The notes under the pieces are model-generated. The model saw only the letters and a list, made by a program, of their open reading frames with translations. It was not told the DNA's origin and did no database searches. Positions 1-64,000 of a stretch of 64,000 nucleotides of DNA are shown piece after piece. This DNA is from an uncultured Actinomycetes bacterium (GTDB lineage Bacteria; Actinomycetota; UBA4738; HRBIN12): contig CAVPIB010000004.1 in NCBI GenBank assembly GCA_963704885.1, forward strand, positions 512,001 through 576,000. Reading direction: 5' to 3'. Position 1 is the stretch's first letter, and each line of letters begins with the position of its first letter. A program made the position numbers and the translations under genes.

Positions 1-1
1 C

Positions 2-1396
2 GAGTGCGTGACCGCCGCCCAGCGCATCCTGGAGGCGGCCGGCGCCCCGATCGCCTGGGAGGAGTGTGAGGCCGGCGCCGAGGTATTCAAGAAAGGCCTG
101 CCCTCGGGCGTTCCGGCCGAGACCATGGATTCCATCACCCGGACACGCGTGGCGCTGAAAGGACCGCTGGAAACACCGATCGGATTCGGCGAGAAGAGCG
201 CGAACGTCACTCTGCGCAAGCTCTTCGAGACCTACGCGAACGTCCGCCCCGTACGCGAGATGCCGGGCGTGAAGACGCCCTACTCGGGTCGCGGCGTCGA
301 CCTGGTCGTCGTGCGCGAGAACGTCGAGGACCTCTACGCCGGTATCGAATACATGCAGACGCCGGGTGTCGCCGAGTGCCTGAAGCTCATCTCGGTGAAG
401 GGTTCCGAGAAGATCGTACGGTTCGCGTTCGAGTACGCGCGCTCGGAGGGACGCGCAAGCGTCGCATGCGCGACCAAGGCCAACATCATGAAGATGACCG
501 AGGGAACCATGAAGCGCGTCTTCGAGGAGGTGGCGCCCGACTACCCGGAGATCGAGTCGTGGCACGTGATCATCGACAACTGCGCGCACCAGCTGGTCAA
601 GCGCCCCGAGCAGTTCGACGTGATCGTGACCACGAACATGAACGGAGACATCATCAGCGACGAGTCTTCGGCCCTGATCGGCGGGCTGGGGTACGCCCCG
701 TCGGCCAACATCGGCAACGAGATCGCGATCTTCGAGGCTGTCCACGGCTCCGCACCGAAATACGCCGGCAAGAACGTGATCAACCCGACCGCGGTGATCC
801 TGTCGGCAGTCATGATGCTCCGGTACCTCGAGTTGTTCGAGCAGGCCGACGCGATCGAGCACGCGATCGGCGTGACCCTGGAGGCGGGCGTGCTGACGGG
901 CGACGTCCTCGGGTACGACCGAGGCACGCCCACCACCGACTACACCGACGCGATCATAGGGAACCTGGGACGGCGCACCGAGACCTGGACCGTTCGCGAG
1001 CACACGGCACTGAAGCTCCCGCGGCTGGCGCCGAACCCGGACTACGTGAAGCCCAAGTCACGCGCTGTGGTAGGTCTCGACGTGTTCGTGGAGTCGCCGT
1101 TACAGGCCAGCGAGTTGGGGGCGTCACTCATGGAGCTCACCTCCGACACCAGGCTCTCGCTCAAGATGGTCTCGTCGCGAGGGACGAAGGTGTTCCCGCC
1201 GACGGGAGCGATCACCGACACCCTCGATCACTGGCGCGCTCGGTTCATCATCAAGGAGAACCCCGGCGACCTGCCAGACGACGACGTTCACGAGCTCCTG
1301 CAACGGATCTCCAGCCGTCACCGCTGGATGCACATCGAGAAGCTCCAAGAGTTCGACGGCGAGCTGGGATTCACGCGAGATCAGGGCGAGAACTGA
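2..1396 (+). CDS. icd: Isocitrate dehydrogenase (NAD(P)-dependent, long form with C-terminal extension); 5' end probably outside window
   Basis: ALKGPLETP, SANVTLRK, RENVEDLY, KANIMK, NMNGDIISD, FEAVHGSAP motifs of the IDH/IMDH family. Frame is open to the window edge and the N-terminal GDGIG motif is missing. Confidence 0.9.
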   Translation, partial: ECVTAAQRILEAAGAPIAWEECEAGAEVFKKGLPSGVPAETMDSITRTRVALKGPLETPIGFGEKSANVTLRKLFETYANVRPVREMPGVKTPYSGRGVDLVVVRENVEDLYAGIEYMQTPGVAECLKLISVKGSEKIVRFAFEYARSEGRASVACATKANIMKMTEGTMKRVFEEVAPDYPEIESWHVIIDNCAHQLVKRPEQFDVIVTTNMNGDIISDESSALIGGLGYAPSANIGNEIAIFEAVHGSAPKYAGKNVINPTAVILSAVMMLRYLELFEQADAIEHAIGVTLEAGVLTGDVLGYDRGTPTTDYTDAIIGNLGRRTETWTVREHTALKLPRLAPNPDYVKPKSRAVVGLDVFVESPLQASELGASLMELTSDTRLSLKMVSSRGTKVFPPTGAITDTLDHWRARFIIKENPGDLPDDDVHELLQRISSRHRWMHIEKLQEFDGELGFTRDQGEN

Positions 1397-1827
1397 GCGG
1401 AGAGGAACTCCGCACGCACGCGATCGAAGAGCTCCCGGTCGTGCGGGTACGTGAGCAGCGAGCCCACGTCGGCCACGTCGACCCACCGGGCCTCGTCGAC
1501 CTCGTTGGCGGCTGCGATCGAGTCTCCCCCGGCCAGGGTCATGGTCCAGTAACGCACGGTCTTCGGGCGCATCCGGCTGTCGACGTACGAGATGGTCCCC
1601 AGGTCGCTCCCAGCGCGGCATGCAACGCCGATCTCCTCTTCGACCTCGCGTAGCGCGGCATCGAGCTCGGATTCCTTTTCATAGAGCTTGCCCTTGGGGA
1701 ACGACCAATCGTCGTAGGCGGGTCGGTGGACGAGAACGATCTCGATCCCAGCGGGAGCACGACGCCACACGATCCCGCCGGCCGCCCGTACGGGTGAGCC
1801 AGACTTGGACCGTCCTCCCTGACTCAC
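1381..1827 (-). CDS. NUDIX hydrolase (MutT1-like)
   Basis: Nudix box GKLYEKESELDAALREVEEEIG; VRAAGGIVW and HRPAYDDWSFPKG; overlaps the stop of the upstream CYTH-CHAD gene. Confidence 0.9.
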   Translation of the reverse strand: MSQGGRSKSGSPVRAAGGIVWRRAPAGIEIVLVHRPAYDDWSFPKGKLYEKESELDAALREVEEEIGVACRAGSDLGTISYVDSRMRPKTVRYWTMTLAGGDSIAAANEVDEARWVDVADVGSLLTYPHDRELFDRVRAEFLSAQFSP

Positions 1828-3311
1828 AACTCATCCCGGGCTGACGCCAAGAGCTTCCAGGCCTTCCGCCAATGAGCCCTGGCCTCGATGGCGGCCACGC
1901 GCTCTATCCCCGCGAGCATCCCTGCCGCGAAGGCCGCATCGCCGGACCGATGGTCGGCGGCCCAGGTGCGGAGCCAGGCCGCCGCGACCACGGCGTCGTT
2001 GTGCTCGCCCAGCACGATCTGCAGCCGGGCCGCCGCCTCGGCGAACGATCGGGCCGACTTCCCCATCAGCGGCGCCAACGTGTCGGCCGCGTAACGAACC
2101 CGCTTCGCGCGGATCCTTATGGTGTGCAGCTCCACATCGCCCGGGTGCTTGCCCGCCGAGCGCACCGCCCGTCGCAGATGTCGCCAGGGACCCTGCAGCA
2201 GGTCCCTCACGATGACCCGGACCGCAACGTCGGCATCCGGCAGTACACCCGGCGCGTCGGCGGCCTCGACGATCCGATCGAGCAGCGCGTAGTAGCGGTC
2301 GGTGCGTAGCGCCTCGATCAGCGCGACATGCGCCTCCTTCCGGCGGTGATCCAGCCCTTCGATCACCCTCGCCACGCCCGGCGCCTCCGGCGATGGGATC
2401 GACTCCGCACGGCCCCGCACCCGGTCGAGCATCACGTCTGTGTCTCGGGCTTCACCCAGGACGGCACCCAGCCACCTGAGCTCCGCTCGGAGCGGTTCGA
2501 CCCACGTGGGATCGAGCGCTATGCGGAACGTTCGAAGATCCGAACGAAGCCTCCGCGAAGCGACCCGCGCCTGGTGCACACCCTCGGGGTCCGCGTCCAG
2601 CCGCATCACGACGTCGTGGCGGATCAGGTGGATCGCCGATCGGGAGAGCGCCCTACCCAGCACGGCAGCGACAGTGGCGTCGTGCCGCAGATCGCGGACA
2701 AGAAGCTCCGGCGGCTCGAGGGCCAGCGGTCCCAACGCGCGCACGTACTTGGTGGTCGGATCCGTCGCTCCGGCGCCGGCCTCGCGGAGCCGGCGGAGCA
2801 CTTCGTCGAGCAACCCCGCCGGCGTGTCGTCGGTGATCTCGATCTCGAGCTCCCGGAACCTCGCCGCGATCCGACGCCCTGCCAGCACCGACACCTCGTC
2901 GTCCACCACCTCTCCGAGGCCGTGATCGTCGAAGTCGAGCAGCTGCGTCTTGCGGCGGATCGTCCGCAGCTTCACAACGGGACCGAGGGTCGCCGTGCGC
3001 ACGTATGCGCGGATGAGATCGATCGCCTCGCCAGACGGGGAGTTGGGGTCCTCACCTGGGAACTCGAACTCACCGCGGATCAGCATCACCCCGTCGTCCT
3101 CGGGCGGGAGCTTCACCGTCCAGCCCTGGCCTTGGCGGTGACGCAGACTGATCCCCCACCGGGCCAGGCGAAGGTCGCTGGTGTCGAAGTAGACCGTCTC
3201 CAACCGCGCGGGGTCGTACGGGACGACCAGAACGTCGTCGCCCAAGTCGTCGAGAGCCGGCATCCGGAACGTGGGAGAGGCCGCAAGCTTGACCTCCCGC
3301 TCCAAAGACAT
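1824..3311 (-). CDS. CYTH + CHAD domain protein (polyphosphate-binding)
   Basis: CYTH ExExK motif (EREVK) and YFDTSDLRL; CHAD motifs HQARVASRRLRS and HTIRIRAKRVRY; ATG at 3311 overlaps the ppk1 TGA. Confidence 0.88.
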   Translation of the reverse strand: MSLEREVKLAASPTFRMPALDDLGDDVLVVPYDPARLETVYFDTSDLRLARWGISLRHRQGQGWTVKLPPEDDGVMLIRGEFEFPGEDPNSPSGEAIDLIRAYVRTATLGPVVKLRTIRRKTQLLDFDDHGLGEVVDDEVSVLAGRRIAARFRELEIEITDDTPAGLLDEVLRRLREAGAGATDPTTKYVRALGPLALEPPELLVRDLRHDATVAAVLGRALSRSAIHLIRHDVVMRLDADPEGVHQARVASRRLRSDLRTFRIALDPTWVEPLRAELRWLGAVLGEARDTDVMLDRVRGRAESIPSPEAPGVARVIEGLDHRRKEAHVALIEALRTDRYYALLDRIVEAADAPGVLPDADVAVRVIVRDLLQGPWRHLRRAVRSAGKHPGDVELHTIRIRAKRVRYAADTLAPLMGKSARSFAEAAARLQIVLGEHNDAVVAAAWLRTWAADHRSGDAAFAAGMLAGIERVAAIEARAHWRKAWKLLASARDEL

Positions 3312-5395
3312 CAGCCCGCCCATCCCTCCGTCAACCGTTGGAGGAACGCCTGCGTCTCTATCCCCTTCTCCGATGGGACCTTCGACCAGCCGTCTGGGTG
3401 AAGCTCCCACGCCAAGACGTCATCCTTCAGGTTCACCTGAAGGATCTCGTCCAGCCGATCCTTCAGGCTGGGGTCCAGTACCTCCGTAACGCACTCCACG
3501 CGGTGGTCGAGGTTCCGCGGCATCAGATCGGCCGAACCTATGTATAAGCGGACGCCGCGGCGCTCGCTGCCGAACCGGAACACGCGGGAGTGCTCCAGGT
3601 ACCGCCCCACGATCGAGCGGATGTGGATGTTCTCGGACAGACCCGGGACGCCGGGCTGCAGGCAACAGATGCCGCGCACGATCAGGTCGATCCGGGTCCC
3701 CGACCGGGACGCTTCGTATAGCGCATCGATCATCTCGGAGTCCACCAAGCTGTTCATCTTCATGACGATGCGTCCGTCGTCGGCCTGGGCCTCCTCGCGG
3801 ATCAGGGAGAGGAGGCGTGAGCGTAAGCTGATCGGAGCCACCAGGATCCGGCGATATGCGAGTTGCTGGCTGTACCCGGTGAGGTAGTTGAAGAGGTCGG
3901 CTACGTCGGCCGTGATATCGGGGTCGTCGGTGAGCAGCCCCAGGTCCTCGTAAAGGGTGGCCGTCACCGGGTGGTAGTTGCCGGTGCCGACGTGCGCGTA
4001 GCGTCGGATCGCGTCGCCCTCGTCACGGACGACCAGCGAGCACTTGGCGTGCGTCTTCAACCCGACCACTCCGTACACGACGTGAACGCCAGCCTGCTCT
4101 AGGACGCGAGCCCACGTGATGTTGGTCTCTTCGTCGAACCGAGCGGTGAGCTCCACGAGCGCCACCGTCTGTTTGCCCAGCTCCGCTGCGCGGACCAACG
4201 CGCGAACGATCGGGCTCTCTTCTCCGGAGGTTCGATACAGCGTCTGCTTGATAGCCAGGACGGATGGATCGCGTGCTGCCTGCTCCACGAATAGCTCGGT
4301 CGACGTCGAGAAGGCGTCATAGGGATGATGGACGAGGATGTCTCCCTCGCGGATCACGCTGAAGATGTCAACGTGTCCGCTCGCGACGGGCTGGAGCCTG
4401 GTCTGAGTGACGCCGGTCCACGGCTCCCCGTTCAGGTCGGGGCGATCGAGCGATGTCAGCTGCCATAGATCGCCCAGACCCAGCATCGACTTGGTCACGA
4501 AGACGTCGGACTTCTCGACCCCGAGCTCGTCCTCGATCAGCGAACGGACCGCCTTGGGCATGGAACGATGAACCTCCAGGCGCACGGCCTCCGGCGATCG
4601 CTCCCGCTGGCGGAGGATCGACTCGATCGCAGCGAGCAGATCGTCGGCTTCATCTAACTCGAGGTCGAGGTCGAGGTCGCGCGTCACGCGGAACGGGTGA
4701 ACGGCCAGCATCTCCATGCCGGTAAAGAGAAGATCCAGGTTGGCTGCGATCACCTGCTCCTGCGGGACGAATCGCCCGTCCCCGGGGAGCGGTAGCAACC
4801 GGGGGATGTTCGGCGGCACCTTCACCCGTGCGAATCGCCGGAGGTGCGTTGCGGGATCGCGGACCACGACCGCCAGGTTCAAGGAGAGATCGGAGATATA
4901 CGGGAACGGGTGTGCCCGATCGACGGATAGCGGCGTGAGGATGGGGAACACGCGGCGCTCGAACGTCTGCCGCATGTGGATCCGATCGTCGGCGCCGAGG
5001 TCCTCCCAGTCCACGATGCTGACCCCGGCCGCATCCAGCCGGGGCCGTACGCTCTTTGCCCAGATCTGGTGCTGGCGAGTCATCAGGAACTTGACCCGCT
5101 TGCTGATAGCGTCCAGCTGCTGCCGCACGGTCAGACCGTCCGGCGAAGTGGTCGACAACCCTACCGACAGCTGATCCTTCAGTCCGGCAACGCGGATCTG
5201 GAAGAACTCGTCCAGGTTGCGGCTGAAGATCGCAAGGAACTTCACGCGCTCTAGGAGCGGACGCTCGTTGTCCTCGGCGAGCGCCAGCACGCGGGCGTTG
5301 AAGTCCAGCCAGGACAGCTCTCGGTTGGCGAACCGACTGGGAGGCGGCACTTCCTTGAGCGGGGTGGATCGTGCGACGTGCGCCTCGCTCGGCAT
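3311..5395 (-). CDS. ppk1: Polyphosphate kinase 1
   Basis: NRELSWLDFNARVL, NLDEFFQIRVAGL, HHPY, ARFDEE, KTHAK, GTGNY, RYLEHSR, SADLMPRNL. Confidence 0.97.
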   Translation of the reverse strand: MPSEAHVARSTPLKEVPPPSRFANRELSWLDFNARVLALAEDNERPLLERVKFLAIFSRNLDEFFQIRVAGLKDQLSVGLSTTSPDGLTVRQQLDAISKRVKFLMTRQHQIWAKSVRPRLDAAGVSIVDWEDLGADDRIHMRQTFERRVFPILTPLSVDRAHPFPYISDLSLNLAVVVRDPATHLRRFARVKVPPNIPRLLPLPGDGRFVPQEQVIAANLDLLFTGMEMLAVHPFRVTRDLDLDLELDEADDLLAAIESILRQRERSPEAVRLEVHRSMPKAVRSLIEDELGVEKSDVFVTKSMLGLGDLWQLTSLDRPDLNGEPWTGVTQTRLQPVASGHVDIFSVIREGDILVHHPYDAFSTSTELFVEQAARDPSVLAIKQTLYRTSGEESPIVRALVRAAELGKQTVALVELTARFDEETNITWARVLEQAGVHVVYGVVGLKTHAKCSLVVRDEGDAIRRYAHVGTGNYHPVTATLYEDLGLLTDDPDITADVADLFNYLTGYSQQLAYRRILVAPISLRSRLLSLIREEAQADDGRIVMKMNSLVDSEMIDALYEASRSGTRIDLIVRGICCLQPGVPGLSENIHIRSIVGRYLEHSRVFRFGSERRGVRLYIGSADLMPRNLDHRVECVTEVLDPSLKDRLDEILQVNLKDDVLAWELHPDGWSKVPSEKGIETQAFLQRLTEGWAG

Positions 5396-5484
5396 GTGAA
5401 TGGTCCTTGCGGTTGGGGAACGCTGTTGCTTCCGGATGGTACTTCACGCTGCGCTGCAGCGCGACCGCCATCCGGTCATAGAAG

Positions 5485-6264
5485 ATGTCCTCCATGACCA
5501 CGGCGGAGGCGCTCCTGACAGTGGCGGTCGGGTTGGGCGCTGGTGTGCTGTCCGGCCTCTTCGGCGTGGGTGGCGGGATCGTGATGACACCGGGACTGAC
5601 CGCCCTGGCCGGCCTCGCGCCGATCGTAGCGATCGCGACGCCCCTTCCGGTGATCCTGCCGACCGCTTCGGTGGGCGCATACACCTACTATCGGGCCGGC
5701 GAGGTAGACATCCGGGCCGCCAAGTGGATCTCGCTGACCGGGGCGGGGGCTTCGGCCGTGGGGGCCGCGCTCACGCGGGTGGTCGATGCGAGGTTCCTGC
5801 TCCTGGTGACCGCCGCGCTCCTGGCCTGGCAATCCGCTCAGATCCTTCGCGGACGATCGCGCGTGGGCTCCGAGATCGAGGATGTCGCGATCCCGGCGTG
5901 GACGCTCGTCCTGGTCGGCCTGGTCGCGGGGCTCCTCTCGGGACTGCTGGGGATCGGCGGTGGCCTGGTGATCGTGCCCGCGCTCGCAGGCATCTTGGAC
6001 GTTCCGCTGAAGAGGGCGCTGGGCACCTCGCTGGTTGCCGTGGTGGTCTTGGTCATCCCGGGGACGATCGTCCACGCGGCGCTTGACCACCTGGACTGGA
6101 CTGCGGCATTTCTCCTTGCGATCGGGGCGCTGCCAGGGGCTCGACTGGGAGCCAAGATCGCCCTGGGCGCCGATGAGCGGACCCTCCGGTTGATGGTGGG
6201 CAGCTTCCTGGCGTTCGTCGCCGTGGCCTACGGGACCCAGCAGGCGATCGAGCTGCTCTCGTGA
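5485..6264 (+). CDS. Sulfite exporter TauE/SafE family membrane protein
   Basis: Duplicated G(V/L)LSGLxG(V/I)GGG motifs, hydrophobic, 259 aa. Confidence 0.88.
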   Translation: MSSMTTAEALLTVAVGLGAGVLSGLFGVGGGIVMTPGLTALAGLAPIVAIATPLPVILPTASVGAYTYYRAGEVDIRAAKWISLTGAGASAVGAALTRVVDARFLLLVTAALLAWQSAQILRGRSRVGSEIEDVAIPAWTLVLVGLVAGLLSGLLGIGGGLVIVPALAGILDVPLKRALGTSLVAVVVLVIPGTIVHAALDHLDWTAAFLLAIGALPGARLGAKIALGADERTLRLMVGSFLAFVAVAYGTQQAIELLS

Positions 6265-6282
6265 AGTCGGCGAGGGCCCAGT

Positions 6283-6291
6283 TGCTACACT
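6283..6291 (+). promoter_or_regulatory. Extended -10 (TGnTACACT) for tRNA-Glu
   Basis: TGCTACACT 26 nt upstream of the tRNA 5' end. Confidence 0.5.
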
Positions 6292-6317
6292 TCCGCGCGA
6301 CCCAGTCCAGGTCGTTC

Positions 6318-6390
6318 GGTCCCATCGTCTAGTGGCCTAGGACACCACCCTCTCAAGGTGGAGACACGGGTTCGAACCCCGTTGGGACTA
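6318..6390 (+). tRNA. tRNA-Glu (anticodon CTC), CCA not encoded
   Basis: Acceptor GGTCCCA/TGGGACT, anticodon arm CCACC-CTCTCAA-GGTGG, T arm CGGG-TTCGAAC-CCCG. Confidence 0.97.
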
Positions 6391-6661
6391 CGCAGGTCAG
6401 AGGCCCGTGCCATCCGGAAGGGTCGTCCACTCAGCATCCTGCGGTCGCTGACTCTACCGACGAACTCGCCAGGTTGAGCAGGCGTTTCGGGATCCCCTCG
6501 AACCCGTTTGCTTGTCGAGCCGGAATCCGACACGTGGGTCGTAGGCGTGAGGCGTGGAGGCAACCGAAAGGCCGGGATGACAGGCCGCAGCCGACGTCGA
6601 CCGACACAGCGTAGACGCTCGGTAACTGGGGCTTCGTATCGGCGAGACGCGCCCGCGGCGA

Positions 6662-7819
6662 TCAGGGCATCGGAGCCGGCGCGGCGGCGTATCGATCGGC
6701 CAATCGCGCGAGGAGCGGTCCGCCCACCGCTAGGAGAAGCACGTACGCGGCCGCGATCGGTCCGATGTCCGGCTCCGCACCCGACGCGACCGCGATGCCG
6801 GCGATCACGATCGAGAACTCGCCCCTGGCGATCAGCCCGACGCCGGCGCGGATCCGACCTCGACGGCCAAGCCCAGCCCGTCTGGCGGCGAGCCATCCTG
6901 TGGCGTACTTGCTCGCGGCGCCGACGAGCGCCAGCGCACCGGCGGATGGGAGCGCGCGGGGCAGCGTTCCAGGATCGACCTCGAAGCCGAAGAACAGGAA
7001 GAACGCCGCGGCGAACACCGAGCGCAGGGGGATGAGTAGCGATCGAGCTCGACCCGCCGATGGCCCCGAGAAGGCGATCCCGGCGAGGAACGCGCCCACC
7101 GCCGCCGAGACGTTGAGCGACTGCGTCGCACCGGCTGTCAGCAGCAGGACGGCGAGGATCGCGAACAGCAGCGCTTCGTCCGAGCGGCTGAAGACTGCGC
7201 GACTGATCGCCTCACCGTAGCGAGCGGCGACCGCAAGCACGGTGAGGACGACGAGGGCAGCGATGCCGACGGAAATCGCAACGCGCCAAGGACCGCCCCC
7301 CACAAGCAACACCGTCCCGAGCGGCAGGAACCCCGCCATCGCCAGGTCCTCGATCACCAGGATCGCGAGGACGAGCGGTGTCTCGCGGTTCCCCATCCAC
7401 CCGAGGTCGTCGAGCGTTCGGGCGATGACGCCGGACGAGGAGATGTAGGTCACGCCACCCAGGAACGCCGCCGGGACAGGATCCCAACCGAGCATGATGC
7501 CGGCAATGAAGCCGGGCGTGAAGTTCAGCACCAGGTCGAGCCCGCCGACGAGCGCGGTGGAGCGGAGCGACCCCACCAGCTCACGGGCTGAGTACTCAAG
7601 CCCAAGCGAGAACAGGAGTAGGATCAGGCCGATCTCCGCTCCTGCCGCGATGAACTCGTCCGCGGTTACAAGCGGGATCACACCGCCCTGTCCGAACGCC
7701 AGACCTGCCAGCAGGTAGAGCGGGATCGGCGAGAAGCCGAATCGGGAGGCCAGCCGGGCCAGGATCGCGAGCAGCAGCACGACGCCGCCGAGCTCGATGA
7801 GGAACAGCGAGTCCTGCAC
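6662..7819 (-). CDS. CPA2 cation:proton antiporter (KhtU/YhaU-like)
   Basis: LLFSLGLEYS, ISSSGVI, ILVIEDLA, ARGEFSIVIA motifs; follows a KhtT-like gene. Confidence 0.9.
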   Translation of the reverse strand: MQDSLFLIELGGVVLLLAILARLASRFGFSPIPLYLLAGLAFGQGGVIPLVTADEFIAAGAEIGLILLLFSLGLEYSARELVGSLRSTALVGGLDLVLNFTPGFIAGIMLGWDPVPAAFLGGVTYISSSGVIARTLDDLGWMGNRETPLVLAILVIEDLAMAGFLPLGTVLLVGGGPWRVAISVGIAALVVLTVLAVAARYGEAISRAVFSRSDEALLFAILAVLLLTAGATQSLNVSAAVGAFLAGIAFSGPSAGRARSLLIPLRSVFAAAFFLFFGFEVDPGTLPRALPSAGALALVGAASKYATGWLAARRAGLGRRGRIRAGVGLIARGEFSIVIAGIAVASGAEPDIGPIAAAYVLLLAVGGPLLARLADRYAAAPAPMP

Positions 7820-7822
7820 CGC

Positions 7823-8317
7823 TCAACCCGAGCGGAGTAGGATGGCGAGCTCCTCGATGCCGCGGGGCGTGCCCACCACTACGAGTACGTCCCCGCCCCG
7901 CAGTCCGAACTCTGGACCAGGTGCCGGGTTCGCCGAACCCGCGCGAAGAACCGCCACGATCGACACCCCGGTCCGCGTCCTGGCGGCCGTGTCGCCGATC
8001 GTCCGCCCGTCGAACGGCGAGGTCCCGGGGAGCGGCAGCCGATCCACGGCGAGCCCCTCGACGTCCTGCTCGAGCTCCGCGAGATCCTTGGCCACCTGGG
8101 ACACGCCCAGCAGCTCCGCGAGCGTGCGGCTGTCATCCGCGCTCAGCCGGACGAGGTCGTGCGAGGTGTCGGGATCCTCACGCTCGAAGAGCACCAGCTC
8201 CCGCATCCCCGAGCGGTGGTGGACCACGCCGACACGGGCGCCGTCCTCGGTGACGAACTCGTACCGGACGCCGATACCGGGCAACGGCGTCTCGCTAACG
8301 ATGCGCACGAATGTCAT
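7823..8317 (-). CDS. Antiporter regulatory subunit (KhtT-like, TrkA-C/RCK_C domain)
   Basis: ETPLPGIGVRYEF, RTRTGVSIVAV, GDVLVVVGT. Confidence 0.9.
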   Translation of the reverse strand: MTFVRIVSETPLPGIGVRYEFVTEDGARVGVVHHRSGMRELVLFEREDPDTSHDLVRLSADDSRTLAELLGVSQVAKDLAELEQDVEGLAVDRLPLPGTSPFDGRTIGDTAARTRTGVSIVAVLRAGSANPAPGPEFGLRGGDVLVVVGTPRGIEELAILLRSG

Positions 8318-8694
8318 CCCTCCTGCCAGGATGGAGCCAAGATCGAAACGAGAGTCTCCCGGGGGAAACTCTGCTCAGGGCCGGCAGCCGCTGCAGCAGT
8401 TCGTCTAGGAACTCGATGGCCCGCATCGCGTCGTGTTGATCTGGCTCGCTGTCCAGCCACGCCACGAGCTGCTCACGTGCTCGCATAGGGGCATTGATCG
8501 AGTAGCTTGTCGATGGTTCCGATCCCGCCGCGTTGGTCATGGAGGGAACCGGGAACGTCGGGCCGGCGTAGCGAAACGCGCTTGTCGTCTTTCTTGCGGG
8601 ACACATACAGACGCCGACCGTCGCGGAGATCGGCTGCGAAGTACTTGCCCCCTCGCGGACCCTCCAACTCGAGGATGTTCGGCTGCTCGGTCAT
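8295..8694 (-). pseudogene. Small hypothetical gene, apparently frameshifted in a C-run near 8488
   Basis: MTEQPNILELEGPRGGKYF...DKLLDQC continues one base out of frame as MRAREQLVAWLDSEPDQHDAMRAIEFLDELLQRLP; 3' end uncertain. Confidence 0.4.
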
Positions 8695-8941
8695 CCCATC
8701 CACCCGTGCATCTCCTCCTCCCAGAGCATCCCCAACACTACGCCTCGAGCGTGCGGCGACTCCTCCAAGTCGATCAGGAGCTCCGCGGACGTCCGCGTCT
8801 TGGCGATGCGAGAACAACCGGATCTGCCGCGCGCGGTCGAAGTCCGGAAGCATCAGTGTGGAGCAGCTCGGCGTGTGGAACGGGGCCGAGCGCGTCCAGG
8901 CGATCGTGGAGCAGGCGCTCGATGTCTTCGAGGTTGGTCAT
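8691..8941 (-). pseudogene. Small helical hypothetical gene split across reading frames
   Basis: MTNLEDIERLLHDRLDALGPVPHAELLH / LMLPDFDRARQI / AKTRTSAELLIDLEESPHARGVVLGMLWEEEMHGWMG* with coding-like codon bias; its stop overlaps the next ATG (ATGA). Confidence 0.45.
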
Positions 8942-8961
8942 GTGCTTGCTGAGGGACGACT

Positions 8962-9405
8962 CTAGTGGGTCGATACCAACCGGGCAGTCACGCTGAGCTC
9001 GACGTTCCCCTTCAGCGCACCCGAGACTGGACAGCCATCCTTCGCCTGCTCGGCGGCGTCTCTGAACGCATCCTCCGTGATCCCGGGGACCAAGCCCTCC
9101 ACGTCCAGCGCCGAAGCAGTGATCCCTGTCCCCGGGACGAAGGTGACGGTGGCCGCGACGTTCAGGCCCTCCGGCGGCGTCCCGGCCTTGGCCAGCCCGT
9201 TGGACAGCGCCATCGAGAAGCAGGCGGCGTGCGCCGCCGCGATCAGCTCCTCGGGGCTCGTGAGCTCGGCTTGGCCCTCGCCGGTCCGCGCAGCCCAGGA
9301 CACACCGAGCGGTCCGAACGCCCCGCTACCCACGCGCTCGATCGTGCCGTTCCCACTCATCAGGTCGCCACGCCACGTGACGTCCGCTCGCTTCTCGGCA
9401 GCCAT
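8962..9405 (-). CDS. osmC: OsmC family peroxiredoxin
   Basis: TSPEELIAAAHAACFSMALS and AKDGCPVSGAL (both Cys); GGAGGG RBS. Confidence 0.93.
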   Translation of the reverse strand: MAAEKRADVTWRGDLMSGNGTIERVGSGAFGPLGVSWAARTGEGQAELTSPEELIAAAHAACFSMALSNGLAKAGTPPEGLNVAATVTFVPGTGITASALDVEGLVPGITEDAFRDAAEQAKDGCPVSGALKGNVELSVTARLVSTH

Positions 9406-9670
9406 CCGTTCCCTCCTGACCGTCTCCGACGGGCCCAGCTAACCGCGTCCGGGACATTGGGAGCAAGCCGTGGCGACCGTTCCTCTCGAAAACGCAGGGG
9501 TCGTGATAGGCGAGATCAGGAAAGTCTCCCCATCAGTGCCGCGCTGATCGGAGGCTGTCCCTCCGTGACGATGCTGGATAGCTCGCCGTGCTGATCGACC
9601 TGGAAGAGGACGAAAGGGTACCTTCGACGGGAGGTTGCACGACGTCGATCCGACCGGCTACGGTTCGATC

Positions 9671-10147
9671 GTGAGCGACAGGAGGCCTTCGCGCGAGGGG
9701 TCCGGGCTCTCCGTCGGCCAACCGTTGGGACGCGCGGGCGTCGAGATTCTCGCAGCAGTTCCGCTGTTCTCGGAGTTGTCGAAGCGACGACTCCGATCGC
9801 TCTCCGACAAGGCCATGGTCGTCAGCTACGGCCCCGACCGGATCGTGCTGGGGGAGGGGGTGCGTGGGGGCGGTTCGGTGTTCGTGCTCTTAGAGGGCAC
9901 CGCCCGGGTGGTGGTCGGGAGTCGTACGATCAAACCTCTCGGCCCGGGAGACGTCTTCGGCGAGCTGTCCCTCTTGGATGGTTCACCCCGCTCGGCCAGC
10001 GTGGTCGCCGCATCATCCATCGTGACGGCTCGACTGTCGCGCACGGCCTTTCTCGATCTCATCCGGTCCGATCCGGACATCGCCTTCCACATCATGGAGA
10101 TGCTCGCCACTCGCCTGCGAGAGTGCCAGGGGAGCGGCGCGCTGTAG
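9671..10147 (+). CDS. Stand-alone cyclic-nucleotide-binding domain protein (start uncertain)
   Basis: LAAVPLFSEL, GDVFGELSLLDGSPRSASV; no HTH. Confidence 0.82.
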   Translation: MSDRRPSREGSGLSVGQPLGRAGVEILAAVPLFSELSKRRLRSLSDKAMVVSYGPDRIVLGEGVRGGGSVFVLLEGTARVVVGSRTIKPLGPGDVFGELSLLDGSPRSASVVAASSIVTARLSRTAFLDLIRSDPDIAFHIMEMLATRLRECQGSGAL

Positions 10148-10296
10148 CGAAGAGCCTCGATCGGGTGCCGGGTGATTGGGCACGGCGAGCAGTACTCGCC
10201 CAAACCGCCAATGAGACCGCAGCACGGAACTCGGCCCACCTTCAGCGGACCGAACGGCCCTTGCGGGTGGCGGCTCTCTCCCGGGAACATGGGTGC

Positions 10297-11418
10297 ATGA
10301 GGGTGGGGCTGCCACGCATGCACAAGGAGGCCGGGGAACGGAGGGATCTCCTACCGTCGTTCGTCGCAGCTCTATGCCGCGACGGGGCGACCGAAGTCGT
10401 GCTGGAGGATGGGTACGGCGCGGCGATGGACCTCGAACCGGTTGAATACGCTTCGATCGATCCCCGCGTGCGCTTCGCGACGTATCGCGAGGTCTTCGAA
10501 CGAGACGTCGTCGTCGTGATCCGTTGTCCCGACGAGGAGGCGATCCGTTGGATGCGACCCGGGTCGATGCTCCTGTCGATGCTGCACTTCCCGACCCGTC
10601 CATGGCGTGTTCGGCTGCTCGACGAGCTCGGGATCGGCGGACTGAGCCTCGAATCCGTGACCGACGACGCCGGACGTCGGCTCGTGGAGAACCTGCGGGC
10701 CGTCGGCTGGAACGGAGTTGAGGCAGCCTTCAAGGAGCTGGCCGCGACCCACGAGGACTTCTCACACGCAGGCCGTCGACCCCTGAGGGTGACATGCCTC
10801 GGATCGGGCGCCGTCGGAGGTCACGCGACGCACGCCGCGACCCGTTACGGCGACCCCGAACTGCGTGAGGAGCTGGTCGCGAACGACGTCCCGGGGGTCG
10901 AGGTCACGGTCGTGGACTTCGACCTCACGTGGCACGAGGACTACATGCTCGATCGGCTAGCGCGCACCGATCTCCTTATCGACGCCACCCACCGGATCGA
11001 TCCCTCGACGCCGGTGGTTCGAAACGCGTGGCTCGCGGCGCTTCCTGCGGACGCGGTCCTGCTCGACCTGGCGAGCGACCCCTACATCCCGGACGCGTAT
11101 CCGCCGATGGTCAAGGGCATCGAGGGCATCCCTCAGGGGAACCTCGACCAGTGGGTGTTCCGCATCGATGACCCCGCCTGGGATCGGCAGGACCCCGTCG
11201 TCGACGCGAGGGAGCGCCGGACCGCGCTGTCGTGCTACGCATGGCCCGGGATCCACCCGCTGAGCTGCATGGACGTCTACGGGAGCCAGTTGGAACCGCT
11301 GATGACACTGATCCTGACGGCGCCCGTCGACGGATGGGATGGCGTGGACGGTCCGTACGAGGAGCGTGCCGCCATGAGAGGGGAGCTGTCGACATGGAGA
11401 GCGGCTCTGGCCGATTGA
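10297..11418 (+). CDS. Alanine dehydrogenase/PNT-fold NAD-dependent dehydrogenase, paralog 1
   Basis: MRVGLPRMHKEAGERR, VLEDGYG, SMLHF, Rossmann GSGAVG, LLDLASDP. Confidence 0.75.
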   Translation: MRVGLPRMHKEAGERRDLLPSFVAALCRDGATEVVLEDGYGAAMDLEPVEYASIDPRVRFATYREVFERDVVVVIRCPDEEAIRWMRPGSMLLSMLHFPTRPWRVRLLDELGIGGLSLESVTDDAGRRLVENLRAVGWNGVEAAFKELAATHEDFSHAGRRPLRVTCLGSGAVGGHATHAATRYGDPELREELVANDVPGVEVTVVDFDLTWHEDYMLDRLARTDLLIDATHRIDPSTPVVRNAWLAALPADAVLLDLASDPYIPDAYPPMVKGIEGIPQGNLDQWVFRIDDPAWDRQDPVVDARERRTALSCYAWPGIHPLSCMDVYGSQLEPLMTLILTAPVDGWDGVDGPYEERAAMRGELSTWRAALAD

Positions 11419-12524
11419 CGGTCGGCTTCCCGCGGATGCGGAAGGAGCCAAGGGAGCGTAGGGATTTCCTTCCTCCGCTCATCGGCAAGCTCATCGACCA
11501 CGGGGCAGACATCGTGGTGGAGCGAGGGATCGGCTCCGGGATGGGCTATGAGGACTCCGACTACGCGGCCCTTGGCCCGCACATCCGATCAGGCTCGCAC
11601 GAGGACGCCTACCGGCAAGACATCGTCGTGGTCCTCCGCTGCCCGAACGACGACGAGCTGGGTCTCGTCCGGCGCGGAGCCGCCCTCGTGTCGATGCTCC
11701 ACTTCCCGACCCGTTCGGGGCGCGTCGCGCGGCTCTGTCGGCAAGGCGTCGACGCCATCGCGATGGACTGCATCGTCGACGACAGCGGCACTCGACTGGT
11801 CGAAGACAGCCGATCCGTGGCCTGGAACGGGCTCGAGGCTGCGTTCGACGCGCTCGAGCAGACCTACCCGAAGTTCCGAGACCGCGATCGGCCACCCATC
11901 CACGTGACCGTGATGGGAGCGGGGGCTATCGGGCGCCACGCGGTGGAGGCCGCCACGAAGTACGGGAAGACCGAGCGGGCGGGCGACCTCCTGTCCAGGG
12001 GCGTGCCGGGGGTGGAGGTGGTCACGGTCGGGCGCAACCTGACCGGGGACGCGCGATACATGGAGGAGCGCTTACGCGTCACCGACGTGCTGGTGGACAC
12101 CACGCTCCGATCGGATCCGAGCGTCCCGCTCGTCCCCAATGCGTCGATCGAGCTGTTGCCCGAGCATGCCGTGATATGCGACTGCGTCGTCGACCCCTAC
12201 CAGCTACACACCGACCCACCCACGGTCCGCGGGATCGAGGGCATCCCTCAGGGCGACCTGGACGGCTACGTGTTCCCGCCCGATGACCCGGCCTGGGAGC
12301 GCACGGTTCCCGACGGCGTACCGCACGAGCATCGCCGCACCGTCGTGTCGTGCTACTCGTGGCCCGGCGTCCATCCGGAGGCCTGCATGCGCCTCTACGG
12401 CGCCCAGCTCGCCCCGCTCCTCGAGACGCTGGTCGAGCGGGGAGGTGTCTCTGGACTGCGCGAGGACGGCCGGTTCCACGAGCGCGCCCTCGACCGAGCG
12501 GCCATCCGACACTGGGCCGTCTGA
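11394..12524 (+). CDS. Alanine dehydrogenase/PNT-fold NAD-dependent dehydrogenase, paralog 2
   Basis: LTVGFPRMRKEPRERR, VVERGIG, SMLHF, GAGAIG; ATG 11394 with purine-rich RBS inside paralog 1. Confidence 0.75.
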   Translation: MESGSGRLTVGFPRMRKEPRERRDFLPPLIGKLIDHGADIVVERGIGSGMGYEDSDYAALGPHIRSGSHEDAYRQDIVVVLRCPNDDELGLVRRGAALVSMLHFPTRSGRVARLCRQGVDAIAMDCIVDDSGTRLVEDSRSVAWNGLEAAFDALEQTYPKFRDRDRPPIHVTVMGAGAIGRHAVEAATKYGKTERAGDLLSRGVPGVEVVTVGRNLTGDARYMEERLRVTDVLVDTTLRSDPSVPLVPNASIELLPEHAVICDCVVDPYQLHTDPPTVRGIEGIPQGDLDGYVFPPDDPAWERTVPDGVPHEHRRTVVSCYSWPGVHPEACMRLYGAQLAPLLETLVERGGVSGLREDGRFHERALDRAAIRHWAV

Positions 12525-12540
12525 CCAGGTACTACGTGAC

Positions 12541-12568
12541 CGAGGGGCGCCCCGAAGGGCGCCCCTCG
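12541..12568. terminator. Perfect 12-bp hairpin between convergent genes (probable bidirectional terminator)
   Basis: CGAGGGGCGCCC-CGAA-GGGCGCCCCTCG; no U-tract. Confidence 0.7.
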
Positions 12569-12584
12569 CTCTGCTGTCGGCGAG

Positions 12585-14376
12585 CTAGATCCACCACGGG
12601 AGGCGGATCAGAAGCAGCTGCCCTCCTTCGCGCTTGTACGTGAAGTCGGGCACAAGGTCGCCGTTGTTGTCTTCACCCGGCGCCTGCTCCACCCAGAGCG
12701 TGTGCGCCTGGATGGTGATCAAGAACGCTCCGGGACCGAAGGCCGCGGAGGCGTCGACGATGCCCGTCGACTCCCAGGCGCCCCAGTTGCCCGTCAGGCC
12801 CTACCGTCGACGTCCGTCGCCTTCGTCCGTCGGCCGACTGGTCGACCGTCGCGACGACCGTCGGGCGTAGCCCGAGAACGGGCACGTACCAGAGCCGTGC
12901 CGTGGTCGCGTTGGGTAGCCCCTGGTCGGCGAGGCGAACTGCTGACTCGATCCCGGGTCCTCCGTCAGCAGGAGGCCGTTGCGCGTCGTCTCGATGTTGT
13001 CCGGCTGATGGACCTCGTCGAACGTCTTGACGGGGTTGTCGTCGCCCTCGACGAACACGGTGAGCGAGGTCACTTCGTCGGGTCGTGCTTGTCGAGCTCC
13101 ATCTTCCAGACACGACCGTTCGAGGATAGGAACGGCGTGTCGGTGCCGCTCGCACGGCCCCGGCCAGAGTCGACGATGTAGACGACATTCCCCATGCCGC
13201 GGCGCTTGTCGTAGGCGATGTCTTCGACGCGGACGAACTGGAACACGTCGTTCATGTCGCTCCAGTACTCGAGCACCCACTGCGGGCCATCGATGCCGGT
13301 CGGAGTTGTCAGGCGAAGGTCCCTCTGCCAACTGCCATCCGTCGGAGGGAGCGGATAGCCCTTGTCCGCGGCCTTCAGCTCCGAACCGTCAGGATTGAGG
13401 CCGGTGGCGATGTCCTTCGGCACCTGGATGAAGTGGCCGGTGACGTCCGTACCCGAGCCGGGGAGCACGTCGTAGTAGTTCTTCACGCCCGGCGTGTCGG
13501 AGACGAAGGCCCAGAGATCGCCCTTGTCGGCCAGCAGCGAGTACGTGCTGGCGCGATGTAGGAGTAGAGCTGTGACTGAGCCGGTGCCAGCTGCGTCGGT
13601 GGGACGGCGAGCGGATCCGTGAGGGGACCGCTCGTGAACGTGTCGTCACCTGAGAGAACGACCGGCTTCCCATAGCCGGGGATGGCGACCGCGTTCTCGT
13701 GGTTGTGCCTGCCCATCCCGTAGATCGGGCGGTGCTGGCCGGTCCTGACATCGAGCGCGATGACGAGCGCCGGCTTCGCGCTCCTCCGGGCTCACCGGGC
13801 ACGGGGGGCCAGGATGCTTCCTGCCGCAAGAAATAGTCCGGAGACTCCTCGTTCGTGAACAGGATGTCCCGGCTGAACCCTTCCTTCCTGGTGGCGAGGA
13901 AATTGGAGCAGAATCGCTGATAGCCAGAATCGCTCGAGATGGCGAACGAGCCGTTGAGCACGCCAGCCGAGCGCCGATTGAGGATCAGCTTGCTCACCTG
14001 CGCGTTGTCGAAGTCGTTCTCCCCGTTCGCCGCGGTCGGTCGCCGCTGTGTTGTAGGGGAACGGCACCTTGCTGGTCTCGTGGTTCACGAAGATCTCGAC
14101 CCGGCCGTATCCGCGATCCCGGCCAACCCATGGTGGCTCGCACGGACGAGTCCCGTCCGGGACGGCCTCGAAGCGAAAACCGCTCGGAAGCACGTCTCCG
14201 ACGGTCAGGAGCGGCGTGATCCTCACGCCTGCCATGACCGAGGTGAGCATCGGATCTTGCCCTGTCTTGAACCCACTCCCACCGTGACTCGCGGTCGCGG
14301 ACGGCGTTCCAGAGACTGCGATCGCCGCTGCAAGGGCCGCGCACACGAAGACGGTGCTTCTTCTACTACTCGTCAT
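12585..14376 (-). pseudogene. PhoX/DUF839-like secreted alkaline phosphatase with about 8 or more frameshifts (pseudogene or read errors)
   Basis: Motifs in order across frames: SRR signal, PDG, FVNHE, RFCS, FTNEE, GRHNHEN, RVEDIAYD, HQPDN, TEDPG, WESTGIVD, IQAH, EGGQLL. Confidence 0.8.
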
Positions 14377-14570
14377 CTTCCCCCCCTGAGGTCTTTGTCC
14401 GCGAAGAGGTCTAACAGATTCCGTCAGCCCGGGTCTACCGCCGTTCGGCTATCGAACCGTCGAGCGGGGCTGCGGGTCTCGGCGCGTGGTGACGTACCGT
14501 ACTCCTCGGGGTTGCGACGGCAGGACAGACTCACTGCGCTGCAGGTCGTACGGGTGGTCAAGGTGAGGCG

Positions 14571-14786
14571 TTAGTCGCGGTGTTGGCCGATCACCGCGCT
14601 GATGTGGCACTCGCACTCGTCGTCCGAGCAGCCCTTCTGGCGATCGGAGCCAGGCTCCCAGACCAGGTCGCGGTCGTCCTCGGCGTATAGGTAGCGGCAA
14701 CCGCACCAGTAGCACACGTCGCGCATGACCTGATGCCAGTTGCCGTCGATGTCCTTTCGCTCCGGCAGGTTCAGCAGCTTCGACAT
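14571..14786 (-). CDS. Small Cys-rich hypothetical protein (71 aa), putative metal binder
   Basis: CYWCGC and CSDDECECH; GAAGGGG RBS; strong GC3 bias. Confidence 0.65.
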   Translation of the reverse strand: MSKLLNLPERKDIDGNWHQVMRDVCYWCGCRYLYAEDDRDLVWEPGSDRQKGCSDDECECHISAVIGQHRD

Positions 14787-14822
14787 CAGGACCCCTTCCC
14801 CAAGATCGTCCCGATACCCATG

Positions 14823-16145
14823 CTAGGACGATGGGTCTCCGGAGGGAAGTACCTCCACTCGTTCGATCTCAGCATCCTGCGGCGGCGTGATGTCACGCAC
14901 CATCACCACACGCCTCTCGACGGGCTCGGTGTCCGGAAGGACGACCACCTTCGACGCCCTAGCCGAGCGTGGGAGCACCCTGAAGGCCGCCAGACCCAGC
15001 AGCCCGACCACCGCTCCCCCGATCCCGCCGATCAGCAGCACACTCCTGGAACCTATCGTGACGACCAGGACGCCTCCGAGCGCTGTCGCACCCAGCTGGC
15101 CCGCCATAGCGATCCCGAAGTACGCCGAGAACACGCGCCCCCGTAGCTGATCAGGGACACGGTGGTGAAGCAGGCTCCGCATGGCGACGCTCACCACGCC
15201 GTTCGACACGCCGCCGAGCGCGAACATCGTGAGCGCCAGACCGATGGAAGGGAACACGGCGGCGATCGCAACGGCCACCCCGCCCCCGAACGCGGCGATC
15301 AGTACCCCCGGCGCCAATCGATCATTCGGCAACCGGCGCGCGATCACGGCCGCACCGACGACCATGCCCGCCAGCCAGACTGCGGCCAACGCGCCGTATC
15401 CCCAGTTGCCGGCATCAAGGACGTTGCGGGCGAAGAACACCTCGGCCACGTTGTCCATAGCCGCGAACAGGACCGTCGCCGAGATGGCGACGACAGCGAT
15501 CAGCAGCACGCGGTCCTTCGCTATGAACGCGAACCCCTTGCGGGCCTCTCCCTTCTGGCGCCCGCCCTCCCCCACGGGCTCTGGAGGCCGCCGGATGCTG
15601 AGCGATGCAGCCGCCGACATGATCACCAGGAACGTGATCGCATCCACCAGCAGCGCGGCGTCTGAGTTGCCCGTCGCAGCGGCGAGCCCTCCCGCGATCA
15701 GCGGACCTGCGACCATCCCGAAGTACCGGGCAGTCTCCATGTTGGCGTTGGCCTCGGTGAGGTCCTCTTCCTCCACGGCCTTGGGCATGATCGCGAACAC
15801 CGCGGGCGACGCCACTGAGGCCACCGAGCCCAGCAGGAACGACAACGCGACGATCGCCCATACGGGATCGACGAACGCCAACGCCAGCGCCAACCCTGCC
15901 TGGATCGCGGATGCGATGGCGAGCGTGCCCGTGCTCTCGGTCCTGTCCACGATCAGGCCCGAGAGGGGCGCGAAGACGACCATCGGGAGGATCCCGGCCA
16001 GGAGAACGGCGGAGACGGCGATCCCGGAATGGCTTACGTCGAAGACCTTGATGGTCAGGGCGACGAGCGCCAGCTCATCCCCGAGCGAGGACAACCCGTT
16101 CGACAGGACCAGCAGACGGAAGTCACGCAGCCTCATCAGGCGCAC
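14823..16145 (-). CDS. MFS transporter (DHA3/Tap-like)
   Basis: RDFRLL..SNGLSSLGD, GLIVDR, GPLIAG, VPDQLRGRVFS; start placed at the GTG 7 nt after TACGAT. Confidence 0.88.
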   Translation of the reverse strand: MRLMRLRDFRLLVLSNGLSSLGDELALVALTIKVFDVSHSGIAVSAVLLAGILPMVVFAPLSGLIVDRTESTGTLAIASAIQAGLALALAFVDPVWAIVALSFLLGSVASVASPAVFAIMPKAVEEEDLTEANANMETARYFGMVAGPLIAGGLAAATGNSDAALLVDAITFLVIMSAAASLSIRRPPEPVGEGGRQKGEARKGFAFIAKDRVLLIAVVAISATVLFAAMDNVAEVFFARNVLDAGNWGYGALAAVWLAGMVVGAAVIARRLPNDRLAPGVLIAAFGGGVAVAIAAVFPSIGLALTMFALGGVSNGVVSVAMRSLLHHRVPDQLRGRVFSAYFGIAMAGQLGATALGGVLVVTIGSRSVLLIGGIGGAVVGLLGLAAFRVLPRSARASKVVVLPDTEPVERRVVMVRDITPPQDAEIERVEVLPSGDPSS

Positions 16146-16226
16146 GAGGCGCATCGTAGTAGGGGCAAGATGTCGATGCATCGCCTGAACGGGTGAAGAC
16201 GAACGGCGGAGCTTGGTCCGAGGCGG

Positions 16227-16940
16227 TCAACAGGGGGGGTCGACCCAGGCGGGCCGGGGACCGACCCGGACACCCTGATGGCGGGCCAGCTCCCGAAGTC
16301 GCCGCCGGTAGACCCGCATCTCGGTGCGCGACCAGTCGGCGTGGGTAAGACATCGCCAGGATGGGTAGGCCTCGCGGTGGAGGGGACTCTTAAGGGTCTC
16401 GGCGTGGCCGATCACGTTCCGCGCCTGGACCTTGAAGCGGTCCATGAGCCAGAGCGTCAGCCGGAGTGAGGAGCGCATCATGGTCCGGTTCGCCAGGATC
16501 TCTCGGTCGCTCGTCCCGACGTGCTCGATGCCGATCGCGGTCCAGTTCATGCCGATCGCGTGGCGGCATCGGACCCGAAGGCCGACCAGCTGATAGATGG
16601 CTCCGTCGGTATCGATCACGAAGTGCGTGCACACTCCCGGCAGCTCCCCCAGATGGACGCCGTTCGCGGAGAAGGTGGCCCAAGCGCCCGACATGCTGCT
16701 GCCGTCGGTGTAGTGCTCCACGATCGCGTGCGGATGGGTCAACCGCCAGATCCACTCGCCGTAGTGGCGGTGAGAATAGGCGCCCATCTGCTGCCGCCGG
16801 TGCCGGCCGAACGGGATCGGCCGCCAGGTGATAGAAGGACGTGTGACGCCGGGCGGCTGGATGGGGACCGCCGTGCCGGGCTCGTCGGCGAGACCCGAGA
16901 GCGTCGCCGCCAGGAGCGCGGCGGCGATCGCTCGACTCAT
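16227..16940 (-). CDS. N-acetylmuramoyl-L-alanine amidase (Amidase_2), secreted
   Basis: Signal-like [12 protein letters not shown]; IVEHYT, THFVID, HAIG, IGIEH, VIGHAE; ATGA overlap with gltX stop. Confidence 0.85.
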   Translation of the reverse strand: MSRAIAAALLAATLSGLADEPGTAVPIQPPGVTRPSITWRPIPFGRHRRQQMGAYSHRHYGEWIWRLTHPHAIVEHYTDGSSMSGAWATFSANGVHLGELPGVCTHFVIDTDGAIYQLVGLRVRCRHAIGMNWTAIGIEHVGTSDREILANRTMMRSSLRLTLWLMDRFKVQARNVIGHAETLKSPLHREAYPSWRCLTHADWSRTEMRVYRRRLRELARHQGVRVGPRPAWVDPPC

Positions 16941-18376
16941 CCGGAGGCGACCGCGCGCAGGCGGGCGACCGTGGCCTCCCGGCCGAGCAACTCGAGCGAT
17001 TCCGGAAGCGGCGGCGAGACGTTCGAACCGGTGACCGCCGCCCGAACGGGCTGCCAGCCCTTCGTCCGGTTGAGGTCGGAGGCGGCGGCGAGCTCGTCCA
17101 GCGCTGCCTGGATCGTGTCGTGGTTCCATGGGTCAACGGCGGTCAGCCGATCCGCGGCCCGCGTCAGATACCCCTCGGGCGCCTTCTCCATGATCGCCCA
17201 GGCCTTCTCGTTCGGCACGACGTCGTCGGTGAACAAGAACCGCAGCAGCTCGACCGATTCCGTCAGCGTCTTCATCCGCTCGCGGACCAGCGGCATCGCT
17301 GCCCGCAGCGTGACCGGATCGGGAAGCAGGCCGGCCTCGGTCAGGAAGTGCAGGCATCTCGCCGCCAGCTCGTCGTCGCCCAGCGACTGGATGTAGTGGT
17401 TGTTCATCCACTCCAGCTTCTGCGTGTCGAACGCTGCCGGGTTGCTGGAGACGCGAGACAGATCGAACGCCCCGATCAGCTCGTCGCGCGACAGGAACGT
17501 CGTCGATTCGTCCTTGGACCAACCCAGCAGCGCCAGGTAGTTCATGAGGGCCTCAGGCAGGAATCCCTGCTCGCGGAACGCCTCGACCGACGTGGAGCCG
17601 TGGCGCTTGGACAGGGGCTTGCCATCTATGCCGGCGACCTGCGGCAGGTGAGCGTACCGAGGCGGCGTTCCGCCCAACGCCTCGATCACCGCGGAGTTCC
17701 GGGGGGCGCTGGCCAGAAGGTCGTCCCCACGGATGACGTGCGTGATGTCCATCGCCATGTCGTCGACCGCAACGGCCAGCAGGAACACGGGCGTCCCGTC
17801 CGACCGGACCAACACGAAGTCGCGCAGCTGACCCGCAGGGAATCGCACCTCGCCCTTCACCAGGTCGTCCACGACCCACTCGCGGTCCGGCATCGCGAAC
17901 CGGATCGTGAACGGCCGAGCCTCCCGTTCGAACGCCTGGCGCTCGGCGTCTGCAAGCCGCAGGCATCGGCCGCCGTCACCCCCGGGCGGCACTCCCTTCG
18001 CGATCGCGGCTCGCTTGATGGTCTCCAGATCCTCGGCCGTGCAGTAGCAGCGGTAAGCGCTTCCGGTGGCGAGCAGCCGGTCCACCTGTTCCCGGTAGAC
18101 GTCGCTCCTTTGCGACTGACGGTAGGAGCCGTGCGGCCCGCCCACGTCGGGACCCTCATCCCAGTCCAGGCCCAGCCAGCGGAGCGATTCGATCACCCCG
18201 CGGAAACCCTCCTCGGAGACTCGGCTCGCGTCGGTGTCCTCTACGCGCAGGACGAACGCGCCCCCGTGATGCCGGGCGAACAGCCAGCTGAACAGCGCCG
18301 AACGAGCATTGCCCACATGGATCGAACCGGAGGGGGCGGGAGCGAACCGGCAGCGAACGGTGTCGGACACGGTCAT
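16937..18376 (-). CDS. gltX: Glutamate--tRNA ligase
   Basis: [14 protein letters not shown] (HIGH), [21 protein letters not shown] (KMSKS). Confidence 0.97.
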
Positions 18377-19134
18377 GCCGCCACGGGGTTGGAGAGCGAA
18401 CCCACGCCTTCGACCTCGACCTCGACCACATCGCCTGCGGCGAGACGTCCGACGCCCTCGGGCGTGCCGGTAAGGAGGGCGTCGCCGGGCAGGAGCGTCA
18501 TGAACTCCGTGATGTACTCGATCAGGGTGGCTACGCCGAAGACCATGTCGGAGGTCTGTCCCGCCTGGCGGATCTCACCGTTCAACCGCGTCTCCACACG
18601 CACGTCGTTGGGGTCCAGCTCGGTCTGGATCCACGGACCGAGCGGACACGACCCGTCGAAGCCTTTCGCGCGCGCCCATTGGTCCTCGGTGTGTTGGAGG
18701 TCGCGGAGGGTGACGTCGTTCGCGCACGTGTATCCGAGGATGTACCTGTAGGCGTCCTCGCTCCTCACGTCGCGGGCCAGGCGACCGATCACCACCGCCA
18801 GCTCGCCCTCGTAGTCCATACGGCGACTGATCGGGAGCAACCGGATGGGGTCGCCGGGTCCGATGACGGCCGTCGAAGGCTTCAGGAAGAGAAGCGGCTC
18901 CTCGGGCACCTCCATCCCCCACTCCGCGGCGTGCGCCGCGTAGTTCCTCCCCACGCACACGAGCTTCGAGGGGAGCACCGGCGCCAACAGCCGGACGTCG
19001 TCGAGCGGCACGACCTCTCCGGTGGGGAGTGGATCCTCGAAGAACGTCCCCTGCAGGATCCGAACGCCGTTGGTGTCATCGTCGATCGCGCCGGTCGCGA
19101 TGCGATCACCGAATCTGAACCTGACGAGCCTCAT
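18373..19134 (-). CDS. Fumarylacetoacetate hydrolase family protein (the usual gltX neighbour)
   Basis: [45 protein letters not shown]. Confidence 0.92.
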
Positions 19135-19919
19135 GCCAGCTTGGTGCCACCGGCGAACGTGGCGCCCACCTGTCGCCAGTAGCCCGCGATCATCTCGTAT
19201 GGACGGAGCGCGGCGAGCTCCTCCCCCGGAGCCTCGTACAGCTCCACGGTCGGCTTGCCGGTGTACACCGGCCCCAGCTCGACGTCCTCCGATCGCATGG
19301 TCACGAGCTCGTCCAGCGCGTCAGGCTCCGCCGGATCGATCGAGGGCATCCAGCGCGAGTGGAGCATGGGGAGAGCGTTGACGAACCCAGCGGTCACCGA
19401 AGCACCGGAAAGGGTGAGAGTCACGTCGGCCAGGCGACAGTCGTTCGCCTGAAGCGTAGCCCCGAACCGCCCGTCCGCCTCCAATCGCGGACCCGCCTTG
19501 CCCACCGTGACGGGCCGGGTCATCCAGATCGAGCCCATCTTCTTGGGGTACCCCTGGTACCAGCCGCGCGCGAGGGCGAAGTCCTTGTCGACCCATATGT
19601 AGACGCAGCGCGAGTAGTGCTCACCGTTCCACTTGCATCTGACCACGACGAAGCACTCCTTGTATTGCGAGCGGACAGGATCCAGGAGCTCCGCTCCGCC
19701 TTCGCTGCACGATTGCCAGTCCGCCCAGATGATCGCCACCGCTCCGGGATCGTCGTCCGCCAGATCCACGCCATCGGGCAGCAGCGCGGCCACGTTGGCC
19801 GGCTCGGCGCGGTACTCGATCGTGAGCACGTCGCCTGAGTAGTGCCACGGCGGGCTGGGGACGATGGACGCCCGGCCCTCCGGCGTCCGCGGAGCCATGA
19901 ACCCCCTCAGCCGCGACAC
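19131..19919 (-). CDS. Acetoacetate decarboxylase-like superfamily protein (MppR-like)
   Basis: PPWHYSG, YKECF, Schiff-base Lys motif [10 protein letters not shown]. Confidence 0.85.
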
Positions 19920-19925
19920 GCGCGC

Positions 19926-19932
19926 CATACTA
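19926..19932. promoter_or_regulatory. Overlapping divergent -10 hexamers (CATACT + / TAGTAT -)
   Basis: CATACTA lies 8 nt before ATG 19940 and 7 nt before GTG 19919; no room for an RBS. Confidence 0.55.
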
Positions 19933-19939
19933 GCGGCCC

Positions 19940-20785
19940 ATGGAGAGCCGACGGATCCTGCTGGACGGCGTGCCGACCTCCGTCACGCGAGACGGCGATG
20001 AGCTGGTCTCCTCCGACGGACGAAGGGTGGGGTTGGATGACGAACAGCACCTCCCGCCTGTCGAGCCGACCAAGATCGTCTGCGTCCACCTGAACTACGA
20101 GAGCCGCCGCGCTGAGTTCGGCATCACTCTCGCGCCAGCGCCCACGTTCTTCCACAAGCCGACGACCTCGCTCAACGCGCACGGCGGCGACGTGATACGG
20201 CCCCCGCGCTGCAAGTACCTCAACTTCGAGGGAGAGATCGCGATAGTGATAGGCACCGAGACGAAGCACATCGCGCCCGAGGAGGTCGCCGACCACATCC
20301 TCGGTTACACGGTGGCCAACGACTACGGCCTGCATGACTTCCGCGACACCGACGCCGGTTCCATGCTGCGCGTGAAGGGGTCGGACTCGCTCTGCCCCCT
20401 CGGACCCGGACTCGTCACAAACTGGGACTTCCACGGCAAGCGCATCCAGACCCGCGTGAACGGCGAGGTGAAGCAGGACGGTAACACCGACGAGATGATC
20501 TGGGACATGCACTACCTGGTGGCCGACATCGCCCGGACCATCACGCTCCTCCCCGGCGATGTGCTTCTATCCGGCACGCCCGCGAACTCAAGACCGGTGC
20601 AGCCGGGCGACGTGGTCGAGGTGGAGGTCGAGGGCCTGGGAACGCTCCGCAACACGATCGTCGAGGGTTCCATCCCCATCCGCGATGACGTCGGCGCGCA
20701 GCCCTCGGAGTCCGAGGAGGTCATCTCGACCACCCTCGGAGGCGATTGGGAGTTCCGGGGGATCCGTCCACCGCGCCGCGACTGA
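19940..20785 (+). CDS. FAH-family isomerase/decarboxylase (HpaG-like)
   Basis: KIVCVHLNY, FHKP, FEGEIAIVIG, VANDYG, VKGSD, SGTPA. Confidence 0.88.
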   Translation: MESRRILLDGVPTSVTRDGDELVSSDGRRVGLDDEQHLPPVEPTKIVCVHLNYESRRAEFGITLAPAPTFFHKPTTSLNAHGGDVIRPPRCKYLNFEGEIAIVIGTETKHIAPEEVADHILGYTVANDYGLHDFRDTDAGSMLRVKGSDSLCPLGPGLVTNWDFHGKRIQTRVNGEVKQDGNTDEMIWDMHYLVADIARTITLLPGDVLLSGTPANSRPVQPGDVVEVEVEGLGTLRNTIVEGSIPIRDDVGAQPSESEEVISTTLGGDWEFRGIRPPRRD

Positions 20786-20857
20786 CCAGACGGTGTAGCC
20801 TCCGACGGTCCTGACGGAGGGAGCGGAGACGGGCGAGCATCCAGGCACGAGCGCGAC

Positions 20858-21502
20858 GTGTGGTGGAGCGTCGCCGCGGGGACCGTGGGTTCGATCGCGA
20901 GGGCCGGCTTCAACATCCGCATCACGGGCCAGGAACAGATCCCCCGTCGTGGGGGCGCGCTGCTCGTCTACAACCATGTGAGCGTCATCGACGCGATCTT
21001 CGTCGCGATCCCCGCGCTACGCCGGGACCGGATCATCCGTTGCTTCGCGCTCGCCGAGGACTTCGAGCGGCCGATGATGGGACGGGCGCTGCGCGGCTTG
21101 GGCCAGGTCCCGATCCGTCGCGGCGCAGGCGCCTGGGATCCACTGGAGGAGATGGCGGGCGTGATCCGCGAGGGTTGGCTGGGCGGGATCGCGCCGGAGG
21201 GCACGGTCGGAACGGGCGAGGATCTTCTTCCCATCCAGAAGGGTCCGGCCCGGATCGCGCTGCTGGCGGGATGCCGGGTGATCCCGGTCGGCCTGTGGGG
21301 CCCCCAGCGCCGTTACCCCAAGGCCGGGCTTCACTTCAAGGCGCCGCTCAGACCAACCCTCGGCGTGGCGTTCGGCCCGCCGATCCAGGCGGAGGGGGAC
21401 CCGAAGCATCGGCCGGACGTGCAGGCGCTCACGGATCGCATCGGCGAGGCCCTGCGCGAACAGGTGGAGGTCGCTCGCCGCCTGGCACCCGCTACGACCT
21501 AG
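20858..21502 (+). CDS. Lysophospholipid acyltransferase (PlsC family); start uncertain
   Basis: NHVSVID (HX4D), PIRRG, APEGT, VIPVGLWG. Confidence 0.88.
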   Translation: MWWSVAAGTVGSIARAGFNIRITGQEQIPRRGGALLVYNHVSVIDAIFVAIPALRRDRIIRCFALAEDFERPMMGRALRGLGQVPIRRGAGAWDPLEEMAGVIREGWLGGIAPEGTVGTGEDLLPIQKGPARIALLAGCRVIPVGLWGPQRRYPKAGLHFKAPLRPTLGVAFGPPIQAEGDPKHRPDVQALTDRIGEALREQVEVARRLAPATT

Positions 21503-22169
21503 CGCTGGACGCCCCCCGCAGGAACCGGTCCACCAGGGAGTCGGCGCGCACTCCCGCATCGCCTTCTCGCGCCCGGGTCTCCTCGAGGACTGCGGCGGGC
21601 TCTATCCCGGCCCGGCGGAAGTCCGAGTCGTCGTGATCGAGCCAAGCCGCGACCATCGACGCGGTCGCCTCGGGATGGAACTGCACGCAGAGGTGAGGAC
21701 CAAGCTCGTATGCCTGGACCCCGTTCGGTGTCCGGGCGATCGGCGTCGCGCCCGGGGGCAGATCGAACGTGTCCCCGTGCCACATGAACCACGGACCGAC
21801 CGGTATCGTTGCCGGGTCGACGGTCTCGACCTCGCGCCATCCGACCTCGTGGTCGTCGGCCGGGCGTGCACGTCCGCCCATGGCCTGCGCGAACGCCTGC
21901 GCGCCGAAGCAGATACCGAACACCGGCACGTGGTGCTCAACGGCGTCACGGATCGCGGCGAGCGCCCCCTCGATCCATGGGGCAACGTGCTCGCCGTAGA
22001 CGGACCACGGCGCGCCCATCACCAGGACGGCATCGAACGCCTCGGCGTTCGGTGGTCGGCCTTCCTCGGACAGCACGTGATCGACGAGCACCGCGCCGCG
22101 ATCCGACAGCGCCTCGCCTACGTGACCGGCGAGCGAGAGCCGGTGAGGCTTGAGGACGAGCGCCTTCAT
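21492..22169 (-). CDS. Class I glutamine amidotransferase (stand-alone, possible gamma-glutamyl amide hydrolase)
   Basis: GICFGAQ nucleophile, WHGDTF, VQFHPE. Confidence 0.9.
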   Translation of the reverse strand: MKALVLKPHRLSLAGHVGEALSDRGAVLVDHVLSEEGRPPNAEAFDAVLVMGAPWSVYGEHVAPWIEGALAAIRDAVEHHVPVFGICFGAQAFAQAMGGRARPADDHEVGWREVETVDPATIPVGPWFMWHGDTFDLPPGATPIARTPNGVQAYELGPHLCVQFHPEATASMVAAWLDHDDSDFRRAGIEPAAVLEETRAREGDAGVRADSLVDRFLRGASSARS

Positions 22170-22191
22170 GTCGTCCGGAAACCGGCGACGA

Positions 22192-22365
22192 TCAGACGGC
22201 CTTCACCCGGGCCCCATGCCTCGTCGTACAGCTCGTTGGCCTAGCCCAGGTCTTCAGTGAACCGTAGCGCCTCCAACGCTTCCGGCAGCGGAAAGATGAC
22301 CGGGTTCTCGAGCACCTCGAAGGGGATGAACTCCCTCGCCGTCTCGTTCCCGGTATCGACCTGGC
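22192..22365 (-). pseudogene. C-terminal remnant of a PotD/PotF-like polyamine ABC substrate-binding protein
   Basis: TGNETAREFIPFEVLENPVIFPLPEALEALRFTEDLG*ANELYDEAW then shifted ARVKAV*; contains a stop and a frameshift. Confidence 0.6.
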
Positions 22366-22369
22366 TCGG

Positions 22370-22614
22370 CCTTCGACGGGCATCATGGTGGTCATCTCAG
22401 CCACCATGAGGGCGGTCGGGAGACTCCAGATGATCGGGGTGATGCCGAAGAGGAGCAGCCCCATCCCAGCCCCGCTCTCGCCGATCGTGTCTTCCAGACC
22501 GTACGGTCCGCCCGAAACCGAGAAGAAGATGATGCCGACGAGCGCGAGCTTGTGTGGAACTTCGCGGATCGCTACGCAGGGTCGTTCGGCCGGCTCTTCA
22601 GCCACGATCGCCAT
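22370..22614 (-). pseudogene. N-terminal remnant of an APC (polyamine-type) permease
   Basis: LVGIIFFSVSGGPYGLED...PIIWSLPTALMVAEMTTMMPVEG, truncated where GGY..W should follow; GGGAGG RBS intact. Confidence 0.75.
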
Positions 22615-22673
22615 GTACCCCCTCCCGATGGTCGGCGTTGTGTACCACAGCCTCGCCGACGTGCGCTAGTCCC

Positions 22674-24083
22674 TCAAGCGCCCAGGAGGTAGGCCACCAT
22701 GTCGGCGGCCGAATAGGCATGATGGTCCGGGCCTAGGAGGCGGCCCAGCTCCTCGAGGTCGTTCCCGGCCGTCACGATCGGAGGCTCCTCGACCCCCTGC
22801 CGACGCTGCCCCAGGCCGACCGCCGCGGTCAGGCCGTTGCAGATGCACTTGCGGCTCGCCGCGTCGGACGGGTTGCCACCCTTGCGCACATAGTCCTCGA
22901 TAGGCTCCGCCGGGCAGCGGTAGCCGAGACGCCCGTCGGGAGCCACGTACACCTCGCGGAGATACCCGAGGTCGCACCGGCGCTCGCGCGCCTCCACGAC
23001 GTCGTCGTCCGAGAGCGTGCCCTCGAGCGCCACCACCTTGAACGGGAACCCGGTGGGAGAGGCCAGAGGATCGGTGAAGACCGTGACCCGGCAGGCCTCC
23101 GCTTCGGCGAGCACCCGTGCGCGGATCTCGGGCGCCATGCCCGAGTCCTCGCAGAACGCGAACGCCGTGCCCACCTGGATGCCCGCCGCGCCGCTGTGCT
23201 GCGCGCGCCGCAACCGCTCGGGCGTAGCCTGCCCGCCCGCGAGCCAGAACGGGAGCCCGAGCTCTCGGATCTTCTCGAGGTCGACCTCGTCCCGCAGTCC
23301 GTACAAGGGCTCGCCGCCGACGAGCCCGCCCGCACCCCGCGGCGGCGCGTTGTGGCCTCCGGCCGTCGGCCCCTCTATCACGAACCCGTCGACGCCCCGG
23401 GTCTTGCGAGCGAGGCTGATGGCGAGGGCCGTCGAGGCGATGATCGCCAGGAACATCGGGCGCGCCACCGGCGCGCCCGGAGCCGGCACCACGCTCCGCG
23501 GGTCGAACCGGAGGGCAACCCCGTCGCCGTCTGCGACGTGCAGCGGCAGCTCGACGGGTTCGTGCGTGGCGAGGCCGTCGAGCAGCCGCGGGATCTCGCG
23601 CGGGATCCCGGCGCCCACCAGCACGACATCGACACCCGCGACCATCGCCCCGTACAGCGTCGGCGGCGTCGGCATCTGGATCTTCTCGAGGAAGTTGATC
23701 CCCACTATCCCGTCGTGCCCCTCCTTCGCGAGCCACACCTCCACGAACCCGCCCATCGTGGCGAGGTCGAGGCTCCGACGGTGCGGCTCGGCGGTGAACA
23801 CCGGCACGGCCTTGAACGACCGGCCGTCGTCGATCCCACCCTCCACGAAGTAGCCGGCGAGTATCCGCTCGGCCACGGCGGGGGCGGGGAAGGCCGCCAT
23901 GGCCCGCCGGACGTCGCCTTCGGGGTCGCCGAGCTGCAGCCGGCGGGCGAGCACCATGTCGAGAGCCGTGCCGGACACCACCCCGAGCTGACCGGTCCGC
24001 GAGACCGCGCGAGCGAGCTGCCAGCCTGAGACGGCCACGCCCATCCCGCCTTGGATGATCGCCGGCGCGACCCTCATGCTCAT
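22674..24083 (-). CDS. Nitronate monooxygenase-family FMN oxidoreductase
   Basis: IIQGGMGVAVS, GINFLEK, EGPTAGGHN, LAGG, GIQVGTAF. Confidence 0.88.
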   Translation of the reverse strand: MSMRVAPAIIQGGMGVAVSGWQLARAVSRTGQLGVVSGTALDMVLARRLQLGDPEGDVRRAMAAFPAPAVAERILAGYFVEGGIDDGRSFKAVPVFTAEPHRRSLDLATMGGFVEVWLAKEGHDGIVGINFLEKIQMPTPPTLYGAMVAGVDVVLVGAGIPREIPRLLDGLATHEPVELPLHVADGDGVALRFDPRSVVPAPGAPVARPMFLAIIASTALAISLARKTRGVDGFVIEGPTAGGHNAPPRGAGGLVGGEPLYGLRDEVDLEKIRELGLPFWLAGGQATPERLRRAQHSGAAGIQVGTAFAFCEDSGMAPEIRARVLAEAEACRVTVFTDPLASPTGFPFKVVALEGTLSDDDVVEARERRCDLGYLREVYVAPDGRLGYRCPAEPIEDYVRKGGNPSDAASRKCICNGLTAAVGLGQRRQGVEEPPIVTAGNDLEELGRLLGPDHHAYSAADMVAYLLGA

Positions 24084-25234
24084 CCCCATAGGCGGTCGGC
24101 GACTCTACCCACCCGATCGAGCTTGCGCCACTGGGTGTCCTCGTCGGTTTCGTTGCCCACTATCACGCTCGCGAACCCGCATTGCGGGCTGATCGCGAGA
24201 CGATCCATGCCGCCGACGATACCCGCAGCTTCCTCCATACGGCGCACCAGGCCGTCTTCGTCCTCCAGCTCCCGGACTTTCGACGAGATGATGCCCATAA
24301 CCATCACGCCGCCGTCGCGCAGGAACCGGATGGGCTCGAAGCCACCGTCGCGCCCGCGGTCATCCCACTCGACCAGGAACGTGTCGAAGGGCAGCTCGCC
24401 GAACACGCGCTCGGCCACCGGCTCCAACGAGCCTTCACACATCCACGAGGAGCGGAAGTTCCCGCGGCAGATGTGCAGTCCGACCGTGATGTCGTCAGGG
24501 ATCCCCTGGAGCACGGCGACGTCGGCAGCGATCGCCCGGTCGATCAGTTGGGCAATCCCATGGCCCGCAGCCTCGAACCGCTCGATCCATGCAGGGTCGA
24601 CCAGATAGGGGTAAAGCGGGAAGTCGAATTGGATGTAGCGGGCGCCGGCTGCGATCGCCTCTGCGACCAGGACGCGCTCGATCCGGACGGCATCCTCAAC
24701 GAACGCATCGAGGCTCCCGTACCCGCCGCCATCGAGACCGGCCACCGTGGTGAACGGATGCGTGAAGATCGAGGCTGCCGGAAACGTCACCTTGAACGGG
24801 TGACCGCCCGAGGTCTCGGACATGAACGCAGCCTCACGCGCCGCGGGCGAGTCGATCGCGCGCAGCCGCCCCACGATCTCGTGGATGTTCAACTGCACGT
24901 CCTCGCCCCGATCGTTGCGGAACGTCACGGTCTTGCCGGTCCGCACGCCCTCGACCGCGTCGTAGAACGAGTTCATGAACATCCACCGCCGGAACTCTCC
25001 GTCGGTCAGCACATCGAGCCCGCAGTCGATCTGCCGCTGGATGGCCGCTCGGATCGCCTCGTCTTCCATGGCGGTCAACTCGGAACGGTCACGCGTGCGC
25101 TCCACGTCGAGAGCCGAGGAATGGCCAGGGTCGTAGAAAGCCTCGACGGCTGCACGGAGCTTGGGCGGCCGGAGGAGCGAGCCGACCGTCTCAGCGCGCG
25201 ACGGGCGGCGTGGAGTGTTGGCGGGCCCGCTCAC
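24080..25234 (-). CDS. Cobalamin-independent methionine synthase II-like protein (catalytic half only, YxjH-like)
   Basis: VGSLLRP, TDGEFRR, Zn ligands HICRGN / EWD / SPQCGF; GTG 6 nt after TAGGAT. Confidence 0.88.
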   Translation of the reverse strand: MSGPANTPRRPSRAETVGSLLRPPKLRAAVEAFYDPGHSSALDVERTRDRSELTAMEDEAIRAAIQRQIDCGLDVLTDGEFRRWMFMNSFYDAVEGVRTGKTVTFRNDRGEDVQLNIHEIVGRLRAIDSPAAREAAFMSETSGGHPFKVTFPAASIFTHPFTTVAGLDGGGYGSLDAFVEDAVRIERVLVAEAIAAGARYIQFDFPLYPYLVDPAWIERFEAAGHGIAQLIDRAIAADVAVLQGIPDDITVGLHICRGNFRSSWMCEGSLEPVAERVFGELPFDTFLVEWDDRGRDGGFEPIRFLRDGGVMVMGIISSKVRELEDEDGLVRRMEEAAGIVGGMDRLAISPQCGFASVIVGNETDEDTQWRKLDRVGRVADRLWG

Positions 25235-25614
25235 CCGCCGATCCTAAAGGGCTGGCGGCACACGGCGAGTCTGGTCGAAACCGGTCACGTGGAGCAGGTT
25301 AGGCGTTCCTGACCGGCTCCTTTGAGCAAGAAGGCGGACGGACAGCACCCACAAGATGAAACCCACGCCGACCAGCATCCCACGCTCTGACCGGGCGAGG
25401 GCTCAGATGCACCCCTTCACCCGCTCTCGAGCACCCTGACCTGCGGACTTGGAACCGAGACCGATCGTACCTCCGCCCGAAAGCCGATCGACGAAGGTTC
25501 CCTTCAAGGTCAACAGGAGTCGCTCCGATATGTAGGGAGACAGGCATCGCATCGCCGCCTGCGCAGAACGAGAAGGGGGCGCGAAGGGCTCCCATGGAAA
25601 CGAGGAGTGTCGTC

Positions 25615-27105
<1,491 letters not shown>

Positions 27106-27208
27106 GGGACCGCGCGAGCGAAACCACCGCGGCCCTCGGAGGAGGGCCCCGATGGTCTTCTCCGCAACCTGCGAGGGTCCCCGCCTTGCCGTCTTGGCCG
27201 CAGTGTAG

Positions 27209-28387
27209 TCACGCCGGATCCCAGCGCACCCACGTGGAGTCCGGCGCGCGGAACTCCCAGCCGGACAGCGTGACCGGCCGTTCAGGATCCAGCCTGAGGT
27301 TGGGCAGGCGGTCCAGCAGGATCTCGAGCGACACGCGCGCCAGGTGCAGGCCGAACCAAGCCCCCAGGCAGAAGTGTGTGCCGGCCGAGAACGCCATATG
27401 CGCTCCCTCCTTCCGGTGGATGTCGAACCGGTCGGGTTCTGTGAAGCGTTCCGGATCCCGGTTGGCCGACGTGAGCACCGCACCTATCAGATCACCCGCC
27501 GCCAGCTGCACCCCGGCAAGCTCGGTCGCCCTCGTCATCTGCCGGGTGGCGGTGCCCACCGGCCCCACCCACCGCAGCGTCTCCTCCACGGCCGGCTTGA
27601 TCAACGCGTGGTTCAGACGGACCTCGTCAAGCTGCTCCGGGTGCGTTCCCAGGGCCCAGATCACTAGAGCGATGATGTCGCGTGGCTCCTGCAGCCCGCC
27701 GGAGAGCATGAGCTTGGTGTTCGCGACGATCTCCCCGCGGGTCATGCGATCGCCGTCCGCCTCGTGGTGGAGCATCCACGACAACACCGAGCCGTCTGGT
27801 TCGTCCTCGAGACGGTCCAAGACGCGCTCGATGGCCTGCCCCAGCTCGGCGCTGGCCGCATCGGCCGGCGCCTGCTTATCGGGGTTGCCCTCGAAGTTAG
27901 CCAGGCCGGGCATCATCCCCTGATTCCAGCGAAGCAGATCCTCCCAGGGGACCTCGTCCAAGCCGAGCATGAAGCGCAACGCCCGCACGGACATAGGGTC
28001 GGCGTAGGCCGTGAACAGATCCACTTGGCCACGATCCGCGAAAGAGCCCACCAGCTCGTGAGCGAGCTTGGGGATCATGCCTTGGGTCCGCTCCTCAACA
28101 TCCCGCGGACGGAACGGAACCTCGGTGATACGCCGGATCCGTTCCTGGTCCGGACCCTCCGAGCCCAACATGTTCTTGCCCATGGTTCGGTTGAGCGTGG
28201 ACGGATCGGTTTCGGCCGTGAATAGGTCGGGGGTCATCACCACCGCGCGGACGTCGTCGTGGCGCGTTACCAACCAGAGCTGGACGGCTGGGACCCAGCT
28301 CACGGGCTCCTCAACGCGCAGGCGCGCATAGATGGGGTAGGGGTCTCGCTCCAGTTCTTCCAGCGTGATCGAGTCGCCGACCGTCAA
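27209..28387 (-). CDS. Cytochrome P450 with atypical I-helix (GGLQEP; GcoA/CYP255-like)
   Basis: DPYPIYARLR, ETLR (ExxR), FSAGTHFCLG heme ligand; TTG start after GGGAGG. Confidence 0.92.
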   Translation of the reverse strand: MTVGDSITLEELERDPYPIYARLRVEEPVSWVPAVQLWLVTRHDDVRAVVMTPDLFTAETDPSTLNRTMGKNMLGSEGPDQERIRRITEVPFRPRDVEERTQGMIPKLAHELVGSFADRGQVDLFTAYADPMSVRALRFMLGLDEVPWEDLLRWNQGMMPGLANFEGNPDKQAPADAASAELGQAIERVLDRLEDEPDGSVLSWMLHHEADGDRMTRGEIVANTKLMLSGGLQEPRDIIALVIWALGTHPEQLDEVRLNHALIKPAVEETLRWVGPVGTATRQMTRATELAGVQLAAGDLIGAVLTSANRDPERFTEPDRFDIHRKEGAHMAFSAGTHFCLGAWFGLHLARVSLEILLDRLPNLRLDPERPVTLSGWEFRAPDSTWVRWDPA

Positions 28388-28456
28388 GATGCCTCCCGAG
28401 GCTCGGTGGAGATGGGTATCTTGGGCCCGAAGGATCCAGGCGCGCAAGGAGGGTCG

Positions 28457-29764
28457 ATGGACACCAAGGGCAAGCGGCTCAGGCTCCTCTACCCCGATCT
28501 CCACGGCCTCGAACGCGGCAAGTACCTGTTCGGCGAGAGCGCCCAAGCCGGGATCGCGGCCTTCTGCGTCGGCGTGTACCCGCTCACGCACGACAAGGAG
28601 ATCCTTCCGGTCCCGCGGACGCAGTTCGACGTGGGCCTGCACGACGTGGAGGCGACCCTCGATCGAGACACGCTGCGTCCGAGCTGGGAGCCGGAGACCG
28701 TCATAGGGATCGCTGACCTGGAGTCCCACGGAGAGCCCGCGCCGTGGGACTCTCGCCATGTGCTTCGGCAGGCGGTCGAGGCGTGGCGTCAGATGGGCCT
28801 GGAGCCGCAGCTGGCATTCGAGCTGGAGTTCTACCTCCTGGAGCCCGACGGCGGTGGCGGGTGGCGACCGGTGGCGGTGCCGTCACACCGCGTGTACGGA
28901 ACCGGCATGTCCGTCGACCCCGAAGGGGTGATCGACGACATCGTGACGGCGGCTCTCGCCATCGGTTTGCCGGTGGAGAGCTGGTGCAGCGAGTTCGACA
29001 ACGCCGCCTACGAGGTGAACATCAAGTACGCCGACGCCATACCGGCAGCCGACGAGGCGTTCCTGTTCAAGCTGCTCGTTCGGGAAGTGTGTGAGCGGCG
29101 AGGCAAGCTCGCCACGTTCCTCGGAAGGCCGTTCGACGATCGAGGTGGGAGTGGCCTGCACGTGAACTTCTCGTTCCGCCGCCCCGACGGGTCCAACGCC
29201 TTCCACGATCCCAACGACCCTGAGGGCCTGTCCGAACTCACGCGGAGGTGCATCGCAGGGCTGCTGGCACATCACCAAGGCATGGCGGCGATCCTTGCGC
29301 CCCACGTGAACGCCTACAAGCGGTTGCAGCCCGACATGCTGAACGGCTACTGGGCGAACTGGGGTCATGACGACCGCAGCGTCACCGTACGGGTCCCTCC
29401 CGCTCGTGGGGCCGCCACCCGGCTGGAGCAACGCACGTCCGACGCCGCCGCCAACCCATACCTGGCCGCCGCCGCAGTCCTTCACGCGGCGCGCCTGGGA
29501 GTGGAGCACGACCTGGAGCTGCCACCGCCCCAGCCGGTCGCAGGCGAGCCCAACACCGATGTGCGGATCCCGGGAAACCTGGAGGCTGCCCTGAACGCCC
29601 TGGCCAACGACACCGAGCTGGTGGACGCCATGGGGCGCGAGGTTGTCGATGCGTTCACGATCTTGAAGCGTGCCGAATGGGAACGGTACCTGGCCTCTGG
29701 GGCCGACCCACTCATCACCGACGTGACCGACTGGGAACTCAGGTACTACCTTCCCTTCCACTGA
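28457..29764 (+). CDS. Glutamine synthetase-like (gamma-glutamyl-amine ligase) 1
   Basis: DLHGLERGK, FELEFY, GSGLHVNFS, NAYKRL, LEQR, ANPYL; AAGGAGG RBS. Confidence 0.9.
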   Translation: MDTKGKRLRLLYPDLHGLERGKYLFGESAQAGIAAFCVGVYPLTHDKEILPVPRTQFDVGLHDVEATLDRDTLRPSWEPETVIGIADLESHGEPAPWDSRHVLRQAVEAWRQMGLEPQLAFELEFYLLEPDGGGGWRPVAVPSHRVYGTGMSVDPEGVIDDIVTAALAIGLPVESWCSEFDNAAYEVNIKYADAIPAADEAFLFKLLVREVCERRGKLATFLGRPFDDRGGSGLHVNFSFRRPDGSNAFHDPNDPEGLSELTRRCIAGLLAHHQGMAAILAPHVNAYKRLQPDMLNGYWANWGHDDRSVTVRVPPARGAATRLEQRTSDAAANPYLAAAAVLHAARLGVEHDLELPPPQPVAGEPNTDVRIPGNLEAALNALANDTELVDAMGREVVDAFTILKRAEWERYLASGADPLITDVTDWELRYYLPFH

Positions 29765-30353
29765 CGGACGGCTCGTGCTTGCCTGCTTCCCAATGCTCCC
29801 GGTATCGATCGGTGGCGAACCCTAGAGGGGTTTCCTCCAGCTCCGTCGCCATCGTGTCGTTCCACCGGTTCAGGAACCCGAACAGACCTACCACCGCCAA
29901 GATCTCCACGATCTGGCCGTCGTCCCAGTGCTTAAGCAGCTCCTCGAAATGCGCAGGCGTCACCTCGTTCGGCACTAGGGAGGCATCTCGAGCGAACCGG
30001 AGCGCGGCCCGCTCACCGTCGTCATACAGCGGTGAGCGCTCGAAGTCCCAGATCGCCGCGATCTTGCCGTCGTCCACGCCGCGCATCTTCGCGTCGACGG
30101 CCTCGTGCGCTTGGCAGTAGCGGCACCCGGCGGCAACGCTCGACACGATCCCCACCAACGGTTTCAGTGACATAGGCAGCGTCCCGGTCCGCCAGATCTG
30201 GGTGATCAGCTCGCTGAAGGCCCTCAGGATCTCGGGCCGCCGCGCCATCGTGAACAGGCTGTTGGGCACGAACGAGAGCGTGTCGTCGTACCGTTGGAAC
30301 AGCTCTTCGAGCTCGGGATGGTCCTGCCGACGGAGCGGCTCCATGTTCGCCAT
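29739..30353 (-). CDS. AhpD/carboxymuconolactone decarboxylase family protein
   Basis: CRYCQAH, ERAALRFA, QIVEI, FLNRWND. Confidence 0.88.
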   Translation of the reverse strand: MANMEPLRRQDHPELEELFQRYDDTLSFVPNSLFTMARRPEILRAFSELITQIWRTGTLPMSLKPLVGIVSSVAAGCRYCQAHEAVDAKMRGVDDGKIAAIWDFERSPLYDDGERAALRFARDASLVPNEVTPAHFEELLKHWDDGQIVEILAVVGLFGFLNRWNDTMATELEETPLGFATDRYREHWEAGKHEPSVSGREGST

Positions 30354-30424
30354 CGGGCCTCCAGTGGCTCGTTCGATCGGTCCCGGATACGGCAGACTAT
30401 GCCGAACTACGGGCGGGGGTCCCG

Positions 30425-31222
30425 ATGCGACTGGCGAACAAGGTGGCGCTCATCAGCGGCGGTGGATCCGGCATCGGGGCCGCGACCGCCCGACTCTTCG
30501 CGCGGGAGGGTGCGAAGGTGGTCGTCACCGGCAGGCGTCCCCAACCCATCAAGGCGGTCGCCGCAGAGGTCGAAGGCGTTGCGATCGCCGGCGATACGAG
30601 CGACCCGGCGCATGCCGCCGAGGCCGTTGCCGCCGCGGTCTCGACGTTCGGCGGGCTCGACGTGGTCGTGGCCAACGCCGGGTTTGGGCTCGGCGGCTCG
30701 GTGGGCGACGTTGACGAGGAGAGCTGGCAGCGCACGCTGGACGTGAACCTGACCGGCCCGATGGTGCTGACGAGGGCTGCCCTCCCGGTGTTGATCGAGC
30801 GCGGTGGCGGATCGATCATCCTGGTGTCGAGCGTCTCGGGCCTGGTGGCCGCCACCGACTCCGCCGCCTACGTCACTTCCAAGGCCGGCCTTCTCGGCCT
30901 TGCCCGCTCGATCGCCGTCGACTACGGGCCTAGAGGGATCCGCGCCAACGCACTGTGTCCGGGCTGGGTGAGCACGCCCATGGGCGACGAGGAGATGGAC
31001 GGGTTGGCGGCCACCTTGGGCACCGACCGCCAAGGGGCTTACGATCTGGCCACCGCCGAGGTCCCGCTGCGGCGCGCGGCCACTGCAGAGGAGATCGCCT
31101 CGTGCTGCCTCTTCTTGGCCTCGGACGACTCGTCGATCGTGACGGGCGCGATACTCGTCGCGGACGGCGGCGGCCTGGCGGTCGACCTTTCCAGCACGGC
31201 GTTCTCGAGGATCGGCACATGA
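30425..31222 (+). CDS. Short-chain dehydrogenase/reductase
   Basis: GGGSGIG, ANAG, YVTSK, NALCPG, ADGG. Confidence 0.93.
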   Translation: MRLANKVALISGGGSGIGAATARLFAREGAKVVVTGRRPQPIKAVAAEVEGVAIAGDTSDPAHAAEAVAAAVSTFGGLDVVVANAGFGLGGSVGDVDEESWQRTLDVNLTGPMVLTRAALPVLIERGGGSIILVSSVSGLVAATDSAAYVTSKAGLLGLARSIAVDYGPRGIRANALCPGWVSTPMGDEEMDGLAATLGTDRQGAYDLATAEVPLRRAATAEEIASCCLFLASDDSSIVTGAILVADGGGLAVDLSSTAFSRIGT

Positions 31223-32577
31223 CACCGATCCTGTCGCCCGATGAGCTCGAGGAAGAGGGCTTCACTACGGTCATCGTGACGTCGGTCGATGTCACGGGCC
31301 GGCTCGTCGGCAAGCGCTTCCCTCCTCAGGTCTTCCGTCGGCTGCTGCACGAGGGTGTGGCGCTCAGCTCTTGCGTGCTGGGCTGGGACGTGGATCAGTG
31401 GCCCGGACCCGTGCAGGAGTACACCGGTCACCACACCGGCTGGCACGACGTCCGCCTGGTTCCTGACCTGCAGACGCTCCGCCCCGCAGCGTGGTTGGAT
31501 CGAACCGCGGTCTGCGTTGCCGACTTCGTGGAGATGCAGAGCGACGAACTCGTTCCTGTGGCCCCCCGGACGATCCTGCGGCGGCAGATCGAACACCTTG
31601 AGAACGCAGGGTTCACGCCTCAGGTGGCGACCGAGTTGGAGTTCGCGCTCTATCGCGGCACGTACGACCAAGGGCGTGCTCAGGGGTACGAGACGCTGCA
31701 ACCGTCAACACTCGCCCGCGCCGACTACACCATCCAGGCGGGCGATCGACACGAGGGATTCTTCGCCGGTGTGCGAGAGGCCCTTGGCGCGTCCAACCTG
31801 GGTCTGTGGACCAGCCAAGCGGAGTGGGGTCTCGGTCAGTGGGAGATCAACCTGGAGTACCAACGTGCGCTGGAGATGGCGGACCGCCACATCCTGTTCA
31901 AGCTGGCGCTGCGAGATCTGGCCGCGGCCGCCGGCATGGCCGTCACGTTCATGCCGAAGCCCTTCGGTGACACGACCGGCTCGTCGTGTCACCTGCATCT
32001 ATCACTCGTGAACGCGAGCGGCTCCAACGTCTTCTACGATCCGGACGGCCAGAACGGAGTGTCGGCGAGCCTGCTCCAGGCGGTGGGCGGCGTGCTGCAG
32101 CGCGCTCCCGACCTGATGCTGCTCTACGCGCCCACCGTGAACTCCTACCGCCGGACCAGGAGCGGTGAGTTCAGCGGCAACGGGTTGTCGTGGGGTTGGG
32201 ACAGCCGCATGGTCTCGTGCCGCGTCCTCACCGAATCGCCCGAGTCGACCCGGCTGGAGTGGCGGGTCCCCGGCGCGGACGTGAATCCGTACCTGGCGAT
32301 CGCCGGCGTCTTGGCCTCCGCGGGCGACGGCATCTGGACGGGCGCCGATCCCGGGGAACCGCTCGTGGGTGAGGACTACGAGCGCCAAGTGACGCCGCTG
32401 CCGTCCACGCTCGGTGACGCGGTGAAGGGCTTCCGCGAGAGCGCCTTCACGACGGCGACCCTCGGCAAGGACGTGGTGGCGCACTACGCCGAGGCCGGCC
32501 GGTGGGAGTGGGAGCAGTTCCAGGCGCCGAGCGCGGTCACCGAGTGGGAGCGCCGCCGCTACTTCGAAGTGATCTGA
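31219..32577 (+). CDS. Glutamine synthetase-like (gamma-glutamyl-amine ligase) 2
   Basis: DVTGRLVGKR, TELEF, GQWEIN, TFMPKP, GSSCHLHLS, LEWRVPGADVNPYL; ATGA overlap with the SDR. Confidence 0.9.
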   Translation: MTPILSPDELEEEGFTTVIVTSVDVTGRLVGKRFPPQVFRRLLHEGVALSSCVLGWDVDQWPGPVQEYTGHHTGWHDVRLVPDLQTLRPAAWLDRTAVCVADFVEMQSDELVPVAPRTILRRQIEHLENAGFTPQVATELEFALYRGTYDQGRAQGYETLQPSTLARADYTIQAGDRHEGFFAGVREALGASNLGLWTSQAEWGLGQWEINLEYQRALEMADRHILFKLALRDLAAAAGMAVTFMPKPFGDTTGSSCHLHLSLVNASGSNVFYDPDGQNGVSASLLQAVGGVLQRAPDLMLLYAPTVNSYRRTRSGEFSGNGLSWGWDSRMVSCRVLTESPESTRLEWRVPGADVNPYLAIAGVLASAGDGIWTGADPGEPLVGEDYERQVTPLPSTLGDAVKGFRESAFTTATLGKDVVAHYAEAGRWEWEQFQAPSAVTEWERRRYFEVI

Positions 32578-32662
32578 CCCGGGTGCCTACTCGGTTGCGG
32601 GGGCAGGTACTTCGGTAGCAAGATACCGGCCGCCGCCCGCGACGGAGCCGAGAGGGGATCGT

Positions 32663-33910
32663 ATGACCGCCACGCTCGACGGGATCGACCTGGCCAACCC
32701 CGACAACTACGTCGAAGGGGTTCCGTTCGACTGGTTCGACCATCTCCGGCACGACGCTCCCGTCGCATGGCATCCCGAGCCGGCACCCAACCACGGGTTC
32801 TGGGCCGTCACCCGCTACGACGACCTGACCCAGATCCACATGGACTGGGAGACGTTCTCCTCTGAGACAGGGGCCGTGGCGCTGGAGGAGCTGGATCCCG
32901 AGCAGCTCGAGGTTCGCAAGACGATGCTCGAGACCGATCCCCCTCGCCACACCGAGCTCCGCAAGATCTGCTCGAAGAAGTTCTCCGGGCGCGGGGTGGC
33001 GATCTATGAAGACTTCATCCGGGACGTGGCCCGCAAGGTCCTAGACCAGGCGCTGCAGGCCGACGAGTTCGACTTCGTGCCCACGATCTCCCGCGAATTG
33101 CCCATCCGGTTCCTGTGCACCATCTTCACGGTGCCCCAGGACGACGCCCCGAAGCTCATCAGCTGGGGCGACCAGATGATCGCCAACCAAGATCCCGACC
33201 TTGCTCGGCTGGTTGTCGACAAGGACGACACCGAGGAATACAGGACGCTTCAGTTCCGCTCCCCCGCTGCGCTCGAGGTATTCGAGTACGCACGCCAACA
33301 GCGAGACGCCCGCCTGGAACAACCCACGGACGACGTGATCAGCGCCCTCACGCTGGCCCAGAGCGAAGGGATCTTGAACGAGCGCGAGCTCCTGAACTAC
33401 TTCGCCGTGTTGATGATCGCGGGGAACGAAACGACGCGACACACGATCACCGCAGGCATGCTGGGACTGATCCAGAACCCCGATCAGCTCCGCTTGCTCA
33501 AGGACGATCCTTCGTTGATCTCCACGGCCACCGAGGAACTGCTGCGTTGGGCGTCGCCCGTCATGCACTTCCGTCGGACGGCCACGCGTGACGTCGAGCT
33601 CCGCGGCCAGCAGATCAAGGCAGGTGACAAGGTCGTGACCTGGTACATCAGCGCCAACCGCGACGAGGAGGTCTTCCCGGACCCCTATCGCTTCGACGTC
33701 ACACGCAAACCTAATGACCACGTCACGTTCGGACCGGGTGGGCCGCACTTCTGCCTGGGCGCGCACCTCGCTCGCCTGGAGACCAAGATCCTGTTCCAGG
33801 AGCTGATCCCGCGCTTGGACTCCATCGAGCTGGCTGGCCCCATCGAACGGATCCGCTCCAACTTCGTGAACGGGATCAAACGGATGCCGGTTCGGGTCAT
33901 CTCCAGCTAG
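32663..33910 (+). CDS. Cytochrome P450 (CYP124/125/142-like)
   Basis: GFWAVTRY, DPPRHTELR, AGNETT, ELLR, FGPGGPHFCLG. Confidence 0.95.
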   Translation: MTATLDGIDLANPDNYVEGVPFDWFDHLRHDAPVAWHPEPAPNHGFWAVTRYDDLTQIHMDWETFSSETGAVALEELDPEQLEVRKTMLETDPPRHTELRKICSKKFSGRGVAIYEDFIRDVARKVLDQALQADEFDFVPTISRELPIRFLCTIFTVPQDDAPKLISWGDQMIANQDPDLARLVVDKDDTEEYRTLQFRSPAALEVFEYARQQRDARLEQPTDDVISALTLAQSEGILNERELLNYFAVLMIAGNETTRHTITAGMLGLIQNPDQLRLLKDDPSLISTATEELLRWASPVMHFRRTATRDVELRGQQIKAGDKVVTWYISANRDEEVFPDPYRFDVTRKPNDHVTFGPGGPHFCLGAHLARLETKILFQELIPRLDSIELAGPIERIRSNFVNGIKRMPVRVISS

Positions 33911-34032
33911 CGAAGCCCCCCACGGGAAGAGCGTTGACCCCGGGCGCTGAACTTCGGGTAGGCGGGCTCAAGCGATCGTCGCGTTAGGTCGATGGTCGGG
34001 TGATTCCCCGCGCCAGGAGGCCGAGCGAAGCG

Positions 34033-34950
34033 ATGGCGGTGAAGGCGGTCGCGTTGGTCTTGTTCGCGCCCGCCTTCGCGGTGCTATTCGGATGGCTCTA
34101 TCGAGGGCTCATCGGGCGGCGGCCGGGACATCGTGAGTGGACGAGGTTCCTGGCGGCGGAGGTCGTGCTCCTCCTGATCCTGTCGGTGGTCCCGAATCCG
34201 GTCTTCGCAGCATTCTCTTTGGCCTGCGCCGTCCTTGCGCTTGGACTTTCGATGTTCTGCTTGATCGTGCAAGCGGTCCGGCGCGTTCAGATCGGACGCT
34301 GGCGGGCGCGCGCCAGGGCCACGGTGTCCGCGGACCCGGCCGAGCTTTCTCCCTTGGAGGGGCCACTCTCACCGTGGCTCTCCACACAGGCCACCGAACT
34401 TGAGGCCAGCGGCTTCCGGCAGACCGAGCAGGGGATCGACCGCGACGGTTGGACGTATCTGATCTTGTTCCGTGAGTCGGACTCGGTTGCGGCTGAGGTC
34501 GGGATGCCTCCACTGGATGATCGCCGCTTTGACGCGACGAGGCATCGAGTCGTCGAACTGACCAGCATCCTGGAGGGGCACGCAGGGGCGCTGTGCACGA
34601 ACTCGAGGATGGCGTTAGGACCGTCCTACTGGAGAGGGGAGCTCCGGCAGCACTTCCCGGGGGCGGCCGCGCCCGTGCTGGTCAACGAGCACGAACGAGC
34701 GGTCCGGCTCCTGGGGGAGCGCGGGATCGCCGTCGAACGATACCCCATCGAGCGTCTCCACCAGGAACGCTCGTGGGGTCTCCGGATGATGGCGGCGGCG
34801 CTAGCTTCGACGTCGAACCGGGCGATCGTGAGGCAGTTCACGCCGGATGCGCAATCGCAGCGTTGGCTGTTCGGTCGTCTCGAGGATGACCCCAACCTAT
34901 GGCAGCGCCTCCAAGACCTCCCACCCCCTCAGTCGACCGTTGCACACTGA
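34033..34950 (+). CDS. Hypothetical membrane protein (about 3 N-terminal TM helices plus a soluble domain)
   Basis: About 300-aa ORF filling the gap between genes; hydrophobic N-terminus; AGGAGG 10 nt upstream; no family recognised. Confidence 0.6.
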   Translation: MAVKAVALVLFAPAFAVLFGWLYRGLIGRRPGHREWTRFLAAEVVLLLILSVVPNPVFAAFSLACAVLALGLSMFCLIVQAVRRVQIGRWRARARATVSADPAELSPLEGPLSPWLSTQATELEASGFRQTEQGIDRDGWTYLILFRESDSVAAEVGMPPLDDRRFDATRHRVVELTSILEGHAGALCTNSRMALGPSYWRGELRQHFPGAAAPVLVNEHERAVRLLGERGIAVERYPIERLHQERSWGLRMMAAALASTSNRAIVRQFTPDAQSQRWLFGRLEDDPNLWQRLQDLPPPQSTVAH

Positions 34951-34985
34951 CCGAGCCAACTCAGATCGAGCTAGTCCGCGTGGGA

Positions 34986-35483
34986 CTAGTCTCCGTTGCG
35001 ATCCACCGCGCGATACATCGAACGCAGCAGGTTCGCGAGCGCATCCTGTTCCGCTCGATCCAGATGCGAGGTCAGCTCCACCTCGGCGTGGTTGAAGCGT
35101 GGGAACAGCGCCTCGATCTTGCGCTTGCCCGCAGGGGTCAAGGACACCAGGACCATCCGGCCATCGCGCACGTCCTTGCGCCGACGGACGAATCCTCGTC
35201 CCTGCAACGTGGTGACGACACCCGTCGCGGTGGGACGGCTGACCCCCACCGCCTGCGCGAACCCGCGGGTCTCCATCTCGCCCCAAACCCAAAGGACCCA
35301 CAGGCCGGTGAACGACGTCCACGACAGCCGATCGGGGCCGAGCACGTTCGCCTCCATGTGACGGCGGATGGCGGCCGACGCCCGGAACAGGTTGGAGACG
35401 GCCCACATCGCGCGGAAGTCGAGGGCCTTGTCCCCGAGGACCTCCAGGACCTTGCGTTCGGCCGGCAGTAGGTCGTCGCTCAA
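34986..35483 (-). CDS. MarR family regulator
   Basis: LSWTSFTGLWVL, VSRPTATGVVTTLQGRGFVRR, DGRMVLVSLTPAG. Confidence 0.92.
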   Translation of the reverse strand: MSDDLLPAERKVLEVLGDKALDFRAMWAVSNLFRASAAIRRHMEANVLGPDRLSWTSFTGLWVLWVWGEMETRGFAQAVGVSRPTATGVVTTLQGRGFVRRRKDVRDGRMVLVSLTPAGKRKIEALFPRFNHAEVELTSHLDRAEQDALANLLRSMYRAVDRNGD

Positions 35484-36907
35484 CCGGCGCCCTCGGCCGC
35501 GATCCGCTCACCCAGCTCGCGCGCGACGTCCAAGATCGCGAGCACGTCCTGATCGGTCGTGCGGAAGTTGACGAAGCACGGACGTAGCCAGACCTCCCCG
35601 TCGATCAGCGCCGAGGCCAGGTACACACGGCCGTCGGCCTGGATCGCCTTGGCGAGCGCCTGGTTGTGAGCATCGAGATCCTTTACGCCCTGCGGCGCGT
35701 GACGTATCGGCACGATCGAGAGCTGTGGCAACGCCACCATGGTCTCGAAGTCACCCGATCTCTGGGCGGTGCGATACAGGAGGTCGGCCTCGTGGAGGTT
35801 CTGCTCGATCGCCAGACGGAACTGCTCTGCGCCGTGCGCTCGGAACGCCAGCCATAGCTTGAGCGCTCGGAACGGACGTGAGTACTCCAGAGTGATGTCG
35901 ACCGCATGCAACTCGTGCTGTTGGTGCGGGAGGTAGCCCTGCTCGTGCGCGAACGCGCGTGTGAGGGCGCCGTGTTCGCGGACCAGCACGACCCCGCAGG
36001 CCTTCGGCAGGTAGAGCCACTTGTGGGCGTCGACCGAGACCGAATCCGCCCGAGCCAGGCCGGCGAACGACGGCGTGTGACTGGGGACCGACGCGGCGGG
36101 CAAACCGTACGCTCCGTCCACGTGGAGCCAAACGTTGCGCTCGTCGCACACATCCGCGATCGGATCGAGCGGATCGATCGCGCCGGTGAGTGTGGTGCCC
36201 GCGGTCGCGACGACCGCCACGGGGGTGACTCCTTCGGCAAGGTCACGGTCGATCGCTTCGGCCAGAGCGTCTGGTCGCAGCCGCCGGTGCGCGTCGATGG
36301 GGAGGTCTCGCAGGTTCTCCGAGCCGATCCCCAGGAGCTCCACGGCTCGTGTGATCGAGTAGTGCACCTCGGACGAGCAGTAGACGGCCACGGGCCGGCC
36401 GGACAGGCCGGTCGCGCGCGAACCCGGAAGGGCTTGCTCGCGTGCAGCGGCGAGCGCAGTCATGTTGCTGATCGTCCCCCCGCTCGTGAACGCGCCGATG
36501 GTGGCCGGGAACCCCACGAACTCGCTGACCCAGCGGACGGCCTGCTGCTCGATCTCGGTGGCGGCGCGGGCATCTACCGCGAGGTTGATGTCGTAGGTGT
36601 GAGCGAGCAGGTCCGCGATCGTGCCGATCTCGAGGCCCGAGGACCCGATGAAAGCGAAATAGCGAGGGCGCGGCTGGGCGATCGACTCGTCCAGGATCCG
36701 CGCGGCGTCCTCCAACACCTCATGGACCGGAACCGGTCCCTCGGGAAGGCCGGTGCCGAGGAGCCCCCGCACGCGCTCGTCGAGCGGGGGCTCCTCGGGC
36801 CGGTACCGGTCGAAGCTCCGCCAGGCCTCTTCCACCAGCTTCGTCGCGTGCGCGAGAACCTCCTCGCGCGGAGCATCGAGCCGGAGCGGCCGTTCGGGCT
36901 CCGTCAT
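35480..36907 (-). CDS. Group II PLP-dependent (aromatic amino acid/glutamate-type) decarboxylase
   Basis: FTSGGTISN, HYSI, ATAGTT, HVDGAYG, DAHKW; ATG 7 nt after TACCAT. Confidence 0.92.
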   Translation of the reverse strand: MTEPERPLRLDAPREEVLAHATKLVEEAWRSFDRYRPEEPPLDERVRGLLGTGLPEGPVPVHEVLEDAARILDESIAQPRPRYFAFIGSSGLEIGTIADLLAHTYDINLAVDARAATEIEQQAVRWVSEFVGFPATIGAFTSGGTISNMTALAAAREQALPGSRATGLSGRPVAVYCSSEVHYSITRAVELLGIGSENLRDLPIDAHRRLRPDALAEAIDRDLAEGVTPVAVVATAGTTLTGAIDPLDPIADVCDERNVWLHVDGAYGLPAASVPSHTPSFAGLARADSVSVDAHKWLYLPKACGVVLVREHGALTRAFAHEQGYLPHQQHELHAVDITLEYSRPFRALKLWLAFRAHGAEQFRLAIEQNLHEADLLYRTAQRSGDFETMVALPQLSIVPIRHAPQGVKDLDAHNQALAKAIQADGRVYLASALIDGEVWLRPCFVNFRTTDQDVLAILDVARELGERIAAEGAG

Positions 36908-36927
36908 GTTCTTGATGGTACGAGCGC

Positions 36928-38418
36928 TCAGATCTCCTTCCCGTCGATCTCGGTGTGGAGATCGTGGAGCACCCGGCTCGCCGGATCACGGCCCTTCGCC
37001 ACGCTCATGACCACCAGACCCAGAACGAACCAGATCACCGCGTACCACGGAGCCAGCACGGTGGGACTCGGCACCTTGTAGAACGAACCGAAGATCGCGG
37101 CGCCCGTCATCACCAGGCCGAGGATGATCGAGATCCAGACCTTCGCCTTGCTGGGATCGTCCGCGAGCCCCCGGATCGCCCCGAGCGACATCAGGAAGTA
37201 GACGACCAGAAGAGCGAACCCTCCGAAGGTCGCGCACCAGGCGAACAGCGAGAAGTAGTGCGGCAGGCCTTCCAGCGCGAACAAGCTGTTCCACCACTGG
37301 CTCGCCACGATCAGCAGGGCCTGCACCACGATCAGGAAGACGATCGCGCCGACCGGAGTCCCGTGCTTCTCCGAGACCGTCGCGGCCATGGCTGGCAACC
37401 GCCGGTCACGCGCCATGGCGAAGACGCCGCGCGTCGACGCGACCGCCGCTCCAACGTATACGGCCAGCATGTCCAGGAACACGACGACGAGCAGCAGCTT
37501 CAGAACGAAGTCGGAGCCGAACTCGCCACCCGGCGCGCCGAGCGCGAACAACGGCGCACCCGCCACATCGGGGCTCGTGATGATCGACATGTCGAACCCG
37601 AACCCCGCCACCTCGACGTAGGCGGCGATGATGTAGAAGACAGATACGACCACGACGGACAGCAGGACCGCACGCGGGATCGACCTCTTCGGCTCGGCCG
37701 TCTCCTCCGCCAGGTTGGCCGCCGTCTCGAACCCAACGAAGATCAACACCCCGTAAAGGACGCCGAATACGATGCCGGAGAACCCATCCGGCGACGGGTC
37801 CGGGTTGAACGCCTTCGCGAAGTCGTTGTCGCCACCGAGCCGGACGATCACCGACAGGAAGTACGTGAGCACGACCGCGACCGACACCAAGGCCAGCGTC
37901 AATTGGACGCGCGTGGAGATCTGGACGCCGAAGTACAACACCACGAACAGTCCCAACGCGAAGATGGCGTCCCACAGCCAGATCGGCAGGAGACCCCCTG
38001 TCACGTCGAAGACCCCCGGCATCAGGTTGTCGTGGACGTACCCTCCGAGCAGCACCCCCAACCCAGTGGTCAGGATGATCGTGCCGGCGTAGTAGAGCCA
38101 ACCGGCCGCCGCCCCGACCGTGACCCCGAGCCCGTTCGTGACGTAGTCGTAGAGCGATCCGGCCGCGTGGATCCGTTTCGCGTACTGCGCGACGATCCAT
38201 CCCAGCGCGAACACCCCGACGCCCGAGATCAGCACCGCAAGCGGAGCGGACGTTCCGGCGCCACGAGCAGCCGCGTTCACGCCCACGATCAGCGGGATTA
38301 TGAACGCGGCGCTGAACACCGGACCCATGAACCCGACCGACTGCGCGATCACATCTATCAGGCCGAGCTTCTTACCCCCGAGCCTTTCGTAGCCGACTTC
38401 CGACTGTTGATCTGCCAC
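36928..38418 (-). CDS. APC family amino acid/amine permease
   Basis: QSVGFMGP, AGSLYDY, FVGFETAANLAEET, FAMARD; GGAGGG RBS. Confidence 0.92.
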   Translation of the reverse strand: MADQQSEVGYERLGGKKLGLIDVIAQSVGFMGPVFSAAFIIPLIVGVNAAARGAGTSAPLAVLISGVGVFALGWIVAQYAKRIHAAGSLYDYVTNGLGVTVGAAAGWLYYAGTIILTTGLGVLLGGYVHDNLMPGVFDVTGGLLPIWLWDAIFALGLFVVLYFGVQISTRVQLTLALVSVAVVLTYFLSVIVRLGGDNDFAKAFNPDPSPDGFSGIVFGVLYGVLIFVGFETAANLAEETAEPKRSIPRAVLLSVVVVSVFYIIAAYVEVAGFGFDMSIITSPDVAGAPLFALGAPGGEFGSDFVLKLLLVVVFLDMLAVYVGAAVASTRGVFAMARDRRLPAMAATVSEKHGTPVGAIVFLIVVQALLIVASQWWNSLFALEGLPHYFSLFAWCATFGGFALLVVYFLMSLGAIRGLADDPSKAKVWISIILGLVMTGAAIFGSFYKVPSPTVLAPWYAVIWFVLGLVVMSVAKGRDPASRVLHDLHTEIDGKEI

Positions 38419-38458
38419 CTGGAGTCCCCCTCCCTCCGGTCGCGCCTCGCGCTGACCG

Positions 38459-39337
38459 CTATCCCGTCCAGCCGTCGGCCGGACGCTCGAACCACACGTG
38501 CACCTGCCCCGTCCCCACCGAGGCCTCGTACTCACTGAACCGCTCGCCCGGCGCCTGGCAACGCGCGCCGCCGATGGCTCCCGCCATGATCAGGTAATGC
38601 CCGAACTTCCCCTCGGGACCGAACTTCCGGTACTCGGGAAGCCAGTCGATAACACCCGCGTGGTCGCCAGACCCAAGTAGCCCCAGGACGTGCTGGTCGG
38701 CGGCCGCCGACTCCGGCGTGATGATGTTCTCGATGCTCGAGGACTCACGCGTGCGGAGCTCCCTGAACGGGAGGAAGCGGTGCGACATCCCTCCCGACGC
38801 CAGCAGGATCACTCGGCGGTCGAGCCCGGCGATGGCCTGCCCGAGCATCTCGCCCAGCAGCAGGTAGTCATATGTGTCGGCGCATTGGTTGATGCCGACC
38901 GAGACCCAGCGTTCATCACCGTGCAGGAACGACCAGATGTTCACGGTCCCGTACTGGATCGGGAGATACGGGTCGTCGCATGCCAGCACCCATGTGTCGT
39001 CACGAGCGTCGGCGATCTTGGCCAGCGCTTGGGCCAATCCGGGGTCGCCGGGCATGTCGTACTCGATCTGGCTCATCCCGCGAGGGAGTTCGTGCGACGT
39101 GAATGTGCCCTTCCGCCGCTCCTCGGACGTGATGATGTGCTCGAACGTTACGTCCCAGTGCGTGTCCATCACGACGACGGTGTCCGGCTTCAGCCGGTCG
39201 AAGCACTCGGTCTTCATGCGCCGGAGTCCGGGTACGAGCGTGATCTCCTTGCCGTCGTTCATCTCTAAGCGAACCTCTTCCGGCAGCATGATGGTAGGGA
39301 CGTGCGCCACGATCGCTGCGCCGACGATCTCACCCAT
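38459..39337 (-). CDS. hpaD: Homoprotocatechuate 2,3-dioxygenase-like (LigB-type extradiol dioxygenase)
   Basis: AHVPTI, DTHW, TSHELP, YGT, ASGGMSHRF, GHYL, GTGQ, resembling E. coli HpaD/HpcB. Confidence 0.8.
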   Translation of the reverse strand: MGEIVGAAIVAHVPTIMLPEEVRLEMNDGKEITLVPGLRRMKTECFDRLKPDTVVVMDTHWDVTFEHIITSEERRKGTFTSHELPRGMSQIEYDMPGDPGLAQALAKIADARDDTWVLACDDPYLPIQYGTVNIWSFLHGDERWVSVGINQCADTYDYLLLGEMLGQAIAGLDRRVILLASGGMSHRFLPFRELRTRESSSIENIITPESAAADQHVLGLLGSGDHAGVIDWLPEYRKFGPEGKFGHYLIMAGAIGGARCQAPGERFSEYEASVGTGQVHVWFERPADGWTG

Positions 39338-39343
39338 GTGCGT

Positions 39344-40807
39344 TCAACTCCCCTCGTTCCACGGTGCGGTACAGACGTTCTTCACGTCAGCGTAGAAGTC
39401 GAAGCTCCAGATCCCGCCCTCGCGGCCGATCCCGGAGGCGCGCGATCCTCCGAACGGAGCGTTCAGATCGCGGACGAAGAAGCAGTTCACCCAGACGGTG
39501 CCGGCGACCAACCTGGCGCTGACGCGCTCAGCTCGTTCCCGGTCACCCGTGTACAGGATCGCCGCGAGGCCGTAGTCCGTGCCGTTGGCGAGCAGCACGG
39601 CCTCCTCCTCGTCGGAGAACGGCTGAACGGTCAAGACCGGTCCGAACACCTCGTGCGTCAAGATCTCCGAGCCCGCGGGGGCGTCTACGAAGAGCGTCGG
39701 CCGGTAGTAGAGGCCACCTAGATCCTCGTTGGGGCCGCCGCCCAACGCGGCCTTGGCGCCGTCGGCCTTGGCGCGCTGCACGAACCCGTCTACGCGCTCG
39801 AAGTGCTCCCGGCTGATCTGCGGTCCGATGTCGGTGGGGTCGTCACGGGGATCCCCCTGCCGGATAGCCCCCGCGGCCTCCGTGAACCGGTCCAGGAATA
39901 CGTCGTAGATCTCGCGCTGGATCAGCAGGCGCGTTCCGGCCAGGCAGACCTGCCCCGCGTTGTCGAACTGCCCCACCGCTTGCTTCACCACAGCGTCCAT
40001 ATCCGCGTCGGCGAACGCGATGAACGGCGACTTCCCCCCAAGCTCCAGCGAGACGGGCGTGAGGTTCGCACCCGCAGAAGCCGCGACGAGCTTGCCTGTC
40101 GGCACCGAGCCGGTGAAGGCGATCCGGTCGACGTCGGGGTTAGCCACGAGCGCTGCGCCGGCCTCCTCCCCGATCCCCTGCACGACGTTGAGTGCGCCGT
40201 CGGGCAATCCGGCGTCATGCGCGATGTCGGCAAGCATCGAAGCCGTGAGGGGCGCCCACTCCGGAGGCTTGAGGACCACGGTGTTCCCCGCGGCGAGCGC
40301 GGGCGCCAGACGCCAGGTAGCGAGCATGAGAGGCGCATTCCATGGCGTGATCACCACAGCGACGCCCGAGGGATCCCAGGACGCGCGCTCGTTGAACCCG
40401 TTGAAGTCCACGTCGGCGCCACCGAGCTCCAGCAGACGGTCGGCGAAGGATCGGAAGTTCCGCGCGACGCGCGGCATGACGGAGTTCCTCATCGAACGCT
40501 GGAGCGAACCGTTGTCGCGGGTCTCGACGGTGGCCAGATCCGGGACCCGAGCCTCCACGCCATCGGCGATCGCGTGCAAGATGGCGGCTCGGTCGATGGG
40601 CGCCAACCCTCCCCACGTAGGGGCGGCGTCCCGCGCTGCCGCCACGGCGGCGTCGGCCTCTTTCGATCCCCCGCGCGAGACCTCAGCGATCGGCCGCTCG
40701 TCGATCGGCGAGACGTCGGTGAACGTGGCATCGGAGGCCACGCGTCGCCCGCCGATCCAGTGCTCGGTCGAGACCTCGACACCCTCGATGGTGGCGGATG
40801 CGCCCGT
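39344..40807 (-). CDS. hpaE: Aldehyde dehydrogenase (HpaE/2-hydroxymuconic semialdehyde dehydrogenase-like); probable ACG start
   Basis: ITPWNAP, FTGSVPTG, LELGGKSP, GQVCLAG, EVFGPV, PFGGSRASGIGREGG; directly upstream of hpaD. Confidence 0.75.
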   Translation of the reverse strand, partial: TGASATIEGVEVSTEHWIGGRRVASDATFTDVSPIDERPIAEVSRGGSKEADAAVAAARDAAPTWGGLAPIDRAAILHAIADGVEARVPDLATVETRDNGSLQRSMRNSVMPRVARNFRSFADRLLELGGADVDFNGFNERASWDPSGVAVVITPWNAPLMLATWRLAPALAAGNTVVLKPPEWAPLTASMLADIAHDAGLPDGALNVVQGIGEEAGAALVANPDVDRIAFTGSVPTGKLVAASAGANLTPVSLELGGKSPFIAFADADMDAVVKQAVGQFDNAGQVCLAGTRLLIQREIYDVFLDRFTEAAGAIRQGDPRDDPTDIGPQISREHFERVDGFVQRAKADGAKAALGGGPNEDLGGLYYRPTLFVDAPAGSEILTHEVFGPVLTVQPFSDEEEAVLLANGTDYGLAAILYTGDRERAERVSARLVAGTVWVNCFFVRDLNAPFGGSRASGIGREGGIWSFDFYADVKNVCTAPWNEGS

Positions 40808-40847
40808 GCAGCTACCTCCCGTCAGGATGGGTCGAACGTCGCCCGGT

Positions 40848-40890
40848 CGTTCGGGAGCGAACGGTATGGCGACCCGCCGCGGCCTGTCAA
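40848..40890 (-). promoter_or_regulatory. SigA-type promoter (TTGACA-18-TACCGT) with overlapping inverted repeat CGTTCG-N4-CGAACG
   Basis: TGTCAA at 40885-40890 and ACGGTA at 40861-40866 on +; palindrome at 40848-40863. Confidence 0.65.
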
Positions 40891-40919
40891 GCGGGGTAGG
40901 GCCCACGAAGGGCGCCGGG

Positions 40920-43478
40920 CTACGTCGAGAACGCCTCGGCCAGGTCGACGGTCGTACGTTCCCTCAGCGCGACCGCCGTGCGCTGGCGTTCGAGCATCTG
41001 ATCGAGCATCAGCCCTGCCTGCGGGATCTGGTGCGAACCGAAGAAAGACTCGACGTCTACCTGCTGCTCGGGGAGCGATAGGAACCGGACGCCGGATACC
41101 AGCGAGATCATGTTGGACGCGGCGAACCGCTCCCCCTCCTCGTCCCAATGGTCGGCGATGAACCGCCAGGCCCGGTTGCCCAGGTCCCGGTGCACCGTGG
41201 CCTGCGCCAACAGGAACGGCGCGTCCTGCGGTCGGACCTCGTCCGAGAGCGTCGCCGCGAGCACCTGATCGAACAGGCCGGGATCGGTGAAGCGAGCCAG
41301 CGCGAAGAGGTACCGCAGCTGCTCTTGGGGCGTGGAGCCGTCGTGAACCATGCGCCGGAACGTGGCGAAGTCGCCGGCATCGCCGTTGGCGGCAACGACC
41401 TGGACGGCCGCCGCGGCCAGGTGGGCATCGACGTCGCCACCGGCGCGCGCCTCACCCTCCAGCTCGCGCATCTGAGCTTTGGCCTCGGGGTCGTCTCCGA
41501 GCACGGCGAGCGCCTGAGCCAGCGTTCCCCGAAGAGCCCTCGTGAGATCCGCTTCATCGGGGCCGGGCTCCCAGCCCAGGCGTTCGAGCGACGGCCTCAG
41601 GAAGTTCCGGACGTAGTCGCGGAACCGATCGCGGGGAGCGCCGGACATGAACCGGTCGCACCAAGAGAGGCCCGACAGGATCAGTTGCCAGACGGGCAGG
41701 TCGGTCTCGGTTGCGAACCCCTCCACGAACCGGCAGAACGACGAGGCGCTCGTGGTTCCATCGGTGACGGCCGCCCAGGCGTCGTCCACCAGAGCGTAGC
41801 GCTCGAGCGGACTCAGCTCCCGCTGTGCGTTCTCCGCCAGTCGCGACGCTAGCTCTTCGTCGTACCAGACCCGTACGAAGCCGAACCCACCCGCGTTAGC
41901 CACCACGACCGCGTCGGGGGCAAGGAGCGGAAGGGTCGTGCCGTCCGGCTCGATGAGAACGGCCTCGGTCGAGGAGCTCCCGTCCGGCGCGGTCTGGCGC
42001 ACCAACAGCGGCACCGTCCACGCGGCCTGGTCGTCACGGCGCGACGGCAGGTATCGGCGCTGCGAGAAACGCACCACGTCGCCGTCTAGAGCCACCGAGA
42101 TCAGCGGGTAACCGCCCTGCCAGATCCAGCTGTCCATGATCCGCCTGACAGGCTCTCCGGTCTCCTCCTCGAGCGCGTCCCACAGATCGTGGGTCTCGGC
42201 GTTGCCGTAGGCGTGCTTGCCGAGGTAACGACGTATCCCATCACGGAAGCGGTCCCCTCCCAGGTACTGCTCCAGCATCCGAAGGATGGCGCCGCCCTTC
42301 AGATAGGTGAGCGTGTCGAACATCCCGTTGGCGTCGTCGGGCGAGTGCACCGGGTACTCGATCGGTCGCGTCGACTCGAGCGCGTCCACCTCCAGCGCGG
42401 CCGTCCGGGACCGCGCGAATTGGTTCCAGACGTCCCAATCCGGGCGGTACGCGTCCACTGCCAGCATCGACATGAACGTGGCGAAGGCCTCGTTCAGCCA
42501 CAGGCCGTTCCACCAACGCATCGTTACCAGGTCACCGAACCACATGTGCGCCAGCTCGTGCGCCACGGTCTCGGCCACGTTCAGCTGCTCGTTGTGCGTG
42601 GAGGTGTCCGTGTCCAACAACAGCGCGGATTCCCGGTACGTGATGCAACCCAGGTTCTCCATGGCGCCCTGGGCGAAGTCCGGCAGCGCCACGTGGTCGA
42701 CCTTGCGATCGGGGTATGGGATGCCGTAATAGGCCGCGAACCAGTTCAGAGAATGCGCGCCGACGTCCAGCGCGAACGCTGCCAGGTGCTCCTTGCCGGG
42801 CACCAGCGCCACACGGGTCGGAACCCCACCGGCGTCCACCGGATCGGTCAGCTCCAGGCGACCCACCACGAACGCAACCAAGTAGGTGGACATGGACATC
42901 GTGTCGGCGAAGCGAACGCTGACCCGGCCGTCGTCGAGCGCCCGGCGCTCGATCTCGGGGCCGTTCGACAGGGCGGTCAACCCCGCGGGGACCACCAGCG
43001 TCACGCCGAAGACCGACTTGAGGTCGGGCTCGTCCCAGCAAGGGAAGGCGCGCCTGGCGTCGGTCGCCTCGAAGTGCGTGGTCGCGATGACCTCGGTTCC
43101 TCCGTCTTCACCCTCATAGGTAGAGCGGTAGAAGCCCACCAGCTTGTCGTTCAGCTCCCCGCTGAAGTCGAGGTGGAGGGACCATTCGCCGACCTCGACA
43201 GTCGCGTCCAGCTCCAGATGCGCCCGCTCGGTCTCCTCGTCCAGACGCACCTTGGAGATCTGGACCCTGCGCCCGTCCGATGCCGCGATCCATCCCCCCG
43301 AGACGTCAAGATCGACCGAGTTCAAGACGACCTCGGTCACCGGCTCGTGGACGGTGACGGCCACGTCCTGGCTGCCCACGAACGTTCCCGCCGCCAGGTC
43401 GGGCTCGAGGGTCAGGTCGTAGCGGTTCGGCGTTGCGGTTCGCGGCAGGCGGTACCGGGCTTCGGTGTCCTCGGTCAT
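40920..43478 (-). CDS. pepN: M1 family aminopeptidase (PepN/puromycin-sensitive type)
   Basis: ARRAFPCWDEP, GAMEN, HELAH...WLNEAFA, YLKGG. Confidence 0.93.
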   Translation of the reverse strand: MTEDTEARYRLPRTATPNRYDLTLEPDLAAGTFVGSQDVAVTVHEPVTEVVLNSVDLDVSGGWIAASDGRRVQISKVRLDEETERAHLELDATVEVGEWSLHLDFSGELNDKLVGFYRSTYEGEDGGTEVIATTHFEATDARRAFPCWDEPDLKSVFGVTLVVPAGLTALSNGPEIERRALDDGRVSVRFADTMSMSTYLVAFVVGRLELTDPVDAGGVPTRVALVPGKEHLAAFALDVGAHSLNWFAAYYGIPYPDRKVDHVALPDFAQGAMENLGCITYRESALLLDTDTSTHNEQLNVAETVAHELAHMWFGDLVTMRWWNGLWLNEAFATFMSMLAVDAYRPDWDVWNQFARSRTAALEVDALESTRPIEYPVHSPDDANGMFDTLTYLKGGAILRMLEQYLGGDRFRDGIRRYLGKHAYGNAETHDLWDALEEETGEPVRRIMDSWIWQGGYPLISVALDGDVVRFSQRRYLPSRRDDQAAWTVPLLVRQTAPDGSSSTEAVLIEPDGTTLPLLAPDAVVVANAGGFGFVRVWYDEELASRLAENAQRELSPLERYALVDDAWAAVTDGTTSASSFCRFVEGFATETDLPVWQLILSGLSWCDRFMSGAPRDRFRDYVRNFLRPSLERLGWEPGPDEADLTRALRGTLAQALAVLGDDPEAKAQMRELEGEARAGGDVDAHLAAAAVQVVAANGDAGDFATFRRMVHDGSTPQEQLRYLFALARFTDPGLFDQVLAATLSDEVRPQDAPFLLAQATVHRDLGNRAWRFIADHWDEEGERFAASNMISLVSGVRFLSLPEQQVDVESFFGSHQIPQAGLMLDQMLERQRTAVALRERTTVDLAEAFST

Positions 43479-43571
43479 CGCGGTTCCCCTCCGAACCTCA
43501 CGCACGCACGGCGAGGAATGCTACTCCAGCCGCAGAAGCCCGACCTTCCCGTTCCTTGCACTCGCGGATCG

Positions 43572-44495
43572 TCAGTTCACGTGGGTGAGCCAGTCCGCGT
43601 ACTTCTCGGTCTCCCCCTTGGTGGCGGCGAAGAACGCCCCCTGGAGCTCCTTCGTGACGGGCCCGCGGTGCCCCTCTCCGACCACCCTGTCGTCCACCTC
43701 CCGGATCGGCGTGATCTCGGCGGCGGTCCCTGAGAAGAAGCACTCGTCCGCGTTGTAGAGGTCGCTCCTGACCAGGTTCTCCTCGCGGACCTCGTAGCCA
43801 AGATCACGCGCGATCTGGATCACCGAGCCGCGCGTGATGCCGTCGAGACAGCCCGCCTGTGTGGGCGGCGTGGTGAGCATGCCGCTCCGCACGATGAACA
43901 CGTTCTCGCCGGAGCCGTCCGTTATGAACCCCTGCTCGTTCAGCATGATGGCCTCGTCGTACCCGGCCTTCAGCGACTCCATCTTGGCGAGCACGCTGTT
44001 GATGTACTGGCCCGTGGCCTTGGCCGCCGCCGGCATCGAGTTCTGCCCGTTGCGACGCCAACTGCTGATCTTGATGCGCACGCCCTGCTCTAGCGCGTCC
44101 TCGCCCAGGTAAGCACCCCACGGCCAGACGGCGATGATCACGTTCACAGGCGCGTTCAGCGGGTTCACCCCCATCTCGCCATAGCCGCGGATCACGAGCG
44201 GACGTATGTAGCAGGCGTTCAGGCCGTTCGCGCGGATCACGTCCTTCATGCCCTCGCCGACGGCCTCGACCGCGAAGGGGATGTCCAGGTGATAGAGCTT
44301 CGCGCTGCGGTAGAGGCGGCGGAGGTGCTCGTCCATGTGCCAGACGGCCGCGCCGCCAGCGGTCTCGTACGCGCGGATGCCTTCGAATACGCCGGTGCCG
44401 TAGTGCAGCGCGTGGGAGAGCACGTGGATCTTGGCGTCAGCCCAGTCCACGAGCTCACCGTCCATCCAGATCTTCTCGACCTGCGTGATCGGCAC
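43572..44495 (-). CDS. ilvE: Branched-chain amino acid aminotransferase
   Basis: HALHYGTGVFEGIR, YIRP, AKATGQY, GSGEN, LDGITR, GTAAEITP. Confidence 0.96.
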   Translation of the reverse strand: MPITQVEKIWMDGELVDWADAKIHVLSHALHYGTGVFEGIRAYETAGGAAVWHMDEHLRRLYRSAKLYHLDIPFAVEAVGEGMKDVIRANGLNACYIRPLVIRGYGEMGVNPLNAPVNVIIAVWPWGAYLGEDALEQGVRIKISSWRRNGQNSMPAAAKATGQYINSVLAKMESLKAGYDEAIMLNEQGFITDGSGENVFIVRSGMLTTPPTQAGCLDGITRGSVIQIARDLGYEVREENLVRSDLYNADECFFSGTAAEITPIREVDDRVVGEGHRGPVTKELQGAFFAATKGETEKYADWLTHVN

Positions 44496-44584
44496 CGTGG
44501 ACCCTCCTCGTCTCGACCGGACGCGGAACAGCGCCCGGAGATGTGCTGGACAGGATATCGGCAACCGGACGGCCCCGGCAGGAG

Positions 44585-45382
44585 TCAGCCGGGCAGGTCG
44601 TACGCGCGCCAGACCGTCGTCCATTCCCCGAGCGGGATCTCATCGAGGGGGCCGTAGCGCTCCTCCGCCCAACGACGGACCTCAGCGGCGGTACGCGACA
44701 GGACGTCGGGGTCCTCCACCTGCCAGGTCCACGAATAGGCGTTATCCGCGATACCGTCGATGAACACGCCCGGGCCGTCGCGCTGCATCTCGCGGATCGG
44801 GGGCAGGTCGCGGCAAGCGAGACCGAGCGCCCCCGCCGCCTCATCCAGCTGGTCGTAGTCGTCCCACCTGAGCCCCGGGGGCTGGGTCGACACGCCCGTG
44901 AGTTCTGCGAACCGATCGCGGATCTCCAATCGCTGACCACCCCAGCTCGCCAGCGATGTCAGGAGGACGCCTCCTGGCCGGACGACGCGGACCATCTCGG
45001 TCAGCGCGTCCCGCCACGCAGGGATCACATGTAGCACCCACCGCAGGTAGGCGCCGCCGAACGCGTCGCTGCGAAACGGCATCAGGGTCGCGTCGCCCTG
45101 TACGAGCGGGAACGGCGAGCGACCACCCGCCTTCTCGATGAGCTTGTCCATCATGGGGCGAGCGAGATCCAGACCTACGACCGAGACGCCGGACGCATGG
45201 AGTGGGAGCGCGAGTTGACCTGTCCCCACTCCGACCTCCAGCGCGCGTCCTCGTCCGCCGAGCTCGCCTACGAGCAGATCGATCGTCTGGCGCAGGCCCT
45301 CCAGCGTGCCCGCGCGCGTGCGGTCGTAGTGCTCCGCGGCTCGATCGAACCCGACGGAGGGGGCGTCCGGACGGTCGCTCAC
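44585..45382 (-). CDS. Class I SAM-dependent methyltransferase (paralog B)
   Basis: FDRAAEHYDRTR, LEVGVGTG, GDATLMPF, RVVRPGG. Confidence 0.9.
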   Translation of the reverse strand: MSDRPDAPSVGFDRAAEHYDRTRAGTLEGLRQTIDLLVGELGGRGRALEVGVGTGQLALPLHASGVSVVGLDLARPMMDKLIEKAGGRSPFPLVQGDATLMPFRSDAFGGAYLRWVLHVIPAWRDALTEMVRVVRPGGVLLTSLASWGGQRLEIRDRFAELTGVSTQPPGLRWDDYDQLDEAAGALGLACRDLPPIREMQRDGPGVFIDGIADNAYSWTWQVEDPDVLSRTAAEVRRWAEERYGPLDEIPLGEWTTVWRAYDLPG

Positions 45383-46185
45383 CTGGCCGTGGGGAGCAAC
45401 CGATCCGGTATGTCGAACGCCCACCATTCCACGAGGTACTCGGGCTCGACCGGACGATCCAGGTCTCCGAACCGACGATGGAGCCACGAACGGACGCGGC
45501 TCACGGCGTGGAGTCGGTCGCGCTCCGACGCGCGCCACGTCCAGGTGTAGTGTCCGCGCTCGATGTGATGCAGGAACCGGTTCAATGTTAGGCCCCGCCG
45601 TCCCCTGACCGGCGGCAGTCGCCGCCCCTTCGCGCCCAGCTCCGCCATCTTCGCGGCCAGTGAGTTGGGATCGTTCGGAGACAGACCCACGGCCAGCGGC
45701 AGGTCGCCTGCCTCGCGAAGGAATCGCTCCTGCACCTCTCCGTACAGACCGGAGTAGTCGGTGATGCTGGCAAGGAAACGACCGCCGGGACGCACCACCC
45801 TCACGACCTCTGCGAGCGCCGCATGCCAGTCAGGGATCAGATGCAGCACGTGGCGAAGGTACGCGCCATCGAACGCAGCGTTGCGGAATGGGAGACGCGT
45901 CGCATCTGAAACGGCCAGACCTATCCGACTCGAGGGGCTCTTGTCTTGCAGGGCATGGAGCATCGGCTGCGACAGATCGATCCCGTCGACTCGGAGCCCG
46001 CGTGCCGAGAGCGGCAGAGCGATCAAGCCGGTTCCCACACCGACCTCCAACACGTGCTGGCAGCCACGCATCTGAGAGGCCAACAGATCGATCGTGGAAC
46101 GAAGGGCGTCCTGGGACAAGCCGCGGGTCTCGTCGTAGAAGTCGACGGTGTGATCGAAAGCGAGTGGATCTCCGCGCTCTGCCAA
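45379..46185 (-). CDS. Class I SAM-dependent methyltransferase (paralog A)
   Basis: FDHTVDFYDETR, LEVGVGTG, SDATRLPF, RVVRPGG. Confidence 0.9.
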   Translation of the reverse strand: MAERGDPLAFDHTVDFYDETRGLSQDALRSTIDLLASQMRGCQHVLEVGVGTGLIALPLSARGLRVDGIDLSQPMLHALQDKSPSSRIGLAVSDATRLPFRNAAFDGAYLRHVLHLIPDWHAALAEVVRVVRPGGRFLASITDYSGLYGEVQERFLREAGDLPLAVGLSPNDPNSLAAKMAELGAKGRRLPPVRGRRGLTLNRFLHHIERGHYTWTWRASERDRLHAVSRVRSWLHRRFGDLDRPVEPEYLVEWWAFDIPDRLLPTAR

Positions 46186-46227
46186 GACCCCATACTAGCC
46201 AACCGTTCCGTCGACGGGGTCCCGACT

Positions 46228-47388
46228 TCAAGACACCGGGATGCGCTTCTCCGGATCCACGAACGGAAGGGTGGCGACCGTCGCCCGACGAGGTCCGGCC
46301 GACGAACTCACCTCCAGCTCGGTACCCGCCGCCATGTACCCCGTGGGGACCCACGCATACCCGATGTTGCGCTCGAGGCGCGGGGACCAAGCGCCCGCGG
46401 TGACGCGTCCGATCCGTCCACCGCCACCCGCCGCGTGGACCGGCCACACGTCGTTCAGCGCGCCCTCCTCCGTCATCGGCTCTCCCCCTATGTCGATCCC
46501 CACGAGCTTGCGATCCACACCGGTCTCCGCCACCCGCGCGAGCGCGGCCTTCCCTATGAAATCCGCCTCCTGATCAAGCTCCACGAACCTCTCCAACCCG
46601 CTGATGTGGAACGGCGTGTCCTCCACGCCCATATCGCTGCCGTAGTTGAAGATCCCCGCCTCGATCCGACGGGCCTCGGACGGAGCGATGGCGCGGATGC
46701 CGAAAGGCTCACCGGCCTGTCGTACCCGTTCCCACAGGTCGTCTCCGCGGGAGCTGTCCCGCAGGTAGATCTCATAGCCGACCTCACCCGTCCACCCGGT
46801 GCGAGAAACCACGACCGGGATACCATCTACATCTGTTTCGGCGCACCAGTAGTAACGAAGATCGCGCACGGCATCGCCGAAGAGCGCGCCGATGACTTCC
46901 TTCGACCTGGGCCCCTGCACCTGCATGGGGGCGACGTCGGCCTCGCGGATCGTGACGTCCATGTTGCGGCCTGCCGCGACACCGGCTGCGAACAGCAGGG
47001 CGTCACTGTCGGCGAGAGCCAGCCAGAAGTGGTTCTCCCCCAGCCGCAGCAGCACCGGGTCGTTCACGATGCCCCCGTCGGCGGCCGTGAGCAGGACGTA
47101 CTTACACTGCCAGACGGCACAAGCCGTGAGATCCCGGCAGGTGATCAGGTTCGTCAGCTCGAACGCGTCTGGCCCGGTGATCTCCACGCACCGCTCCACG
47201 CTGACATCCCACATCGTGACGTCATCCAGGAGCGCCCAGTACTCGGCGACCGGGTCGTCGTAGAGCGTGGGCAGCAGCATGTGGTTGTACAGGCCCCAGC
47301 TCTTGCAGCCGGCCCGCTTGGTCGCCTCGAAGTACGGCGACTTCCGATACCAGGGCTGGATGTAGAACGTGAACGTTTCGGATGCCAA
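46228..47388 (-). CDS. GcvT-family THF-dependent aminomethyltransferase/demethylase (DmdA-like), paralog 2
   Basis: YNHMLLP, WDVSVER, NDPVLL, QGP, SRTGWTGEVGYE, RIEAG. Confidence 0.88.
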   Translation of the reverse strand: MASETFTFYIQPWYRKSPYFEATKRAGCKSWGLYNHMLLPTLYDDPVAEYWALLDDVTMWDVSVERCVEITGPDAFELTNLITCRDLTACAVWQCKYVLLTAADGGIVNDPVLLRLGENHFWLALADSDALLFAAGVAAGRNMDVTIREADVAPMQVQGPRSKEVIGALFGDAVRDLRYYWCAETDVDGIPVVVSRTGWTGEVGYEIYLRDSSRGDDLWERVRQAGEPFGIRAIAPSEARRIEAGIFNYGSDMGVEDTPFHISGLERFVELDQEADFIGKAALARVAETGVDRKLVGIDIGGEPMTEEGALNDVWPVHAAGGGGRIGRVTAGAWSPRLERNIGYAWVPTGYMAAGTELEVSSSAGPRRATVATLPFVDPEKRIPVS

Positions 47389-47437
47389 GTGATCCTCCTC
47401 GAGTGCCGTTCGCCGGACGCTACCGCAGTCCGTGCGG

Positions 47438-47980
47438 TCAGTTCACGCTCGGATCGAGGGGCATCAGGCGCAGCAGATCGAACGCGTGCCCTTTGCGCCT
47501 GAGGACGTCCTCCCATAGACGCGACGGGTCGGCGGCGAAGACGTCGGCGGGGAGCGCCGGCTCCACGATCCAAGCGTCCTCGGCCAGCTCGGCTTCCAGC
47601 TGCCCAGGTCCCCATCCGGAGTACCCCGCGAACACCCTCGCCCGACGGATCGAGCGCTCGATCTCGGGGCCCGACTCGGGCGGCAGGAACCCGATCGAAT
47701 CCAGCGCCACGATCTCGGCGACCCCCGGGTCGGCGAAGTCTGCCATCACGACGGCCGCCTCCGGCTGCACCGGTCCGCCGACGAAGAGCGGCTCGTCGGT
47801 CGCCACGAGCGATCCGAGCTCCGGGATGGCCTCCGCCACCGTCGCGCCGGTCACGCTGTTGAGGACCACGCCCACCGCCCCGTCGTCGTCGTGGTGCGCG
47901 ATCAGGACCACGGTCCGGCGGAAGTTGGGGTCCCAGAGCGTGGCGTTCGCGATCAACAGATGTCCACGAAGGCTCTCCAC
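47438..47980 (-). CDS. YqgE/AlgH (UPF0301) family protein
   Basis: DPNFRRTVVL, GAVGVVLN, GGPV, FAGYSGWGPGQLEAE. Confidence 0.93.
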   Translation of the reverse strand: MESLRGHLLIANATLWDPNFRRTVVLIAHHDDDGAVGVVLNSVTGATVAEAIPELGSLVATDEPLFVGGPVQPEAAVVMADFADPGVAEIVALDSIGFLPPESGPEIERSIRRARVFAGYSGWGPGQLEAELAEDAWIVEPALPADVFAADPSRLWEDVLRRKGHAFDLLRLMPLDPSVN

Positions 47981-48030
47981 TACACCATCATCGCCTGCGC
48001 CCGGCAGATGTGCCACTAGTCTGTTCCAGA

Positions 48031-49185
48031 CTAGCCCTTCGGCACATCCTTCTTCGGGTCGAGGAACGGTAGCGGGACGACGGTCGCCGACATCACGTCG
48101 GTGGGCGAAGCGATCTGGAGCGGGGTCCCCTCGGCCGCGAGCCCGATAGGCACCCAGGCGTATCCCATGTTGAGATCGAGCCTGGGTGAGAAGGACGCCG
48201 AGGTCAGCCGGCCCACGGCGTGGCCGCCGCTCATGACGGGCCAGAAGTCCTCGAGCCACATCGGGAGCGGTGGGCCGTCGATCTTCACACCGACGAGCTT
48301 CTTCGTCACTCCCCTGGCGGCGATCTGCTCCAAGGCGTCGCGTGAGACCACGACGTTGTCGTTCTCGAGCTCCACGAGACGCTCCAGACCGGTCACTTCG
48401 AACGGGTTGTTAGTGGCGTCCATGTCGTTGCCGTAGTTGAAGATCCCGGCCTCCATCCGGCGCTGGTCGCTCGGCGCGATCGGCCGGATCTCGAACTCCT
48501 GCCCCGCCTCGATCACCTTGTCCCAAAGATCGAGCCCTCGGCTCGATTCTCGAAGGTAGATCTCGTACCCCACCTCGCCGGTCCACCCGGTCCGCGAGAC
48601 GACCACCGGGATGCCATCGACCTCGGTCTCCGCGCACCAGTAGTACTTCAGGTCGGTCACGTCGTCGCCGAAGAGCTTGCGGATAACGTCCTTCGACTTC
48701 GGTCCTTGCACTTGGAGCGGCGAGACGTCGGGCTCCCGCAGTTCGACGTCCATCCCCGCGAACGCCTGCACACCCTTCGCATACAAGAGGGCGTCCGAGT
48801 CGGCGAGCGATAGCCAGAAGTGATCTTCGGCGAGCTTCAGCAGGATCGGATCGTTGACTATCCCACCATCCTGCGCGCAGATCAGCACGTACTTGCACTG
48901 GCCCACCGCGGTGTTGGACAGATCGCGTGGCGTGAGCAGCTGGGTGAACCGGGCCGCATCAGGCCCGGTGATCTCGACCTGCCGCTCCACGGCCACGTCC
49001 CACAGGGTCACGTGGTTCAGCAGGTGCCAGTACTCCTTCAGGTCGTCGTCGTAGAGCGTGGGGATGAGCATGTGGTTGTACAGATCCCAGCTGGTGCACC
49101 CGGCCTCCACGGTCCGCAGGTAATAGGGGGACTTGCGGTACCACGTGGCCATGTAGAACGGGAACGTCGTGTGCTGATCCGTCAT
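48031..49185 (-). CDS. GcvT-family THF-dependent aminomethyltransferase/demethylase (DmdA-like), paralog 1
   Basis: YNHMLIP, WDVAVERQVEITG, NDPILL, SLADSD, QGPKS, SRTGWTGEVGYE. Confidence 0.88.
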   Translation of the reverse strand: MTDQHTTFPFYMATWYRKSPYYLRTVEAGCTSWDLYNHMLIPTLYDDDLKEYWHLLNHVTLWDVAVERQVEITGPDAARFTQLLTPRDLSNTAVGQCKYVLICAQDGGIVNDPILLKLAEDHFWLSLADSDALLYAKGVQAFAGMDVELREPDVSPLQVQGPKSKDVIRKLFGDDVTDLKYYWCAETEVDGIPVVVSRTGWTGEVGYEIYLRESSRGLDLWDKVIEAGQEFEIRPIAPSDQRRMEAGIFNYGNDMDATNNPFEVTGLERLVELENDNVVVSRDALEQIAARGVTKKLVGVKIDGPPLPMWLEDFWPVMSGGHAVGRLTSASFSPRLDLNMGYAWVPIGLAAEGTPLQIASPTDVMSATVVPLPFLDPKKDVPKG

Positions 49186-49188
49186 AGT

Positions 49189-50805
49189 TCAGCCTTTCGG
49201 TCGTGATCGCTTCATGTGTTTGCGGTCCTTCTTGATCTCCCTCACGCAGTTGTACGCGGGGATGCCGGTCACTCCCCCGCCCGCGTGCGTGGCGCTGGAG
49301 CACTGGTAGAGACCGCGGATCGGGGTGCGGTAGTCCGCATAGCCCGGCGCGGGGCGCATGTGGAACAGCTGCTCCGCGGAGAGCTCACCGTGGAAGATGT
49401 TCCCGCCGATCAGTCCCCATTCGTGCTCCATGTCGTACGGACCGATCACCTGCCGATGCAGGACGCTGTCCGCGAACCCGGGCGCCAGCTCGTCATAGCC
49501 GGCGATGACACGGTCGGCGTAAGCCTCCAGCTCATCGTGGTGTGGCTCCTCGCTCCACTCGTGCGGTACCCACTGCGTGAAGAGCGAGATCACATGCTTG
49601 CCCTCGGGCGCGAGCGATCGATCATGCACTGTGGGGACGACGCCGTCCGAGAACGGCAGCGTCGCAGACCGTCCCGAGCGCGCCTCCTGGAACGCCTCCT
49701 CCAGGTACGCGACCGAGTGCGCGAGCTCCACACCCCCCGACTGATCCGTCAGCTCCGGGAACGAAGTGAACACCGGCAGGCGATCGAGCGCGCAGTTGAC
49801 CTTCACTACACCGCTGCGCGAGTTCCACGACTCGATGTCACGAACGAAGTCGGCCGGGAGCTCGGATGGTTCGAGCTGCTGCAGGAAGGTGATCCGAGGA
49901 TGGACGGCGGTGACGACCAAGGGCGCGAGCAACTCTTCACCGTCGTCGAGCGTGACGCCGCGGGCCGCACCCCCGACGGTCAGGATGCGCGCGACGCGCG
50001 CGTGGGTCCGCACCTCCGCACCGAACGTTCGCGCGCTGGACTCAAGTGCCGCCGAGACCGCGCCCATCCCGCCCTCCGGCACCGCCCATGCGCCGAGGTT
50101 TCCGTTACCTACGTCACCGATCGAGTGGTGGGCCATCACGTAGCCAGTGCCCGGCTGGTGGGGTCCCGCCCAAGTGCCGATCAGGCCGTTCAACGACATG
50201 ACCGTCTTCACCTGGTCCGACTCGAAGAATCGGTCCAGGATGTCCACGATCGACATGGTCATCAGGCGGGTGACGTCTCCGATCGTCCTCACGTCGAGCC
50301 CACGGAATCTCCACGCGAGTCGCAGCTGTTCGAAGAGGTCTCTCGGCCGCTTCGAACCGAACGTCGGCGGCGTGGTCATGAGAAGCGGGCCGAGCACCTC
50401 CGCCAGTCCGCCGATCCACGCGCTCCACCGCTCGATCGCATCGGCGTCGTGCTTCGAGAACTTGGCGAACTCGTCGTAGTTCAGTGACGGATCGTCGTAC
50501 TGCACGATGCAGCGCCCATCGGGGAACGGCAGGAAGTAGGGCCCGGTCGGATGCACGCGGTATCCGTGCCGCTCCATCTGCAGATCGCGAAGGATCGTGT
50601 CGGGCATCAGGCTCATCACGTAGCTGAGCGTGGTGACCTTGAACTCGGGCGCCTCCGGCCAAGGGGCCATGGTGTCGGCCGCGCCCCCTGTCTTGTGCCG
50701 GGCCTCCAGGACGACCGTTCGCGCGCCGGACTTGGCCAGGTATGCAGCCGCCACGAGGCCGTTGTGGCCCCCGCCGATCACGATCGCGTCGTAGATGTCC
50801 GTCAT
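49189..50805 (-). CDS. FAD-dependent oxidoreductase, phytoene-dehydrogenase-like (COG1233/PYROXD2-like)
   Basis: IGGGHNGLVAAAYLA, GGMGAVS, GGNIFHG, LYQCSSATHAGGGVTG. Confidence 0.9.
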   Translation of the reverse strand: MTDIYDAIVIGGGHNGLVAAAYLAKSGARTVVLEARHKTGGAADTMAPWPEAPEFKVTTLSYVMSLMPDTILRDLQMERHGYRVHPTGPYFLPFPDGRCIVQYDDPSLNYDEFAKFSKHDADAIERWSAWIGGLAEVLGPLLMTTPPTFGSKRPRDLFEQLRLAWRFRGLDVRTIGDVTRLMTMSIVDILDRFFESDQVKTVMSLNGLIGTWAGPHQPGTGYVMAHHSIGDVGNGNLGAWAVPEGGMGAVSAALESSARTFGAEVRTHARVARILTVGGAARGVTLDDGEELLAPLVVTAVHPRITFLQQLEPSELPADFVRDIESWNSRSGVVKVNCALDRLPVFTSFPELTDQSGGVELAHSVAYLEEAFQEARSGRSATLPFSDGVVPTVHDRSLAPEGKHVISLFTQWVPHEWSEEPHHDELEAYADRVIAGYDELAPGFADSVLHRQVIGPYDMEHEWGLIGGNIFHGELSAEQLFHMRPAPGYADYRTPIRGLYQCSSATHAGGGVTGIPAYNCVREIKKDRKHMKRSRPKG

Positions 50806-50921
50806 AGGAGTAGGAACCGGCTTACCCTACTGTTGAACCGCCGTTCAGGGCAAGGAGGCCTGGCTGCGAGCGAGGCTACCGAACGGTGCGGTCAGGGAGC
50901 CGAGGCTCCCTGACCATCCGT

Positions 50922-52187
50922 TCAGCTCAGACCCGGTGGCGCCGCGGGCTGTGCCGTCAGCTCCACCGTCGCGTCAAGAGCCCGCCGGTCGATAGGCGTC
51001 CCCTCGTCGACCTCCCGATCCCGACCTAGCCGCGCGAGCGGGAGCAAGATCAGCGCGGCGCCTAACGCCGCCGCGCCGCCGATCCGGTAGACGGCCTGCG
51101 GGCCAACGGCCCGCAGCACCGGCGCCGCCAGGATGTACGCGATCGCGAGCCCGAACGAAAGGACCGCTTCGAACGCGGCGACCGTCCGGCTCCGGATCGC
51201 GTCCGGAGTCCGGCGCTGCATGATGCCGTTCTCGGCCACGATCGTAAGCCCGTCGCTCACCCCCATCGCGAACAAGGACAACAGCACCAGCCCAAACATC
51301 GGGAGGAACCCGACGCCGAACGCCGCCAATGCGATCCCTCCCGCGCCGGCTACCATCCAGACCGGCTCGGTCCGCCCCGTCATCCAGCGACCGCCGAGCG
51401 AGCCCAGGACGGATCCCGTTCCCCAGCATGCGATCAGCAGCCCGAAGCCGAACGCGCCGGCACCGAAATGATCTGCCAGGGCCGCATCCGCGACCATCCC
51501 CATCCCCATCCCGATCACGAACACGAGCCAAGCCACGGACATGCGCAGCAAGACCCGATCGGTCACCAAGAACCGTAGGCCGGCCGAGATCCCGCGATGC
51601 TCTTCGGTCGCGTGTGAGGTCGCTTCCTTGAATCGCCCTCTGATCGTGAGGGTAAGCAGGAGCGATACGACGAAGGTCGCTGCGTTCAACGCGAACACGG
51701 CCGAGGCGCCGACGGTACCCACCAGCAAGCCACCGATCACCGGACCGATCGCGATGCCGGCGTGGACACCCGTGGTAACCAGGCTGTTCGCCCAGGACAC
51801 GTCTTCCTCCCGTTCCACGAGCGCCGGGATCGCGGCGCGCGATGATGAGAAGAAGGGCTGCTCGGCCATCGCCGATCCGAACGCGAGCGCGATCAGCCAG
51901 ATGGGCTCGCTCGCGAACGCCATCGCTGCGAACACCACGGCGGCGGCGGCCTCCGACCAGATCATGACCTTCCGGCGGTCGAACCGGTCGCCGAGCGCTC
52001 CCGCGAACGGTCCAAGGATACCGGCCACGCCGAACGTCATCAGAAGCGAAAGGGCCTGCATCTTCGGCGAATGTGTTTCCTGCCAGATCGTGAAGTTCAG
52101 CGCGGTATAGGCCGCTGCCCCTCCCGTGACCGAGATGAGGCGGCCGAAGGCCAGTCTGCGGACGTTGGACCTTGGCGAGCGTTCCAT
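50922..52187 (-). CDS. MFS transporter (DHA3/Mef-like efflux type)
   Basis: GALGDRFDRRKVMI, AAIPALV, GPVIGG, QRRTPDAIRSR. Confidence 0.9.
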   Translation of the reverse strand: MERSPRSNVRRLAFGRLISVTGGAAAYTALNFTIWQETHSPKMQALSLLMTFGVAGILGPFAGALGDRFDRRKVMIWSEAAAAVVFAAMAFASEPIWLIALAFGSAMAEQPFFSSSRAAIPALVEREEDVSWANSLVTTGVHAGIAIGPVIGGLLVGTVGASAVFALNAATFVVSLLLTLTIRGRFKEATSHATEEHRGISAGLRFLVTDRVLLRMSVAWLVFVIGMGMGMVADAALADHFGAGAFGFGLLIACWGTGSVLGSLGGRWMTGRTEPVWMVAGAGGIALAAFGVGFLPMFGLVLLSLFAMGVSDGLTIVAENGIMQRRTPDAIRSRTVAAFEAVLSFGLAIAYILAAPVLRAVGPQAVYRIGGAAALGAALILLPLARLGRDREVDEGTPIDRRALDATVELTAQPAAPPGLS

Positions 52188-52190
52188 GGA

Positions 52191-52298
52191 GCGACTCCTG
52201 TGGTTCGAGGGTGGGCGAGACTCGACGACCTACCGGGCACGTGACGCGGGGGTGCGCGTCAGACCGTGCCGGCGTTCGGGGTCTTCGAGTGGAGTCGC
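52191..52298 (-). promoter_or_regulatory. Nested-hairpin 5' leader sequestering the MFS Shine-Dalgarno (putative attenuator)
   Basis: Nested pairings GCGACTCC/GGAGTCGC, ACTCGAAGACC/GGTCGTCGAGT, GGCACG/CGTGCC, TGACGCG/CGCGTCA. Confidence 0.7.
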
Positions 52299-52303
52299 CT
52301 CAT
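52259..52303 (-). CDS. Putative 14-aa leader peptide MRRLHSKTPNAGTV
   Basis: ATG 9 nt after extended -10 TGCTAGACT; ORF spans the 5' arm of the hairpin. Confidence 0.55.
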   Translation of the reverse strand: MRRLHSKTPNAGTV

Positions 52304-52359
52304 AACCCGGCGAGTCTAGCATGATATCTCGACGTCGAACGATATCCGACGGTGAGATC

Positions 52360-53943
52360 TCAGGCAGGGAGCGTGATCGCGCGAAGGCGGCTGGCGCCTA
52401 TCTCCTCCGCCACATGCGTGAGCACGTGGGGGGGGACGGGCGCATCGACCGTGAGGCACATTAGTGCCGCGCCCCCTTCGCTCTGGCGCCCCACCTCCAT
52501 GGTGGCGATGTTCACCCCGTGCTCGCCGAGTATGGTCCCGACCTTGCCGATGACCCCGGGGCGATCGCTGTAGGTGAAGAAGATCATGTGCTCGGCGGGC
52601 GCCATCTCCACGTCGAAGTCATACACGTGCATCACGCGCTCGGCGTTGCGCTTGCCCACCAGCGAGCCGCCTACACTCACAGGACCGTCGTCGGTGTCGG
52701 CGCGCAAGGAGATGAGGCTCACGTAGTCCTCCGACATCGTGGAGCGCATCTCACTGACGGTGATACCGCGCTCGCGCGCGAGCGTCGGAGCGTTCACGAA
52801 CGAAACCGGCTCGTGGACGACCTTGCCCAGGACGCCTTTCAAGATGGCTAGCGTCAGAACGCGCGTGTCCGCCTCGGCGATACGCCCCAGGTAGGAGCAG
52901 GCGATCGAGCGCACGCCGCCCTCAGCCAAACCCGCCAGCAGCGCCCCCAAGCGCTCCGCTAGCGGAACGAACGGTCGGACGATCTCGGAGACGTCCGCCC
53001 CGGCTGAGACGTTCACGGCGTAAGGGACGAACTCTCCGCGCAGCGCCAGACGGACCATCTCCGCCACGGTCGCACCCGCCTTGTCCTGTGCCTCGCGCGT
53101 GGAGGCGCCCAGGTGGGGCGTCACCACGACACCCCCCAACCTGAACAAGGGACTGTCGATGGTTGGCTCGGTGGTGAACACGTCCAGGGCCGCGCCGCCT
53201 ATGTGCCCACCTTCAAGCGCCTTCGCGAGCGCCTCCTCGTCCACGATCCCGCCGCGAGCGGTGTTCACCAGGCGAGCGCCCGGCTTCATCAGCGAGAGCT
53301 CGTGGGCACCGATGAGCAGCTCGGTCTCCGCCGTGCGAGGCAGGTGAACCGTGACGAAGTCGGCCTGGACCAGGAGTGCCTCGAGCGTGGGCATAACGTC
53401 GACGCCCATCTCCTTGGCGCGATCTGCGGAGACGTACGGGTCGTAGGCGATCACCCGCATGCCGAACGCGGCCGCGCGATGCGAGACTAGCGCTCCCACG
53501 CGCCCGAGGCCGATGATCCCGAGGGTCTTGCCGGCCAACTCCACACCCTCCCACTCCTCGCGCTCCCACCGTCCCGCCTTCAGCGCTTCGTCCGCCTGAG
53601 GGATGTTCCTCGCCTGGGCGAGCAACAACGCAACAGTGTGCTCGGCCGCGGAGATCACGTTGGACTGCGGCGCGTTGACCACCATCACGCCTCGGCGCGT
53701 CGCGGCCTCGACGTCGACGTTGTCCAGCCCGATGCCCGCTCGCGCGACCACCCGCAGGTGCTCAGCAGCCGCCAACACGTCGGCAGAAACACGGGTTCGG
53801 GAGCGGACGATCAGCGCTTCGTACGGGCCGATCTCGGCCACCAGGTCGCCCGTGGCGAGCTCAGGACGCACGTCCACCTGGAAGTCACGACGCAGTAGCT
53901 CCAGGCCCTGCTCCGAGAGCTTCTCGGTAACGAGGACCCGCAC
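52360..53943 (-). CDS. serA: D-3-phosphoglycerate dehydrogenase (with ASB + ACT domains)
   Basis: RAGIGLDNVD, SAAEHT, GLGRVG, NTARGG, TPHLGAST, DRPGVIG. Confidence 0.97.
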   Translation of the reverse strand: MRVLVTEKLSEQGLELLRRDFQVDVRPELATGDLVAEIGPYEALIVRSRTRVSADVLAAAEHLRVVARAGIGLDNVDVEAATRRGVMVVNAPQSNVISAAEHTVALLLAQARNIPQADEALKAGRWEREEWEGVELAGKTLGIIGLGRVGALVSHRAAAFGMRVIAYDPYVSADRAKEMGVDVMPTLEALLVQADFVTVHLPRTAETELLIGAHELSLMKPGARLVNTARGGIVDEEALAKALEGGHIGGAALDVFTTEPTIDSPLFRLGGVVVTPHLGASTREAQDKAGATVAEMVRLALRGEFVPYAVNVSAGADVSEIVRPFVPLAERLGALLAGLAEGGVRSIACSYLGRIAEADTRVLTLAILKGVLGKVVHEPVSFVNAPTLARERGITVSEMRSTMSEDYVSLISLRADTDDGPVSVGGSLVGKRNAERVMHVYDFDVEMAPAEHMIFFTYSDRPGVIGKVGTILGEHGVNIATMEVGRQSEGGAALMCLTVDAPVPPHVLTHVAEEIGASRLRAITLPA

Positions 53944-53948
53944 GCCCG

Positions 53949-55106
53949 CTAGCCCTCCGCCTCCGCGAACGCTCCCTCGGCGGCAGCCACGGCCGCGCCG
54001 CGCTTCACGGGGTAGCCCAACCGTTCGAGCGTCATCTCCAGGGCCGCGAGCCCCCGCAGGATGTCCAGCTCGCTGAAGTAGCCGAAATGCCCGATCCGGA
54101 ATACCTTGCCCTTCAGCGGGCCTTGACCGGGCGCGAGCACCACGCCGAAGTCCGAGCGGATCCGGGCCGCGATCGTATCGGCGTCCAGGCCCTCTGGAGC
54201 GCGGATCGCCGTGACCGTCCAGTTGTTCTCGAGCCCCTCACCGAACAGGTCGAGTCCGAGTGCCTGAGCGCCCTCTTTCACGGCTCGCGACAGCATCGCG
54301 TGGCGCACCAGGGCTGCGTCGATCCCGTCCTGGAAGTAGAGCCGGAGTGCCGCCTGAAGGCCCTGCATCACGCTGATCGCAGGGGTCCACGGGTTCTCGG
54401 GATCCGGGAGCGAGGCGTACTGCTTGTAGATCGACCAGTCGAAGTAGAACCGGGGGTTCGTGGCGGTCTCCCGCGCGGCCCACGCGCGCTCGCTCAACGC
54501 GACGAAGGCGATCCCGGGCGACGCCGACAGCGCCTTCTGCGACCCACCGACGGCCACGTCCACGCCCCACTCATCGAACGCGAACGGTACTGCGCCGAGT
54601 GACGACACCACGTCGGCGACCACCAAGGCGCCGGCCTCCACGGCGACGCGGGAGAGCTCCTGGATCGGCTGTATGACGCCGGTGGACGTCTCGCTCTGCG
54701 TCAGAAGGACGGCCTTCACCGGGTGTTCGGCCAGCGCTTCCGCCACTTCGCCAGGCCGGATCCTCGTTCCCCACTCGTACTCGATCGTTCGGACCGTGAG
54801 GCCGTAGGCCTCGGCAAGGCGCTTCCACCGGTCGGCGAAGAACCCAGCGAGCGGGACGAACACTTCGTCGCCGGGCGAGAAGCAGTTCTGGATGGCGGAT
54901 TCGAGCCCTCCCGTGCCGCTCGAGGTCATGATGAGCACATCTGCGGTCGAGGTCCGATACAGCTCCTTCAGGTGGTCGGTCACGTCGCGCATCAGGTTCC
55001 CGAACCCCGAACCCCGGTGATATACGAGCGGGCTCCCTTGCGCGAGGAGCACCTCCGGCGGGATGGGGGTGGGGCCGGGTGCCAAGATGATCTCGGGCCT
55101 GTCCAA
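53949..55106 (-). CDS. Class V aminotransferase (alanine-glyoxylate/serine-pyruvate type; probably supplies SerC function)
   Basis: PGPT, SGTGGLE, SETSTG, DVVSS, GSQKAL, FRIGHFG; directly upstream of serA. Confidence 0.9.
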   Translation of the reverse strand: MDRPEIILAPGPTPIPPEVLLAQGSPLVYHRGSGFGNLMRDVTDHLKELYRTSTADVLIMTSSGTGGLESAIQNCFSPGDEVFVPLAGFFADRWKRLAEAYGLTVRTIEYEWGTRIRPGEVAEALAEHPVKAVLLTQSETSTGVIQPIQELSRVAVEAGALVVADVVSSLGAVPFAFDEWGVDVAVGGSQKALSASPGIAFVALSERAWAARETATNPRFYFDWSIYKQYASLPDPENPWTPAISVMQGLQAALRLYFQDGIDAALVRHAMLSRAVKEGAQALGLDLFGEGLENNWTVTAIRAPEGLDADTIAARIRSDFGVVLAPGQGPLKGKVFRIGHFGYFSELDILRGLAALEMTLERLGYPVKRGAAVAAAEGAFAEAEG

Positions 55107-55322
55107 TGTTCACTCCTGGGTGATCGAGCGCCGATATCGCCGGCGCATGGGCTCGGGAAGCTCAGCCTAGCAGGCGACCTATGCGCAACTCGGCGGCCAC
55201 TCGCGCATGCGGACAGCAAGGTTCCGCAAGTGGTCCAGGCGCGCGCAGAAGCCGGGTCCGTATCATCGGGCGGGCCGTCGGGGGTGTGGTGAAGCCGGAC
55301 ACCGGGCGGCTCACCCACCATC

Positions 55323-58300
55323 ATGGCGACGCTCCGATTCCTGCTGAAGCGTTTCGCGGCCCAGCGGCTGCTGGGTCTGGCCGTGATAGTGACGCTCGCG
55401 TTCAGCGTCGGCGTCCTGGTGGCCGGCCCCATCTACGCCGACGCCGCCCGCGAGGCGATCTTCTCCTCTACCCTCCAGGGCGCCGCGGTCAGCACGGCGA
55501 ACGCCCGGTTCCAGGTCTACGGTGACGCCGACTTCGGCTGGGACTTGGCGGACGCCGCGATAGACACCCACCTCCAGTCCATCCCGGTGAGGACCCTGGT
55601 TCGCCAGGGCCTGGCCACCGTTCGCCTCGGAGGCGCCGACGGGCCGTCGGTGCCGTTGCTTTTCCGCGATGGCGCGGAGGACAACCTGACGTTCGAAGGC
55701 GACGCGCCCGGCCCGGGACAAGCGGCGATCGTCGCGAACAGCCCGGAGACGGCGGGGATCCGGATCGGAGACCAAGTGACGGTGCTCGGTCCCACCGGGA
55801 AGGAGCTCGAGCTCACGGTGAGCGGCACCTATTCGCTACCGGTCGCCGACGACCCGTTCTGGTTCGGATCACAGACCCCCTTTCCCCCGCCCGATTCGAG
55901 CCAGGCCAAGCCGATCATCGTGTCGCCCGCCTCGGGAGTGGCCGCCAGCCGTCAGCTCGGCCTGACGACCGAGTTCGTCTGGGACGCGTACCTGGCGCTC
56001 GACGGTGTGCCGTTCGTTGAGGCGCGAACCATCCCCGGCGATCTCAGGCGCGTCGCCGGCGAGCTCCAGGCCCAGCCTGGCATGCAGGGGATCCGGGTGG
56101 CATCCGGGCTCGACACGCTCTTCAACATCGTCCAGCAGCGCGTGGAGAACCTGAGGATCCCCATACTGCTGGTGGTCTTCCAGATAGGAGCGGTCACCCT
56201 CGCCGTGCTCGCCGGTGTCGGCGCCCTCACGCTCACGCGCCAGGCGTTCGAGCTATCGGTCCTTCACAGTCGCGGCTTCTCTCGTCGGACCCTGTTGCTC
56301 GGGCAGGGGGTCCAGGCGGTGTTCGCCGCCATCGTGGCGTATCCACTCGGGCTGGCCATCGGACTCGCTCTGGCAACTCTCGCCAGCCACTCGAACGGCC
56401 CGACGCTACCCGGCGTGCTGTTCCCGATCCACCTGAACGCGACGGCGGAGATCCTGGGGGCCGTCACGGCCGTGGTCGGCGCCACGATCCTGCTCCTGCT
56501 ATCCCTCCCCTACATCTCACGAACCGTTCTTCAGGAACGTCGGGCCGCGTCGCGCGAGGATCGCCCGCTCCTGTCTCGGGTGCCGGTCGAGCTGGTCATC
56601 CTGCCCGTCGGGCTGTTCGCGTTCGTCCAGCTACGGGGCGGAACCAAGCCCAAGCCCGGCTCCGGGGCGATCGAGCCGCTGGTCTTGTTGGCGCCAACGC
56701 TGTTGCTGTTCGCGGCGTCCTTCCTAGCTCTACGGCTACTCCTGTTCGCGTTCCGGCGTATGGACGGCCGGATCGGGCGAACCCGCCGGTTGCCGGTGTA
56801 CTTGGCGGGGCGGAAGCTGAGCCGCGCCCCGGGTGCGGGGTTCGCGGCCGCACTGCTCCTGCTCCTTTCTATGGGTCTGCTGGTCGTGTCGACCTCGTAC
56901 CGCGCGATCGTGCTCCGCAACCACCAGGACGCCGCGCACACCCTGGTGGGCGCCGACTGGAACGTGCAGGTGGCGCCGCCCGAGGACGTCCTGCGCGCCG
57001 TGGAGCAGATGCCAGCTGGCACCACACCGGTCATCAGGACGGAGCTCGACCTTCGTGAAGGTTCGTTCTCCCTACCGCCGACCGCGATCGCCATCGATCC
57101 CGCCACTTATGCCGAGGGCGGGTGGTGGCGAGACGACTTCTCTGAAACGCCGATCGAGGAGATCCTGGCGGACCTGCGAACGGCGCCGCTCGGGCTCGAC
57201 CTGGCACCGGGGGCGTCGACCCTCAACCTGTCGCTCGACGTGCCGCCGGCCGCGGCGGGGCTCGGCCTCTCCGCGACCGTCCTGGACGCCGACGGCGCCG
57301 CGCACACGGCTCCTCCCGTGACGATCGAGGCCGGCCCTGGGGCGTACGGCGTTCCGATGGCGCCGGGGACCAGGATCCTGTCCATCACCCTGCAGGCGGA
57401 GTCCTCGCTGGACCTCCCCTTCCGCTTCGCGATCGGTATCGACGGCGCGCAGATCGACGGGGTGCCGCTCGCCCTCGACGGTTGGGAACCGCTTACGTGG
57501 CGTGGCAGCACGGGAGAGCTGGAGCCGGATGGTAACGGCTACCGGTTCCGGATCCAGATCGGGGCCGGGAGGGTTGTGGCAGGCTTGGTTCCCCACCCGA
57601 CGGCCATGCCCGCGCTCCTGTCGGACTCGCTCGCCGCCTCGGTCAGCGAGGCCTTCACCGTGACCCTGGGTGGCCAGCAGATCGAGCTCCGGCAGGTCGC
57701 CACCGCCGTCCAGTTCCCGAGCGCCGTTCCCAACTCGCCGTTCCTGGTGGTGTCGGCACCAGGTCTCTTAGAACGCGAGCTCGCCGTGCCGGAACCCGGC
57801 CTCACGCTGAACGAGGCCTGGTCCACGGGTGATGCGAGTCCCTTGCCGGCCCTTAGGGCCGCCGGGTTCATCCCTGGCATCAACGTGCAACGCGCGGCGC
57901 AGATCGAGGCCGCGCTCGCGCAGCTTCCCCAGAGCCTGGCGGTCGGGATGAACTTCACCGCGGCGGCCGGTGGGATCGGCCTCGTGGTGATCGGAGTGGC
58001 GGCCAGCTTGTACTTCGCGCAGCGAAGACGCGACTACGAATTCGCCGCTCTCCGGGCGATGGGCGCCGAGCGAAGCCAGATCCGGCGCGCGCTGATCCTG
58101 GAACAGGGGGTCCTGTTGGGATTCGCCATCGTGGCGGGACTGGGGTTGGGGTACTTGATGCTCCGGTTGGTGATGCCGTACGTGGGCACCAGCCTAGGGG
58201 TCTCCTACCCCCCGCCCTTGCTGGTGATCGACTGGACGAGCCTGGGGATCGCCCTCGCGGCGATCGTCATCGCAACGGTCACGGGCCTGGGCCTCGCCAT

Positions 58301-58355
58301 CCGTACCCTCATGCGATCGTCCGTGACCGGCGTGCTGCGAGGTGAGGCCGAGTGA
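55323..58355 (+). CDS. Large FtsX/MacB-like ABC permease
   Basis: Two permease halves (ELSVLHSRG, EFAALRAMGA) with large extracytoplasmic domains. Confidence 0.88.
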   Translation: MATLRFLLKRFAAQRLLGLAVIVTLAFSVGVLVAGPIYADAAREAIFSSTLQGAAVSTANARFQVYGDADFGWDLADAAIDTHLQSIPVRTLVRQGLATVRLGGADGPSVPLLFRDGAEDNLTFEGDAPGPGQAAIVANSPETAGIRIGDQVTVLGPTGKELELTVSGTYSLPVADDPFWFGSQTPFPPPDSSQAKPIIVSPASGVAASRQLGLTTEFVWDAYLALDGVPFVEARTIPGDLRRVAGELQAQPGMQGIRVASGLDTLFNIVQQRVENLRIPILLVVFQIGAVTLAVLAGVGALTLTRQAFELSVLHSRGFSRRTLLLGQGVQAVFAAIVAYPLGLAIGLALATLASHSNGPTLPGVLFPIHLNATAEILGAVTAVVGATILLLLSLPYISRTVLQERRAASREDRPLLSRVPVELVILPVGLFAFVQLRGGTKPKPGSGAIEPLVLLAPTLLLFAASFLALRLLLFAFRRMDGRIGRTRRLPVYLAGRKLSRAPGAGFAAALLLLLSMGLLVVSTSYRAIVLRNHQDAAHTLVGADWNVQVAPPEDVLRAVEQMPAGTTPVIRTELDLREGSFSLPPTAIAIDPATYAEGGWWRDDFSETPIEEILADLRTAPLGLDLAPGASTLNLSLDVPPAAAGLGLSATVLDADGAAHTAPPVTIEAGPGAYGVPMAPGTRILSITLQAESSLDLPFRFAIGIDGAQIDGVPLALDGWEPLTWRGSTGELEPDGNGYRFRIQIGAGRVVAGLVPHPTAMPALLSDSLAASVSEAFTVTLGGQQIELRQVATAVQFPSAVPNSPFLVVSAPGLLERELAVPEPGLTLNEAWSTGDASPLPALRAAGFIPGINVQRAAQIEAALAQLPQSLAVGMNFTAAAGGIGLVVIGVAASLYFAQRRRDYEFAALRAMGAERSQIRRALILEQGVLLGFAIVAGLGLGYLMLRLVMPYVGTSLGVSYPPPLLVIDWTSLGIALAAIVIATVTGLGLAIRTLMRSSVTGVLRGEAE

Positions 58356-59218
58356 CGATGGTGAGTCCGGAGTTCTTCGCACCCGAGGGCCGCACCGCGC
58401 TCGTTCGTTTGCGCCATGTCTTCAAGGTGTACCGCGTGAAGGACACGGGAGTCGTGGCGCTCGGCGGGGTCGACCTGGACATCGCCCGCGGCGATTTCCT
58501 GGCCGTCATCGGCCCGAGCGGCGCAGGGAAGTCGACGATCCTCAACCTGGTCGGCGGGCTCGACCGCGCCTCGGCCGGCGCCGTCGAGGTCGAGGGTCAC
58601 GACCTGGGATTGCTGGACGACGACCAACTCACCAGCTACCGGAGCGAACGGATCGGGTTCGTTTGGCAGGGAACGGCCCGCAACCTGGTCCCCTACCTGT
58701 CGGTGCGCGATAACGTCAGGCTGCCCAGGGTGCTTCACCGCGGTTTGGCGGTGGAGCGCCGCCGGAACCCCGAGGAGCTCCTGAAGCTGGTTGGGATGGC
58801 GGAGCGAGCCGATCACCAGGTGGGCCAGCTCTCCGGCGGGGAACAGCAGCGAGCCGCGATCGCGGTGGCGCTTGCGAACACCCCCACGCTGCTCCTGGCC
58901 GACGAGCCGACGGCCGAGCTCGACTCGGTCTCCGCCGAACGGGTCCTGGATGCGTTCAGAGCGGTGAACCGCGAGTTCGGCGTCACGATCGTGATGGTGA
59001 CCCACGACCTGGTCGCCGCACGGCGAGCCACCTCACGCATCCGCGTGAGGGACGGACGGATACTGAAAGAGGGCATGGCCGTCACCGCGATCACAGACGA
59101 CGGGCGGATCCGGTTGCCGGATGAGGCCGTCGCCGCGCTCGGCGACGGCGAGCTGGAAGCTGAGATCACCCCCGACGAGGTGCGGCTGCGCCGGAAGAGC
59201 GAGACCGGCCATGCCTGA
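58352..59218 (+). CDS. ABC ATP-binding protein (LolD-like) with short C-terminal extension
   Basis: GPSGAGKS, LSGGEQQR, LLADEPT, VTHD. Confidence 0.93.
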   Translation: MTMVSPEFFAPEGRTALVRLRHVFKVYRVKDTGVVALGGVDLDIARGDFLAVIGPSGAGKSTILNLVGGLDRASAGAVEVEGHDLGLLDDDQLTSYRSERIGFVWQGTARNLVPYLSVRDNVRLPRVLHRGLAVERRRNPEELLKLVGMAERADHQVGQLSGGEQQRAAIAVALANTPTLLLADEPTAELDSVSAERVLDAFRAVNREFGVTIVMVTHDLVAARRATSRIRVRDGRILKEGMAVTAITDDGRIRLPDEAVAALGDGELEAEITPDEVRLRRKSETGHA

Positions 59219-59939
59219 GCCCACAACCCCGCTCGTGGCCGCAGACGACATCGTTCGGAGCTACGCGGGCGCCAACGGCGTGTTGGCCGTTCGCGGGGCG
59301 TCGCTCGCCCTCATGCCGAAGGACTTCGTCGCACTGATGGGTCCGTCTGGTTCGGGCAAGACCACGTTCATCGGCGTGCTCTCGGGGCTCGATCGTCCCG
59401 ACGAGGGCGAGGTGCGGTGGAAGGGGACGTTGATAGGCGCCATGACTCCCGAGGAGCGGCGCGCGCTTCGCCGAACCGGCATGGGTGTGGTCTTCCAGAG
59501 CTTCGGGCTCATACCCTCGCTCTCGGCCGTGGAGAACGTGGAGCTGCCGCTCAGGGTGGCCGGCGCACCGTTGGCCGAGGCGCGCGAGCGCGCCACGGGT
59601 TGGCTGGCACGCCTCGGTTTGGCAGACCGGATGGACAACCGAACATTCGAGCTTTCCGCCGGGCAGCAACAGCGGGTGGCGGTAGGGCGCGCCCTCATCG
59701 CCGAACCCGAGGTGGTCTTCGCTGACGAGCCCATCGCCGAGGTGGACACCGAGAACGCGGACCTGATCCTTGACGCGCTGTGGGACGTGATCCGAAGAGG
59801 CGGAGCGGTGCTCGCGGCGACACACAACCCGGAGGCGCTCCGATACGCCAGCCGCGTGGTGCTCTTCCACGACGGCCGCGTGGAGGCCGAGGGACGCCCC
59901 GGTGAGCTCGCTGGTCGGATCACGACCGACCGGTTCTAG
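59211..59939 (+). CDS. ABC ATP-binding protein (LolD-like)
   Basis: GPSGSGKT, LSAGQQQR, FADEP, ATHN. Confidence 0.92.
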   Translation: MPEPTTPLVAADDIVRSYAGANGVLAVRGASLALMPKDFVALMGPSGSGKTTFIGVLSGLDRPDEGEVRWKGTLIGAMTPEERRALRRTGMGVVFQSFGLIPSLSAVENVELPLRVAGAPLAEARERATGWLARLGLADRMDNRTFELSAGQQQRVAVGRALIAEPEVVFADEPIAEVDTENADLILDALWDVIRRGGAVLAATHNPEALRYASRVVLFHDGRVEAEGRPGELAGRITTDRF

Positions 59940-59942
59940 GGG

Positions 59943-60194
59943 CTAGAAACGCAGCGAGTGCCACACGTCCTCGCCGCGATCGCGGAGTGCGGTGGCATCC
60001 AGCTCGACGCTATCTTGGCCGGGGTGCCGCCCGAGCACCCGGTCCAGGAACGAGCGCTTCCCCGGAGGGAGCGATCGTCGACGGACCGCTCGCGCAACGG
60101 CGTCACGCCGGGACTCATGGATCCGGCGCTGCAGCTCCATGTCGCACGTTGGGTGCCCGATCACCACCTGGCTGGGATGCATCCTCCACATCAT
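59943..60194 (-). CDS. Small hypothetical protein coupled to the ferredoxin reductase
   Basis: ATGA overlap with the reductase stop; fills the gap; no family recognised. Confidence 0.5.
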   Translation of the reverse strand: MMWRMHPSQVVIGHPTCDMELQRRIHESRRDAVARAVRRRSLPPGKRSFLDRVLGRHPGQDSVELDATALRDRGEDVWHSLRF

Positions 60195-61423
60195 CCCCCA
60201 TCCGGCACCAACGACCGTAGGTCGACGGCCGGATCGGCGAGCGCGACCGGGTCCGGACGGACCTGGCGGCGGATCAGCTCGAAGGAACGACGGACGTCAC
60301 GGGGCCACTCCATCGACACCGCAGAGCGGACCACACCGACCGCATCCAGCAGGAAGGCGCAGAACGACCGATCCTTGAGCGAACCTCGGACGATCATCCG
60401 ATCCCACGTGGGTGCGAAGCCGGCCATCTGGATCTGAACGTCGTACTGGTCGGACCAGAACCAGTGTGGGTCGTCGAACACCTCCGCCTTCCCCAGCATC
60501 CCTCGGGCGGCCGCGGCGCCCATCTTGATCGCGTTGTCGAAATGCTCGACGCGCATAGGGCCGAAGGCGGGATGGTCATGTCGCGCGACATCGCCCGCGG
60601 CGAACACCCCGGGGATCACCGTTTCGAGCGACGGACCGACGGGGATCCCTCCCGCCTGATCCAGGCCGGTACCCGCCATCAGCTCGACGACGGGCTCCGT
60701 GCCGATCCCCACTATCGCGATCTCCGCGTCGAACGACCGGCCGCCCTTCGTCACGACGCGCTCGAGCTTCCCGTCCCCCTCGAATCGATCAACCACGTCG
60801 TTGAAGTGCATCGCCACGCCATGGTCACGGTGTATCGACTCAAGCACCCGCCCGATGTCGCCCCCCAGCACGCGGTAAAGAGCGGTCTCGAAGATCTCGA
60901 CGACGGTTACCTCGCATCCCATCCCCCGCAGGGATGCGGCGACCTCGGCGCCGATGAATCCCATCCCCACGCACACCACACGGACCCCTCCCCGCACCGC
61001 CGCGCGGATGGCGTCGGCGTCGCGAAGGTCTCGCAGATCGAACACCCCCGGTAGTGCCGCCCCAGGAGCATCGATCTGCCGGTTGCGGCCTCCTGTGGCC
61101 ACCAACAGCGAGTCGAACGGAACCCGTTCTCCGCCGGCCAGCACGACGGCGCGTTCGTGCACGTCGAGCTGGGTCACCAGCGTCCCGAAACGTGTCTCGA
61201 TGTCCTGTTCCTGGTACCACGGGTCCGCACGCACCAGGATCCGCTCCAGGGGATCCTCACCCCGCAGATACTCCTTCGAGAGCGGAGGCCGCTCGTACGG
61301 CGCCAGATCCTCTGCACCTATCAGAACGATGCGCCCGTCGAAGCCTTCGTCGCGAAGCGTCGCAACAGCGGTCGCGCCGCAGAGGCTGGCGCCTACCACG
61401 ACGAACGATCGCGGGTCCGCCAC
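60191..61423 (-). CDS. Ferredoxin--NAD(P) reductase (putidaredoxin reductase/HcaD-like)
   Basis: VVVGASLCG, YERPPLSK, ATGG, GMGFIGAE, AAGDVA, WFWSDQY. Confidence 0.93.
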   Translation of the reverse strand: MADPRSFVVVGASLCGATAVATLRDEGFDGRIVLIGAEDLAPYERPPLSKEYLRGEDPLERILVRADPWYQEQDIETRFGTLVTQLDVHERAVVLAGGERVPFDSLLVATGGRNRQIDAPGAALPGVFDLRDLRDADAIRAAVRGGVRVVCVGMGFIGAEVAASLRGMGCEVTVVEIFETALYRVLGGDIGRVLESIHRDHGVAMHFNDVVDRFEGDGKLERVVTKGGRSFDAEIAIVGIGTEPVVELMAGTGLDQAGGIPVGPSLETVIPGVFAAGDVARHDHPAFGPMRVEHFDNAIKMGAAAARGMLGKAEVFDDPHWFWSDQYDVQIQMAGFAPTWDRMIVRGSLKDRSFCAFLLDAVGVVRSAVSMEWPRDVRRSFELIRRQVRPDPVALADPAVDLRSLVPDGG

Positions 61424-61428
61424 GCGGG

Positions 61429-61740
61429 TTAGATCTCGATCTGGAGGTCGCCGCCTTGATCCCTGACCGGGAAGGTAGCGATCGGTTCGGTTGCCGGCTC
61501 CGCCAGAACCTCTCCGGTGGCCATGTCGAACACGCTTCCGTGACACTCACACGTGATCGCCGTGCCCTCGATGTCACCACCCATCGAGAGGTTGCAGCGC
61601 CGATGCGTGCAGATGTCGCTGAAGGCGTGGAGTGCCCCGCCGACCCGCGACACGGCGATCTCCCGGCCTCCCACGTCGAACGCCTTGGCTTCACCTTCGA
61701 CGATCTCGTCGGAGCGACCGACCGACACGAACTCTGGCAT
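61429..61740 (-). CDS. Rieske-type [2Fe-2S] ferredoxin
   Basis: CTH...CECHGSVFD; AGGAGG RBS. Confidence 0.93.
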   Translation of the reverse strand: MPEFVSVGRSDEIVEGEAKAFDVGGREIAVSRVGGALHAFSDICTHRRCNLSMGGDIEGTAITCECHGSVFDMATGEVLAEPATEPIATFPVRDQGGDLQIEI

Positions 61741-61816
61741 GCGTTCCCTCCTGGCGATCCGGAGCGCGGGTAGGGTGTTCAGCTTACGGCCTCGATGAGA
61801 TAAGAACGGAGACCAC

Positions 61817-62578
61817 ATGACAAGTGCGAAGACACACACCCGGAAGACACGGACCCTGCGGATGATCGTGGTCGGCATCGGGTTGAGCCTCGCCCTGGCC
61901 GCCTGCTCCAAGGATGCCTCCCCACCCTCGGCATCGGGCACGAGCGGCGCCAGCGTCGGTTCGAGCCCGAGCGCGGGCGAGGGTTCCGACGGCGGTGAGG
62001 TGAGCGAGAGTGCCTCCCCCGGCGATGGGAGTGGCAGCGGAGATGGCTCTGGCAGCGGCGACTCCGAGGGCGAGGACGCTCCGGGAAGCGAGGACGACCT
62101 CAAGGTCTTCGCGTACGCGACCACCGACGAGGTCGAGCTCAGCCAACAGGTCGTCAGGGTCGGCCAGTCGGTGTCTCAGATCGAGCAGGACGCCAAGCAA
62201 GGGGATCTCGAGGCGCTTCAGCAGGACGCGGCCACGCTGGAGAGGCGGGCGAGCAAGCTCGAACGGCTGGCGGACCAGGCGGAAGAACGCCAGGATCCGC
62301 GCGAGCCCGCGGATGCCACTCTGAAGGACGCGAACGGCACCGCTGGTCGGGCCTTCGGCCAGACCTCGAACTACGCGCACCTGGCCGCCATCGTCGCCGG
62401 ACAGGCAGCGGACCCGAACCCTAAGACCCTCGAGTCGGTCCTACGGCAAGTCGGTCAGCTCCGAGGTCAACAGGACGAGGTGCTGGCGCTCTACGACGAA
62501 CTGAACGACTTGCTCGCGAAGTGGTCGAACGCGCACCCGCTGTTGGCGGCGAAGGCCTTGGCGACCTACGGCGGCTGA
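61817..62578 (+). CDS. Putative lipoprotein with Gly/Ser-rich linker and helical domain
   Basis: Basic N-terminus, hydrophobic stretch, lipobox LAAC. Confidence 0.75.
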   Translation: MTSAKTHTRKTRTLRMIVVGIGLSLALAACSKDASPPSASGTSGASVGSSPSAGEGSDGGEVSESASPGDGSGSGDGSGSGDSEGEDAPGSEDDLKVFAYATTDEVELSQQVVRVGQSVSQIEQDAKQGDLEALQQDAATLERRASKLERLADQAEERQDPREPADATLKDANGTAGRAFGQTSNYAHLAAIVAGQAADPNPKTLESVLRQVGQLRGQQDEVLALYDELNDLLAKWSNAHPLLAAKALATYGG

Positions 62579-63852
62579 TCTGTCGAGGGTGCCGGCTCCG
62601 GGGGGCTGTCCCTGCGCTTGGTGTGAAAGACGTAGGCGGCGGCGATCACGACGTAGAAACCGGCGAGGATGAGGATGCCTTCGCGGAACCCGATCGGAAG
62701 CAGCGCGGGCACGAACGCGCCTCCGACCCAGGCGAGCTGGAACACCACCTCGTAGCGAACGAACACCCGCCCGAGCGCGCCCTCGGGCGCGTTGAACTGC
62801 ATCAAGCTCTGGAACGCGAGTCGACCGAGCTCCGTCGTCGCTCCTGCGAGGAGCGCATAGAAGGTGAGCAGAGGTAGCCCGAACACCTGGAAGGCGAGCA
62901 GCGCGCCGATCGCACCCGCCGACACGCAGGCGATCACCACCGCCTCTTCGCGAGTATCGCGCGGCAGTCTGGGCGCCGAGATGTCGGCGATTAGGCCGCC
63001 CGCGACGCCTGCCGTCGCGAGCAGACCGAACCACCACAGCGGCTCGCCCCCGCGACGGAGCGAGAACGCCAGGAGGAAGAGCAGGAACCCGCTCGCGGCG
63101 CGCATACCGGCAGCCCCAAGGGCCGGCGCGGTGAGCTGCGGGATCCGTCCGCGCGGCCCAACCTCGGGTTTCTGAGACGCCTTCACCCGGGGGTGCGGGA
63201 GCCGGAGGTTGAGGAAGGCTGAGATCCCGTACACGATGGCCGCCAGATAGATCGGCCCGGTCGCCCCCCAAGTCTTGAGGAACAGGTAGCCGACAGGGAA
63301 CACCGTTATCGCGCCTGCGGCGGCGATCCGCCCGAGCCTGGCGTTCACCCGCATGAGGCCCTCGTCTGGCGAGGCGTAGGCCATCGTCAGCCCGTTCTTC
63401 GTGATCGCGTGGACCTTGGAAAGGACGAGCAGGATCAACGCGCTGGGGAAGAGCACGAGCGTCCCTACGCGCGGAGCGGCGTAGATCGCCACTGCCGCCC
63501 GGCCTGCCGCAGCGGCGAACGAGATCGCGCGCCGCGGCCCCGCCCGATCGAGCAGCGGAACGAGGAGCGGACCCGCCAGTGCGAGCGGCACCATGGTCAG
63601 CAGCAGATAGAGGGCGACCCTGGTCTTGGCCTCTCCGACAGGGAGCGAGAAGAAGACCGAATCGGCCAACGAGATCGCGAGCAAGGCGTCACCGCCGACG
63701 CTCGTGAAGTGACACAGGCCAAAGCGATCGATCGCCTGATCCGACCGCCACATGCGCCGGAGAGGCCAGACGAGCGACTCCACCGCCCCCGCGATCCCTA
63801 GCAGGAGGAGTTGCCACCACGGGTAGCGCGGCGGCCGGCTCGAGACCCGCAC
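62566..63852 (-). CDS. MFS-like membrane protein (actinobacterial)
   Basis: GDALLAISLADSVFF, ALYLLLTMVP, many TM helices. Confidence 0.75.
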   Translation of the reverse strand: MRVSSRPPRYPWWQLLLLGIAGAVESLVWPLRRMWRSDQAIDRFGLCHFTSVGGDALLAISLADSVFFSLPVGEAKTRVALYLLLTMVPLALAGPLLVPLLDRAGPRRAISFAAAAGRAAVAIYAAPRVGTLVLFPSALILLVLSKVHAITKNGLTMAYASPDEGLMRVNARLGRIAAAGAITVFPVGYLFLKTWGATGPIYLAAIVYGISAFLNLRLPHPRVKASQKPEVGPRGRIPQLTAPALGAAGMRAASGFLLFLLAFSLRRGGEPLWWFGLLATAGVAGGLIADISAPRLPRDTREEAVVIACVSAGAIGALLAFQVFGLPLLTFYALLAGATTELGRLAFQSLMQFNAPEGALGRVFVRYEVVFQLAWVGGAFVPALLPIGFREGILILAGFYVVIAAAYVFHTKRRDSPPEPAPSTDQPP

Positions 63853-63865
63853 CGCGGCCCCGCAG

Positions 63866-64000
63866 CTACCCGGTCAGACGACCGCGCAGGAGCTCCTGCG
63901 CGAGCTTGGGATCGGCGGAGCCGCCCGACTTCTTCATCACCTGGCCGACCAGGAACCCGATCACGCCGTCCTTCCCGGCTCGGAACTGCTCCACGGCGTC
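63866..64000 (-). CDS. gatB: Asp/Glu-tRNA amidotransferase subunit B, C-terminal end (partial)
   Basis: DAVEQFRAGKDGVIGFLVGQVMKKSGGSADPKLAQELL (GatB/YqeY domain). Confidence 0.88.
   Translation of the reverse strand, partial: DAVEQFRAGKDGVIGFLVGQVMKKSGGSADPKLAQELLRGRLTG

Follow-up and report, generated by a model that had tools for sequence, protein, structure and literature searches.

A soil actinobacterium seems to carry, in the 64,000-nucleotide stretch of DNA analysed here (the window), a gene cluster by which an aromatic amine is tagged with glutamate, oxidised by a cytochrome P450 and then opened at the ring. We give an even chance, taken together with the route proposed below, that two gene sets are interleaved in the region: a catabolic cluster conserved among actinobacteria (module A) and a lineage-specific module B. 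Module A would comprise the glutamine synthetase (GS)-like gamma-glutamyl ligase GS_1, P450_2, a class-I glutamine amidotransferase (GATase), a LigB-type extradiol dioxygenase, an HpaE-like aldehyde dehydrogenase (ALDH), two HpaG-like FAH-family enzymes, an ADC-family enzyme and a MarR regulator, with a permease and a decarboxylase as feeders. The cluster is common to many actinobacterial families and apparently has never been studied; our literature search found no published description of it, in agreement with an earlier note on this DNA that knew of none for the combination. The genes named in that note, called here from open reading frames, the GC3 coding signal, Pfam and NCBIfam, all exist on the strands and at approximately the coordinates it gave.

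Linkage of GS_1 and P450_2 across Actinomycetota

GS_1 (28457..29764, plus strand; PF00120, 277 bits) and P450_1 (27209..28387, minus strand) are divergent and 69 bp apart, and the second ligase, GS_2 (31219..32577, plus strand; PF00120, 290 bits), precedes P450_2 (32663..33910, plus strand). The earlier note had paired the genes by this adjacency, but the true pairs are GS_1 with P450_2 (module A) and GS_2 with P450_1 (module B), and the divergent P450_1/GS_1 arrangement exists because the two modules are interleaved. Among 401 Actinomycetota genomes sampled, 48 have both a GS_1-clade and a P450_2-like gene, 4 have P450_2 alone, 1 has GS_1 alone and 348 have neither; as relatives do not count as independent samples, these figures overstate how many independent events there were. 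Outside the window's family both genes occur in 28 genomes, in every case on one contig and at most 16 kb apart, and in 24 of the 28 at most 2 kb apart; P450_2 homologues of 45-55% identity, found in 32 genomes outside the family, adjoin GS_1-like genes. Moreover, the P450-linked ligases form one clade (28 sequences, SH-aLRT 96) apart from E. coli PuuA, E. coli GlnA, GS_2 and the other paralogues of this genome, and GS_2, which falls into a group on the PuuA side, clusters with a paralogue from its own genome rather than with GS_1. GS_1 and P450_2 are the ancestral pair, conserved phylum-wide.

GS_1 scores under the NCBIfam cut-offs for PuuA, type III GS and GlnA, and the best PDB matches of GS_2 are 11zs (282 bits) and 5dm3 (240 bits). 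Alignment to E. coli GlnA shows RLQPDMLNG in GS_1 and RTRSGEFSG in GS_2 where GlnA has the GYEAP flap, with Leu and Phe, respectively, at Glu327, so that the loss of the flap Glu noticed earlier is borne out; Asp50, Ser53 and Tyr179 are lost as well. The six metal ligands are all retained, as are Arg321, 339, 344 and 359. By this alignment both enzymes keep the residues for metal, ATP and glutamate and lack those of the ammonium site. The GS_1-clade ligases have intact catalytic residues; in them Glu327 is replaced by Leu, Met or Ile, and Asp50 mostly by Cys.

The neighbours were counted by tblastn in 20 loci that surround P450_2 homologues of other families. GS_1-like genes are present in 17 (one of the other three has GS_1 15 kb off, along with LigB), ADC-like genes in 18, FAAh_b-like genes in 17, HpaE-like ALDH genes in 16, GATase homologues adjoining GS_1-like genes in 10 and PLP decarboxylase genes in 8. 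An extradiol dioxygenase is found in 15, of LigB type in 6 and of VOC type in 9, which are unrelated folds. The usual neighbours of GS_1 and P450_2 are thus an HpaG-like hydrolase, an ADC-family enzyme, an HpaE-like dehydrogenase and an extradiol dioxygenase. The same gene set recurs with shuffled order in nine actinobacterial families, often in runs on one strand (loci L121-L123 and L134), and because the order varies between families while such runs are frequent, inherited synteny is insufficient to explain the association. On a linear plasmid of Streptomyces canus, genes for FAH, HpaD, ALDH, ADC, FAD reductase and ferredoxin are divergent from GS and P450, next to a transposase and integrases; this core lacks both the amidotransferase and the decarboxylase. 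The recurrence in nine families and on the plasmid supports the earlier proposal that ligase, P450, amidotransferase, decarboxylase/permease and homoprotocatechuate-type meta-cleavage genes make up one functional unit. The lack of the decarboxylase on the plasmid makes it an optional feeder and not a core step.

Ring-cleavage genes and the proposed route

A tight minus-strand run holds the ALDH (39344..40906, maximal ORF; PF00171, 505 bits), the LigB-type, HpaD-like dioxygenase (38459..39337; PF02900, 89 bits), an APC-family amino acid/amine permease (36928..38535, maximal ORF, the true start probably lying further inside; PF00324 and PF13520), a Group II PLP-dependent decarboxylase (35480..36907; PF00282, 214 bits) and the MarR-family regulator (34986..35483; PF01047, 50.5 bits), which is weakly HpaR-like (TIGR02337, 44 bits, under the cut-off) and occurs at 53 of the 80 family loci. 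The ALDH matches HpaE (TIGR02299) at 495 bits, under the cut-off of 638, and PuuC at 359 bits. The dioxygenase matches HpaD_Fe (TIGR02298) at 141 bits, under the cut-off of 316, and PDB 8iq8 at 96 bits. Each of the two dioxygenase folds scores best on its own homoprotocatechuate model, TIGR02298 or TIGR02295, both below cut-off. Two HpaG-like FAH genes and the ADC-family gene (18373-20785), members of the same conserved set, lie just before the start of the range given in the earlier note. FAAh_a (18373..19134, minus strand; PF01557 and PF10370, with an Rv2993c-like N-terminus) has HpaG-C-term as its top NCBIfam match (215 bits, under the 276.4 cut-off), occurs in 46 of 80 family loci and is a candidate isomerase/decarboxylase. 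The ADC-family protein, of MppR/Sbi00515 type (19131..19928, minus strand; PF06314; NCBIfam MppR 212 bits, under cut-off; PDB MppR 4jm3 190 bits, 4zbo 162 and 5upb 114), is a candidate hydratase-aldolase in place of HpaH/HpaI. FAAh_b (19940..20785, plus strand; PF01557; HpaG-C-term 192 bits) is 73% identical to the copy on the S. canus plasmid. Every Hpa-model match falls under its curated cut-off. A search of this genome (97% complete) for HpaH, HpaB and a copper amine oxidase found none, and only three P450 genes were found; the usual upstream and hydratase steps would therefore be filled by other enzymes. A ferredoxin partner for the P450s was looked for in this genome and none was identified.

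The stand-alone GATase (21492..22169, minus strand; PF00117, 57.6 bits; Peptidase_C26, 26.9 bits) is a candidate gamma-glutamyl-amide hydrolase, and a PuuD-like C26 form occurs in other outside loci; its lack on the plasmid indicates that the hydrolase step is not always locally encoded. The decarboxylase matches PDB 4obu (215 bits) and DOPA decarboxylase 7xin (196 bits); among NCBIfam models it scores best on DABA decarboxylase (195 bits, well short of the cut-off), and its scores for diaminobutyrate/lysine decarboxylases about equal those for aromatic ones.

From these gene families we consider it an evenly balanced proposition that a phenethylamine-type aromatic amine is glutamylated, oxidised to a catechol by P450_2, ring-cleaved and degraded. 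A tyramine- or dopamine-like amine would be imported, or made from an amino acid by the decarboxylase, and GS_1 would gamma-glutamylate it at the expense of ATP. P450_2 would then convert the tagged amine into a catechol, the extradiol dioxygenase would open the ring, and the fission product would pass through the ALDH, the FAH enzymes and the ADC-family hydratase-aldolase to pyruvate and a C4 fragment, the glutamate being taken off by the amidotransferase-like hydrolase. In the variant that we favour, the glutamyl tag would be retained through ring cleavage and would keep the amine from cyclising onto the fission product; gamma-glutamyl-4-aminobutanal would in that case be the C4 fragment and would enter Puu-type chemistry.

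Alternative explanations

It is possible, if somewhat unlikely, that the P450 hydroxylates the glutamylated amine beside the nitrogen, the carbinolamide giving glutamine and an arylacetaldehyde that the ALDH would turn into (hydroxy)phenylacetate or homoprotocatechuate for ordinary meta-cleavage. This is the route of the earlier note; ligase and P450 would do the work of an amine oxidase, with glutamine as the form in which the nitrogen is delivered. This agrees with the best scores of both dioxygenase types on homoprotocatechuate dioxygenase models, with the NCBI annotation of the plasmid dioxygenase as 3,4-dihydroxyphenylacetate 2,3-dioxygenase, with the failure to find a copper amine oxidase in the genome, and with the hydrolase-less plasmid core, which suits a tag leaving as glutamine. 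However, the single local ALDH must then handle two different aldehydes, tyramine would still require a ring hydroxylase (HpaB was not found in the genome), and the GATase, or the C26/PuuD-like hydrolases at other loci, would lack an obvious role. CYP125-type enzymes, moreover, attack chain ends rather than internal carbons. We regard as rather improbable a reading in which an ipu/pip-like ligase and a CYP125-like omega-hydroxylase serve an aliphatic amine (from a branched-chain or basic amino acid, for example) next to an unrelated homoprotocatechuate-type pathway. The solved relatives nearest P450_2 are aliphatic omega-hydroxylases, DABA decarboxylase is the best model for the decarboxylase, and the family's more distant genera have a saccharopine-dehydrogenase-like gene between GS_1 and P450_2, which would fit an aliphatic di- or polyamine. 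Synteny inside the family also extends to housekeeping genes (gltX, pepN and ilvE). Yet the association persists despite reshuffling over the nine families, when the dioxygenase is swapped for an unrelated fold, and on the plasmid, where it was transferred as a single compact block, and several families have all the genes in one single-strand run.

That the substrate is a tagged, aniline-like arylamine or aminophenol, with the P450 replacing the Rieske aniline dioxygenase and LigB acting like 2-aminophenol dioxygenase, appears improbable. In the aniline pathway a GS-like ligase and a GATase-like hydrolase do feed meta-cleavage, and LigB weakly matches 2-aminophenol 1,6-dioxygenase beta (33 bits), but it fits the homoprotocatechuate enzyme far better (96 bits), the linked decarboxylase and amino-acid permease would be without a role, and HpaG-like and ADC-like enzymes suit a substituted muconate that bears a side chain. 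We see very little likelihood of a biosynthetic cluster, in which a tyrosine-derived unit would be P450-hydroxylated and extradiol-cleaved in a betalain-like or alkylproline-type manner with glutamyl as protecting group. The HpaE-like dehydrogenase and the two HpaG-like enzymes indicate full degradation, the host genomes are small (2-4 Mb) and spread over many families, the clusters have permeases for uptake and regulators of MarR or GntR type, and none of the tailoring, export and resistance genes typical of product clusters was seen; in its favour, betalain biosynthesis combines a P450 with a LigB-family dioxygenase on tyrosine-derived substrates, and MppR, to which the ADC-family enzyme is closest among its solved relatives, is biosynthetic.

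Module B and the two P450s

Module B is specific to this lineage and consists of GS_2, a short-chain dehydrogenase (SDR; 30425..31222, plus strand; PF13561, 211 bits) whose stop overlaps the GS_2 start (ATGA), an AhpD/CMD-family protein with a CxxC motif (29739..30353, minus strand; PF02627, 46 bits; peroxidase-related TIGR01926, 62 bits, under cut-off), P450_1 and a protein of the cobalamin-independent methionine-synthase family (MetE-like; 24080..25234, minus strand; NCBIfam PRK06520, 246 bits, below cut-off; PDB 1ypx, 164 bits). The MetE-like gene adjoins P450_1 in 37 of the 47 family loci that have P450_1, and the AhpD-like gene does so where module B stands apart (loci L116 and L141). Two relatives, G227 and G327, have the module at a locus of its own, accompanied there by further copies of the decarboxylase, amidotransferase and permease genes, and in an unrelated family (L111/L118) the GS_1/P450_2 cluster includes a P450_1-like gene of 41-42% identity.

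Several other genes lie among these, and the earlier note mentions none of them. The interval from the GATase to P450_1 holds, besides the MetE-like gene, which that note also leaves out, a 140-aa ORF (22192..22614, minus strand), which has no Pfam or NCBIfam match and occurs in 2 of 80 family loci, and an NMO-like flavoenzyme gene (22674..24089, minus strand; PF03060, 56 bits, a partial match over residues 213-334 only). The latter has no counterpart in related loci searched by tblastn and is, on that comparison, judged a lineage-specific insertion. A gene for a trypsin-like serine protease with a C-terminal zinc ribbon (25594..27105, plus strand; PF13365 and PF13240), between the MetE-like gene and P450_1, likewise gave no tblastn counterpart in related loci and is probably an unrelated insertion. 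A 316-aa ORF (34000..34950, plus strand; GC3 below 0.80), with no Pfam or NCBIfam match and no tblastn counterpart in those loci, may not be a real gene.

The start of P450_1 is placed, from the sequence, at a TTG downstream of a putative GGGAGG ribosome site. Its PDB matches are 6g71 (240 bits), SyoA 8u09 (233 bits) and GcoA 5ncb (213 bits), and it is a candidate CYP255-like (CYP255/CYP1232-like) aromatic O-demethylase, through which module B probably adapts a related amine, likely a methoxylated one. P450_2 matches CYP125MRCA (428 bits), CYP125 (278 bits) and CYP124 (261 bits). Binding of only sterols, fatty acids or phenols by the P450s had been named earlier as evidence against the pathway, and similarity points both ways: the nearest solved relatives of P450_2 are CYP125/124-type sterol/lipid omega-hydroxylases, which act on side chains and not on aromatic rings, and those of P450_1 are phenolic O-demethylases. 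The GGLQEP of the P450_1 I-helix aligns with the GGLQEP of SyoA, and PMC11842817 describes this Gln-Glu pair as typical of CYP255.

Gene organization and the pairing of ligases with P450s

The gene list and coordinates of the earlier note were borne out by an ORF listing, a GC3 coding test, and Pfam and NCBIfam searches. The left flank consists of gltX (16937-18376, - strand), the HpaG-like FAH-family gene FAAh_a (18373-19134, -), a gene of the acetoacetate-decarboxylase family (ADC; 19131-19928, -), a second HpaG-like FAH-family gene, FAAh_b (19940-20785, +), and an acyltransferase gene (20858-21502, +). These are followed by a class-I glutamine amidotransferase gene (GATase; 21492-22169, -), a 140-aa ORF (22192-22614, -), an NMO-like gene (22674-24089, -), a MetE-like gene (24080-25234, -), the first P450 gene, P450_1 (27209-28387, -; start placed at a TTG behind GGGAGG), and the first GS-like ligase gene, GS_1 (28457-29764, +; start placed at an ATG behind AAGGAGG). 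Next come an AhpD/CMD-like gene (CMD; 29739-30353, -), an SDR gene (30425-31222, +) whose stop overlaps the start of the second ligase gene, GS_2 (31219-32577, +), the second P450 gene, P450_2 (32663-33910, +), and a doubtful 316-aa ORF (34000-34950, +). The remainder comprises genes for MarR (34986-35483, -), a PLP decarboxylase (35480-36907, -), an APC permease (36928-38535, -), a LigB-fold dioxygenase (38459-39337, -) and an ALDH (39344-40906, -), with pepN and ilvE beyond. Ten intergenic stretches were compared for shared 9-10-mers; the 4 shared 9-mers found compare with about three expected by chance on a rough estimate, and no regulatory motif is claimed.

The window has a G+C content of 66-70%, and its genome (3.0 Mb in 20 contigs) is 97% complete. 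Its nearest relatives in public databases were assembled from soil metagenomes and carry the label uncultured Actinomycetota. A listing of sequencing runs contains no RNA run and, for sediment metagenomes, only small DNA shares of 0.06-0.15. Between P450_1 and the MetE-like gene lies one for a trypsin-like serine protease that carries a zinc ribbon at its C terminus (25594-27105, +), and tblastn found no counterpart of it in related loci; a trypsin/PDZ protease also follows a P450_1-like gene in an unrelated locus (L111), possibly by coincidence. At 46228-52229 on the - strand, 6 kb from the cluster, genes for a flavin amine-oxidase-like protein (49189-50826) and an MFS transporter (50922-52229) form a run with two GcvT-like aminomethyltransferase genes (46228-47442 and 48031-49188); the run resembles a distinct set for the catabolism of amines or N-methyl compounds.

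The earlier note paired P450_1 with GS_1 and GS_2 with P450_2. This pairing is wrong. In two genera of the same taxonomic family (G227 and G327), the genes are found at two separate loci. One carries FAAh_a, ADC, FAAh_b, GS_1, optionally a saccharopine-dehydrogenase-like gene, P450_2 and MarR (the locus of module A). The other carries the PLP decarboxylase, GATase (not detected at this locus in G327), MetE-like, P450_1 and CMD genes, divergent from two SDR genes and GS_2, with an APC permease gene nearby (the locus of module B). The order in the window is that of the second locus with GS_1 inserted between P450_1 and CMD, and then P450_2; the real pairs are thus GS_1 with P450_2 and GS_2 with P450_1.

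Within the family, window proteins were mapped by tblastn onto 18 loci from relatives and 80 loci around GS_1 homologs (59-91% identity) in public genomes. Among the 80 loci, many of them on short contigs, we found P450_2 in 67, FAAh_b in 59, ADC in 56, MarR in 53, P450_1 in 47, the PLP decarboxylase in 45, the MetE-like gene in 42, LigB in 38, ALDH in 31, GS_2 in 20 and GATase in 14. All 47 loci having P450_1 show it adjacent to and divergent from GS_1, and in eight loci the block of MetE-like gene, P450_1 and GS_1 (with CMD and SDR) is displaced from P450_2. P450_1 and GS_2 are absent from the more distant genera of the family, where FAAh_b is followed by GS_1, in many cases by a saccharopine-dehydrogenase-like gene, and then by P450_2. 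Because gltX, pepN and ilvE are also syntenic, synteny at the family level alone proves little. One of the 80 loci (L098) comes from a bin labelled Planctomycetaceae; its genes are arranged as is typical of actinobacteria, and mis-binning of the contig is a more probable origin than transfer. A gene on a separate contig of the window's genome (C8:9792-10940) is 66% identical to the saccharopine-dehydrogenase-like gene of the distant genera.

Association of GS_1 with P450_2 across Actinomycetota

We searched a phylum sample of 401 genomes with P450_2 (E <= 1e-110) and GS_1 (E <= 1e-75) as queries. Of these genomes, 52 have a P450_2-like gene, 49 have a GS_1-clade gene, 48, spanning nine families, have both, and 348 have neither, related genomes being non-independent observations in these counts. 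The four genomes with P450_2 only hold its four weakest matches, and the single genome with GS_1 only has 9% contamination. In the sample, the GS_1 clade is limited to Actinomycetota. The 28 genomes outside the family that have both genes all carry them on a single contig and no more than 16 kb apart; in 24 of these genomes the distance is within 2 kb.

The neighbors of P450_2 recur as well. Around 20 P450_2 homologs outside the family, tblastn found ADC-like genes in 18 loci, GS_1-like genes (39-50% identity) in 17, FAAh_b-like genes in 17, HpaE-like ALDH genes in 16, GATase in 10, PLP decarboxylase in 8 and LigB in 6. Three loci lack GS_1: one of them has it, together with LigB, 15 kb away, and the remaining two hold some of the weakest P450_2 matches. 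A GS-like ligase, a P450 and a GATase-type hydrolase are encoded together in the window and in 10 of the 20 loci. Gene order varies among families, several of which have all genes on one strand. In nine loci without LigB, a dioxygenase of the unrelated VOC fold is encoded between the P450 and ADC genes. The best NCBIfam model for these VOC proteins is the VOC-type HpaD (TIGR02295, 90-102 bits, below cut-off), and that for the LigB-type proteins is HpaD_Fe (TIGR02298, also below cut-off). That two unrelated folds occupy one slot, each nearest to the homoprotocatechuate dioxygenase of its own fold, argues that cleavage of a catechol with a side chain would be an integral step of the cluster.

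A further copy is found on a linear plasmid of Streptomyces canus NBC_00633 (NZ_CP107732.1). This copy comprises genes for FAH, a dioxygenase annotated as 3,4-dihydroxyphenylacetate 2,3-dioxygenase, ALDH, an ADC-family protein, an FAD reductase and a ferredoxin, divergent from genes for a GS-family protein and a P450, with a transposase and integrases alongside; its core is hydrolase-free. The functional link between ligase, P450 and ring cleavage proposed in the earlier note thus holds, since GS_1 and P450_2 occur together beyond the family, with ring-cleavage neighbors and in a plasmid copy.

P450_1-like genes are rare in the same sample (18 of 401 genomes at E <= 1e-60), and the carriers include the window's genome and 11 of the 22 other sampled family genomes. 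The closest homologs outside the family show 39-42% identity. The first of them (41-42%; L111/L118, G278) again lies within a GS_1/P450_2 cluster, behind genes for an SDR, an ALDH, a histone-deacetylase-family amidohydrolase and a 534-aa reductase; the amidohydrolase and reductase also precede the P450_1-like gene in another genome of that other family (L133, G254). GATase is absent from the clusters of both genomes, where an enzyme of another fold may carry out hydrolysis of the amide. The next closest homolog (39-40%, L112) lies beside genes for a VOC dioxygenase, CMD, FAH, MarR and a ferredoxin reductase, and the other three of the five loci inspected (L113-L115) have unrelated neighbors.

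Ligases, P450s and ring-cleavage enzymes

GS_1 and GS_2 match the GS fold (PF00120) with 277 and 290 bits, respectively, and were aligned with E. coli GlnA and PuuA and the genome's own paralogs. In E. coli numbering, the metal ligands E129, E131, E212, E220, H269 and E357 and the glutamate/ATP-holding Arg321, 339, 344 and 359 are all kept in both ligases and in the whole P450-linked clade, so that both are predicted to be active ligases. At the ammonium site, Asp50, Ser53, Tyr179 and Glu327 are replaced by Cys, Val, a gap and Leu in GS_1, and by Ser, Val, Asp and Phe in GS_2; the loss of the flap Glu noted earlier is therefore seen in both. The true GS of the same genome (C1:634512) keeps Asp50, Ser53 and Glu327, with a gap aligned at Tyr179. 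These residues and the GlnA model scores (199 bits for GS_1 and 190 for GS_2, with a cut-off of 429) argue against either being a true, ammonia-ligating GS. Both ligases also fall short of the curated cut-offs for PuuA (NF045547, 235 bits for both against 650) and type III GS/gamma-glutamylmethylamide synthetase (TIGR03105, 220 and 243.5 bits against 469.6). The best solved relatives of GS_1 are ordinary GS (about 169 bits), and those of GS_2 are 11zs and 5dm3, both uncharacterized GS-like structures.

In a quick IQ-TREE analysis of 38 GS-family sequences, with E. coli PuuA and GlnA as the only references, 11 family orthologs of GS_1 and 17 P450-linked ligases of other families form one clade (SH-aLRT 96), apart from PuuA, GlnA, GS_2 and the other paralogs of the genome. 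Elsewhere in this genome, two GS-like, two GATase-like and one C26-like gene lie within 12 kb (C1:426744-438261). This locus looks like a second amine-tagging cluster of the Puu/GlnA3-4 type, and gamma-glutamyl compounds formed by the pathway of the window could be processed further there.

P450_2 has a canonical acid-alcohol I-helix. Its nearest solved relatives are sterol/lipid omega-hydroxylases, namely a reconstructed CYP125 ancestor (428 bits), CYP125 (278) and CYP124 (261), followed by CYP126, CYP268 and CYP153. Unlike CYP125, P450_2 is flanked in every locus examined by ligase and ring-cleavage genes and regulators and not by a sterol gene set, and by its genomic location it does not belong with the CYP125 steroid C26-monooxygenases. 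Its homologs (45-55% identity) form a set that tracks the GS_1-like ligases. The best solved relatives of P450_1 are 6g71 (240 bits), SyoA 8u09 (233 bits) and GcoA 5ncb (213 bits), from CYP255 (GcoA, AgcA, SyoA) and CYP1232, and its I-helix GGLQEP aligns with GGLQEP of SyoA. According to a paper on SyoA (PMC11842817), such a Gln-Glu pair in place of the acid-alcohol pair marks the CYP255 O-demethylases, and both CYP255 and CYP1232 demethylate aromatics. By this unusual pair P450_1 resembles the aromatic O-demethylases; unlike those of CYP255 systems, its neighbors are a GS-like ligase, AhpD-like and MetE-like genes, and Pfam detected no GcoB/AgcB-type multi-domain reductase beside it within the window.

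The whole genome has only three P450 genes. A ferredoxin from one large genome whose cluster is extended by a ferredoxin and a ferredoxin reductase (L124) had no tblastn match in the window's genome, and PF13459 matched there only below threshold, within a large ORF. Some 26 kb away, at 60191-62124 (-), lie a ferredoxin-NAD+ reductase gene (best model AndAa/HcaD type, 296 bits, below cut-off) and a preceding ORF whose C-terminal 100 residues match Rieske-type ferredoxins. No Rieske oxygenase was identified beside this pair, the next ORF (62566-63852) being MFS-like. The pair could serve the P450s, and no feature links it to them.

The dioxygenase, the ALDH, the FAH proteins and the MarR regulator each score best on an Hpa-family model, in every case below the curated cut-off. 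The LigB protein scores 140.9 bits on HpaD_Fe (cut-off 315.95; best PDB match 8iq8, 96 bits), the ALDH 494.9 bits on HpaE (TIGR02299, cut-off 638.35), the top of 40 ALDH models matched, and FAAh_a and FAAh_b 215 and 192 bits on HpaG (TIGR02303, cut-off 276.4). The ADC-family protein is closest to MppR (190 bits) and 4zbo (162 bits) and falls in the MppR/Sbi00515 group, not with true acetoacetate decarboxylases; MppR and Sbi00515 are aldolase-dehydratases acting on 2-oxo acids and lack the decarboxylase function of the family. The best solved relatives of the PLP decarboxylase are a DOPA decarboxylase and 4obu, presumably a tryptophan decarboxylase, and the model scores fix no substrate. A complete canonical Hpa pathway was not found: neither HpaB nor HpaH had a match in the 97%-complete genome, and an HpaI-like gene on another contig is weak (107 bits against 369). 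Copper amine oxidase likewise had no match. The lower pathway would thus consist of dioxygenase, ALDH, FAH and an ADC-type hydratase-aldolase.

A putative amine pathway and its known counterparts

We infer that the cluster represents a form of gamma-glutamylation-dependent amine catabolism. A phenethylamine-type amine would be glutamylated by GS_1, the tagged amine would be hydroxylated to a catechol by P450_2, and the ring would be processed by the extradiol dioxygenase, ALDH, FAH and hydratase-aldolase. In the variant that we prefer, the glutamyl tag stays on through ring cleavage and prevents the amine from cyclizing onto the fission product; if carbons are counted as in the Hpa pathway, the aldol step would release pyruvate and gamma-glutamyl-4-aminobutanal. 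A related and plausibly methoxylated amine would enter by way of module B and its P450_1. Retention of the tag would explain the PuuD-like/GATase-like hydrolase and, in some families, the second ALDH in the cluster, as well as the sub-threshold scores on all Hpa models. In the route of the earlier note, which is also possible, the P450 acts as a surrogate amine oxidase and yields free homoprotocatechuate; this is favored by the hydrolase-free core of the S. canus plasmid.

Several findings count against the proposed route itself: the nearest characterized relatives of P450_2 act on aliphatic chain ends, some clusters have a saccharopine-dehydrogenase-like gene, which points towards a di- or polyamine, and the searches by tblastn and PF13459 found no ferredoxin partner for the P450s in this genome. 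We propose only tentatively, as a possibility with the balance against it, a widespread and undescribed actinobacterial pathway in which the tag is kept through P450 ring hydroxylation and extradiol cleavage, an ADC-family enzyme replaces HpaH/HpaI, and the route ends in pyruvate and gamma-glutamyl-4-aminobutanal, joining Puu-type chemistry; it would be encoded by a mobile unit with a lineage-specific second ligase/O-demethylase module.

Soil, plant litter and guts commonly contain biogenic aromatic amines such as tyramine, dopamine and their methoxylated derivatives, for which the textbook route in bacteria runs through amine oxidases and HpaBC. If the proposal is true, many Actinomycetota use a ligase and P450 front end, gamma-glutamyl tagging extends from aliphatic amines and anilines to arylalkylamines, and the GS-like ligase clade, the CYP125-related P450 group and, in catabolism, the MppR-like ADC enzymes gain a first physiological role. 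The enzymes could also be of interest to biocatalysis where protected amines are to be O-demethylated or regioselectively hydroxylated. In literature that largely excludes subscription journals, we found no account of homoprotocatechuate-type genes combined with a P450 and a GS-like ligase, and none of bacterial catabolism via gamma-glutamyl-tyramine or gamma-glutamyl-dopamine; the cluster is probably undescribed, as the earlier note supposed. Gamma-glutamyltyramine appears, for example, in a paper on methylofuran biosynthesis, and in a term search of a 2022 review of actinobacterial GS-like enzymes (PMC9397018) P450, aniline, isopropylamine and tyramine never occur.

Among known systems, the canonical Hpa/Hpc pathway shares the extradiol dioxygenase, semialdehyde dehydrogenase, FAH isomerase/decarboxylase and MarR (HpaR-like) regulator with the window, which differs in its scores below the curated cut-offs, its ADC-family enzyme where a hydratase and an aldolase are expected, and its added ligase/P450 front end. 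The Pseudomonas ipu isopropylamine pathway uses the ligase IpuC, the P450 IpuD and the hydrolase IpuF. It resembles the proposed route in ATP-dependent gamma-glutamylation, P450 oxidation of the tagged amine and removal of glutamate by an amidotransferase-type enzyme, and the joint encoding of GS-like ligase, P450 and GATase-type hydrolase is a trait that the window shares with ipu/pip; however, ipu involves no aromatic ring and has no meta-cleavage genes, and GS_1 falls in a clade that, in the sample, is limited to Actinomycetota. In the E. coli Puu pathway (PuuA-D), a GS-like ligase likewise attaches a tag to the amine, which retains it during oxidation of its other end, and an ALDH and a C26/GATase hydrolase complete the route. 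The preferred variant would converge with it at the shared intermediate, gamma-glutamyl-4-aminobutanal, whereas the window's cluster has a P450 and ring-cleavage set instead of a PuuB-type oxidase. The aniline front end consists of gamma-glutamylanilide synthetase, a GATase-like hydrolase and a Rieske dioxygenase. There, too, a GS-like ligase tags the amine before an oxygenase makes the catechol, and meta-cleavage follows; the window differs in having a P450 rather than a Rieske enzyme, a homoprotocatechuate-type lower pathway, and a linked decarboxylase and amino-acid permease.
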